From Convolutriloba macropyga (Eukaryota), in the NCBI RefSeq assembly GCF_964194025.1, contig NC_134480.1:9300001-9364000 (forward strand): a stretch of 64,000 nucleotides of DNA, in the 5' to 3' direction. A model generated the notes under the pieces. That model saw nothing but the letters and a program-made list of their open reading frames with translations, had not been told where the DNA came from and did no database searches. Positions 1 to 64,000 of the stretch are shown here, piece by piece; the stretch's first letter is position 1, and every line of letters starts with the position of its first letter. The position numbers were made by a program, and so were the translations under genes.

Positions 1-458
1 TGTCGTTTCTCTACAAGAATTGCCTCAATGTTTTTTTTATTTTGCATGCGTGAACAACCAAATGCTGGTGTTTGCATTGATAATGAATTGTATACAGCCT
101 AGAGGTCTAAAAATATCCACTAAATTATTGATGAAAAATATAGAAAACTAAGCGTTGATGGAATCAAACTGCCATTTTGATAGTTGACACGCTAAGAAAC
201 TAAATCTGTTTCGTTACTTTAATCGTTTATAAGCATAATTAGAAATCACATTCCATTATTCTCCATGCCATCAAAACTGGCTGAAAAAATAACCCATTTA
301 AATTTTTATCTTGAAAGAAAAAACTAAATTTTATCATCTGAGATCTTGCAAGATTGGGGCACAAAACCCTGCATTACCATGGATTGCCCAGCAAAATACT
401 TTTTTCTCGACCAGGTTAGTGTTGTTTACGTTTATTTATTTATTGTTTGTTTTCATAC

Positions 459-601
459 CTGTTCCTCAATCTTATTTGGCCAGAAGAGGGCTGTGTACTT
501 GGCGTTGAAATCATCTTGTGACAGATTGTAATAGAACTCTTCTATCAATTGATAGTCATCCATTGCCTTGTCTATTGTCTCTTTGTGCTTCTTTATCTCA
601 C
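459..601 (-). CDS. DNAH1: DNAH1 exon 13 (GEIKKHK...MDDYQLIEEFYYNLSQDDFNAKYTALFWPNKIEEQ); the gene continues beyond position 1
   Basis: ttgtag acceptor, CAG|GTATGA donor; MDDY...EF.YNLS.DDF and WP.KI motifs; phases 1/0. Confidence 0.92.
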
Positions 602-1665
602 CTACAAGCGAAGAGCAGAAAATGGTTATGCTAATCGGTAATTGCCACACATACGAAGATAATTCAATAACAACAACTTAGTTGTCTAATTTTTCTAAAT
701 TAACCGCAAAAAAATCAAAGATTACGTATAAAAATTATATCAAAAAAAAAAATTCCTTAATTAGACATCTTCTTATAGAATCTTAGTTAGTCGTGGAAAT
801 TCTTATTAGTTGAAAGCATGAACAAATTAAATTGTCATTTGGGACACATTTTCATTATTATTATTTATCCAAAAACTAAAAAAAAAATAGAATGACACGA
901 AAAACCGTCCTCACACGGGATAAAAAATGTTGGATCGCTCACAAATGTATCAATGCGCAAAATGTCAAACAGTTTTTGAAACGAAAACTTGTTATCAGAC
1001 ATACTGAGTTCAGAAATACCGGCAGGTGGACTGCAAATTCTTTAAAGAGTTGAACAGAAGTCTTTCGCTGTAAAGTGTTGTACAATTCTAAAGAGTCCTT
1101 TGTTCACACAGTCGAGTCGGAACCCAAAACCGCCATTCCTAATTTACTAGACCAACAATCAGTGTTACAATTCGATTGTAACTGCAAAAAAAGCTACTCC
1201 ATTGGTCAAGGAAAAACGTTAAGAGAAAGAATAATTGATAAAACATAGCAGGACAAGTCCGGACGTACAATTCAAAGAATTTTCATTGACTAAACAGAAA
1301 ACTAGACCTAGAACGGACTATGATTGGATTGGAAAAACCATTTAGAAAAAAATCCGATCCAAAAAATCGAAAAAACAGTAAAAATCAAAGTGAAATTGCC
1401 GCATGTGAACAAAAAACCATTCCCGATAAAGCGAATTTTTGTTCAAACACCTTAATCTCACTCTACTTTAAATTTAGAGCGAAAAAATTTCAAGCCGCAA
1501 AACCACTCGCTTTATTGCTCGACTTCCTGTTTCGGCGTGACCAAAATCACTACTCCAATTTGACTTCAGAAATCATGAAAATGTGTGAACAGATCTTAAA
1601 AAAAAGACAGCGCCCCAATACAATTCAAATTCTTTGAATTGTAATAAAAATATGTTTATGTATAC

Positions 1666-1765
1666 CTGGAATGGTCGCCATCCATTCTCGCATTTCGGTC
1701 AGCTCTTCGATCGTGTTTGGTTTCTCGTGCAATTTCCGAGAGATTAGTTTGAATTGCTCACACGA
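1666..1765 (-). CDS. DNAH1: DNAH1 exon 12 (SCEQFKLISRKLHEKPNTIEELTEMREWMATIP); absent from the ORF track
   Basis: Manual translation; tttttag acceptor, G|GTATAC donor; EKPN.IEEL...REW motif; phases 0/1. Confidence 0.92.
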
Positions 1766-2096
1766 CTAAAAACAAACAAAGTGCAGGTGAATGAATCCAA
1801 AATAGCAGCCGGACATATCCGGAGACTTTAGCCTCGATTATTAGTCTTTTATCCGGCATAATTTCAAAAGAAAAATGTTTTTGTAATAAGACCTTCAGCT
1901 GTACTTAACATAAAAGAATTTAGAAAATCCGAAAGCAAGTTTCTGTTCAATTCGAAAATTTGTTGAATACAAAATTTTCGAACTTTTTTTAGGCGCAATT
2001 TTCGAAACTTGATTCAACAAAAATTTTTGCCTAATTGAATGAAACATGCTTCATTCAAATATCTGCTTAATTTTTTTCGAAACGTGAGAAACTCAC

Positions 2097-2322
2097 ATCA
2101 TCAGCTTGTACTCTTAGCTTCTTAGCCAGAAGTTCCAGCACTGCATTGGCCAGATCTCGGCACTTCTTGGACAGATTCTTTCTAACTGGCTCCACGTTTA
2201 CGTAAAATGGTCCAATCACCACATTGCTAGGGATCAAGTTTTCCAACCTTTCCTTCTCGGCCAGGAATCTGTCAACTTCCGCTTTGACCTCGCTCGCAGA
2301 GTGTTCTTGGCCATCGTATTCC
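2097..2322 (-). CDS. DNAH1: DNAH1 exon 11 (EYDGQEHSASEV...IPSNVVIGPFYVNV...LSKK...LLAKKLRVQADD); absent from the ORF track
   Basis: Manual translation; ttccag acceptor, GTGAGT donor; P....IGPFY.N motif; phases 2/0. Confidence 0.92.
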
Positions 2323-3386
2323 CTGGAAAACGTGGAAAATTATTTAAAAAACGAACTTTGTTAGTTAATCACGGGTCCTTTCGGCGAACTTCCACAATAT
2401 ATGTAACCTCTGGTCGTAAAAGCTATACTCCAAGTGGGCTTTTCCTAATTTTGGGCCAATGTTGAGAAAAAAATCACGACTTACTTTGCAAATCAAAATT
2501 CAAACTTTTTCGTTTGGGTATAACACCTCCTCCCCTCCCGACCCACGTTTTGTGTTGACAAATAGCGCTTTACTAGGTATTGATTGACAAGTATTTTACC
2601 TGGTGATCCTAAAAGATCCTAAATAAATCAGTATTAAGAAAATTTTTAACTTCCCAATTATAAATTGTATCCTCTTTTCCGCTGCAAGATTATTACAAAG
2701 AGAGGACGGGGTAGGGGGAGGGAGTGGGCTGGAATTTGGGTAATATTGTGTGAAGGGTTATGATAGGACAATTATCAGTGAAACTAAATCAGTGTTTTCA
2801 AACACTGAATTTTAAGGTATAAAAAGTAATTTTCAGAAAATTTGCAAAAATTTTTAATTAATTTTAATTATTTTGTTTTTAAAAATGAGCACTGCTATTC
2901 AATTATTATATTTTTTATCTACAATGCTGAGCGTTACATCAAATGTGATATTTCTGGGCCGCATGAAGCATGATTTATAAATACGTTATTTGATAAAAAT
3001 ACTTATACGCTTTTCTGAAAAACATTATTATCAATAACATATTACTTCACCAAAGGCTAACCATATATAAATAATGAACAAAAGACCAATAACATTGGAT
3101 CTAACCATGCAGTAAAAGCACGTGTTTCTTTATTTATAATCAAGGCTAGTTATAACAAAGAGCATTTATCACTAAATTGATCAAAATGAGATAGGTGGGG
3201 TAAATAGGTTGGCAATTTGAATCGGTAGAATCGATAAGATCAATTATAAGAAAAAACTTTTCCTTTAGTTTACAAAGTGATGGAAGTAAATATTGACAAA
3301 GTAACATTTCAGAACATCTCTTTAAACCATCAAACTATACTATTCTTACATGTAAATCTATGAAAGTACTCGAAGCATAAGGCTAC

Positions 3387-3409
3387 GGTTCGAGCCCCAC
3401 CGTGGGCGC
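3387..3409 (+). pseudogene. Possible 3' remnant of a tRNA (Lys-like) or tRNA-derived SINE
   Basis: GGTTCGAGCCCCACCGTGGGCG followed by a T4 run resembles a B-box/T-arm plus 3' acceptor strand; no 5' half is visible. Confidence 0.3.
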
Positions 3410-3851
3410 ATTTTCTACCAACATCAAATGAACAAGGCATGGGTATAATGTTAGATTACCAGGCTTAAATTTGCACATTTAAGAGGCGAGTAAACTTACT
3501 CGCACCAGCAAATGTATTCCGTTTTAAATTCTTAATACATCGTAGAGAGCATTTCAAATTTGGGAATAAATCCCAAAAAACAGATGGACAATGGACAGAA
3601 AAGTTAAAGATTTCAAGAACTACCCTTCGTCTGACTTCTTGTCATGATGACTTTGATAGTCTGGCTTAGACTGTCGGTCACAATCAAAGCCAAAATCAAA
3701 GTGCTTTTTCCTATAATTATCAAACAATTATGGTTTCTATCTCACATCAAAACCACCCTCGTTTATAGCATAGCAACAATAATCTCGAGCAAATAACTTT
3801 TCAGCCCTTACTAATTTGCTCAAATTGTTGTTTCTTTTCAGAGCATTTGCC

Positions 3852-4011
3852 GGATCTTTTCCGTTTGTGCCCCCAGTACGTTATGCTCCCCCAATTATAG
3901 ATCAGGTTTCGTTACATGGTAAATCATTATGTACAAATATTGCACGTGCTTCTGGGGGGTGCAAATAATATGCACCCACTAAGCTGGGGGGGGGGGGGGG
4001 GAGGGAGATCC
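3852..4011. mobile_element. MITE with GG-starting ends and 8-bp TSD (Merlin- or Mutator-like)
   Basis: Ends GGATCT...AGATCC; exact flanking duplication CATTTGCC (3844-3851, 4012-4019); internal GCACGTGCT and CACTAAGCTG(n) shared with the 12909 copy. Confidence 0.75.
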
Positions 4012-6484
4012 CATTTGCCCATCAGAACGAAATTTGATTTCATAAGAATTAGCAGTCAAACTAACGAGCACTTAGCTTTGAAAATGAATATTTTGATATG
4101 CAGGGGCTAATTATTTCAATAAGCTATGCAAGGGTCCACAAAACAAGGAGATTGCCGCATTGCTAGTTGCGACCGTCCATTCCAAGGCATTTTGATCGAG
4201 TCGATATGTTGGTATCGCTTCTAGGCATTTGAGCTTAAATTAGCTTAAAACTACGTTTCAAAAATGAAGATACCAATCAGTAGAAAAAAACCATCTGATG
4301 TCCAGCATAAAAAATATGTTGATAGGAACAATAACAGCTTTCACACTTTCATCAAAAAACGAAAAACTATTTAAAGGGCCAGTTTTTCTATCGCAGCACC
4401 ATCTTTTAGCTATCTTTTAGGGACCACCGTAGCTATCTTTTATGTTCTTAACCCGAAAAAGTGGTACAACGCATATAATGCACACTCTTACCCAAAAGGG
4501 CTAAGTTTATACTTTTCGACCAGATTCGAAAAACCAAAAGCAAAGACTAAAACAAGACGTGCGATGACCTTATGAATACTTAAGATAAGATTGCTCTATA
4601 AAACAGATTATTGACAAAAGCATTTTTGTGAAACTAGCAAAGGTTTTTCTTTCCATTTCTTTAAACTGGCTTCACACCAAGCGAAAAATTCCACCCCAGC
4701 TTTTTATATTATCAATTGAAAAGTCTAAGGAAATTTAAAGCTGTTCTTCTTTTCTGATAGAATTCTTGAACTCTTGAAATCGCCAGCTACATACACCTAT
4801 CAATAACTACTATTAACTTTTCGCGGCCTATAGTACTGTTATGAAGCACAATAATAAGATTAGTATTTGGGATAAAAATTTAAAGAAACCGAAGAATACT
4901 GATGAAAAGTTGGAAAAAAGTACACAGTTATTTATATCAAAAATGTTCTGTTTTAAGAAAAAACTTTTTCTCATTAGTGTATATTTGCGACAAAATAGTC
5001 GAACAGCGAAAAAAGCAGTTGGATGGATTCGTAGAGCATAAATTATGCAAACACATAACTTCATAGTTTTTATCTGAGAAAACGTTCATATTACTACAAT
5101 TAAGTTCTCAAAAAGTATTCGAAAAATTTCTCCTCGGTAAAAATTTGCTACCAACCATCGATTCTAAAGCATATGAAAACATGAAGAGCAGATGAAGCGC
5201 TTCCAAAAACTTACTCGCCTTTTTTAAAAAACTTCTCTGGAAACGACAGTTAGAAGCAATGACAAAATTTTGGCTTAAAAATATGTTTTTTTTTGCATTT
5301 TTCAACAATAAATTTTCAACGTCAAATAAATAATAAAATTAATCTTTAAATCACCTTTAACAGGTTTGATGGTGGTCGATAACACATCGAAAGTTAAAGG
5401 GCTGCTAAGATTTTAGGTTAAAACTTTAGCGCTACCTCAAAGTAAACCTCAGAGTTTTATCTGCTAAAAGAACGTACATATAACCAGAGAAATAAACCTG
5501 ACACTAGTTTTCAAATGCTAAATGGAAATTATTTCATAAAACAATCCGGACAAACTCCACGAGAGATTCATCTAAAATCTTTTCGACTTAGTAAGAAATT
5601 TGATCAAAAAACAAATCCCATAAAAAGTAGAATTCAAAAACCACTTTTCATTGAATTATACTCTACATGATTCGACAACTGATAAAACTAATGTCTTCCT
5701 GCAAATAACAATCAGAAGAGTCAATATTATCAGACAGTAAAAAAAAAACCAGAGAATTTTATATTAAAAAATCAATGAATTGAAACCAAATTATTATCAA
5801 ACATTAATAAACTCTTAGAGCATTACATTAAGTGAGAACAAAAACACCGAATGACCATATTCGATATTTTTGTTTGCCAGTCTGAATGATCAGTTGGCCT
5901 ATGACTTTTCCTTTTATTCACAATCGCTTTTAGCCAGGAACTTCAATTGAGAACCAGAACGACTTAGATTATTAAAAAATGAATGACTAAAGTGTGAATC
6001 ACTCAAGAAGCTACAGAATGTACTAGAACAAAAGCGCAAATACGGTCAAACAGAAATGTTGAGAGAAATCTCTGAAAATTTCCAGAGCAATTTAAGAGCA
6101 ATTAAGAAGTATCATAAAAGTAAATTCTAGTTTTTGATGATCATTTGCAGAATAGTTAACTTATCCAGGTGATTTACTATTTAAAAACGTGGTTGAAATG
6201 TTATAACAGTCACCTTAGGTTCAAAATGTTTTAGTCCGATTCAAAGGTAACCTTTGAACCAACTTTCATTTGCCTGGAGGAACTGTAGCAAAAGTGCGAC
6301 TAAATGAGTCACCTTATTGGTCATAATAGGTATACATTTGAAGGTATTCATAGGTATAAAATTTGAAAAAATTGTTAAAAAAAGAAAAACACGCGGGAAA
6401 GCACAGCAACAAACGTTAATTTTGTCAGCGTAATTGTGTGGTACTTAGCGCCCATAATTTTTCAGGAGTCAAGTTTATATTTTT

Positions 6485-8300
6485 GATCTGATTGTTTTTG
6501 AAACGGATGGAGTTTTATCCTTTGGTTCAGTTTTATAAAGCATATCTAGAGCAGAAACTAGCAGCTGGAACTTTCGACATCTGTCAACTTTTCAAATGCA
6601 TCGCGAGACAATTTTTGCTAGACAAGTTTTGACGGGTACATAAACTTTCTAGTTACACTATGAACTCTAGATTTATGTTGAAGCTACAAGAGCAACAACG
6701 GGCTTCAAATTAGTAATGGCGATATAACCGGTTAGGCAGAAACAAATAATGCGTAAATTCAAACGATGTACTTAATCGCTATGCATATGGAATGAAAATT
6801 GCAATTAAAATATTGCAATCAAAATATGACCTAATTATGATCTTTCTAGCATGCCTTTTCTGTTTACATAGTAATTTAGCACATTTTATGAATTTAAACG
6901 TTATCTGATTCCTGTTGACCGCCGGTAGAAAAACCATTTCACCATTAGTCAAATTTACTTGATGTATCAACTTCGGAGCACCAACAATTACTCAGAGGTC
7001 AAGAATAAATTGTTGATCCACCTGTTTTTGAAACAAATGCAATTTTATCCTTTTTTCTTCAACTTTAAAAATCATATCCAGATCGGAAACTACTAGCCAG
7101 AACTTTCTAGATTTGACAATTTTTGAGGAATAATAACACACCTTTCCTTATACAACTTTTAGCAGGTACATAAACGTTTATAGTTACAATGTAACTTCTG
7201 ATATTATTTTGAAGTTGCCAGAGCAACAAAGGGCTTCAAATTAGTAATGGCGATATAACTGGTTAGGCAGAAACAAATAATGTGTAAATTCATACGATGT
7301 ACTAAATCGCTATGCATATGGAATTAAAATTGAAATTAAAATATTGCAATCAAAATATGACCTAAATATGACCTTTCTAGCCTGCCTTTTTCGGTTTACA
7401 TAGTAATTTAGCACATTTTATGAATCTAAACATTATCTGATTCTTGTTGACCGCCGGTAGAAGTACCATTTCACCATTAGTCAAACTTACTTGACGTATC
7501 AACTTCGGAGCACCCACAATTATTCAGAGGTCAAGAATAAATTGTTGATCCACCTGTTTTTGAAACGGATGGAATTTTATCCTTTTTTCTTCAACTTTAA
7601 AAATCATATCCAGATCGTAAACTACTAGCCAGAACTTTCTAGATTTGTCAATTTTTGAGGAATAATAACACACCTTTCCTTATACAACTTTTAGCAGGTA
7701 CATAAACGTTTATAGTTACAATATAACTTCTGAATTTATTTTGAAGTTGCCAGAGCAACAAAGGGCTTCAAATTAGTAATGGCGATATAACTGGTTAGGC
7801 AGAAACAAATAATGTGTAAATTCATACGATGTACTAAATCGCTATGCATATGGAATTAAAATTGAAATTAAAATATTGCAATCAAAATATGACCTAAATA
7901 TGACCTTTCTAGCATGCCTTTTTCTGTTTACATAGTAATTTAGCGCATTTTATGAATTTATACATTATCTGATTCATGTTGACCGATGGAAGTACCATTT
8001 CACCATTAGTCAAACTTACTTGATGTATCAACTTCGGAGCACCAAATTATTCAGAGGTCAAGAATAAATTGTTGATCCATCTGTTTTTGAAACGGATGGA
8101 ATTTCACTTTTTTCTTCAACTTTAAAAATCATATCCAGATCGGAAACTACTAGCCAGAACTTGATCTAGATCTGTCAATTTTTGAGGAAAAATGACACCC
8201 TATACTTTCGCTATACAACTTTTAGCAGGTACAAAAACTTTTATAGTTACAATATAACTTCTGAATTTATTTTGAAGTTGCCAGAGCAACAACGGGATTC
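6485..8300. repeat. Tandem repeat, ~531-bp unit, ~3.4 copies
   Basis: Anchor GGG(C/A)TTCAAA at 6700, 7231, 7763 and 8294, with long near-identical stretches between anchors. Confidence 0.95.
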
Positions 8301-8308
8301 AAACTTAC

Positions 8309-8502
8309 TTGATGTATCCCTGGATATCGGTGTTTATAAGTTGCAGGAACTGTTCGTTGGCCCTGGCATACGCAATGAGAGGGATCTGTGCCTGTTTTAT
8401 GGCTTTGATCATGTCATCCCTCAATTGGTCAATGTGCTTCTCATGTTCACCCACTGATTCCAAATAAGGAGTGTCTGCCCAGAATATGTCCTTCATTACA
8501 AA
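8309..8502 (-). CDS. DNAH1: DNAH1 exon 10 (FVMKDIFWADTPYLESVGEHE...IPLIAYA...GYIK)
   Basis: tgtgtag acceptor, AA|GTAAGT donor; VM.DIF...P.LESV and IPL.AYA motifs; phases 0/2. Confidence 0.92.
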
Positions 8503-11500
8503 CTACACAAAATAAAAAAATTTAGGTCATGTAGGAAATTTTTCACGCTTTTAATAAAAAAGTTCAAAGCGAGAGCAATTGCCGTCTATTAATGGATAAA
8601 ACAAAATTCTCGGAAAATTTTCTTCACTCCCAAATTGTGGTCCGTGCGTGGCAAACAAGGTGGTAATCCAATTAATGATAATATTCGATAGACGGTTTTT
8701 AGAGCACTAGTGTTTATTATATCACAAAGACTAGTTAGAATTGTATTTTATTTATAAAAATACTTCCATGCCACCCATTAATGCCGCCATAATGAGAAAG
8801 ACCCGTATTTCGTACATGAAATTGACTAGCGTCTTTGAATTGCATCAGACTCATTACTGTACATACTCACTTGACCTTCAATTTAGAGTTGTTTTCTCAA
8901 GAGTACATTAGAGTTGCAGCATTTAAAAACTTTTTTTGGTAATGTAAGTCAAAAAGGATTGAAAAAATCACTATTTTGACATATGTATGATCAAAAATTA
9001 GGCCAAACAATGCACGAAGGATGTTACACACACATTCTAATACTCAGTTGCAATTGGATAAAATAGGGATGAAATGGTTGCATGGATTACAGCCAGTGGT
9101 GGCCAATTGAAAAAAAATACCAGAAAAATCAATAATAGTCTCAAGCTATCACCGCTTCGGTTAAAAAAGACAAGCATAAAACAAACTGTTTAATAGCCCA
9201 GCGGTCAGGGTTTATGCCAGACGGCCAATCCAGAGGAAAATACTAATAACACCATTGTCAGAACTTTGTCTGTTGTTGATTTCTACCGTACTCTGTTGGT
9301 CAATTTACAATTTAGCATAATCACTACTAAGAAAAACAAAACCAGCACATTGCCGGAAAATAGCCGCCGTTGATTTCCATAACCACGATTGGGATTGAAA
9401 GAAGAGAAAAAAAATTTAAAGATTTGTGTACACAAAGAATTTTAAAAAGCGAGCTATTTTGCTGTCATTTTGGAGCTGAACATACTCCTGTTTCATAGTG
9501 AGACGACACCAGAGATAATATCAATACCAATAAGCATTAGAGATGGTAACTAAGAAAACAGTTCGAGTAACGGGCATCTAAAATTGGGCTTCATGAGTTT
9601 ATCCCGTTTCTATTTCTGATTTCGTTCCTTGATACTGACTCTGTTCATTTTGAATTTATTTGCTGAGCAACTGCTGTCTAAAAGCACTTTGAGTTGAATG
9701 AGAGAAAAGTGAAACTAGCCTAGAAAAGTCAAAAAGATTTCACGCAAATTGTTGAACAAGCTGTGAACTAACGTAAAGCGAAAAATTTTAGTGCAACTAA
9801 GTGAAAAAACATAGCAGGACAAGTCCTGGAATACAATCCAAGTGATTGAATGAAAGACAGACCTAATGAACCTGACCAGCAGATCAATTGAACAATCCCA
9901 GCCAACAAGACAAAATCTCAAAAGTTGAGAAACTAAAAGAATCAAACAAACTAAACAAAAAAAAAACGATCATTGCTAAAACCCTTGAAGTTTTTAACTT
10001 GAAGGCCATATATGACTCATTTCAAAATTCTCATTAACTCACGCAAAAACCTTTAAATAGATGAATTTGCCACTAAAAGTAGATAAACAGGACAAATATG
10101 ACAAATGCATCAAGAAACTGAGAAGAGAAAATTTAAAGCAAAATTCAAAAATTAGGGCTATAAAAAAGGTCAAAACATTTTTTTGACTTTGAATCCTGTT
10201 TTGTAAACCGTCTACAACATTTAAAAAGTTTTGTTGGCCAGTCAAGATAGTTAAACTCAGAGAATGACAAAAACATCAAAAAATTTGAAAATCGAAAACT
10301 TTAAATTGCAAGCCTTATTTAAAAATTCCCTACAAATGCAAAAATAAACAATTGGAAATTATTTTATTGCCCCTAGAAACTATGAAGTAACATACTAGCA
10401 AACCCTATAGGAGGTTCACTGGCCACTGAATAAAAATTTCAAAAATTCAAAGAAAAAATTGCAACTTTATCAAAAAAAATGGTAAAAGATATTAAAATGT
10501 TGAATACCATTGCATGGCCAAACAATATTTACAGTAAATTAGTAGCAAACCCTAGATGAGGCTTCTGGCCCCCTGGGGCTGGAAAACTTGAATAATGACA
10601 ATATATGTCAGAAAATTTGAAAAAAAAAAACCAAGTTTGATTTTTAAAAAATTGGTAAAATTCATGAAGTTAAAATGTTTAAAACCACTTCATTACCACT
10701 AGAAACCATGCAACAACCTATTATTAAACCCCAGAGGAGCTTTTTTGACATCAAAGTCTGAAACAACTCAAAAAATGACAAAAATTTTTAAACAATTTTA
10801 AAAAATTAGTATAAATTACCGTGTTTATGTTTGGAGCAGCAATAGATATAGCGCTTAAAGTGGCCGTAAAAAGCAATTAAGTCTTGCAGAGGATCTTAAT
10901 CAACTTTAATAAACCTCAATTTCAGACTGGTCTAACAAAAAAACCCAAAAAGTATTAAAAATTTCATTATTTTGGGCTCAAAAACTCCCAAAAATGTCCT
11001 TTTAACCTTGAATTACGGCCTTCGCAGTAGCTTCGCCCCGTTGAGTACTTGAGGGACTACTAAACGCGGGCCTCTAATGAAACTTGATGCCCGCTGAGCT
11101 TTACCTCTTTATCCCGTTTTGAAAGCTCAAAGTCATGAAAACAGGTGTGAAAACATCTTACAAAAATAAAAAAAACAGAGCACCAATACAATCCAATTCT
11201 TGGATTGTAAAAAATAGGGGCGCTATAATAACCGGTCCAGAAGCGGAGGCGGCTATTAATTAACTGTTCATAGCAGTGACACCATTTCTGTCATTTGCCG
11301 TGTCGCATTTTGTCTATTTCAGCCACTCACAATAAATGAAATTTTTACCTCTGGTGAGCTTTTCGGTCAATGACCATTTTACACAGTCACCTTTTGAGTA
11401 ATTATTTTTTTTTGAAGCCCAGCTTTTTCGATCATTAACTTTTTTTCAGACGCATTTTTTTACTCAATGACCTCTTCAAATTCCCGTAACTGCGCCGCTC

Positions 11501-12205
11501 GAGAACTCTTAAACATGCTCTCCAACGGCTCATAAACATGCTCTTTGATAACTCCTAAACGTGCTCCCCCGCACATCCCATCCGCAAAGCGTCTCGGAAT
11601 TTGAGTTTTAAATATTAGTAAGTAATCTTCATGCAGGTTATCATCTTGCAAAAACCGCGTTTCGATAGAAAAAATTATAAACCAAAAAAATTAAACGTAA
11701 ATTTTAACTGCAAAATAGCAAAACCAAAGATGATCCGTTTTCACCTGGTCACAAAAATTACTACTGCTAGTCAAATTTTTCACCGACAAAGCACGTTTGA
11801 GCGAAACAGTTGAAAAGAATAAAGTTATCAAAACTAAATTAAGCTCATTATTAAGTACTCGCTATAACAAAGCGAACTGAAACAAATACTAGAAAAAAAA
11901 TTCATCCATAAAACTTCAAAACTTTTGATCTTCAAAAACAGCCATTTAAACAAAATAGATTGATTCAAAAGATTGACGTCAATTTATTGTGCATTCCTTT
12001 ACGCCTTTTGATGTACAAACAACCTCATTACAAACAACCAACACCAAAAATTGCATCAGGTTGAGAACTGCACCAGGATCCGGTTCCAAAATTTAAAAAG
12101 GGATTGGCACAAACGTTTGGAAAACTGTTTCTTAAAAGCAATCTAGGAAACGCTAACATTAGATAAAAAGTAGTCAGCAAAAAGTGGAGGCAACAAAAAA
12201 AAATT

Positions 12206-12300
12206 GGCTCTTTTCTGTTAATGCCCCCCCCCCCACCCCCCCCCCCCACCCCCACCTTTATAACCAGTCTACTAGGAGGGGTCAATAACAGAAAAGAGCC
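12206..12300. mobile_element. Short MITE with 15-bp terminal inverted repeats (TIRs)
   Basis: GGCTCTTTTCTGTTA...TAACAGAAAAGAGCC; flanks AAAAAATT/AAAACATT (7/8 match); internal poly-C. Confidence 0.65.
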
Positions 12301-12486
12301 AAAACATTCAAGTTTGGGACCACTAATACACGAGAACCCCGATTTCAATTTACTCTAAAAAATACTCGATAGAGGTGGTATCCTGTGACTAAAAAATCAA
12401 CATTTCGTTTATATAATCCCCCACTTCTTTGAAAAATTAGAACATTAATAACCACGCATGGTTATATAACCTGGCAGAATAAGAAA

Positions 12487-12568
12487 GGCAGGATGGCCGA
12501 GCGGTCTAAGGCGCTGCGTTAAGGCCGCAGTATCTTCGGATGCGTGGGTTCGAATCCCACTCCTGTCA
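12487..12568 (+). tRNA. tRNA-Leu (anticodon AAG), intronic, antisense to DNAH1
   Basis: Acceptor stem GGCAGGA/TCCTGTC, D-arm TGGCCGAGCGGTCTAAGG, anticodon stem CTGCG/CGCAG with loop TTAAGGC, long variable arm, GGTTCGAATCC T-loop, T4 run just downstream. Confidence 0.95.
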
Positions 12569-12908
12569 AATTTTCGGTTCTCCTCAATCTTTTCCAGAAT
12601 AGTCCAAAAAATGACATTCTGTACAGAGGTATAAGGGAGCTGGGCTTTTTTAATGTAAAAAATGACCATATCCATGATTGATATTTTAACAACCTTATTA
12701 TGGTATATATAAATTAGAAATTAGCATCTTTTTTCGCTTGTGCGCCAAGCTTAGTGTGTGCATATAAATTGCACGGCATGGGTCATATGTTTACATAGTG
12801 ATTTACAATGTAATGGCACGTGTTCTGTAATATGAGCGTGCAGAAAGTACGGGGTGGCGCATGGAAAATATCCAAAATTGTCCCACCTTTTATAATGCAC
12901 CACAAACC

Positions 12909-13075
12909 GGATCTAGTCTGTTTCGCCCCCCTCCCTCAGTATTTTTTCTGACCCCCAGTTACAAATTATATGTTATATAGCACGTTACTATGCAAGAAAA
13001 TAGCACGTGCTCCTGGGGGGCCATAAAAGATTTATGCTCACTAAGCTGGGGGGGGGGGGCAAACAGAATAGATCC
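12909..13075. mobile_element. MITE with ~21-bp TIRs and 8-bp TSD (Merlin- or Mutator-like)
   Basis: GGATCTAGTCTGTTTCGCCCCC...GGGGGCAAACAGAATAGATCC; exact TSD CACAAACC (12901-12908, 13076-13083). Confidence 0.85.
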
Positions 13076-13230
13076 CACAAACCATTAACACATTTGTTTG
13101 TTCACGCAACGCTATGAAACAAAGTTTCATTTTCGGTTCCTATTTGTGTCACTAGCTCCGTTAACAATTTTTTTAATTAATATTTCACTGGGAAAGGAAA
13201 TAGTTCCAGAATAAGAAGTCGTTTATGAAC

Positions 13231-13381
13231 CTTTTCCAATTGGGGCACAGTTTGTGTAGACTCAATAGCGGTGTCGAACAGTCCAACTAGCATGCTCTCA
13301 AAGTAGGGCAAGTTCACATTGTAGTGAGATCCTTCATGGTCCAGCACCAATTCCACGGAGAACAGCGGGTTCTTCTTTGGT
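13231..13381 (-). CDS. DNAH1: DNAH1 exon 9 (PKKNPLFSVELVLD...VPQLEK)
   Basis: tttcag acceptor, AAG|GTTCAT donor; RP.KNPLF and VPQLEK motifs; phases 2/0. Confidence 0.92.
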
Positions 13382-13435
13382 CTGAAAGCACCCAATCAAA
13401 AGAGGTTTCAAAAATCACAGATTTGTTGACATCAA

Positions 13436-13523
13436 GGCACAGATTTGTTGACATCACGGTCTAAGGCGCTGCGTTTAGGCCGCAGTATCTTCGGATGCGT
13501 GGGTTCGAATCCCACTCCTGTCA
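13436..13523 (+). pseudogene. Disrupted tRNA-Leu (anticodon TAG)
   Basis: 13457-13523 is identical to nt 16-82 of the 12487 tRNA except for the first anticodon base. The 5' GGCA remains at 13436, but nt 5-15 are replaced by a 17-nt copy of upstream sequence. Confidence 0.85.
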
Positions 13524-14039
13524 AGTTTTGAAGAGGTGGATATATAGCACCCAAACACACCAAACTTTCACCCGCAATTCAAACACAATAAATCACAACT
13601 CGTGAATTACGAAGATTTTGCTTGTTCAATACAACTTTCGGATCTTTTCCGCTAGCTCAGAAAATTATGGTAGTAGACGCCTTTACAAAGCTCGTAGTTA
13701 CTATAAACGTAATAAGAACAAGTTTCTGGTTAATGTTTACATTATATGCAGGGGGCGGGAGCGCTAGCGGATAAGATCCCAACTTTCCTGGGAATCATAC
13801 AAGGTCAAATATGATTTTCTTGGCCCCATTCAAGAACTTTACTTAGAAATAAGATATAATTTGTATGACATCATATAGGATCCTTTTATGAAAGCCAGGA
13901 AATGTCTACCCGGGAAAAAATAAACGAGTCAATAAAAGCAAATTTAATACATTTTATAGCAAATTCGACACTTTATAGATTTGTTGTCAACCAAACATGG
14001 AAAAATTCCACTCCGTGCATTATCACAAGGTTTTTTTGG

Positions 14040-14230
14040 GGGTCTTTCCCATTATAGCCGCCCCATAATATTATAGCCCCCCCCACCCTATGATATTATA
14101 GCCCCCCATTATTGTATATTTACCATGATGGGGGGCATCTGACCACTAATCTGGGGGGGGGGGGGGGGTGCTATAAGGTCATCTGACCACTAAGCTGGGG
14201 GGGGGGGGGCTATTATAATGGGAAAGACCC
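14040..14230. mobile_element. MITE with 17-bp TIRs
   Basis: GGGTCTTTCCCATTATA...TATAATGGGAAAGACCC; GTTTTTTT on both flanks (left copy offset by 2 nt); internal duplication CATCTGACCACTAA(T/G)CTG(n). Confidence 0.75.
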
Positions 14231-14903
14231 GTTTTTTTACTTACTGTCCATTTTCGTCATAACCTTCTGATTCATTGCTGAGCAGGAAAAGTATCAGGTC
14301 GTAAATAGAACTCACCACAAGAAAAAAATCACTATTTGAATATTTTTTTGAAGGTGTAGTCTTACTTTCAGTATTGTTCTCACTCAGCGTTGATAAAAGT
14401 TTTGTAACTTTATTTTAAGCGTGGGCACCATGGTGATTTGTGGGCATAAGGCTGATAACAAGAAAACTTTGAGAATCAACTGAACTTAGAACTGATTTCA
14501 ACCATGAGTTCCCCAACCAAGCATACCTTAAATTTATGATTTTATTCCTCAAAAAAAAAAAAATTAAGCGCACGTAAGTATCAATAACAGGTAGCGATAA
14601 TATAGACTGAAATGCAAAAATGCAAAAATGTATTACGAATCAATCGACAATAATTAATTATGTTGAGTGATTGGTTTGCCCAAAAAGTTAGAGTTAAAAA
14701 CTTATCAAAAAATTCAGCACTATTTTAACTCAGAAATAAAGTAACGTAAATTAAGCCGAATATTTCATCACCAGTTATAAAACGAAAAGGACCGATCGCT
14801 GTTTTCTTATTGCTAGCTATCCCGCTTCGACTACACAGAAACAAAAAAAATATGATTAATAATGAATTAATCATTTTGTCAGATAATTTTGATAATTATT
14901 TAC

Positions 14904-15034
14904 CTGAAGGGTGACATGTGTAAAGCAGTAGTCCATTTGTACTCTTCGTTTAACTGAAGGGTTGCGTATGAGGCATCGATGATCATCTGGACAAAAGCGA
15001 CCAGACTGTCTTGAACCAGAAAACGGAGAGAGTC
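14904..15034 (-). CDS. DNAH1: DNAH1 exon 8 (DSLRFLVQDSLVAFVQMI...SPFR)
   Basis: tttcag acceptor, AG|GTAAAT donor; continues MQ|DSLRFLVQDSL as in DNAH1; phases 0/2. Confidence 0.92.
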
Positions 15035-15938
15035 CTGAAAACACGGAGCAAATAATACGACCTGTTCTTTTAACACAATCAAGTATACCAGTTAGAGAAC
15101 ACTTTTGTTTATTTTAATATTTACTTTGTCAATCACAGCTCACATAGCTAGTTTTTCAACTATTTTTATTAGAATCTATTTATTAGATCTATTTATCAGA
15201 ATAATTTAAATGGAATACAGTGTGCATAATAAGACTATGTTTATGTTAAAATTGCCCCGCCTTGAAAATTTTTTGAAGAGAAAAACAAGTTTTAAATTCA
15301 AATTTCTTCAAATTTAGGGAGCAAGAATTCGTCAAATTTAATTTGCATTGTCAATTATTCATATTAAAGTCAAAGAAAATCCGATTGCAGTAGCTCTGAG
15401 CTCCGATTAACAGATATCTATTTCATTAAACTTGATATCATATAGCCTGCTGAATAAATTCAGTTGCTTGAAGATTTTTCCCAGATCGATGAACGCACGA
15501 ACGCTTTCCTTTATGATAACGACCCTCGGCATGTAAACTTGTCAAACAAATACGCGTTTCAACGACTCCAAGAGGAGTATTGAAGAAGCCCCTTTTTCAA
15601 TAACTTTTATTGGAGTGAATTTTAAAGCAGGAAATGAAAAACATGAAAAATTTTGAAGTGGTTTGGGTGCTGATCAAAATTGAAGAGTGGGGCGAAAAGA
15701 ATAGTCTTTTTGTTCATACTGCTGCTTTTTTTGAGAGAGTGGGAAAAGAAATTGAGGTACGAAAAAATTTTTCTGTACGCGAGCGAAATTTTTTGTCCAC
15801 GTTCGGCATTTTAAAACAACTTTCTCTTATTTTACTCCTGGTTTAGAAGTTTCATTATGATATTGTATTATTTTTAGAGTTGTTTTGTTGGTGGTTTGAG
15901 GGTTTCTGGTAATTAATATGAAATTTATATCAATTTGC

Positions 15939-17880
15939 AGATACCAATTGAGTACAGTTTTTTGGTATTAAACGTCTTTAGATACCAATTGAGTACAGTT
16001 TTTTGGTAATAAACGTTTTTAGATACCAATTGAGTACAGTTTTTTGGTATTAAACGTTTTTAGATACTAATTGTGTTTTTGGTATTAAACTTTTTTAGAT
16101 ACCAAGTGAGTACAGTTTTTTGGTATTAAACGTTTTTAGATACCAATTGAGTACAGTTTTTTTGGTATTAAACGTTTTCAGATACCAATTGAGTACAGTT
16201 TTTTTGGTATTAAACGATTTTAGATACCAATTGAGTACAGTTTTTTTGGTATTAAACGTTTTCAGATACCAGTTGAGTACAGTTTTTTTGGTATTAAACG
16301 TTTTTAGATACCAATTGAGTACAGTTTTTTGGTATTAAACGTTTTTAGATACCAACTGAGTACAGTTTTTTTTGGTATTAAACGTTTTTAGATACCAATT
16401 GAGTACAGTTTTTTGGTAGTAAACGTTTTTAGATACCAATTGAGTACAGTTTTCTTGGTATTAAACGTTTTTAGATACCAATTGAGTACAGTTTTTTGGT
16501 ATTAAACGTTTTTAGATACCAACTGAGTACAGTTTTTTTTGGTATTAAACGTTTTTAGATACCAATTGAGTACAGTTTTTTGGTATTAAACGTTTTTAGA
16601 TACCAATTGAGTACAGTTTTCTTGGTATTAAACGTTTTTAGATACCAATTGAGTACAGTTTTTTGGTATTAAACGTCTTTAGATACCAATTGAGTACAGT
16701 TTTTTGGTAATAAACGTTTTTAGATACCAATTGAGTACAGTTTTTTGGTAGTAAACGTTTTTAGATACCAATTGAGTACAGTTTTCTTGGTATTAAACGT
16801 TTTTAGATACCAATTGAGTACACTTTTTTGGTATTAAACGTTTTTAGATACCAACTGAGTACAGTTTTTTTTGGTATTAAACGTTTTTAGATACCAATTG
16901 AGTACAGTTTTTTGGTATTAAACGTTTTTAGATACCAATTGAGTACAGTTTTTTGGTATTAAACGTCTTTAGATACCAATTGAGTACAGTTTTTTGGTAA
17001 TAAACGTTTTTAGATACCAATTGAGTACAGTTTTTTGGTATTAAACGTATTTAGATAATAATTGTGTTTTTGGTATTAAACTTTTTTAGATACCAAGTGA
17101 GTACAGTTTTTTGGTATTAAACGTTTTTAGATACCAATTGAGTACAGTTTTTTTTGGTATTAAACGTTTTCAGATACCAATTGAGTACAGTTTTTTTGGT
17201 ATTAAACGATTTTAGATACCAATTGAGTACAGTTTTTTTGGTATTAAACGTTTTCAGATACCAGTTGAGTACAGTTTTTTTGGTATTAAACGTTTTTAGA
17301 TACCAATTGAGTACAGTTTTTTGGTATTAAACGTTTTTAGATACCAACTGAGTACAGTTTTTTTTGGTATTAAACGTTTTTAGATACCAATTGAGTACAG
17401 TTTTTTGGTATTAAACGTTTTTAGATACCAATTGAGTACAGTTTTCTTGGTATTAAACGTTTTTAGATACCAATTGAGTACAATTTTTTGGTATTAAACG
17501 TTTTTAGATACCAACTGAGTACAGTTTTTTTTGGTATTAAACGTTTTTAGATACCAATTGAGTACAGTTTTTTGGTATTAAACGTTTTTAGATACCAATT
17601 GAGTACAGTTTTTTGGTATTAAACGTTTTTAGATACGAATTGAGTACAGTTTTCTTGGTATTAAACGTTTTTAGATACCAATTGAAAACAGTTTTCTTGG
17701 TATTAAACGTTTTTAGATACCAATTGAGTACAGTTTTTTGGTATTAAACGTTTTTAGATACCAATTGATTACAGTTTTTTGGTATTAAACGTTTTTAGAT
17801 ACCAATTGAGTACAGTTTTTTTGATATTAAACGTTTTTAGATACCAATTGAGTACAATTTTTTTTGGTATTAAACGTTTT
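15939..17880. repeat. Minisatellite, 41-43-bp unit, about 46-47 copies
   Basis: Consensus AGATACCAATTGAGTACAGTTTTTTGGTATTAAACGTTTTT; length varies in the T run. Confidence 0.97.
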
Positions 17881-20800
17881 TTGTTGAGAAAAAATGACAA
17901 AACTGAAAAATTTTAAACAATTTTTCTTAATTTTTTTTAAAAAAAATTTCCATTTTTTTCAAACCTTAGAAAAGTTTCTGAGCCTATTATTACTTGCCTG
18001 TTGTTTTGCGATCATTTCAATACTATATTTGCTCTGTGGACTTTTTTTGCTCTATGTGCTCTCGTAAATCAGAAAATTCATACTTTTTCTAGATTTTTTT
18101 AAATGTTTTTTGTACTCTCCAAGTTTCTATAGCATTTGGGGATGTCTATGGATCAAGTTAGTTGTTTCTGCTAGCTTTTGATTGTTTTGATTGTAAATTT
18201 GAGTTGTTTTGGTAAAGACAATTGAGTAATTTTAAGAAAAATTGGGTGGATTTTGGTGTATTCTTTGCGTATCTTTGCTAATTTCTTCTGATTTTGTACT
18301 TTTCGATTCTTTTTACCGTTCAACCTTTTATTCAGTGTTTTTCTAGAGGTGTTGGTGGAAGTGAGTAGAAGCCAGACAGCGCACTTTTTAATGAAAAATA
18401 ATGCAAATTTCTAACTTTTTCGTTCTTCGCTTTTTTATTGTATAAATCGGCAACGTGGATAGCGCAAGCTTGGCAACAAGTAGTAGTAGAATTTTGTGAT
18501 CAACGAGTGAACGATTTAGTGAGTGAGTGATTCTGTGACACAGTAGGGAATGTGAATGAGTGCGGGTTTGAGCTAGCGGGAATATGAGAATTTTAAACTA
18601 AAAATGAACACTTTAACAGCTCCAATCTAATTTCACTTAGCTCCAAATTTATAAGTAACAAGACGACTCGGTGATGTGCGATCGAACATAAGGTTCCGAC
18701 CCCGCTCATCCACAATTTTGGCTTGATTATCTACCAAATGAGGAACATAGAAAAACCCAAAAATTCAAGTATTTTAAAAAAAAATTGGTGTATGAACAAA
18801 AAGAAAGTCTCCAAAGCAAATAACTAAGGTGGAGTAAAAATGGCGCTTTAGATTAATGAGATGTGCAAATATTAAGAAAGCGAGTCAAGACGAACAGCAA
18901 AATCAAACAACAGCAACAACAAAAATTAATTACATCAAAAACTTCATGTCCGTTTTAAAAAACAAAACTTAATAACAAAGTCGATATACCGTCAGATAAA
19001 ACTGATAATAAACAAAATAACTTGTAATTCACCAGAAAAGATAAGGGAGTAGTCAATAAAAAGGCTTGGTAACAAATAGACAATAAAGAACAAAAACAGT
19101 AAAGTTGAAAAATTCGCTTATTTTTTTTTAAAACAATTAATTTCGAAATAATGAAAACGCTTAGAAATCAAATAAAATATCCCATAGGTGTACGATTACC
19201 AATTCTTCCATAGAAGGAAATAAGAGCTGCCGGTATTCAATTTTTTACGCGGTTACAAAAAGAACATATAGACAACAAACAAAAAATTAAATAAAACTTG
19301 GCAGAAAACGCTTTCGAAACCGTAAAGCCAAACTATGGCCATCAAAATGTGTTCAATTGCACTTTCTGCAACCAGCGGTAATGTATTATGTGACCTCCCA
19401 TTAATGAAGCGAGGTAACAAGAAGACAAAAATGGAAAACAAAAAGCAAAAATAAGTAACACTTTAATTTTTTTTCAAAAAAAAATTTCCAAAGACATGAA
19501 CGCCATTAAGTAGAATAAAAAATTAATTAGGTTCGTATATTCCTCCAAAAGAAGCACATGAGAATTGTAATTATCTAGAATATGTCTTATGTCAACAAAA
19601 GAACGTCAAATATGACAAAAATCAAAAATTAATTTACTTTTTTCGTGTCGAAGCCAGAAAAGTCAACAAATTCTTTAAAAACATTATATTGTGTGACATT
19701 TCAAAACCTTCCTTTGACAGCAATAATGTCATAATTGGCCTGAAATTAACGAGACTAGATAGCAACCAGACAACAAAAGGAACAAAATTGCGAAGTTAAA
19801 AAGTGTTTTCTTTTTAATTTGGAAAACAGTAGTTTTCAGAGTCATGAAAGCTATCAGCTATCAACTAAAATCAGAATATCGTTTCATCTATTCCTTCATG
19901 AAAATGCAATGAAACCGGGTCATTGTACAAAAAAAATTCATACGACTAAAAAGAGAAAGTAAAAACGGCAGTTAAAGACAATGTTAAAAAATCAATTAAA
20001 TTTTTCGAGAAAGTAGTGTCGAAGCCGTTAAAATCGTAACCTATATCTTCAAGCATTTTATTAATATCAATTGTGCCTTATTTATAAAGCCAATAATGTG
20101 ATATATGAATTGTTAATAACGTGATAATGTGACAAAACTAGAAAACGTGAAAAATGTGCAAAATAACTAAAAATTAAGAAAATTTGAAATCTAGTTGTAT
20201 CAAAGCCAGTAGCCATAACTTAAGGCGTAAAACCGCAATAAAGATTGAATTTGATTTCAATAGAAAGAAGAAGCATTCTTTCTTTGCGGGCAATAAGCTA
20301 CAAGTTGTGCAAAGAAAGAGAAAAATAGAGGCAAAAGTTCAATAGGTCATTATTTATTTGAAAATCAAATACTTTTAAAAGTCAAAACGACCATAAGCTT
20401 TCAAGTAATCAACCAGATACAATATTGTGGAGCTAATTAGGAACCCAATTGGAACTATCATTAGTGAGCGTTTTGTTGAAATGTTCTGTTACTTAATTAT
20501 TGTAGAAGAGACCGAATTTTTTTTATAAAAAAGACCGACTGTTTACAATCCGAATTATTTTTGGATTATACCAGTCCAAGATTGGTCCAAAACTAGCCCT
20601 GCTAATGCTGTTTGTTCTTTAAGAACACTTAATTATGCAAATGTTATAGATATTGCTTTTTGTTAGTTAAAAACTCAAAAATAGATGCTGCGTGTTTGAT
20701 AATCAACGAATAAACTTAGCAAAAAACGGCGAAGTTTTAATTACAGAGCACTCTCAAGGGAATTTGAAGAAAAAAAGCCCCCTTTTGAGTCTACAAAAAT

Positions 20801-21628
20801 TGTGTTAGTGGTGCTTGGGTGTGTGCTTCCTGCAAATTTAATCAAAATGGACAAAAGAAACTTATTTCGTGCTGTTTTTCAAGAAAAAGTCTTAACTTTG
20901 AAATATTTAGCCAGAATTTTTGACAAAAAAAATTAAAAATTGCCTTCAATATTCTTGTGATTTTTTTGTTTTTACAAATAAAAATCAACCACACTTTAAA
21001 AAAAAATTCACAAATTTTAGCAAAATTGGCGAAGTTTTATTCAAAAATTCCGGAAAAAGTGAATAAAATCTCGCCGGAATTCACACTATTTTCTCAAAAT
21101 TTAAACCTCGATAACTCCCTGTAAAAAACGAAAATTAAAAAAATCTTTTTAATTCCATATTCTACGCTGGACAAGCTTTCTAATGATACCAGTCTCAACT
21201 CTCTACGATGAATATATCGATCGGCCAAAATTGACTGAACAAACGGAACAAAAAAAACCCGTTTGAGTATATAGTTCCTTCCCCCTCAAGAGGGATCGGA
21301 ACAAAAAGTTTTGAATTCTTACTAAAGGAAGAATCAAATTGATTGTTGCAATTCATGACTACGGTCTACATTATATATTTTCTTCCAAAATACCATGCAA
21401 AAAACGCCTTTCCGTGGCATATGCTAAGAAAATTGTTTCATTAAACAGATATGAACTTAAAGCGCTGCTATACACTTAATATCAGAAAGAAAAGAAAATT
21501 CATTTTAGCCTATTTTGAATAAATTAAACCAATTTTCCTATTTTTGACGCATTTTTTTTACTATTTTAAACTCAACTTCTCGCATTTCAAAGAAAATCAA
21601 CTTTTTCAAAACAAAAAACATAACTTGC

Positions 21629-22011
21629 CTGCATGCAGAATTTTACCATCTCCATAAATTTCTTCAGCTTCGAAATCTGATAAACCTCCCAGTTCGTCTC
21701 GTACAAATTGAACCAGCCACGACCTACTTCTCGCAAAGCAGCTCTAATCTCATTGGTCAACGAACTCTTCCACTGATCTCGTAGAAACAGAGACACAGTT
21801 GACGTCATTTGGCTTTGAGTTTGAACAAATTCCTCGACTTTCATCTGTTTCAAAATCGGAATGTGAAATAGGGATTTAGCTGAGACCTCGTTACATTCGG
21901 CTCGTACTTTCATTATTGCGGCGATTGCCTCGGTTCGGGTCAAAATGGATTCGAACGTGAAGGCGTCGAACTTTGAGGGGAAATCAATTTCAGGGACGTC
22001 TGGGTGCCGAC
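21629..22011 (-). CDS. DNAH1: DNAH1 exon 7 (RHPDVPEIDF...GRGWFNLYETNWEVYQISKLKKFMEMVKFCMQ)
   Basis: ttacag acceptor; GW.NL.ETNW.VY..SKL motif; ends at a non-canonical CAG|GCAAGT donor in phase 0. Confidence 0.92.
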
Positions 22012-22197
22012 CTGTAACAAACCCAATTTCAGAACTCACTAGCTGGGCGGAATGAGCGAGCTGAGTCGAAACAATCTTTGTTATCTCTACTCTTAAATTC
22101 TCGACCAATTTGCTTAACAAATTTGAGTTGTGAAACTTATTCTATCAGGTTTAAAAATCAATCTTTTTTAGTGTCCATGTTCAAATTTATTAAAAAC

Positions 22198-22302
22198 TCG
22201 ATAATGCCCCCCAGGTTAGTGGCCATATAACGTATACCCGCCATCATAGTTAACATATAATGATGGGGGCTATAATTTCGTGGGGGATAACGAGAAACAC
22301 CC
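22198..22302. mobile_element. Degenerate MITE of the same family
   Basis: CCCCCAGGTTAGTGGC and ATGGGGGCTATAATTTCGT shared with the 24084 copy; left end eroded. Confidence 0.5.
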
Positions 22303-22486
22303 CAAATTTCTATAACCAATCTTGCTGAAATTTTGTTATTAAGCCTTGCGTCTTGATATACATTTGAATATATAACGAGCTTGTACATACATATATCACC
22401 TTTTGTTGGCCTTTTCTTAGCTCAAGCTTTTCTTATGCAATTTTTTGTCTTTTTTATTCTGCCCATCCCCAGTGCCACTCTCTTAC

Positions 22487-22742
22487 CTTTGACGAGCGGT
22501 ATCTGCATTTTGTCCATTTGGTCTTTTGGCAATCTGATGTACGGGTAGGTAGCAGAGTTCTTCGCCACAATCTTGTCGAAAATGAGTCTGTTCAGAGTTC
22601 GAGTGAAGTCGATGTTGATCTCTCTTCTGAGAGAGGGCAGAACAGAATGGAGTTCTGAGTTCTGTTCTAGAGTGGCCTGTTTTGAAAAGCAGGATGTCTC
22701 CATTGCAAATTTACACATTCGGCTAAATGAGTCGTCGTCCAG
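22487..22742 (-). CDS. DNAH1: DNAH1 exon 6 (LDDDSFSR...REINIDFTRTLNRLIFDKIV)
   Basis: tttcag acceptor, G|GTAAGA donor; open frame; phases 0/1. Confidence 0.88.
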
Positions 22743-23668
22743 CTGAAACAACAAACAATCAATCACAACGCAACAGATATATTTTCCGATGAAAAACTAT
22801 GAAAAAAAAACATGTTCAGTATATTTTCAGAGAAACGTATCTATGATACAAATACTGCAGATAATGAGGTAGCAATATACTGTTAGCATACACTGATACA
22901 TTACTGATCACATGATATACTATTGGATTATAATGTTTCATTGTTGATATGCTGAGACTGGGATCCGGGAAGACATAACAGCGGGATAGAAATTTTAAGA
23001 CGGTTTCAAGAACTGCAATGTTAAGTTAATATCGTGCATAACTTGCTTTCAATTGCAATTTCAAAACTCTATTTTTTCAATAAATTTAACATCTATCAGT
23101 TTAATGGAGCTCTAATAAGTCATAAAAATTGCATTTGGCAATTATAAAAGCAAAAATGAGATTAAGCTGCCACTATAAGTTGCCTTGGTCATATTTTGAA
23201 CCTATTTCTATAAACATCTATACAAAAAATCGAACGTATTAAATATTAATAATCACACACATAATATTAAACTATATGTAATGATTATGATGATTATTAA
23301 GGCTTAGTCACTTTTTTGCTCTAAAAAGTCGATGTGGGGGTCATTTCTCTACCTTAAACTACAAAGTCGAAAAAAAACTGTGAAGATCAAGTAAAAGTCT
23401 TTTCATTACCCTGGTAGCCATTCCTTAGCAGTCATACAAGGATCTTATAGGATGCCACACAATTAATAACGCATTTCCTGATAAGATCCTTGCTTGACTT
23501 CAAAGAAATCATACATGATGATTGTATGAAACCAAAGAAATAAATGACCGTTGTAACATTTTGTTGAGAAAAACATATAAGAAGGCTTAATTCTGTTAAT
23601 CTCATAACTTTAAGCTACCAGATTTGTCGACTGATAGCTTTTTCATACCCTCTAATTTTCAAACTTAC

Positions 23669-23847
23669 ATCTGTGACCCCGTCCATAGGCATACAGTCCA
23701 AGTAGAGGTGGTACCTCAAGTGGGCCTCAGTTTGGTGTCTCTCGTCAAAAGCCTCCTTGACCCTGTGGGCAAATACTTGAGGGTCTTCGCTCTCAAACAT
23801 CAACTGGATCCTGGGAACCCAATACTGGGAGGGTATAAGCGTGACTG
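23669..23847 (-). CDS. DNAH1: DNAH1 exon 5 (QYWVPRIQLMFESEDP...YHLYLDCMP)
   Basis: Poly-T/cag acceptor, GTAAGT donor; conserved YWVPRIQL.F..EDP and LY.DCMP motifs; phases 1/0. Confidence 0.93.
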
Positions 23848-24083
23848 CTGAAAAAAAAATAAAATGATTCCTGTGTTGTTGAGTTTTATTTTAATTAACT
23901 TGCATGAACAAAGTGGTCTGCTTGATCTGTGTAATGTGTGTTAATATAATTCATTTAATTCAATTTTATTGAGGCTACATCTCTTTGACAGTCAATTGGG
24001 GTTTTTTCCTATATAATTTTGGGTGTTTTTTTTTCCGAGGATTTTTTTCCGAAACTGAACTTTTTATATGTGTAAAAAGTAAA

Positions 24084-24198
24084 GGGTCTTTCCCCCATTA
24101 GAGACCCCTCCCCCAGCTTAGTGGCTTCCCATTACCATTCAGTGTAATGGGGGCTATAATTTCGTTACGGGGGGGGGGGGCTAAAATGGGAAAGTACC
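24084..24198. mobile_element. MITE related to the 14040 copy
   Basis: GGGTCTTTCCCCCATT...AATGGGAAAGTACC; contains CCCCCAGCTTAGTGG, the reverse complement of the family core. Confidence 0.65.
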
Positions 24199-24260
24199 GA
24201 ATCAAAAAACATCAATTTTGATATTCATTCATTCTGAGGCAGCAGTTGTTAATTTCTTAC

Positions 24261-24425
24261 TCTCGGTTGTAGTCGTGGACATGTCATTGAGAGGGTGCCC
24301 ACTTTCAGAGACTATTTTGCCCTTCGAGTTCACTTTCTGTACCAGATAGAGAGATTCTCCCTCGTCGTATGAGAGCACACCCACTTCGTACCAGTCATAG
24401 TCCAGGGAAGGGTCTTTCGGGTCCA
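24261..24425 (-). CDS. DNAH1: DNAH1 exon 4 (DPKDPSLDYDWYEVGVLSYDEGESLYLVQK)
   Basis: cttag acceptor, GTAAGA donor; W.EVGVL.YD....YLV motif; phases 1/1. Confidence 0.9.
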
Positions 24426-25141
24426 CTAAGAAAAAAAACAGTTTTAACCCAGACTCATAAAGAAGTAAGTCATCACGTTAATTTAATAGGTTGATCAGAG
24501 ATTAGGCGTCAGAAATCTTTATAAGCCAAGCATTGCTTTCTGTCATCCGTTATCAATGACTTGTTTTTTCATAACCACCCAATGACTGCAATACAAATAT
24601 TTGGTTCAGTTATGAATTCGGTCTTTGATTATTTTTGAACAAATTACTTCCATAAACTAAAAAAAATAAACGGGATAGATTCTGTTTCGATTTGGTCGCC
24701 TACCATAGTACCCCTCCCCTCCTCCTCCTTTTCACAATTTTAAATTATCCAGCAAGATTCGTGTGAGCGGAATACAACAATCAAAACCCAATTTTAGATT
24801 CAACTAATACAATAGGAACGAATTTCATTTAGGTAGTGATAACCTAACTTCTCTAAACTCATATACAAAAGTATATCAATCTGTGTATCATTTTTTTCTA
24901 CCTGTATTTCACATGAAATGAAAACATTATTTTAAAATGGTGCAATATTGTTTATAAGAATTTGAAAATCGAAAAACTTCACTGGCAATTTTGATTTAAA
25001 AGTAGACAAATATTTTTTGGGTACAAATATAACTTGTCGCTCCTACTCTGTAACATAATTTTCCGTAATTTGAAAACAAAAATTATTTCAAATTCTGCAC
25101 GGAAATAGAAATACACTGCAAATATTTTGAAATTGGCTAAC

Positions 25142-25431
25142 ATTTTGGAATTTCATCTTTCTGGGGCAACAAACACAGAGCAGGAACTGGCTTATGACTC
25201 CCCTTGGTGTCAAGTCCACTTTCAATCCACTCAGTCGGAGTTCTCGAATCGTATTCGGTGTTATCGAATATATGAAGAGGGAGAAATATGGGGAATGGGT
25301 TCTCAGGGTCCGACTGCATGCCTCGGGCAAACTCGTTAGGGTTCACTCGCTTCGGCATTAGTTTCTTTGTGTCAATTTGTAACTCTTGCAAGAGTTCAGG
25401 CAGTGAAGAAGCGTTGTACTTTCTCTTTTTC
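25142..25431 (-). CDS. DNAH1: DNAH1 exon 3 (KKRKYNAS...FLPLHIFDNTEYDSRTPTEW...KPVPALCLLP)
   Basis: ttgcag acceptor, T|GTTAGC donor. FLPL..FDN..YD.RTP.EW and KPVP..LLP motifs of DNAH1; phases 2/1 fit the neighbours. Confidence 0.9.
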
Positions 25432-26673
25432 CTGCAAATTTAATTAAAATGACATTGCAGTTACTGTTAAGAAAAAGTCAAAATTTACAACTTACTATTA
25501 CTTTTTACTGTTTCCCAAGAATCTGTGTCAGATATACTATATACGTTTTTGATCACACGACAATTTAACGATAGTCAAAATATTCTATGTGCCAAAATAC
25601 AAACCGCCCTAATATCCAATTAACTTGATCTTATGGTAAAAAAAACCATTCACATTAGCAGTTTGTTTACAAAAAAGTTGTTGTCATAATTTCGCTTGTG
25701 ACAGTTTCATATTAAGTTCCTAAGGCCGCTGAGTCATGGCATGTTCAAATGAATTAGTCTTACATCTGAAACTTGGCAGATATTATGCTCTGCCACTATT
25801 ACGCTAAATAATTTTTTCTTTGATAAATTTAACAATATAATTACAACGGGGTAAACTTCAAGTTTTTTTGGCACATTGGGTTTTTGACATTGCGTAGTTT
25901 TTCTGACACCTCAATTTTGGCTCAAGGAACAAGGAAAATTCTTAATGTTCATGTGCACGTAAAGATCAAAGCCATGGAATTCATAACCTGTTATCAAATT
26001 TTCCATAAAAAACGTGTCCGAACAAATTTTGTGGTACAACCAAATTTTTCCAAATTTCAGTGCGTCGAAATTTCTATTTTTGGCCATAGACCACCAAAAT
26101 ATATTTAAAATTTTTAAGTTAAAAACGCAATCAAAATGCTGATATGTTAAAAATTCATAATTGCGAAAACTAGCGGCAAGTCGAAGAGTATCCTGAATTG
26201 ATCTTCGACAATTTATCAACTGTAATTTAGCATAAAAAATGAACTACCATGAAACATTTTAAGTCAAAACTTTTCCAATTTCTGATGAAATCAAATTAAA
26301 ATTTCAATGAATAGCTCGCGTAAACCACAAAAAAAAAGAAAATCATTGCTCACAGAACAGAACATGATATTAAACGTCGACGTCATTAAAGCAAGAGCGT
26401 CAAAAACCAAAATAAGACACAAAAGCAGACAAAATGACAATAAATGGAACGAACAAATCAAAAAAGATCGCAAAAACATTACACATGCCATAATAAGGTC
26501 ACAAACATTTGTAATTCTCAAAAAATTTTCTCAATTTTTTGTCACATTTTATAGAAAAAATGCTCTTGCAAACTTTATTTAATTGCAATTGAAAACGCTA
26601 CGGAAAATTTAAATTAAATTAAGCTGTCATTAAGCGCAACGAAACAATACAGTTAGCCAAAAATAGCTAAAAT

Positions 26674-27010
26674 GGTGTCCGTAATATTAGCCGACGTGAA
26701 AATTCGCCGAAAAAGTCAAAAGAAGGAAAATTAGAAGAACTAATTGCATGAGATAATAGCGGTAAGCAAACATAAACGGGACACGCAATTATCTAACTCG
26801 CTTACACATGAAAACAACACATTTGGCCATGCCTTGCGGGCCACGGCCATGCCTCAGCGGCCTATGGGACTTTATATGAATCTATCACAACCGAACAAAA
26901 TACCACGACCGAACTTGTTATTCTCACAATAACATTTGCGCGTTCTCAAATCTGATTGGTTAATATCTCCTTTTCGGCTAATAATCGATTCGGCTAATAT
27001 TCACGGCACC
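26674..27010. mobile_element. Non-autonomous Mutator-like element (337 bp) with 9-bp TSD
   Basis: TIRs GGTGTCCGTAATATTAGCCGA / TCGGCTAATATTCACGGCACC; exact AGCTAAAAT duplication at 26665-26673 and 27011-27019. Confidence 0.8.
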
Positions 27011-28586
27011 AGCTAAAATAGCCAGAAAAATCGGCAAAACCGACGAAAAATCTTCAAATTAGCGTAGAACTTCCTTTATTTGCCAAAAAATTTGAAACAC
27101 TATCACAAAAAAACTGACTATTGTTAATTTAGTATATAAAAGTCTTTAGACTTTATTCTATATTAACCTTTACACAACATAACAAACTAAACAAAAAACA
27201 GCTTGAAAACGCCAAATGTCAACAACAAATTGCTCGCTCACAGAAAATGTTTTTATAGCTACAGTTCTTGCTCAGCTGAAACAGAAAGTATGATTGACAT
27301 AACAACTCTCGCTTTTCCGCTTTTCGAACCTATTTACCGAAACAATTGTTTCAAACTTTAATTACGCCTCGATTTTCAGATTTTTGTTTGCTCACTTATC
27401 AAACAACACAAAAACCATAACGCCTCTTCGAGTCCTAGACATTGACCAACTTCTCCATTTTAAACAATTCAATGCAAGATGCAGTAAATTCGAGAATCTA
27501 TTAAAAATAAAAAATACAAAAAATTTAGTTGACAATGCATCATCAATATTTAACCGCAGAAAAAAAACTTTTACAATTTTTGTTGGTTGAGACTAATTTT
27601 AAAGAAATTTTAATAATTTTGTTTAAAAAACAGCTTTCTTTTTCCATACAGCCCGCTTTTCATACAGTTTTTCTACTTCTTTATGATGATATGTATATAA
27701 AAATTAATGGGTAGTGCCATCTTTTATAGGGCTATAAAATTAATTATCCGTACAAAAACAAGTATTAATTTAATCACGTACGATTGAAAGTTCAACTTTC
27801 TTCATAGGAAAAACAGTCCCAAACTCTCCCACTCATAAAGTCAGAATGTCAAACCAGCATTAGTAATGAGTAAAGGTTTAACTTTAACTTTGCAGGTAAT
27901 ACACGATCAAATCCAGTAAAATTTTTTTAAGGTTTTGGAACAAAATGTGTCATTAAACGAAATGTAATGGACAAAGATAATTACAAAAACATCCAAAAAG
28001 ACGAAAGAGAGTGAAAAAAAATTAAAGCTTTTTCTTAATTTTCAAATTGCTTCCGTTCTCAGAGAGAAAACAATAGTGAGCTCCCAAAATATTACAAGGA
28101 ATTTGCAATATTTTACACCTGTTCTAAGCCTATTCTTTATTTGTGGGTAATTTGAAAAGCAGAAAGTAGAAACAGAGCACGAATAAAATTTAAAAAAATT
28201 TATGGCAACTTTCAAGGCCGTACAAAAACGATTGCTATTACTTTAAAATAAATCACCGAACCCACCGCTCAAAGCTATCAAAGATAGCTACCATAGCGGT
28301 GTGATATTTACGAATCAAACATTAAATTTTTCCAAAAAACTAAATAATATAAAATTATAAGATTTTAAATTATTTTTATAGAATCAATAAAAAGCAGTTT
28401 TCCAATTTGTAACTATGTGATCAGTTACGCATATAATATAATAAAAAAATCATTAATTCCTAGGTAACAAAAATGCAAAACTACAATTTTGAAAACTTTT
28501 CACATTTACCAAAGTTTCCGATATGTGTTTACATATATAGTTTTCTATCTCTTCCTCAATTGGTAGAATATTAAATCAAATAAAAT

Positions 28587-28590
28587 TATA

Positions 28591-28644
<54 letters not shown>
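28587..28644. repeat. (TA)n microsatellite
   Basis: Directly visible, one CA interruption. Confidence 0.95.
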
Positions 28645-28648
<4 letters not shown>

Positions 28649-29459
28649 CTGAATACTGTATCACCAATTTGTACTTTGCTTCATTTTTATTCGCAATTAA
28701 AAATGGTTAAGTTAATCGTGGGCATAGGTGATGAAACATAACAAAAGCAACATAAGCGAAAAAACATGAATTCTTTCAGAAGTCGTCCGAGGAAAACGTA
28801 ACAACTGTCCACGGTTTTGAGCGTAAAGTAGCCTAAACTTTATTGCTCGCATATTATTACCAATTTTTAACTGTCAGAAATGTCAACACAAGCATATAAC
28901 CCTAATCTTAAAAACATGATCGTGGATAGGAAAACCAACTCGGCTAAGTTTAGCCAAGCAAATGCCCTTCTGCTACTTAATGATGATTGAGAGAGAACAC
29001 AAGTTTTGTTTACCAAAACTTTTTTTTTTAAAAGTTGAGGAAATCCGACACAAAAAAATTACATCTGTTCTTCTTTTTTCGCCTTTTGAAAATAATATTT
29101 CGTACTGCACTACGAGCCCGATAAAACAGAAGCTTCACCCAATATAGGATTTACGAAATAAAGAGCAGAGAAGACAGATTCTTTCCTGAAAACACAAGAG
29201 AACTTCATCTTTTCATGATTTGCGCATTCAAAACTCAATTAACCAAATTAAAATTTTAACATAGAAAGGTAAATTAAGAAATGCCCCTCCCCAACACTGG
29301 GCGAATATTGGCTGGTCCGAGGCCCTCCCAACACTTGCTATTAATAAAGCATTTCGTATTGTTTAAATCTATCAATAAAATTAAAAGTTATACAAATATC
29401 AGCTGAGAAAGTAAAACAAAAGACAGACCGCAATAGAAAACAAGCAACTAATGACGAAA

Positions 29460-31620
29460 GTAAATGAGTCAAACTAGCAGCCTCCCTTCTTCAACCACAT
29501 CTCCCAGTGAAACATCAACAATTTCGCGCCGCCTAAGCGTCCTTGACCCACGAATGCAGAGGATGGAACACTTTAGGAGAGCAAAGCTGATTTTTGTCCT
29601 TAGATATGATATGATATCAACGCAGCTGTCCTCTTTCCGCTCATAGCTATGATGCCAGTTACTTCGGCGCTTTTGAGGTTGATGGGCCAGCTCCAACAGT
29701 TCACGCGAAGATAAGCGGACAAAATGTTCCTTTCTCAACCTCATTTATTCTTTGTTCATATTTGTTCTTTCTAATAGATTCATGGTACTTGTAGGCTTAG
29801 TTACTGCTTTCAGGGCAACTTTCAGCTATAACGAAGGGAAATGCCAATACGAAACCCGCTTTTCGTTACATCAAAGTGATATCGCTTCAAGGGCATAGCG
29901 TTCAACTAGCTTGATGCTCCCTCTTCACTAGCTAAGTCAAGTGAGCGAATCTCGTTCTTATTCAATTCGTCTCTTCTGATTTGATATTAAGCTCTTTCTC
30001 CTTTATATTTCACGCTGAAATCATTTATATCATTTGCTGTTGCTTTAGCTTCTAGCAGAGATAGAGATAAGGGACTTGACAGAAGAACTGATTGTTCATA
30101 TTCCTTAAAACAGTCTTCAGGTTTAAAGATGTTCAGGTCACTCTCCCTTATCGGCAACGAAAAGATATTCCGGTATTTTTGATTAGTTAATAGCTCATTG
30201 TTGATTGATTTCTCACATTATTGTAATAGGTCTTCAATACTATGTGTTGTACAAGCTATGAATGTCAATTTATGCTGAACCGATGAAGTGAACGATTTAC
30301 AAACATTTTGAGGTTAAACATTGGCATAAACGGACAGCTTTTTTAACAACAACTTCTGCTGTTTTAGTCATTTTTCTAAAAACTTCTTTTCTGCATTGTC
30401 AGAACCTATTACACTACCGAGTACTCTACAATTTCCACTTCGTTGTTATCAAAAATCTGCTAAGTTTTTTAAAAAGATGGTTTTTGGTAATGATGAGGCA
30501 ATTGATAAAATGGTAAGCGAAAGCCGAATCAGGTTTTTTCAATGAGTCAAAAAGCTTTCTCAAGTTATCAAGAGAGCCAACAGCGTTGCCATTGGGTTGC
30601 AAATTCCTGAGAGTAATGTTTGTTTGTTAACAAACAAACTTGATGGTTCACGATATGAATTACATATGGAATGATAGAGAGAATGGTATAATTTCCTTGA
30701 TGTTTCGTAAGGCAAGATCACGATTGAGACCATTGAAAGCGTTTTTTCGTCGATATGCAAGATCTACCGCTGATCTGTGTTTTAAAAGCATCCCTCAATG
30801 AATGAATTGCATGTTCAACTCCACCCTTTTGACCCATACATAGTTGCCGATCACCACCTAAAATCATAAGGACGGTTTCCATACATTTGACAAGAGCGCT
30901 TCCAAAAAATCGTCTGAGGTTTTCCCCAATTCCTATCGGTCGTACACCGGAGCATTTATCAAGAGCTATCAACCAACATGAATTATACGGAAGAAGGAAA
31001 GTCAAATGAGACGTAGCTATGCGTATTGCTAGTTTAGCAATCGTTTTGTATAGATCCGTTAAGACAACTTAGAGGGTGTCAGAAGCCTTCGCCATTCGTT
31101 GGCATCCGGCCATGGCTTCCATGCGTCTTCATGGCAGACTTTCTAACCATTGAGGCATTGAGTTTTTCAAATATAGATTGATGATTTGGTAAAGTTTTTG
31201 GATGTTCATTGCTCACTAGATAATTCAAATTTGCTTTGCATAGTTCCGGATATTTCTCGCGTAAGACATCAAGGACAGTTTTCTTGTCAACTTTGTCATT
31301 TAGAGAAAGAACACCATTTTTCGCTTCTTCTGTAAGGCTTCGAATGGCTTTGGAAATTTCTCCTGTTGACATGCACTTATCAAATTCTTTGTATTCATCA
31401 ACAAATCGTTTTGCTTTAGTTCTGCTCATACGTTCCTGGAAAGCTTTTGCTTCCAGAAACAGGGAATCTATGTCCCACTTTATCCATTGATCTAACCTTC
31501 TTGCAATGGTTTTCTTATTTGAGGCGTCATTCTCCGTTCTTGTTTCTACTATGACTTAACCATAGTAAATATCTCTTTTAGTCAATTTGGAGTTTCATAT
31601 GACAGAACGAGCGCAAACTT
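29460..31620 (-). mobile_element. Decayed non-LTR retrotransposon, CRE-like (RT of the restriction-like endonuclease type), in DNAH1 intron 2
   Basis: Fragments LIALDKCSGVRPIGIGENLRR, QLCMGQKGGVEHAIHSLR, GASS*LNAMPLKRYHF...ISLRY (~29830-29920) and C-terminal RTKISFALLKCSILCIRGSR; multiple stops and frameshifts. Confidence 0.8.
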
Positions 31621-32001
31621 GATCAATCAACGTTGAAATGAAAAAAAAACTATATTAAAAAAACTCCAAGAAAAGTTGAAAAGATCACGAATTTCGTCAA
31701 TTTTATTTCTGCATAAAATGAAGATAACACAAATATCGCACTTTAGAGCTAATAAATAATTCAATATTAAAATCGACTGCACTTAACGCAATTTTTGCCG
31801 TGTATTGAATTGAATCAAAAACCTCAATACAAAGACGGCAAATTAACAGAACTTCCATCCATCTTTTGTTATTTTGTCTGAATTTTTCATTAAATTGTAG
31901 GCTTCTGTGCGGACACAAAACTGTCTGTGAAAACAATGCTGGCACCGGCAAATCGAAAACCAAAAGGATAACAAAGCATGGAAAATATATATATCACCAA
32001 C

Positions 32002-32249
32002 CTTTCAATTTCAACTTTTCTGGGGCACTTCCCCGGCAACACGTAGAAGGGAACTTGAACTTTGGGCTTATAGCTTCCCTCCGTGAAATCAGAATCTCTG
32101 AATACTTGGGTCGTCCTTTTGGGGCGGCTCTGCGCCAGCTTTTCATTTATGTCCCCAACAGGTTTGAATGAAGAAGCCATAGGCGTGTGCTTTTCGGTTC
32201 CAACTTCACTCTGCAAGGGTTGTAACCTTCTTGCACCATGACTCAAGCC
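32002..32249 (-). CDS. DNAH1: DNAH1 exon 2 (GLSHG...YKPKVQVPFYVLPGKCPRKVEIER)
   Basis: ttctag acceptor, AG|GTTGGT donor (phase 2). The PKVQVPF.VLPG..PRK.EIER motif is characteristic of the DNAH1 N-terminus. Confidence 0.9.
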
Positions 32250-32496
32250 CTAGAACGAAGGATAGACTCTAGTTCGGTTTTCACGCGTCATCTGACGTAA
32301 AAACAACATAAATGTTAATACAACAATCATAGTAGACGTAGGCGGACCTAATTTTACAGATAATTGCTAAGAATCAGACGAAATCAAAAATGATTAATTA
32401 GATAAACTTCCCTGCATAAATCCTACAATAAGCTTTGGTTTTAGCCATAAGCAGAACAAAAGAGATCCAGGCCTGGTATGGCAAATAAAAAATTAC

Positions 32497-32760
32497 CCCA
32501 AATAACTCGTCGTTTCTTTTATTCAATAATCTCGACTCGTTCTCGGAATCCAGTACATCAGAATAGAAACCTCTCTCCTGAATAATTGGATACTGTGCTG
32601 GTGATCCATCAGATGTCACAATATTTGAAAGGACAGGACCTTCTTGCTTGGGACCAGCTGAGATAGGCGGTTTAAGAGTTGATCCAGATCGTTTCACGCG
32701 CGCACTAGATGGGGGTCGAGGCGTATGAACACCTGGTTTCACTATGCCAGACTTTGGCAT
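32497..32760 (-). CDS. DNAH1: Dynein axonemal heavy chain 1, putative first coding exon (MPKSGIVKPG...NDELFG)
   Basis: ATG at 32760, 88 codons to a GGG|GTAATT donor, phase 0 matching the next exon. The N-terminus is low-complexity and poorly conserved, so the call rests on position and phase. Confidence 0.7.
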
Positions 32761-33689
32761 GTTATGGCGGTTGAATATAACACCACGGTCAAACTATCTG
32801 AAAAATATCGGACATCTACATTACATATTTCCGTTTTGAAACAGATTTCCACTAAATTAAATTGTTGCTTTCTTGCGGATTCGTAAGTTCAGTTGCAGAC
32901 ATATAGATACCATGGATATGTAGCAAATACTATCTCCGTAGACTTCTCTAAAGTTCAAAAGAGGTTTCGTATAAAGAAAACTGCATATGTAATTCAAAAT
33001 TTAATAATAAATTGATCATAGCCATTGTTTATAGACACGACTAAAAGGTTGGCAAAACTAGAATGTTTTAGTTAATTCCATTAAGACATTGCTTTGTTTT
33101 ATCCCCAATTACCTTTATCAACCTTTAAAAAAACAGATGATGATTACAACCAAAAAATCAAACTGAGAAAAACAGATTTTGTCCGATAAGAAAAGAATGC
33201 TCGCCAATTGAATTGTTAGTCCGTAAAGAATAATGAAAACCATTTTTCAGTCACAAGGTCAAAAGAAATCGGTTTTTTTCCTTAGCCCGCAATAAACTGA
33301 ATTCAAATATGTTTTAAAAAAATTGAAAAAAGGAAGACAAAAAATTTTAAATTAGGATGGAGCTTGCAGACAGTACTTCAGAATTAAATCCGGTACAGCA
33401 AGCCCGAAAGGTATTGCAATGATATATTTTTTGAAAGTTGCCGACTGGCCATTACTGCACAAACAAAATTAACTCATCCGCTTCATGAAAAAGAAAAACA
33501 ATTGAAAAAACGTCTCAGATAATTAAACAAAGCATTAAAGTATAGACTTATTTAAAAGCTAACTTTTGGTTATAAAACAAATGCTCTAACTGCACTTTAA
33601 GCGCCTTTTTTTCACTGACATGACAAAGTCTTCCACCATTGCTAATAATTCGAAAATATCAACGTAAAAATTGCAAAAAAAATTTTTAA

Positions 33690-34990
33690 CATCAAACTAT
33701 TATGATGCGAGGACGCTGAGATGGGCGCCCTCTGGATTACGCAGTAAATCTACAATAACAATTCGTTACCGGAACCCGGAACATCCGAGGTTACTGCAAA
33801 AACAGGAGACGAGATGCTGGAAACGTTATCGGAGAATAACTTCAAAATCTACTCTCTTCAGGAAACAAAGAGAGACAAAATCGAATGTGAAAAACGGATA
33901 TCGCCTAATTTTCTTCGATAAGGGCAATCAAGAATAACCTGAAACAGTCGAAGCGAAAACCGTCACTGGCAGGCAGGATTTGCATGCACACCGTTGAAAA
34001 AAGAGGGAAACGGGCTGTGAAAGATGGTGCGGAAGATCGAAAGACCATCTTCAAAACGGATATCAAGAAAAACCGCTCATCAACTGCTATGCACCACACA
34101 TGGGGATAACAAGAAAAAACGCCTATGAAGCAGAAATTCTACCGAGACCTAGATGCACTGTTAAAGTCACTCAAAGGTAAAGACATTATTATTCTAAGCG
34201 ACTTCAATGCAAACTAGCATGTGTAAGAGGAGAACCCGTGGGTTCGTCCGCGAGAGGAATATGAACGCTAACGGGGAAATGCTCTATGAAATCCAAGACA
34301 GGAACAAGTTTATCGCGGCTAACCCCATCTTCAAGCACAAGGCCAGCAACAAGGTTGAACTGGATCACGGACTTCTGGCAGTTAAGATGTACAGCAAACT
34401 AGACTGGGAAAGAGGCAAGACAAAAACCAAAAAAAGCAACAGAAGATCCATTGCTCATAGAGCTAAAAACCAAAAGAAGAAAAATCACCAAAAAGATGGG
34501 CCTAAAGAAGATCATCCAAGGGAATGAAAGAACAAAGAGACAGGAAATAGATTTAGGTAAAATTACTAATTACTTCGAGAACCACTTCACCGATCCGGAA
34601 GCAGAAGAGATAGCAAAGGAGCCCACAAGCTGTTTTAGACTGATAAATGAATCAGAAGTCAGAGAAGCTGTCAAGAAGCTCTCAAACAAAATGAACTCTG
34701 GACCGAACGAAGTGACCCCAGAAGACCTGAAAAACTCAGATACAAAAACTGTCACAAAAACACTGAATGAAAAGCTCAGAGAAAGACGAGAAGCTCACGA
34801 ACGGCTACATGTTTACGATTCTGAAACCAGGCAAAGACGGAACCAAACCGGATAGTTGCAGACCAGTGAATCTACTATCCACCTACAGGAAGCTCATATC
34901 ACTCATAACTCTGAAAAGAATCAGCCCGAAATCGAAGCATCGATGCCACCCTCTCAATATGCCTACCGAAATGGGAAATCAACAGACGAC
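33690..34990 (+). mobile_element. Decayed LINE fragment (AP endonuclease plus RT N-terminus; RTE-like), 3'-truncated
   Basis: QETR, IILSDFNA, NANGEML...ANPIFKHK, EVREAVKKL...SGPNEVTPE, ILKPGKD...RPVNLLSTYRKLIS, PSQYAYRNGKSTDD; frameshifted and ending before the catalytic DD motif. Confidence 0.8.
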
Positions 34991-35035
34991 AGTGTGTTAG
35001 TGTTAGTGTCAGTGTGTTAGTGTTAGTGTGTTAAT
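34991..35035. repeat. Imperfect (GTGTTA/GTTA)n simple repeat at the LINE/polB junction
   Basis: AGTGTGTTAGTGTTAGTGTCAGTGTGTTAGTGTTAGTGTGTT. Confidence 0.8.
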
Positions 35036-35079
35036 GTTTCCTAATCCAATAAGTTTGTATCCTTTAGCCCTTAAGTGAA

Positions 35080-36040
35080 AACGCAGATGGACTCAAAGTC
35101 AAACATAGTCAAGTTTTTGATCAAGTGCTGCTCATCGTTGTAATAAATTCAAAATCTGTCAAGTTTGTAAACAAGGTCTCTCTCGTGGTATAAACAATCT
35201 TTGGGTTAATTTTTTGTAGTCTAATTTTGCAAGACTTCATATTACGGTTGAAATGACCTGCATGCTCAATAAATTTCGCAGCAAGAACAGCGGAAGCTCT
35301 TTGAATAGCGTGTTGATATGGTTAGCATAGCAAACGTGGTTGTAGCGAAGTAAGAAATGCTCTTCTCATACATTTCAGCAAATCTCTTCCCAATTTCTGA
35401 ATTATATTTTTTTCATTCTTCTATGCTGACATCATACTTTCATTCTTCTATGCTGACACAAAGAAAATATGTTTTTATCAAAAATACATTAGGTACAATT
35501 TGATCCATTGACAATCCTTTCAAGTTGATTGCGTCCTAATCAGACTCTTGGGGAAATTCACCGACCAAGTCTGCTGCATTGGTCTCCAACTCAGCTGATA
35601 CAAGTAAACAGTCACAGATCTGAGCAGGAAACTATAATCTTTGTAGATTTCTCCACGTCTATCTGACACGAAAATATTTACATTCTTGTGTTTAACAACT
35701 GTTCAGGAAAAACTCTATTATTACATCCCATTGTAAATTTACAGATGAGACCGAGTTTGCTTTCGAGCAGAGTAACCCTGAAGCGATTTTCCAAAGAACG
35801 TGATTTTCTAATGAGCATTAAATTATCGATATTGGTCTTTGTCCACATTTAGCAAGCAGAAAGCAAGAGCCAAATTCACTTCAAATACATCGTTCAGTTT
35901 CTGATTTATCGTATTGAGGTCGAGCTTGAACAATTTGAAGTCGAACCCTGAATGTCTCCCATTTTTCATTTTCATTTCGTTAAAGAAGGGCTTGCAAACA
36001 CCAAGCTCCCGATGTAGTTGATTGTTAACTTTTTCTAGAT
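35080..36040 (-). pseudogene. Decayed 5' portion of a Polinton/Maverick-adintovirus-type pPolB gene, up to the Exo I motif
   Basis: Manual translation across frameshifts: IYKDYSFLLRSVTVYL, LLRYNHVCYANHINTLFK, VYTTRETLF, YYNDEQHLIKNLTMFDFESICV (last motif at 35080-35118). Matches my recollection of this polymerase family. Confidence 0.7.
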
Positions 36041-39000
36041 CTTTGTAGAAAAGTTAGGACCTTCGGGACAAGATAAATTTCCATTGTTGCAAGAGTTTTT
36101 GTTTTCAGCCATATGGTTGGAGACAAAATTTTTTGCTTTTTTTGCAATTGATTGGGAGATTTCTAAAAAATGGAGGCATTGTTAGTTTTAGTGCACAATA
36201 AATTGGGTAAAAGTCAGGTCATTAGAGATGCAACTGGATCTGAAAACAACAGAAAAATGAATAAAGCTGATTTGTCATTTTGAGGAGTTTGGCTATGAGT
36301 CACCACTTCCATATATGGCAAGAACTTCATTTTTTTTCTTAAAAATAAGCGTCTTTTCGAACACTCTGCAAGACTGAAATTATTCGAACACTCTGCAAGA
36401 GATTCATAATTGTTACACTTTACTTGAAATTTTCCGTTTTTGCACACAGTTTTTCAATAAAAAATGCAAAAAACTAAAGCAATTATTTTCGGTTTCCGCA
36501 AACTTTCAGTTTTTACGTGGTCATTGTTAGACTTAGCTCAAAATTGTGTATCTCAAATGCCGATAAAACTTACTCTCTTAGATCAAATTTAGTTTTATTG
36601 AAATTAGAAATTAGCTAATATGTTTGCTTTTATAACAACTATACAGTGATCAAGAAAAAACTTCCATCTACTATTGAAGCTCAAAACTTTATGAAAAACC
36701 TAGTTTTGTTGTATAAGAACCAAAAGTGATTTTTATTCTCATTTTTTTACAACTTCCAGAACAATTTTACTTAAAACAACAGAATTGTCCGATTTAGTAA
36801 AATATTTGAATATGCTATCTTTTCTATCAAAAAAAACAAGTAAAAGGACTACAAAACAAATCAAATTTTTTTAATAGTCAGAACTACACATCAACCTGTA
36901 CAAAATGCCATTCATTTTTAATATTGTCACAAAATTTATGAAACAGTACAAAAATTTATCTCAGTTTTTTTCTCAGTGCATCTATCTCAGTGCTTATATT
37001 CAGATTACTGAAACAGTAAAACTTAACGTACGCTGTTTTTCATCTTTACGAAGACTACCACGCTGAAGGAGTAAAAGCATAATTTGGAAAACGACTCCCT
37101 AACTTTTATTGAATTCCCAGTTTTTTATAGTAATATTGGCCTTTCTCTGAAATAGTTTCTTCATTGGTTATTCTATAAGTATGTTATTTCCCTTTCATAT
37201 AATAACGTCTTTTTTTCATTAAAGATTTCATTAATTGGTTAAAGTTTTTGATATAAAGATGTAAAAAAAAGTCGCATTGCATCATTTGCTCTCTTCCCTC
37301 AACATAACATTACCTGTGTACATAATCTTCAACGACATTTGTGTTGCATTCTTTCTCTCGTCTCATAACATCGAGAAATATATATTACAGTGCAGAATAA
37401 CAGTCTTCTCTGGGTCTAACAGTTAATCTTTGCAGATTTTTCCAGGACGATCTGATACGGAAAATTTACATTATTGCTTTTCGACAACTGTTCAGGAAGA
37501 ACTCTATCAATGCATCCCATTGTAGTTTTCTGGAAGAGGACACAACTTACATTTGTAATTAAGGCAAATGGTCATTTTATGTTTTCCGTCTCTTGTGCAC
37601 GCGTCTCTACAGGATCCATCATTTCAACTCTGTCTTGAAATGTGACCGAGTGCTCATTCGACCAGAGTAACCTTAAAAGTTTTTTAAAGAACGTGTTGTT
37701 CTCATGAGCTTAAAGCTATCGATATTTATCTTTGTCCACCTTTCGCTAAAATCAAGAGCTATATTCAATTTAGCGGCGCAGTTGAGCTTCTTAAATACTT
37801 CATTCAGTTTCTCATTTATCTCTCTGAGATCGAGCTTGAAGTTGCCAACTGAATGTTTTCCATTCCTCATTTCCGTATCACTGAAGAAGGGCTGCCCAGT
37901 ACTAAAATCCTGTTGTAATTGCTCGTTTTTTTGTCTAGCTCCACCGATTTTAGGCCTGTTTTGAGGTTTCATTTCAATTTGTCCTAACTTTTGTCGATGG
38001 TCCATGGTTTTCCTTTTATGCTGTTGCACAAAAAACACAGCAAATCCTCCAATCACACAGTACACATAGTACTAGGCTTCACATCTTTCGGGGATTGATT
38101 CTTGGCGTGACGGTAATTCGAGTCTTTTTTTCTTTTGTAGAAAAAATGGAACATGTGGGATAAGATAAAGTCCCCATTGACTCAAGAGTTTTTGTGTTGA
38201 GCCCTATGCATCCCGACAAACGTTTTTCTTGTAGCTTGTTCATTTAACTGGAAAATTTTGTTCAAGTGCAGGCATTGTTCGTTTTAGTGTGCAATAAATC
38301 AAATGAAATTCAGTTAATTTGTGACGAAATTGAATCTAAAAATAACAGAAAAAAATGATTTAAGCTGATTTGTCATTTTGAGGAGTTGGCCATGAGATAT
38401 CACTTCCATATATGACAAGTACACCATTTCAATTTTTTAAAAAAGCGTCCTTTTTGAATACTCTGCAAGACTGAAATTATGCAATCAGATTTCAACATTA
38501 CCTCTTGTAGCTTTTCCAGGGGATTTTTTTTTTAAATGTTTACAGACATCCCTTTGGGTCAAATTGTAACTTTACTTTTTCCTCACATTACTCACATTCA
38601 TATTTTTTAAAATTAACTGGCAATTTTCTGTTTTAGCACAGAGTTTTTCAACTAAAAACTTGCAATAAACTAATGCAATTCATTTCGGTCTCCGCAAGTT
38701 TTCAATAATTGCAAGGGTTTTCGTTAGACTTAGTTCACAATGGTGTATCTCAAATACCGATAAAATTAAGTGTCTTAGATCAAATTTCGTTTTATTGAAA
38801 TTAGAAATTGGCAAAAATTTTTCCTTTTATACCAACTATAAAGAGATCAAAAAAAAATTTCCGTCTATTATTCAACCTCAATATTTAATTTACAACCTAG
38901 TGTTGTTGTATAAGAATCAAAATTGATGTTTTCTCTTTTTTAAATTCTTGAACATATTCACTGAATACAACAGAATTAACCGATTCAGTAAAGTATTTGA

Positions 39001-42000
39001 AAATACAATTTGTTCTATCAAAAAACTCAAGTAAAATGATTACAAAACAAACATTTTTTTATTTATTGTCAGAAATACACATCAACATGTACAAAAAGCT
39101 CTTCATTTTTAGCTGTGTCACAGAATTTATAAAACTGTACAAAAAATCTATCTCAGTTCACTTATGTTCCGATTGTTGAACCAGTAACACTTAACTCATT
39201 GCAATAAAAAGCGCTGTTTTTTCCTCATTACGAAGTTTTCAATTCTGATAGCGTAAGAGTACAATTTGAAAATAGCCTTCCTAACATTTACTGAATTCCC
39301 AGTTTTCCATAATAACCTTGGTTTTTGTATGAAATACTTCCTTCTTTGGTTATTTTAAAAGCATGTTATTTCCCATTCATATAATAACATTATTTTTCAC
39401 ATTAATTTCAATAATTGGCTAGAGTTTAGTATCTATAGATATAAAAACAGTAACGCAGCTTCATTTGCTCTCTTCTCTAAATACAACATCACCTCTGTAC
39501 ATAATCTTCAACTAAATTTCGGTTAATTTCTTCCGTTCATCTCATCAAATCGAGAAATGTATTTTACAGTGCAGAATAACAGTCTTCTTTGGACAAAAAG
39601 AAAATCATTTTTGATTTCTCCAGGACCATCTGATAAGGGAAATATACATTCTTGTGTTTCAACAACTGATCAGGAAGAACTCTATCAATACAATCCATTG
39701 TAATAATCTGGAGGAGAGCACAAGCTACGTTTGTAATCGTGGCAAATGGCCATTTTGTGGTTTCCCACTTTTTTGCACGCGTCTCTACCAGATCCATTTT
39801 TTCAACTCTATCTTGAAATGTGAGCAGTCCCCTTTCGAGCAGAGTAGAATAACCTTAAGTGTTTATTTAAGGAATCTGTTGTTTTCATGAGCACAAAATT
39901 TTTGATACTCATCATTGTCCACATTTTGGTGAATCCAAGAGCTAAAATCTTTTTGGGGGCGCAGTTGAGATTGTCAAATATTTCGTTAAGTTTCTCAATT
40001 AACTCATTGAGTTTAGGCTTGGACAACTTGAGGTTGAACATTGAATGCCTCCCATTATCCATATCCGTATCGTTAAAGAGGGGCTGGCAAGCACTGAGCT
40101 CGTGATGTAATTGCTCGTTGTTTTTCTGTAATTTCTCCAATTCTAGGACTTCATTGAGACTTTCAGTCAATCTGTCCTAACTTTTGTCAATATTTCATCT
40201 TTTCTCTTCTTTTGCTGTTGAAGAGAAAAAACACGGGAAATCCTGCAAGCACAAAGTGTACATATTACTAGGCTTAACGTTTATGGGAGATTGATACTTG
40301 GTGAGATGATAATTCAAGTTTTCTTTCTTCTTTGTAGAAAAAGTAGGACATTTGGGACAAGATAAAGTTCCATTGTTAGTAGAGTTTTTGTGTCAAGTCA
40401 TATGCTTAATGACAAACGTTTTTTGCATCATATTCAATTCTTTGAGAGATTTTGTATCAACTGCAGTCATTGTTTATTTTAGTGCACAAAAAAATGAGTA
40501 AAATTCAGGTAAATTGCGGAGCAACTGAATTAGAAAATACAGAGAAAAATATAAAAACTGATTTGTCAATTTGAGGAACTTGGCCATGAGTCATCACTTC
40601 CAAATATGGCAAGTGCGTCAATTTTTTTAAAAAAAACAAGCGTCATTTTCGAACAATCTGCAAGACTAAAATTGTGCAATCAGATTTCAACATTAGCTTG
40701 TCCAAATAATTTCATTTTAAATGTTAGCAGTCAACTCCTGGCCTCCAATTCGAACGCTACGTTTCCCTCTCATTAATCTCTTATTCATATTTGTTACACT
40801 TTACTTGAAGTTTTCCGTATCGGCACAGAGTATTTCAACAAGAAGAGAAAAACAATATAAAGTGATTCACTTCAGTATCCGCTAACTTTCAGTTTTTATA
40901 AGGTTATGAATAGACCTAAATCACACTCGTTCATTTCAATTACCTATAAAATTTTTTGTCATAGATCCAATTTGGTTTTTGTCAAATTAGAAATCAGCAA
41001 ATAAATGTGTTTTCTTAACAACTATAGAAAGATCATGAAAAAACTCCAATCTATTTGTGAAGACAAATTTTAACAACACTTATTGTACAGCCTAGTGTTG
41101 TTGTATAAGAACCAAAATTGATACTTATTCTGGTTTTTTTTACAAATTCTTGAACATTTTTATTTAAAACAACAGAACTGTCCGATATAGTGAAGTATTT
41201 GAATATGCAAAATTTTCTATCAAAAAATTTCAAGTAAAGAGAATACAAAACAAACCAATTATTTAAATCGTCAGAGTTACACATTAACACGTACAAATTG
41301 CACTTCATTTTTAATATTGTCACAGAAATTATGAAACAGTACAAAAATCTATCTCAGTTTTTTCTCAGTGCATCTACCTCAGAGCTTATGTTCAGATTAC
41401 TGAACCAGCAACACTTAATGTGCGCTGTTTTTCATCTTTTTGAAGACTAGAATGCTGAAGGAGTAAAAGCACAATTTGGAAAACGACTCCCTAACTATTA
41501 CTAAATTCCCAGTTTTTCATAGTAAAATTGTCTTTTGTATGAAATAGTTTCTTCGTTGGTTAATCTACAAGTATGTTATTTCCCTTTCATATAATAACGT
41601 CCTTTTTTCATTAAAGATTGCATCAAATGGCTAGAGTTTATGATATAAAGATGTAAGAAATCTTGCATTGCATCATTTGCTCTCTTCCAAGACTACAAAA
41701 CAATATTGTGGTTTCCCACTCTTATGCACGCGTCTCTAGCAGATCCATGGTTTCAACTCTATCTTGAAATGTGAGCAGTCTCCTTTCGAGCAGATTAACC
41801 TTAAGAGTTTATTTAGGGAATCTGTTGTTTTCATGAGCATAAAAATATTGATATTCATCTTTGTCCATATTTTGCTGAATCCAATTGCTAAAATTTTTTT
41901 GGGGGCGCAGTTGAGATTGTCAAAAACATCGGTATATTTCTCATTTAACTCATTGTGATCAGGTTTGGACAACTTGAAGTTGAACATTGAATGCCTGTCA

Positions 42001-45000
42001 TTCTCCATTTCCGTATCGTTAAAGAAGTGCTGGCAAACACTAAACTCGTGTTGTAATTGCTTGTTGTTTTTCTGTTTCTTCTTTAATTCTAGGACTTCAT
42101 TGAGATTTTCAATCAACCTGTCCCAATTTTTGTCAATATTCCATGCTTTCTGTAATGCTGTTGAAGTGTATAAAAACACGGAGAATCCTGCGAGCACAGA
42201 GTTAACATATTACTAGTTTTAACGTTTTTGGGGGACAGATGCTTCGTGAGATGATGATTCAAGTTTTTTTCTTCTTTGTAGAAAAAACAGACATTTTGGG
42301 AAAAAATAAACAACAAAACTGTTCAATTTAGTGAAATATTTTAATATGCAAACCTTCTTTTTATCAAAAACTCAAAAAAAGAAGACTACAAAACAAACCA
42401 ATTTTTTCATTTTTTGTCAGAGTTACACATCAACACGTACAAGATGCTCTTTGTTTTTGATTGTGTCAAAGAATTTAAGAAACAGTACATACATCTATCT
42501 CAGTGCATATCTCAGTGAACCAGTAACTCTTAATTCATTGCTATAATGTCCGCTGTTTTTCGTTATTACGAAGACTAAAAATGCTGGGGGATTAAGAAAA
42601 CAATTTTGGAAATTACTTCCCAATATTTATTGAATTCCCAGTTTTGTATAGTTACCTTGGTTTTTGTATGAAATATTTCTTTCTTTGTTAATTTTACAAG
42701 TATGTTATTTCCGATTCAAATAATACCGTCATTTTTCAAGATTTGCTAGAGTTTAGTATACATAGATGTAAAAAAGTCACACAGCAAAAATTGCTCTCTT
42801 CCCTCAATGCAACATGAGCTCAACGTACAAAATCCTTAACGGCCTACGGCCTTTGTGATAAAATATTTCTCTCATTTCAACACGTCGAAAAATGTATTTT
42901 ACCCGGAAGAGTAACAGTCTTCTCTGGAGGAAAAATAGCCTTTGTAGATTTCTCCAGGACCATCCGATACTGGAATACAACATCCATGTATTTCAACAAC
43001 TGTTGGGGAAGAACTCTATTAATAAATCCCAGTGTAATATTCTTGAGGAGAGCACCAGTTACGTTTGTAATCGTGGCAAATAGCCATTTTGTGTTTTCTC
43101 TCTCTTGTGCACGCGTGTCTACCAGATCCATGATTTCAACTCTGTCTTGAAATGTGACCGCTCGCCATTTTGATCAGAGTAACCTTAAGAGTTTTTTTTA
43201 AAGAAGGTGTTGTTCTTATGAGCTTAAAACTATTGGTATTTATCTTTGTCCACATTTCGCTGAATCCAGGAGCATCAGGTAAAGTATTTGAATATGCAAA
43301 CTTTTCTATCTAAGAACACAAGTAAAAACACCATAAAACAAACCAATTTTTTTAATCGTCAGAATTACGCATCAACACGTACAAAATGCACTTCAGTTTT
43401 AATATTGTCACAGAATTTACGAAACAGTACAAAAATCTATCTCAGTTTTTTTCTCAGTGCATCTATCTCAGTGCTTATATTCAGATTACTGAACCAGTAA
43501 CACTTTATGTGCGCTGTTTTTCATCTTTACGGACACTACAATGCTGAAGGAGCAAAAGCACAATTTGGAAAACGACTCCCTAATTTTTATTGAATTCCCA
43601 GTTTTTTATAGTAATATTGGCTTTTCTAGGAAATAGTTTTTCCGTTGGTTAATCTACAAGTACATTATTTCCCTTTCATATAAAAACGTCTTCTCTCCAT
43701 CAAAGATTGCATTAACTGGCTAGAGTTTATGATTTAAAGATGTAAGAAATCTTGCATTGCATCATTTGCTCTCTTCCCTCAACATAACATCACCTCTGTA
43801 CATATTCTTCAACAACATTTGTAATGCATTCTTCCTCTCGTCTCATAACATCGAGAAATATATATTACAGTGCAGAATAACAGTCTTCTCTGGGTCTTAA
43901 AAATAATCTTTGTTGATTTTTCCAGGACCATCTGATAAGACAAATTTACCCTCTTGTCTTTCAACAAATGTTCAGGAAGAACTCCATCAATGCTTCCCAT
44001 TGTAGTTTAGTAGAAGAGGACGCAAGTTACGTTTGTAATTAAGACAAATAGCCATTTTAAGTTTTCCGTCTCTTGTGCACGCGTCTCTACCGGATCCATC
44101 ATTTCAACTCTGTCTTGAAATGTGACCGAGTGCTCATTCGGTCAGAGTAACCTTAAGAACAGCGAGTTGTTCTCATGAGCATAAAAATATTGATACTTAT
44201 TTTTTTCCACATTTCGCTGAAATCAAGAGCTAGGTTCAATTTGGCGGCGCAGTTGTGCTTCTTAAATACTTCGTTCAGTTTCTCATTTATCTCATTGAGA
44301 TCGAGCTTTGATAACCTGAAGTTGCCAACTAAATGTTTTCCAGTCCTCATTTCCGTATCATTAAAGAAGGGCTGACCAGCACAAAATCCTGTTGTAATTG
44401 CTCGTTGTTTTTGTCTAGCTCCACCAATTTTAGGCCTGTTTTGAGTTTTCTTTTCAATTTGTCCCAATTTTTGTCGATGTTCCATGCTTTCTCCTTTTAT
44501 GCTGTTGAAAAAAAAACGGAAAGTACTCCAATCACACAGTACACATAGTACTAGGCTCCAGATCTTTCGGAGATTGATTCTTGGTGTGACGATAATTCAA
44601 GTTTTTTTTACTTTGTAGAAAAATTAGGACATTTGGGACAAGATAAAGTTCCATTGTTTGCAAGAGTTTTTGTGTTGAGCACTATGCATCCCGACAAACA
44701 TTTTTCTTGTATTTTGTTCTTTTGACTGGGAAATTTGTATCAAGTGCAGGCATTGTTTGTTTTAGTACGCAAATAATCGAACAAAATTCAGGTAATTTGC
44801 GACGAAACTGAATCTGAAAAAAACAGACAAAATGATTAAAGCTGATATGTCATTTTGAGGAGCTTGGCCATTAGTTATTTGGCCAAAGCGTCATTTTTGA
44901 AAACTCTGCAAAACTGAAATTATGCAATAAGATTTCAACATTACCTCTTGTAGCTGTTCCAGATGATTTTCCTTTTAAATGTTTACAGACATCTTTTCGC

Positions 45001-48000
45001 GTCAAATTGGAACTTAACCTTTCCCTCATACTACTCTCATCCATTTTTTTAAAAATTAACTTGCAATTTTCCGTTTTAGCACAGAGTTTTTCAACAAAAA
45101 AAATTGCAACACGTCGAAAAATGTATTTTACCGGGAGCATTAACTGTCTTCTCTGGAGGAAAAGATAGTCTTTGTAGATTTCTCCAGGAACATCCGATAC
45201 CGGAAAGTTACATCCATGTATTTCAAAAACTGTTAGGGAAGAACTCTATTAATACATCTCAGTGTAAAATTCTTGAGGAGAGCACAAGTTTTGTTTGTAA
45301 CCGTCCCAAATGGCCATTTTGGTGTTTTCTCCCTCTTGTGCACGCATCTCTACCAGATCCATCATTTCAACTCTGTCTTGAAATGTGACCGAGAGCCCTT
45401 TTGATCAGAGTAACCTTTAATATTTTTTAAAGAACGTGTTGTTCTCATGAGCTTAAATTTATTGATATTCATCGTTGTCCACATTTCGCTGAAGCCAGGA
45501 GCATCAAGTAAATTATTTGAATATGCAAACTTTTCTATCAAAAAACACAAGTAACAAGACTACAAAATAAACCAATTTTTTAATCGTCAGAATTACACAA
45601 CAACACGTACAAAATGCTCTTCATTTCTAATATTGTCACAGAATTTAAGAAACAGTGCAAACATCTATCTCAGTTTTTTTCTCAGTGCATCAATCTCAGT
45701 GCTTATATTCAGATTACTGAGCCAGTAGCAATTAATGTGCACTGCTTTTCGTCTTTACAAAGACTAAAATGCTGAAAGAAAAAAGCACAATTTGGAAAAT
45801 GACTCCCTAACTTTTATCGAATTCCCAGTTTCTTATAGTAATATTGGCCTTTCTCTGAAATAGTTTCTTCGTTGGTTATTCTACAAGTATATTTTTTCCC
45901 TTTCATATAATAACGTCTTTTTTCCTTTAAAGAATGCATTAATTGGCTAGAGTTTGTGATATATAGATGTAAAGAAAGTCGCATTGCATCATTTGCTCTC
46001 AACATAACATCACCTCTGTACCTAATCTTCAACGACATTTGTGTTGCATTCTTCCTCTCGTCTGATAACAATGAGCAATATATATTACAGTGCAGAATAA
46101 CAGCCTTCTCTGGGTCTGAAAGATTGTCTTTGTAGATTTATCCAGGACCATCTGATGAGGAAAATTTACATTCTTGTGTTTCAACAACTGTTTAGGAAGA
46201 ACTCTATCAATGCATCCCATTGTAGTTTTCTGGAAGAGGACACAAGTTACGTTTGGAATTAAGACGAAGGGCCATTTTGTGGTTTCCGTCTCTTGTGCTC
46301 GTGTCTCTACCGGCTCCATCATTTCAACTCTGTCTTGAAATGTGACCGAGTGCTCATTCGATCAGAGTAACCTTAAAAATTTTTTAAAGAACGTGTTGTT
46401 GTCATGAGCGTAAAACTATCGATATTTATCTTTGTTCGCATTTCGCTGAATTCAAGAGCTAGGTTCGATTTGGCGGCGCTGTTGAGCTTCTTAAATACTT
46501 TGTTCAGTTTCTCATTTATCTCATTGAGATCGAGCTTGGACAACTTGAGGTTGCGATTTGAATATTTTCCATTCCTCATTAACGTAACACTAAAGAAGGG
46601 CTGGCCAACACTAAAATCCTTTTGTAATTGCTCATTGTTTTTGTTTAGCTCCACCAATTTTAGGCCTGTTTTGAGTTTTCCTTTAATATTTTCCTAACTT
46701 TTGTCGATGTTCCATGTTTTTCCTTTTATGCTGTTGAAGAAAAAAAACACAGAAAATCCTCCAATCACACAGTGCACATTGTACTAGGCTTCACATCTTT
46801 CGGGGACTGATTCTTGGCGTGACGATATTTCAAGTCTTTTTTTCCTTTGTAGAAAAATTAGTACATTTGGGACAAGATAAAGACCCATGGTCGCAAGAGT
46901 TTTTGTGTTGAGCCCTATGCATCCCGACAAACATTTGTCTTGTATTTTGTTCATTTGACTGGGAAAATTCCTTCATGTGCAGGCATTATTTGTTTTAGTG
47001 CGCAATAAATCGAAAAAAATTCAGGTAATTTGCGACGCAACTGAATCTGAAAATAACAGAAAAAACGATTAAAGCTGATATGTCATTTTGAGGAACTTGG
47101 CCATGAGTTATCTCTTCCATATATGGCAAGTACACCATTTCTATTTTTAATAAAGCGTCATTTTTGAATACTCTGCAAGACTGAAATTATGCAATCAGGT
47201 TTCAACATTACCTCTTGTAGCTTTTCCAGAAAATTTTCCTTTTAAATTTTTACAGACATCACTTCGCGTCAAATTGGAACTTTACTTTTCCCTCATATTA
47301 CTCTCATTCATATTTTTTAACAATTATTTGCAATTTTCCGTTTTAGCACAGAGTTTTTCAACAAAAAAATTGCAACACGTCGATAAATTTATTTTACCGG
47401 GAGGATTAGCAGTCTTCTTTGGAGGAAAAGATAGTCTTTGTAGACTTCTCCAGGACAATCCGATACCGGAAAATTACATCCATGTTTTTCAACAACTGTT
47501 AGGGAAAAACTCTATTAATAAATCCCAGTGTAATATTCTTGAGGAGAGCACCAGTTACGTTTGTAATCGTGGCAAATGGCCATTTTGTGTTTTCTCTTTC
47601 TTGTGCACGCGTCTCTACCAGTTCCATCATTTCAACTCTGTCTTGAAATGTGACCGAGTGCCCTTTTGATCAGAGTGAACTTAAGAGTTTTTTAAAGAAC
47701 GTGTTGTTCTCATGAGCTTAAAACTAGCGATATTCATCTTTGTCCACATTTCGCTGAATCCAGGAGCATCAAGTAAAATATTTGAATGTGCAAAGGTTTC
47801 TATCAAAAAACACAAGTAAAAAGACTACAAAACAAACCAATTTTTTAAACGTCAAAATTATACATCAACAAGTACAAAATGCTCCTCATTTTTATTTTTG
47901 TTACAGAAATTATGAAACAGTACAAACATCTATCTCAGTTTTTTCTCAGTGCATCTATCACAGTGCTTATATTCAGATTATTGAGCCAGTAACACTTAAT

Positions 48001-51000
48001 CTGCGCTGTTTTTCGTCTTTACGAAGACTACAATGCTGAAGGAAAAAAAACACAATTTGGAAAACGACCCCTTACTTTTATTGAGTTCCGAAATTTTTAT
48101 AGCAATATTGGCTTTTCTATGAAATAGTTTCTTCGTTGGTTATTCTACAAGTATGTTATTTCCCTTTCATATAAAAACGTCTTTTGTCCTTCAACGATTG
48201 CATTAATTTGCTACAGTTTTTGATATATAGATGTAAAAAAGTCGCATTGCATCATTTGCTCTATTCCCACAGCATAACATCACCTCTGTACATAAACTTC
48301 AACGACATTTGTGTTGCATTCTTCCTCTCGTCTCATAACATCGAGCAATATATATTACAGTCCAGAATAACAGTCTTCTCTGGGTCCAAAATATATTCCT
48401 TGTAGGTTTATCCACGACTATCTGATACGGAAAATTAATATTTTTGTGTTTCAACATCTGTTCAGGAAGAACTCTATTATTGCATACCATGGTAGTTTTC
48501 TGGAAGAGGACAAAATATACGTTTGTAATTAAGACAAAGGGCCATTTTTTGTTTTCCGTCTCTTGTGCTCGCGTCTCTACCGGCTCCATCATTTCAACTG
48601 TCTTGAAATGTGAAAGAGTGCTCATTCGATCAGAGTAACCTTAAGAGTTTATTAAAGAACTTGTTGCTCTCATGAGCGTAAAACTATCGATATATATCTT
48701 TCTCCACATTTCGCTGAACTCAAAAGCTAGGTTCAAATTGGCGGCGCAGTTGAGCTTCTTAAATACTTCGTTCAGTTTCTCATTTATCTCATTGAGATCG
48801 AGCTTGGACAACTTGAAGTTGCCAACTGTATGTCTTCCATTCCTCATTTCTGTAACATTAAAGAAGGGCTGGCCAGCACTAATATCAATTTGTAATTGCT
48901 CATTGTTTTTGTCTAGCTCCACCGATTTTAGGCCTGTTTTGAGTTTTCCTTTCAATTTGTCCCAACATTTGTCGGTCTTCTATGCTTTCTCCTTTTATGC
49001 TGTTGAAGAAAAAACACTCGAAATACTGCAATCAAACAGTACACATAGTACTAGGCTTCACATCCTTCGGGGATTGATTCTTGGCGTGTCAATAATTCAA
49101 GTTTTTGTTTCTTCTGTAGAAAAAAATAGGACAGTTGGGACAAGATAAAGAGCCATTGTCGCAAGAGTTTTTGTGTAGAGCCCTATGCATCCCGACAAAC
49201 ATTTTTCTTGTATTTTGTTTATTTGACTGGGAATTTTCTTTCAAGTGCAGGCAATGTTTGTTTTAGTGTGAAATAAATCGAATAAAATTGAGGTAATTTG
49301 CGACTCCACTGTATCTGAAAATAACAGAGAAAAGAGATTAAAGATGATATGTCATTTTGAGGAGCTTGACCATGAGTTATCAATTCCATATATGACAAGT
49401 ACACCATTTCTATTTTTTAAAAAAGCGTCCTTTTTAAATGCTCTGCAAGACTGAAATTATGCAATCAGATTTCAACATTATCTCTTGTAGCTTTTCCAGA
49501 TGAAATTCCTTTTAAATTTTTACAGATTTCCCTTCGCGTCAAATTGGAACTTAATTTTTCTCTCACATTACTCTCATTCATATTTTTTAAAAATAATATG
49601 CAATTTTCCGTTTTAGCACAGAGTTATTCAACAAAAAAATTGCAATAAACTAAAGCATCTCATTGCAGTCTCCGCAAACTTTCAATTTTTCCAGGGTTTT
49701 TGTTAGACTTAGTTTACAACTGTGTATCTCAAATACCGATAAAATTAAGTGTCTTAGATCAAATTTGGTTTTATTGAAATTAGAAATTGGCAAGTATCTT
49801 TGCTTTTTTTACAACTATAAAGAGACCAAGAAAAAACTTCCATCTGTTCCTCAAACTCCAAATTTAATTTACAACCTAGTGTTATTATATAAAAACCAAA
49901 ATTGATGTTTCCTCTTTTTTAAAATTTTTGAACTTTTCACTTAAAACAACAGAATTTTCCGATTTAGTAAAGTATTTGAATACACAAAGTTCTCTATCAG
50001 TGAACTCAAGTAAGATGACTACAAAACAAACCAATTTTTTTATCTATCGTCAGAATTACACATCAACACGAACAATAAGCTCTTCGTTTTTAGCTGTGTC
50101 ACAGAATTTACGAATATGTACAAAGATCTATCTCAGCGCACTTATGTTCCGATTACTGAACCAGTAACACTTATCTTATTGCTGTTTTTTTCCTTATTAC
50201 GAAGACTTCAATTCTGATAGCGGAAGAGTATAATTTGGAAATAGACCTCCTAACGTTTACTGAATTCCCAGTTTTGAAAAATAACCTTGGTTTTTGTATG
50301 AAATACTTCCTTCTTTGGTTATTTTACAAATATGTTATTTCCTATTCATATAATACCATCATTTTTGCATTAATTGCAATAATTGGCTAGATATTAATAT
50401 CTATAGACGTAATGAAAGTAACGCAGCTTCATTTGCTCTCTTGCCTAAAAACAACATCAACTCTGTACATAATCCTCAAATACTTTTCTGTTGAATTCTT
50501 CCGTTCATCTCATCAAATCGAGAAATGCATTTTACAGCGCAGAAGAACAGTCTTCTTTGGAGAAAAAGATAATCATTGTTGATTTCTCCAGGACCATCTG
50601 ATAAGGGAAAATTACATTGTTGTGTTTCAATAACTGATCAGGAAGAGCTCTATCAATACATTCTGTTATAATAATCTGGCGGAGAGCACAAGTTACGTTT
50701 ATTTTGTGAGCAGTCCCTTTTCGAGCAGAGTAACCTTAAGAGTTTTTTTAAAGAACGTGTTGTTCTCATCAGCTTAAAACTATTGATATTCATATTTGTC
50801 CACATTTCACTGAATCCTGGAGCACCAGTAAAGTATTTGAATATGCAAACTGTTCTATCAACAAACACAAGTAAAAAGACTACAAAACAAACCAATTCTT
50901 TTTAACCGTCGGAATTAAACGTCAACACGCACAAATTGCTCTTCATTTTTAATATTGTCACAGAATTCATGAAACAAAACAAACATCTATCTCAGTTTTT

Positions 51001-54000
51001 TCTCAGTGCATCTATCACAGTGCTTATATTCAGATTATTGAGCCAGTAACACTTAATCTGCGCTGTTTTTCATCTTTACGAAGACTACAATGCTGAAGGA
51101 GTAAAAGCACAATTCGGAATAAGACTCCCTAATTTTTATTGAATTCCAGTTTTTTAAAGTAATATTGGTTTTTCTATGAAATAGTTTCTTAGTTTGGCAT
51201 TCTACAAGTATGTTATTTCTCTTTCATATAATGACGTCTTTTTTCCTTTAAAGATTGCATCAATTGGCTAGAGTTTATGATACATAGATGTAGAAAGTTC
51301 ACATTGCATAATTTGCTCTCTTCCCTCAACATAACATCACCACTGTACATAATCTTCAACGAAATTTGTGTTGCATTCTTCCTCTCGTCTCATAACATCG
51401 AGCAATATATATTACAGTGCAGAATAACAATCTTCTCTGGGTCTAAAAGATAGTCTCTGTAGATTTTTCCAGGACCATCTGATACGGAAAATTTACATTC
51501 TTGTTTTTCAACAACTGTTCAGGAAGAACTCTATCAATGCATCCCATTTCCCATTGTAGTTTTCTGGAAGAGGACACAAGCTACGTTTGTAATTAAGACA
51601 AAGGGCCATTTTGTGTTCTCCCTCTCTTGTGCACGCGTCTCTACCGGATTCATCATTTCAACTCTGTTTTGAAATGTGACCGAGTGCCCTTTTGATCAGA
51701 GTAAACTTAATAGTTTTTTAAATAACGTGTTGTTCTCATGAGCGTAAAACTATCGATATTTATCTTTGTCCACATTTCGCTGAATTCAAGAGCTAGGTTC
51801 AATTTGGCGAAGCAGTTGAGCTTCTTAATCACTTCGTTCAGTTTCTCATTTATCTTACTGAGATCGAGCTTGGACAACTTGAAGCTTCCAACTGAACGTT
51901 TTCCATTCCTCATTTCCGTATCATTAAAGAGGGGCTGGCTGGCACTAAAATCCTGTTGTAATTGCTCGTTGTTTTTGTCTGGCTCCACCGATTTTAGGCC
52001 TTTTTTGAAATTTCCTTTCAATTTGTCCAATTTTTGTCAATCTTCCATGCTTTCTTTTATTCTGTTGAAGAGAAAAACAGTGGAAATCCTCCAATCACAC
52101 AGTACACATAGTACTAGGGTTCACATCTTTCGGGGATTGATTCTTGGCGTGACGGTAATTTGAGTCTTTTTTTTTCTTTTGTAGAAAAAATAGGACATTT
52201 GGGATAAGATAAAGTCCCATTGTCGCAAGAGTTTTTGTGTTGAGCCCTATGCATCCCGACAAACGTTTTTCTTGTATTTTGTTCATTTGACTTGGAAATT
52301 TTTGTTCAATTGCAGGCATTGTTCGTTTTAGTGTGCATTAAATCGAATGAAATTTAGGTAATTTGCGACGCCACTGAATCTGAAAATAACAGAAAAAAAT
52401 GATTAAAGATGATATGTCATTTTGAGGAGCTTGGCCATGGGTTTTCACTTCCATATATGGCAAGTACACCATTTCTTTTTTTAAAAAAGCGTCCTTTTTG
52501 AATACTCTGCAAGACTGAAATTATGCAATCAGATTTCAACATTACTTCTTGTAGCTTTTCCAGATGATTTTCCTTTTAAACTTTTACAGATTTCCCTTCG
52601 CGTCAAATTGGAACTTTACCTTTCCCTCACATTACTTTCATTCATATTTTTTTATAAATAACTTGCAATTTTCCGTTTTAGCACAAAATTTTTCAACAAA
52701 AAATTGCAATAAACTAAAGCATCTCCTTTCGGTCTCCGCAAACTTTTAATATTTGCAGGGTTTTTCGTAGACTTAGTTTACAATTGTGTATCTCAAATAC
52801 CGATAAAACTAAGTGTCTTAGATCGAATGTGGTTTTATTGAAATTGAAATTGGCAAAAATTTTTCCTTTTATAACAACTATAAAGAGATCAAGAAATAAC
52901 TTCCATCTGGTTTTCAAACTCAAAATTTAATTTACAAACTAGTGTTGTTATTTAAAAACGAAAGTTGATTTTTTCTCCCTTTTTAATTTTTCGAACATTT
53001 TCACTTAAAACAACAGAATTGTCAGATTTAGTAAAGTATTTGAATATACAAAGTTCTCTATCAGTGAACTCAAGTAAGATGACTACGAAACAAACCAATT
53101 TTTTTTATTTATCGTCAGAATTACACATCAACACGAACAATAAGCTCTTCGTTTTTAGCTGTGTCACAGAATTTATCTCAGTGCACTTATGTTCCGATTA
53201 CTGAACCAGTAACACTTATCTCATTGCAATAAAAAGCGCTGTTTTTTGCTCATTACGAAGACTTCAATTCTCATAGCGTAAGAGTATAATTTGGAAATAG
53301 ACTTCCTAACATTTACTGAATTCCCAGTTTTGCATGATAACCTTGGTTATTGTATGAAATACTTCCTTCTTCGGTTATTTTACAAGTATGTTATTTCCCA
53401 TTCATATAATACCATAATTTTTACATTAATTGCATTAATTGGCTAGAGTTTAGTATCTATCGATGTAAAAAAAAGTAACGCAGCTTCATTTGCTCGCTTA
53501 ACTAAATATAACCTCACTTCTGTACATAATCTTCAACTACCTTTCTGTTAAATTCTTCCGTTTATCTCATCAAATCGAGAAATGCATTTTACAGTCAATC
53601 TGTCCCAATTTTTGTCGATGTTCCATGCTATCTCTTATGCTGTTGAAGAGAATCAGAACACGGGAAATCCTGCAAGCACAGAGTAAACATATTACTAAAA
53701 CTAACATTTTTCGGGGACTGATGCTTCGTGAGATGATAATTCAAGTTTTCTTTCTTCTAAGTAGAAAAAATGAGACATTTGGGACAAGATAAAGTTCCAT
53801 TGTGGAGTTTTTGTGTCAAGCCATATGCTTCATGACAAATATTTTTTTATCATATTCATTTCACTGAGAGATTTCTATCAAGTGCAGGCATTGTTTATTT
53901 TAGTGCTCAAACAATTGAGTAAAATTCAAGTAGATTGCGTAGCAACTGAATCAGAAAAAAAAAGTTTGAAACTGATTTGTCAATTTGAGGAACTTGGCCA

Positions 54001-57000
54001 TGATTCATCACTTCCATATGTGTCATGTGCGCCATTTTTTTTTAGAAGCAAGCGTCATTTTCGAACAATCTGCAAGACACAAATTTTTCAATCAGATTTA
54101 AACATTAGCTCGTCCGAATAACTTCATTTTATATGTTTACAGCCCACTCTTGGCGTCCAATCTGAACGCTATGTTTCCCTCTCATTACTCTCTAAGTCTG
54201 ACTTGTTACACTTAGCAGAGAGTATTTTAACATGAAGAGAAAACAATATAAAGCAATTCACTTCAGTATCCACAAACTTTCCGTTATTGCAAGGTTTCGA
54301 ATAGACTTAGTTCACACATGTTCATCTCAAGTACCGAAAAAATTTTTTTCATAGATCTAATTTGGTTTTTACAAATTAGAAATAAGCAAATAAATGGATT
54401 CTCATAACAACTATAGAAAGATCATGAAAAAAATCTAATCTTTTTGTTCAGATCAAAACTTATTGTACAACCTAGTGTTGTTGTATAAGAACTAAAATTG
54501 ATATTGGTTTTTATTTTTTTACAATTTCTTGAAAAGTTTTACTTAAAACAACAGAACTGTCCCATTTAGTAAAAAAAATTGAATATGCAAATTTTTCTAT
54601 CAAAAACTCAAGTAAGAAGACTACAAAACAAACCATTTTTTTAATTTATTGTCAGAGTTACACATCAACATGTACAAAATGCTCTTCGTTTTTAATTCTG
54701 TCAAAAAATTTATGAAACAGTACGAAAATCTATCTCAGTGCATATCTCAGTGAACCAGTAACTCATAATTCATCGCTAAAATGTGTGCTGTTTTTTGTTA
54801 TTACGAAGACTAAAAGTGCTGGGGGAGTAAGAGTACAGTTTGGAAAATTACTTCCTAACATTTTTTGATTCCCAATTTTGTAAAGTAACCTTGGTTTTCG
54901 TATGAAATATTTCTTTCTTTGGTTATTTTTTAAATATGTTATTTGCTATTCATATAATACCATCATTTTTCTTTTAATTGCATTGATTTGCTAGAGTTTA
55001 GTATATATAGATGTAAAAAAAATCACACAGCAAAAAATGCTCTCTTCCCTCAATGCAACATCACCTCTGTACATAATCTTTAAGGGCCTACGGCCTTTGT
55101 AATAAAACCTTTCTCTCATCCCAACACGTCGAAAAAAGTATTTTACCGGGATGAATAACAGTCTTCTCTGGAGGAAAAAGTAGTCTTTGTAGATTTATCC
55201 AGGACCATCCGATACCGGAAAATTACATCCATATATTTCAACAACTGTTAGGGAAGAACTCTATTAATAAATCTCAGTGTAATATTCTTGAGGAGAGCAC
55301 AAGCTTTGTTTGTAACCGTCGCAAATGGCCATTTTTGAGTTTTCTCTCTCTTGTGCACGCGTCTCTACCAGATCCATCATTTCAACTCAGTCTTGAAATG
55401 TGACCGAGAGCCCTTTTGATCAGAGTAACCTTTAAATTTTTTTAAAGAACGTGTGGTTCTCATGAGCTTAAAACTATTGATATTCATCTTTTTCTGAATT
55501 TCGCTGAATCCAGGAGCAAAATTCACTTTGGCAGGGCAGTCCAAAGCTCAAAGCTCAAAGTTCAAAGCTCCTGAGATAATTGCTAGGTAAATTTGTCTAG
55601 CTCATCCAATTCTAGGTCTTCTTTAAGCTTTTCACTCATTGTGGCCCAACTTTTCTATGTTCCATGCTTTCTATTTTTATGCTATCAAAGAGAATGAAAA
55701 CACCGGAAATCCTCCAAACACACAGCACACATAGTACAGGCTGAACATCTTTCGGGGAATGATAGTTGGCGAGCTGATAATTCAAGTCTTCTTTCTTTTT
55801 GTAGAAAAATTAGGACATTTGAGACAAGATATAACCCTATTATCGCAAGAGTTTTTCTATCAAATTGTCCAAACTTTTCTTGATGATCCATGCCTTTGCA
55901 GATGAAGAGAATAAAAACACGCAAAATCGTCCAAGCACAAAGTACACATAGTACCAGGCTTCACATTTTTCGTAGAAGGAGGCTTGAGGAAACGACAATT
56001 CGAGTTTTCTTTCTTTTTTGTAGAAACTTTGGGACATTTGGGTTAAGATAAAGTCCCATTGCCGCAAGAGTGTTTGTGTTGAGCCATATGCTTCATGCAA
56101 ACTTTTTCTTTGCGCCCTGTTTGTTTCACTGCGATATTTCTATCAAGTTCAGTCATTGTTTATTTTAGTGGACATGAAGTTGAGTAAAATTCAGGTAAAT
56201 TGCGGAGTAACTGAATCTGAAAACAACAGAAACAAAGATTAAAAAAGATTTGTCTTTTTGAGGAACTTGGCCCTGAGTCATTACTTGCATATATGGCAAT
56301 GACGTCATTTTTTATTTTAGGAAACAAGCGTCATGATCGAACGCTCTGCAGAACAGAAACTATGCAATCAGATTACATCATTATTTCACGTAGCTCTTCG
56401 GATTTCATTTCCTTTTATATGTTCAGAGTCATCCTTTGGCGTAAAATTGGAAATTTACGTTTCTTTCGGTTTTTCTCTCAATCATAATTTTTTTTACGTT
56501 TTACGTGAAAATTTCCGTTCCAGCACAGAGGATGTCAACAAGAAAAAAACAACAATCTGAGGCCATTACCGTATCGTTAAAGTTAGGCTTCCAAGCACCA
56601 AGCTCCTGATGTAATTGATTTTTGATTTTGTCTAGTTCCTCCGATTCTAGGACTTCTTTGAGATTTTCACTTAATTTGTCCCAGCTTTTGTCGATGTTCC
56701 ATGCTTTCTCCTCATATGCTGTTGAAGAAATTGGAAACACGGGAAATTTTCCAAGCAAACAGTACAGATAGTAAAAGGCTTAATATCGTTCGAGGAATGA
56801 CTCTAGGCAAAATGACAATTCAAGTCTTCTTTCTTCTTTGTAGAAAAGTTAGGACATTTGAGACAAGAGAAAGTTCAAGTTGCATTGTTGCTAGAGTTTT
56901 TATGTCCAGCCATATGCTTCTTGAAAAACCTTATTTGCTTAGTGTTCATCTCACTGATTTATTTCTATCAAGTGCAGGCACTGTTTGTTTTAGTGCAGAA

Positions 57001-59131
57001 AAAGTTGAGTAAAAATCAGATAATTTGCTGAGCAACTGATTCAGAAAATAACAGAAAAAAATTAAAGCAAGCTGATTAGTCATTTTGAGAAACATGGCCA
57101 TGAGTCATTACTTGCGTATACGGCAAGGACGTCATTTTAAATTTTTGAAACAAGCTTAATGATCGAACACTATGCATGACTGGAATTACGCAATCAGATT
57201 TCATCATTATTTCACGTGGTTTTTCCTAATTGTTTTATTTTTAAATGAATGTTCAGAGCCATAAGCTTGCGTAAAATTGGAACTTAATGTTTCCTAGGGT
57301 TTTCCAATTATTCCTATTTGTTGGACTTTCCGTTCCAACACAGAGGAGTTCAACGAGAAAAATACAACAATCTAAAGCAATTGAGTTCAGTCTCCGCAGA
57401 CTTTATGTTTTTCTAGTGTTTTCAATTGAATTAGTGAACACTTGTGTATCTCAAATGCATATAAAGTTTACTGACTAAGGTTCTATTTAAAAATTCAAGT
57501 TTATAGCAAAAAATTTGCATTTATATCAATTAAAGAGAGACCGAGAAAATATTCCCATCTATTATTGAAGAATAATTTTTCATTGTACAACCTAATGTCG
57601 TTTTATTAGAACCGAAAATGATGTTGATTCTTTTTTACAATTTCCGGGACACTTTTATTCTAAACAATAGAATCTTTAGATTTAGTAAAGTATTTAAATA
57701 AGCAATTTTTTTAATCAAAAAATACAAGTATGATGACTACATAACAAAACAGTTTTTTGATTTACCGTCAAAATTACACATCAACGCTTACAAAAGGGCT
57801 CCTCGTATTTAATTATGTCCTAAAGTTTTTGTAACAGTAGAAAAATCTATCTCAGTGCCCTTATATTCCGATTATTCAAACAGTAACAATTACTTCGTCG
57901 CTATACGGTGCGCTGTTTTTTCATTAATATAAAGATTACAATGGTGGGGGAGTAACAATACAATTTGGAAAACAACTTACTAACATTTTTTGATTTTCCA
58001 ATTTTATACATTAACGTTGATTTTTATATGAAATAGTTTTTTCTTTGGTTATTTTACAAGAACGTTATTTCCTTTCTTATAATAATGTCAATGTTTCCAC
58101 CAAAGACTGCTTTAATTGTATATAGTTTAGTATATATAAAGATGTAAAAAAGTCACACAGCATCAATTGATCTCTTCTCTGAATGCAGCATCACTTTTGT
58201 ACATAATTTTCAACGGCCTTTCTGAATAAATATTTCTCTCAATTCAACAAATCGAAAAATGTATTTCGCAGGGCAGAAAAACAGTCCTCTGGAAGAAAGG
58301 AGGAAAAGATAATCACTGTAGATCTCTCCAGGACTATCTGATGCGGGAAACCTACATTCCTGTGTTTCAACAACTGATCAGGAAGAGCTCTGTCAGTACA
58401 TTCCATTGTAATAATCTGGAAGAGAGCACAAGCTACGTTTGTAATCGGGAAAACGGCCATTTTGTGTTTTCCCAATGTTGTGCACGCGTCTCTACCAGAT
58501 CAATTTTCTCAACTCTATCTTGAAATGTGAGCGGCCTTTTTTCGAGCAGAGTAAACTTAAGAGTTTATTTAAGGAATCTGTTGTTGTCATGAGCACAAAA
58601 ATATTGATATTCTTCTTTGTCCACATTTTGCTGAATCCAAGGGCTAAAATCTTTTTGTTGGCGCAGTTGAGCTTGTCAAATATTTCGGTAACTTTCTCAT
58701 TTAATTAATTAGGATCAAATTTGGACAATTGTAATTGAACACTGAATGCCTCCACTTCTCCATTTCCGTATCGTTAAAGAAGAGCTGGCAAGCACTAAGC
58801 TCGTGATGTAATTGCTTGTTGTTTTTATGTTTTTCTCCAATTCCAGGACTTCGTTTAGATTTTCAATCAATCTGTTCCAATTTTTGTCGATATTCCATGC
58901 TTTCTCTTATGCTGTTGAAGAGAACACAAACACGCAAATCCTGCAAGCACAGAGTAAACATATTACTAGGCTTAACGTTTTTGGGGGTCACTCTTCAGTA
59001 TTTAAATTTCAGTTTTGTTTAGTATTAATCGTTTTTGCATGAAAGCTTTCTTTCTTTGGTTAATTTACAATTTTGTCATTTCCTTATTACATAATAACCT
59101 TGTTTTTCCGCTAAAGTTAGCTCTAATTGGC

Positions 59132-59137
<6 letters not shown>

Positions 59138-59185
<48 letters not shown>
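59138..59185. repeat. (TA)n microsatellite inside an array unit
   Basis: Directly visible. Confidence 0.95.
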
Positions 59186-59187
<2 letters not shown>

Positions 59188-62100
59188 TCTACAAAAGTCA
59201 CACAGCAACATTTCCTCTTTTCCCACAATACAACTTCCCTGATGTACATAATCTTGAACGAACTTTTTGTTGAATTCTCCCTCTCATCTCATCACATCGA
59301 GAAGTGTATTTCAGAGTGCACAATAACAGTCTTCTCTGGAGGAGAAGATGATCTTTGTAGATTGCTCCCGGTCCATCTGATCAGTAGAACTTCAAACAAT
59401 TCTTGGGTTTCAATAACTGTTCAGGAAAAAACTTTTTAACTATAACCCGTTGTAATGTTCTGGAAGGGAGCACAACCTAATTTTGTATTTGAAGCAAGTG
59501 GCAAGTCACCAATTTGAGTTTACCTTCTGTTGTGGACGCTTCTCTACGAGATTCATCTTACGCATCTTCATCTTCAGCATACGCTTTCAAGCAGAGTAAC
59601 TTGAAAATTTTTTTCCAAAGAACGGGTTGTTCTCATGAGCATAAAATTATCGATATTTTTTTGTCCACATTTCGCTGAATCCATGAGCCAAACTCTATTT
59701 AGTGGCGCTGCTGAGCTTCTGGAATACCTCATTTAGTTTCTCATTTATCTCAAAGAGATCGAACTTGGACAATTTGAAGTTGAACACTCGATGTCTCCTA
59801 TTCTCTTTTACTGTATCCCTAAAGAAGGGCTTGCAAGCACCAAGCTCCTGATGTAATTGATTTTTGATTTTGTCTAGCTCCTCCGATTCTAGGACTTCTT
59901 TGAGATTTTCACTCAATGTGTCCCAACTTTTGTCGATGTTCCGTGCCTTCTCCTCATATGCTGTTGAAGAAATTGGAAACACGGGAAATTTTCCAAGCAA
60001 ATAGTACAGATTGTACTGGGCTTAACATGTTTCGTGGTATAATGCTTGGCAAAATGACAATTCAAGTCTTCTTTCTTCTCTGTAGAAATGTTCGGACATT
60101 TGAGACAAGAGAAAGTTGAGTTTCCATTGTTGCTAGAATTTTTGTGTCAAGGCATACAAATATGCTTCATGACACACACTTTTTGCATCATGTTCCTTTC
60201 ACTGAAAGATTTCTGTAAACTTCAGGCATTATTTGTTTTAGTGCACAAAAAGTTGGGTAAAATTCAGGTAAATTGCGGAGCAACTGATTCTGAAAATAAC
60301 AAAAAAACGATTAAAGCTGATTTCTCATTTTGAGGAACTTGGCCATGAGTCAATACTTGCATATATGGCAATGACGTCATTTTTAAATTTAGAAACAATC
60401 GTCATGATCAAACTCTCTGCAAAACGGGAATTATGCAATCAGATTACATCAATACTTCACGTAGCTCTTCGAAATTCTTTTCATTTTAAATGTTCAGAGT
60501 CATCCTATGGCGTGAAATTGGAAATTTACGTTTCCTTCGGTTTTTCTCTCAATCATAATTTTTTTTCATTTTACGTGAAATTTTCCGTTCCAGCACTGAA
60601 GATGTCAACACGAAAAATACAACAATCTGAGGCAATTACCGTATCTTTAAAGAAGGGCTTGCAAGCACCAAGATACCGATGTAGTTGATTTTTGATTTTG
60701 TCTAGCTCCTCCGATTCTAGGACTTCTTTGACATTTTCACTCAATGCGTAGCCACTTTTGTCGATGTTCCATGCTTTCTTCTCATATGCTGCTGAAGAGA
60801 TTGGCCACACGGGAAATCTTCCAAGCAAACTGTACAGATACTGCTGGGTTTAACATCTTTCGGGGAATAATGCTTGTCAAAACGACAATTCAAGTCTTTT
60901 TTCTTCTTTGTAGAAAATTTAGGACATTTGAGACAAGAGAAAGATCAGGTTCTATTGTTGCGAGAGTTTTTGTGTCAAGACACACAAATTTGCTTTATGA
61001 CGCGCACTTTTTGCATCATGTTATTTTTACTGAGAGATTTCTATCCAGTGCAGGCATTGTTTGTTTTTGTGCACAAAAAGTTGAGTGAAATTCAGGTAAT
61101 TTGCGGAGCAACTGATTCCGAAAATAACAAAAAAGATTAAAGCAAGCTGATTTGTCATTTTGAGAAACTTGGCCATGAGTTATTACTTGCATATATGGCA
61201 AGGACGTCACTTCCAATTTTAGAAACAAGCGTCATGATCGAACACTCTGCAAGACTGGAATTGTGCAATAAGATTTCATCATTATTTCACATCGCTCTTC
61301 CTAATTATGTTGATTTTAAAAGTTCAGAGCCGTCTTCCGGCGTAAAATTGGAAATTTACCTTTGCTTCGGTATTCTTATCATTCATATTTGTTGAAATTT
61401 ACTTGAAATTTTCTGTTCCATTACAAAGATTTCAAAGAGAAAAATTTAACAATCTAAAGCAATTCAGTTCGGTCTCCACAAACTTTAGGTTTTTCCAGTG
61501 TTTTCAATAGAATTAGTTTACACTTGTGTATCTCAAATAAAGATAAAAATTACTGTTTTAGATTTTATTTGTTTTTGTTGAAATTAAAAAGAAATAAAGA
61601 GCAAAAAAATGTTTTTTTATTTAGACTATGTATAGACGGAGAAAAAATTCCCATCTATTTTTGAAGATCAAAATCTATTGTACAACCTATTGTTGTTGTA
61701 TAAGAAAAGAAACTGATATGTGTTTTTTTTACAGTTTTTCGAACGTTTTTATTTAACATAACAGAATTGTCCGATTTAGTAAATTATTTGATAATGCCAA
61801 TTTTTCTATCAAAAAACTCAAGTAAGAAGACTACAAAACCAACCATTTTTTTAATTGTCGTCAGAGTTACACATCAACACGTGCAAAATGCTTTTTGTTT
61901 TTAATTGTGTCACAGAATATATGAAACAGTACAAAATTCTATCTCATTGCATGATTCAGTGAACCGGTAACTCTTAATTCATCGCTATATTGTGCGCTGT
62001 TTTTCGTTATCACGAAGACTAAAAATGCTGGGGGAGTAAGAGTAGATTTTGGAAAATTACTTCCTAACATTTCTTGAAATCTCAGTTTTGCATAGTAACA

Positions 62101-63288
62101 TTGGTTTTTGTATGAAATAATTCTTTCTTTTCTTTACAAGTATATATCCCCTTCATGTAATACCGTCAATTTTCACTTAATTGCATTGATTTGCTAGAGT
62201 TTAGTATATATAGATGTGCAAAAAAGTAACACTGCAAAATTTGCTCTCCTCCCTCAATGCAATATTACCTCTGTACATGATCTTCATTGGCCTACGGCTC
62301 TTGTGATAAAATCTTTCTCTCATTTCAACACATCGAGAAATGTTTTTTACAGGGCAGATTAACAGTCTTCTCTGAAGGCAAAGATAGTCATTGTAGATTT
62401 CTCCAGGGCCATCTGATACGAGAAAATTAAACCCTTGTGTTTCAACAAATGTCAAGGACGAACTCTATTGATAAATCCTAGTGTAAAATTAGCGCGCTGT
62501 TCTTTTCATTATTACGTAGACCACAAGGCTGGAAGAGTGAGAGCTGGATTTGGAATACGATTATGTAGCATTTATATATCAGACTTTAGTTCCACTATTG
62601 GAACTTTTTCTGAGATCGACTTGAGATTGATCAAGATTCAGAGAAATTGTCAAAACTTGATTTTTCGATGAATTACACAACTCATTCCCTCCGAGTTATC
62701 AATGCTCGGATGTTTATTAGGCTTGTTGGAAAAAAAGTACAAACATTTATCTTTTTTGGGTCATTATTCAGTATTGAATTCCCAGTTTTGTATAGTACTA
62801 AAAATTTTTGTAAGAAATGTTTCCTTCTTTGGTTAATTTACAAGTATGTCATTTCCCTTTTACATCCTAACCTCATTTTTCCGCTAATTTTTGCTCTAAT
62901 TGGCTAAAGTTTTGTATATATAGACGTAGAGAAATCACACAACAACATTTGCTCTCTTCACTCAATACAACATCACCGCTGTACATAATCTTCACAGCAA
63001 GATTTAACAAGATTCGGAGAAATTATCAAAGCTTGATTTTTCGATGAACTACGCAACTCGTTCCATCTGAGTTATCAATGCTCGGATGTTTATTAGGCTT
63101 GTTGGAAAACTCGTACAAAAATTTATCTTTTTTGGTTCAATATTCAGAATTGAATTCCCAGTTTTGTATAGTATTAATCGTTTTTGTATGAAAGCTTTCC
63201 TTCTTTGGTTAATTTAAAAGTTTGTCATTTCCCTTTTACATACCAATCTCACTTTTCCGCTAAAATTTGCTCTAAATCGCTAATATTT

Positions 63289-63290
<2 letters not shown>

Positions 63291-63374
<84 letters not shown>
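63291..63374. repeat. (TA)n microsatellite inside an array unit
   Basis: Directly visible; same position in the unit as the 59138 run. Confidence 0.95.
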
Positions 63375-64000
63375 GACCTACAAAATTAAACAGTAACATT
63401 TGCTCTCTTCCCTCAATACAAAATTACTGCTGTACATATTCTTCAAAGACCTTTGTGTTGAATTCTGCCTGTCATCTCATTACATCGAGAAGTGTATTTC
63501 AGAGTGCAGAATAACAGTCTTCTCTGGAGGAGAAGATAATTTTTTAGATTGCTCCAGGACCATCTGATCAGGAGAACTTTCAATTTTTGGGTTTCCACAA
63601 CTGTTCAAGAAAATACTCTATAAGTATAACCCGTTGTAATATTCTGGAAGAATTCTTTTCAGTTTAATTTTGTATTTGAGGCAAGTTGCCAATTTGAGTT
63701 TGCCTTCTCTTGAGGACGCTTCTCTAAAAGATTCATCTTTTCAACTCTGTTTTGAAGTAAAACCGCATCCGCTTTCGAGCAGAGTAACCTTAAGTGTTTT
63801 TTCCAAAGGACGTGTTGTTCTCATGAGCCTAAAACTATCGATATTTATCTTTGTCCACATTTGGCTGAATCCATGAGACAAATTTACTTCAGAGGCGCAG
63901 TTGAGATTCTCAAACACTTCGTTCAATTTTTTCATTCTTCTCATGGAGATCTTGCTTTGCCAGCTTGAAGTTGAACACTGAATGTCTCCCATTCTCCATT

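Follow-up and report, generated by a model that had tools for sequence, protein, structure and literature searches.

The question raised by this locus is what a repeat field of at least 29 kb, lying close to the 5′ end of an axonemal dynein gene in Convolutriloba macropyga, was made from, how it was made, and whether it has kept any role. All coordinates are positions in the window, i.e. the whole stretch of 64,000 nt that was analysed (NC_134480.1, 9,300,001–9,364,000, assembly GCF_964194025.1). In self-blastn the repeats start at ≈35.6 kb and run on to the end of the window; the whole array (35,053–64,000, minus strand), corresponding to ≈13 unit-lengths and 16 core copies, is open at the right end of the window, with its far end lying beyond it. 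With a single real copy taken as yardstick, matches covered 27.5 of the 29.0 kb between 35,000 and 64,000, with a copy depth of 8–16 along the unit that reached 16 at the core. All 43 tblastn matches of a natural homolog (P0010) fell on the minus strand, and a second homolog (P0023) gave 35 matches at E < 1e-3 in the array versus none in any of ten shuffled arrays. Inverted HSPs accounted for 24 of the 520 internal to the array, every one of them at two (AT)n microsatellites. The 16 same-orientation core copies counted in a preliminary description of this DNA are thus borne out, and the tandem amplification of a viral or transposon fragment, also proposed there, is supported.

Sequence comparison confirmed, as the source of the units, the 5′ end of a gene for a zinc-finger, protein-primed family-B polymerase (pPolB) of ≈1,445 aa and of Polinton type. 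The best protein matches showed 54–75% identity, with E-values down to 1.6e-24 (18 of 190 candidates), and tblastn with P0010 placed the array fragments in the motif order of that homolog, in agreement with the pPolB N-terminal order previously given for them; most of the motifs named on the minus strand were retrieved, with the exception of the YHAK pattern, which has no match in the array. Exo I/II/III-like and Pol A/B/C motifs were present in all three long homologs examined, and the Exo I motif was also found in the last array copy. A Pfam DNA_pol_B_2 domain was detected above the cut-off in P0028 (39.6 vs 25.8 bits), the one homolog to pass among 13 long ones scanned, while the top Atlas match was an organellar/viral PolB cluster (0.92), 36% of whose members carry DNA_pol_B_2. 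The homologs fall in clusters of 306, 115 and 65 members, sizes suggesting a multicopy family, and P0022, from the cluster of 306, shares 99% identity with P0010 over their common part. A match to a cellular gene or to another class of transposable element was looked for and neither appeared, and an origin from the N-terminus of a zinc-finger-bearing pPolB, as originally suggested, is supported by homolog matches, motifs, Pfam and clusters.

Pfam analysis of the read-through frames of one unit gave sub-threshold C2H2 matches and nothing else. PDB sequence searches with P0015 and P0023 retrieved weak zinc-finger and Vsr matches and no polymerase, NCBIfam gave no polymerase match (0 of 5), and no match was obtained in plasmid, phage and GTDB genome searches. 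A representative-protein search returned 107 unnamed, mainly short proteins, with no gain in annotation, and an Atlas search with residues 95–400 of P0023 returned unnamed clusters alone; the single-sequence AlphaFold model of P0012 (pLDDT 39) was too poor for a structure search. P0023 shows a weak Vsr-like insert at residues 950–1017 (PDB E ≈0.08), and related weak Pfam nuclease matches occur in P0022 and P0031. Cys ≈288 and His ≈380 of the homologs resemble what we take to be the OTU dyad, and besides the zinc fingers the unit would span a putative terminal-protein domain as well as the first helix of the vOTU. According to the accessible text of PMC11071308, Polinton/Maverick pPolBs have a TP-vOTU-EXO-PALM organisation; our homologs, whose domains were assigned by motif, share a long N-terminal extension before the exonuclease but carry N-terminal C2H2 fingers, zinc and Vsr having no mention in that text. 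P0023, which may be a pPolB1 or a pPolB2, has its weak Vsr-like insert in common with the VSR-bearing pPolB2 reported, in the part of 10.1101/2023.08.22.554363 available, from marine nematode and mollusc Polintons; the region of the insert lies outside the array. Three motifs searched in the PMC10748475 supplement gave no match.

As for the element that carried this gene, the absence of an intact one from the locus, already noted previously, was confirmed. No array match to 15 long homologs extends past residue ≈475, so that the polymerase core is missing. The longest ORF within the array is 171 aa, and Pfam recognised no family in any of 18 frames when the flank, the last copy and two upstream blocks were translated in six frames; the ≈1.3 kb of upstream DNA may thus be viral or host. 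Within the window the locus showed neither integrase nor capsid nor terminal repeats, nor did these appear in the context-free sequences of the homologs, and inverted pairs between 35 and 41 kb were short and chance-like, none standing out as a terminal inverted repeat. The label Polinton-like follows from polymerase type and domain order, which point to what was most likely a virus-like mobile element, Polinton or adintovirus. The adintovirus traits given in the accessible text of PMC11071296 are a PolB bearing an OTU-like domain at its N-terminus, a recognisable hexon and an rve integrase with chromodomain; the likeness of our source gene to them is the motif-level OTU resemblance.

The unit, ≈2.19 kb, joins ≈1.3 kb of upstream DNA to the first ≈295 codons of pPolB, and the core copies, spaced 0.95–4.2 kb apart, form four subfamilies (alpha, beta, gamma and delta) with no pair above 92% identity. 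All segments are on the minus strand. The array begins with polymerase sequence corresponding to homolog residues ≈295–470 (35,053–35,618; 35% identity, E 6e-24, to P0015 residues 291–466), which ends just past the recognisable Exo I motif and is unique in the window. This continuation had been overlooked in the earlier reading. It is joined without interruption to the last copy (35,619–36,463), in which upstream DNA, start-codon region, zinc fingers and core are present with internal deletions. Two complete uninterrupted units starting at the yardstick start are found in the array: the 2,194-bp alpha unit used as yardstick (36,465–38,658), comprising ≈380 bp of upstream DNA, pPolB codons 1–≈295 (ATG at 38,275) and ≈930 bp that belong, as upstream DNA, to the following copy, and a beta unit (38,661–40,839) with 75% identity to its neighbour. 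Three partial segments with rearranged junctions, recognised by yardstick comparison, follow (40,858–43,273), and then a secondary repeat of ≈2.27 kb (43,279–49,645), in which alpha copies (yardstick 1–1863) take turns with ≈395-bp delta core fragments at 86–88% identity between periods. Yardstick and block identities resolve the next segment (49,641–55,856) as a mosaic in which partial units of the alpha, beta and delta subfamilies are combined. The gamma region (55,849–62,490) contains an older duplication that spans 2.6 kb at 77.5% identity with an offset of ≈4.06 kb, one truncation junction occurring twice, at 56,564 and 60,635, and the array reaches the window edge through degenerate segments, an (AT)n microsatellite (≈63,290–63,375) and part of a core copy that the edge truncates (62,491–64,000).

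Such a structure shares with satellites the long head-to-tail arrangement of kb-scale units, extending in a single orientation over at least 29 kb, but lacks their regular period and homogenised copies: core spacings range from 953 to 4,188 bp, with 2 of 15 within 2.1–2.2 kb (positions being approximate), and block identities are 67–92%, with medians of 75–80%. The regular ≈2.2-kb period previously described is therefore not retained, and of the term macrosatellite the head-to-tail kb-unit array stands while regularity was overstated, this being an old mosaic without ongoing homogenisation. The locus is a fossil transposon-derived tandem array on an unusual substrate. Repeat arrays are frequently mis-assembled, and an assembly artefact could be invoked on that general ground; we regard it as extremely unlikely, because false duplication would yield near-identical copies, whereas identity over at least 300 bp peaks at 91.9% and the exact match of greatest length, shared by two alpha copies, measures ≈92 bp. 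This exact match may be a conversion tract and carries no signal as a conserved block.

The ≈570 bp of extra polymerase sequence at 35,053–35,618 is absent from all other copies. Only the last copy continues into the gene, up to Exo I, and it is therefore taken as the remnant of the progenitor, which points to amplification in place. Successive rounds are visible as subfamilies, both in starred clades of the two trees, built from 13 of the 16 core copies (the last copy and short fragments left out), and in identity blocks. Tandem duplication is locally common, since the window contains two further tandem arrays, one of 532 bp and one of 84 bp.

According to the earlier description, every copy has stops and frameshifts of its own; many lesions are instead common across copies. 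At each of three sites most anchorable copies agree in their out-of-frame class (8 of 10, 9 of 11 and 13 of 14), and a stop at homolog residue 194 occurs in 12 of 16. Because the stop and the three frame breaks recur in most copies, the template was already a pseudogene, although the break at ≈183 may postdate the first duplication, as 2 of 11 copies, the last copy among them, are in frame there. Subfamily-limited stops also exist, such as that at residue 75, which among 14 copies occurs in precisely the five that are alpha.

After amplification the array appears, from its pattern of substitutions, to have decayed without detectable constraint. Median dN/dS was 0.71, versus 0.70 in neutral simulation (119 non-independent pairs); coding and non-coding blocks are about equally diverged (median identity 77–80% and 75–78%); and the minimum, maximum and spread of divergence in 60-bp windows all lay within the permutation null, with no conserved sub-block. 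Differences were distributed by codon position as 34/29/37%, and the small third-over-second excess may reflect alignment bias or brief early constraint. Neutrality of sequence is compatible with a function independent of exact sequence. A raised CpG loss was considered as a sign of targeted silencing (CpG to TpG/CpA 22% vs GpC 12% in the array) and rejected, an unrelated intronic tandem giving 18/62 vs 12/102.

These data also bear on whether the copies arrived already multiplied, as a single-step insertion of a concatemer that protein-primed replication had made from the end of a defective viral genome, or as repeated separate insertions at one site. Head-to-tail copies of a segment beginning upstream of pPolB would fit, but the shared inactivating lesions are older than the amplification, the nested subfamilies indicate several rounds well separated in time, dN/dS is neutral, unlike that of separately evolving active elements, and no terminal inverted repeat stands out between 35 and 41 kb; this origin is largely refuted and we hold it to be very improbable.

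On the neighbouring side lies host DNAH1 (axonemal dynein heavy chain 1), represented by its 5′ portion (456–32,760). It shares the minus strand with the pPolB fragments, is no part of the array, and was recognised from its identity to echinoderm DNAH1 (64%; 62–65% for echinoderm and mollusc proteins) and from 13 exon matches. Its ATG is likely at 32,760, 2.29 kb from the array end, in line with the ≈2.3 kb first estimated. The sole Rfam match was a tRNA at 12,487. Between gene and array lies, on the plus strand and thus opposite to the pPolB copies, a decayed element (33,700–35,000) that we take from its motifs to be LINE-type, probably a 5′ part cut off at the array edge, with a weak match to RNA-directed DNA polymerase (E 0.15) and none in Pfam. 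Duplications of 14–20 bp at the joint between array and retroelement (34,990–35,038) could be a repair scar.

This setting would allow the upstream regions of the viral gene to act on DNAH1 as multiplied promoter or enhancer sites, or as a chromatin element, each unit offering ≈1.3 kb of DNA upstream of the pPolB start codon, on the DNAH1 strand, directed towards that gene and 2.3 kb from its ATG. The upstream blocks are however conserved no better than the rest and the ≈1.3-kb retroelement fragment separates the array from DNAH1, and there is very little chance, in our view, of such a role.

The same setting would suit a small-RNA defence locus, in which plus-strand transcription, diverging from a germline-active DNAH1 promoter or starting from the LINE fragment, runs antisense to pPolB and yields piRNA-like guides, the array serving now, or having served once, as an amplified memory directed at a Polinton family of which many copies persist in the host lineage. 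The geometry fits, all fragments being on the minus strand just past the DNAH1 5′ end; the related family appears multicopy, as seen for the P0022 cluster; and piRNAs from transposon-derived repeats have a precedent, to judge from the title of a published paper. Uniform orientation gives no support, however, because it is automatic under tandem duplication, there is no conserved sub-region, and at 20–25% divergence only 10–3% of 25-mers would pair with ≤2 mismatches. Between the copies and P0010, a member of the closest family found, the median difference at second codon positions is 19%, which sets a minimum for the divergence of the DNA. In unistrand piRNA clusters, fragments of diverse transposons lie predominantly antisense to a single transcript; here one element is repeated, and the LINE-like fragment is on the strand opposite to pPolB. 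Sequence had been said to be unable to distinguish neutral satellite from defence locus, yet neutral divergence, a dead template, a distance of at least ≈19% from the closest family and automatic orientation all bear on the choice, and we consider the defence reading unlikely, with some small probability left to it.

The reading that we instead favour, with good confidence, is a fossil tandem array: the 5′ end of a pPolB pseudogene was amplified in place, and the copies have since decayed. A mobile element carrying a zinc-finger Polinton-type pPolB, the gene itself being recognisable, would have sat upstream of DNAH1. Its pPolB was already a pseudogene, with breaks near homolog residues ≈103 and ≈280, the stop near ≈194 and probably the break near ≈183, when head-to-tail duplication of the ≈2.19-kb segment (upstream DNA and codons 1–≈295) set in; the original end, longer than the rest, stayed behind as last copy. 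Unequal exchange and slippage may then have produced the rounds now seen at ≈23%, ≈15–20% and ≈8–13% divergence, together with deletions, mosaic units and the secondary 2.27-kb repeat. Turnover then ceased and the copies decayed with constraint undetectable, and a deletion may have removed the remainder of the gene, fusing the array end to the cut-off LINE fragment. The array encodes nothing and most likely behaves as silenced repeat DNA.

Transposon-derived satellites are described, in the accessible text of PMC9659126, as arising by tandem amplification of partial elements via end-joining, non-allelic recombination and unequal crossover. Our locus is similar in that part of a mobile element was tandemly amplified, and differs in that its unit has ≈295 polymerase codons, the longer progenitor end is still attached and homogenisation has ended; neither Polinton nor Maverick is mentioned in that text. 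As far as the available text of PMC8268682 reports, the oyster satellite CgiSat52 has a 1,656-bp monomer with Repbase similarity to DNA/Polinton, present as 17 and 6 monomers on one chromosome in two assemblies, and partially similar monomers are suggested there to come possibly from a tandemised element segment plus nearby sequence. CgiSat52 resembles our array in its kb-scale monomer, few copies and Polinton similarity, but similarity is described as fragmentary for non-Helitron elements, and the text available does not name the part of the Polinton concerned. The idea is hence not new in kind, a Polinton-similar satellite being known from oyster, and the locus illustrates, in unusual form, a process already known; no pPolB-derived array was described in the literature searched, which covers few subscription journals, and nothing relevant came from the text available of PMC9248874, PMC8097293, PMC7859515, PMC13130569, PMC9026859 and PMC9911081. 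The locus would gain in importance only with evidence of small RNAs or of an influence on DNAH1. The locus records the birth and arrest of a satellite, with its source gene, breakpoint, progenitor end, order of inactivation before amplification and rounds of duplication; a Polinton-type polymerase coding region is able to seed a kb-unit array, and arrays of this kind can inflate Polinton copy counts in annotation.

One in-frame fragment (48,644–48,979) of the array (35,053–64,000, minus strand) retrieved 18 unnamed proteins with 53–75% identity (190 candidates), and a search with one of these as query (5,896 candidates) led to 15 long relatives. All three long relatives examined (1,266–1,447 aa) carry Exo I, II and III-like motifs together with Pol A, B and C motifs, and Pfam placed C2H2 fingers at the N-terminus of the homologs. 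The Pfam cut-off for DNA_pol_B_2 was passed by P0028 alone, the other 12 relatives scanned falling below it, and no polymerase match was found for the homologs in PDB sequence, NCBIfam, plasmid or phage searches; the nearest Atlas cluster of the homolog P0013 was organellar/viral PolB. Another homolog, P0023, gave 35 matches to the array at E<1e-3 and none in 10/10 shuffled arrays. It also contains a weak Vsr-like insert, of a type known, according to passages of 10.1101/2023.08.22.554363, in some marine Polinton DNA polymerases that are protein-primed and belong to family B (pPolBs). Homolog cluster sizes of 306, 115 and 65 fit a multicopy mobile family. We conclude from these comparisons that the source of the array was a zinc-finger pPolB of Polinton type, in agreement with the preliminary description; the intact element could be a Polinton or an adintovirus. 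The homologs P0022–P0031 form a multicopy family of ~1,445-aa pPolBs that have C2H2 fingers at the N-terminus as well as a Vsr-like insert; Pfam's pPolB model mostly misses this family, which may be under-annotated. Two distant relatives, P0032 and P0035, bear a C-terminal NADAR-like domain.

Self-comparison of the window delimited a repeat field from ~35.6 kb to the window end. One real copy (36,465–38,658; 2,194 bp), taken as yardstick, aligned in 32 segments on a single strand and accounted for 27.5 of the 29.0 kb beyond position 35,000. Copy depth varied between 8 and 16 along the unit and stood at 16 in the core, the motif block of which 16 copies had already been counted. The macrosatellite previously proposed holds as regards its length (at least 29 kb) and single orientation, but it failed the test of homogeneity: core-to-core spacing (approximate positions) varies between 953 and 4,188 bp, making the array irregular, only two complete units begin at the yardstick's first base, the remaining copies being deleted or mosaic, and a secondary repeat of ~2.27 kb occurs at 43.3–49.6 kb. 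The 520 HSPs include 24 inverted ones, each located at an (AT)n tract. Two related copies contain (AT)n microsatellites (~59,130–59,195 and ~63,290–63,375) that have expanded at matching places in the unit. Identity between copies over at least 300 bp peaks at 91.9% and the longest exact repeat is ~92 bp, hence both recent homogenisation and an assembly artefact, to which we give hardly any credence, are disfavoured. The ~92 bp are identical at ~47,922 and ~50,979 in two copies otherwise ~88% alike, a possible gene-conversion tract.

In each unit the start codon has ~1.3 kb of DNA upstream of it, in which no protein or RNA family was found, and codons 1 to ~295 follow. A Cys near residue 288 and a His near residue 380 of the homologs resemble an OTU dyad, by which the unit would hold the zinc fingers, a putative terminal-protein domain and the first helix of a vOTU domain. 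The copy nearest DNAH1 (35,053–36,463) matches no other copy below 35,619, where it extends the gene as far as an Exo I motif that can still be recognised (E 6e-24, 35% identity to P0015 residues 291–466), as expected from in-place duplication of the upstream DNA and 5' gene part, the original keeping its longer end. Matches to long homologs indicated no gene sequence past residue ~475 in the array.

Different stops and frameshifts had been described in each copy, a picture that must be revised since lesions are widely common to the copies. Among copies that could be anchored, with residues counted from the second Met of the homolog P0010, a shared out-of-frame class was observed near residue 103 in 8/10, near residue 183 in 9/11 and near residue 280 in 13/14; the copy nearest DNAH1 has the last of these and lacks the break near 183, which may be slightly younger. 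Copies departing from common lesions may reflect later indels or anchoring errors. A stop at residue 194 occurs in 12/16 copies, and some stops track the four subfamilies resolved by trees and identity matrices (~80–92% identity within, 70–82% between), that at residue 75 being confined to the five alpha copies. From the lesions common to most copies and the nested subfamilies it follows that the pPolB gene was pseudogenised first and amplified afterwards, in multiple rounds.

Median dN/dS was 0.71 (IQR 0.59–0.84; 119 non-independent copy pairs), and neutral simulation gave 0.70 (95% range about 0.43–1.10). Differences by codon position were 34/29/37%, and the small third-over-second excess may reflect alignment bias or brief early constraint. 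Divergence of coding and non-coding blocks was about equal, and no 60-bp window departed from the permutation null. CpG changes are raised in the array, and equally so in the baseline, an unrelated ~532-bp tandem (about 3 copies; 6,447–8,303) adjoining an exon in a DNAH1 intron. The array is most probably inert, silenced repeat DNA. A small-RNA defence fed by transcripts entering the array on the plus strand, from DNAH1 or from the LINE, seems improbable: the geometry is possible, as such reading would run antisense to pPolB, a closely related multicopy pPolB family exists, and one nearer to the array than P0010 could be present in the host, but the uniform orientation of copies is uninformative, the array has no conserved sequence, and the median difference between array copies and P0010 at second codon positions is 19%. 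At 20–25% DNA divergence, only about 10–3% of 25-mers would pair with two or fewer mismatches. Regulatory and concatemer readings are, like the artefact, very remote.

The pPolB remnant terminates at short duplications (34,990–35,038), beyond which lies a probable LINE fragment (33,700–35,038, plus strand), a label suggested by its motifs and a weak database match. LINEs are usually truncated at the 5' side; here the 3' side is cut at the same point as the pPolB remnant, with the short duplications between, which suggests that a single deletion ended both. The DNAH1 start lies 2.29 kb beyond the array end, on the same strand as the pPolB fragments. Introns of DNAH1 also host an 84-bp-period satellite (41-bp sub-period; 15,939–17,881; about 23 copies, 93% match), a tRNA-Leu(AAG) on the plus strand, opposite to the gene (12,487–12,568), and decayed non-LTR retrotransposon-like frames (29,400–31,700, minus strand), presumably CRE-like by their motifs, for which no Pfam or PDB support was found.

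Tandem repeats from transposons are a known class, as passages of PMC9659126 describe, and similarity to Polinton is described in PMC8268682 for a satellite of oyster whose monomer measures 1,656 bp; a literature search resting on listings and passages found no published array of pPolB coding sequence. The array shares the mode of transposon-derived satellites, but its turnover has stopped: it is a transposon-derived satellite with arrested turnover, not an element.
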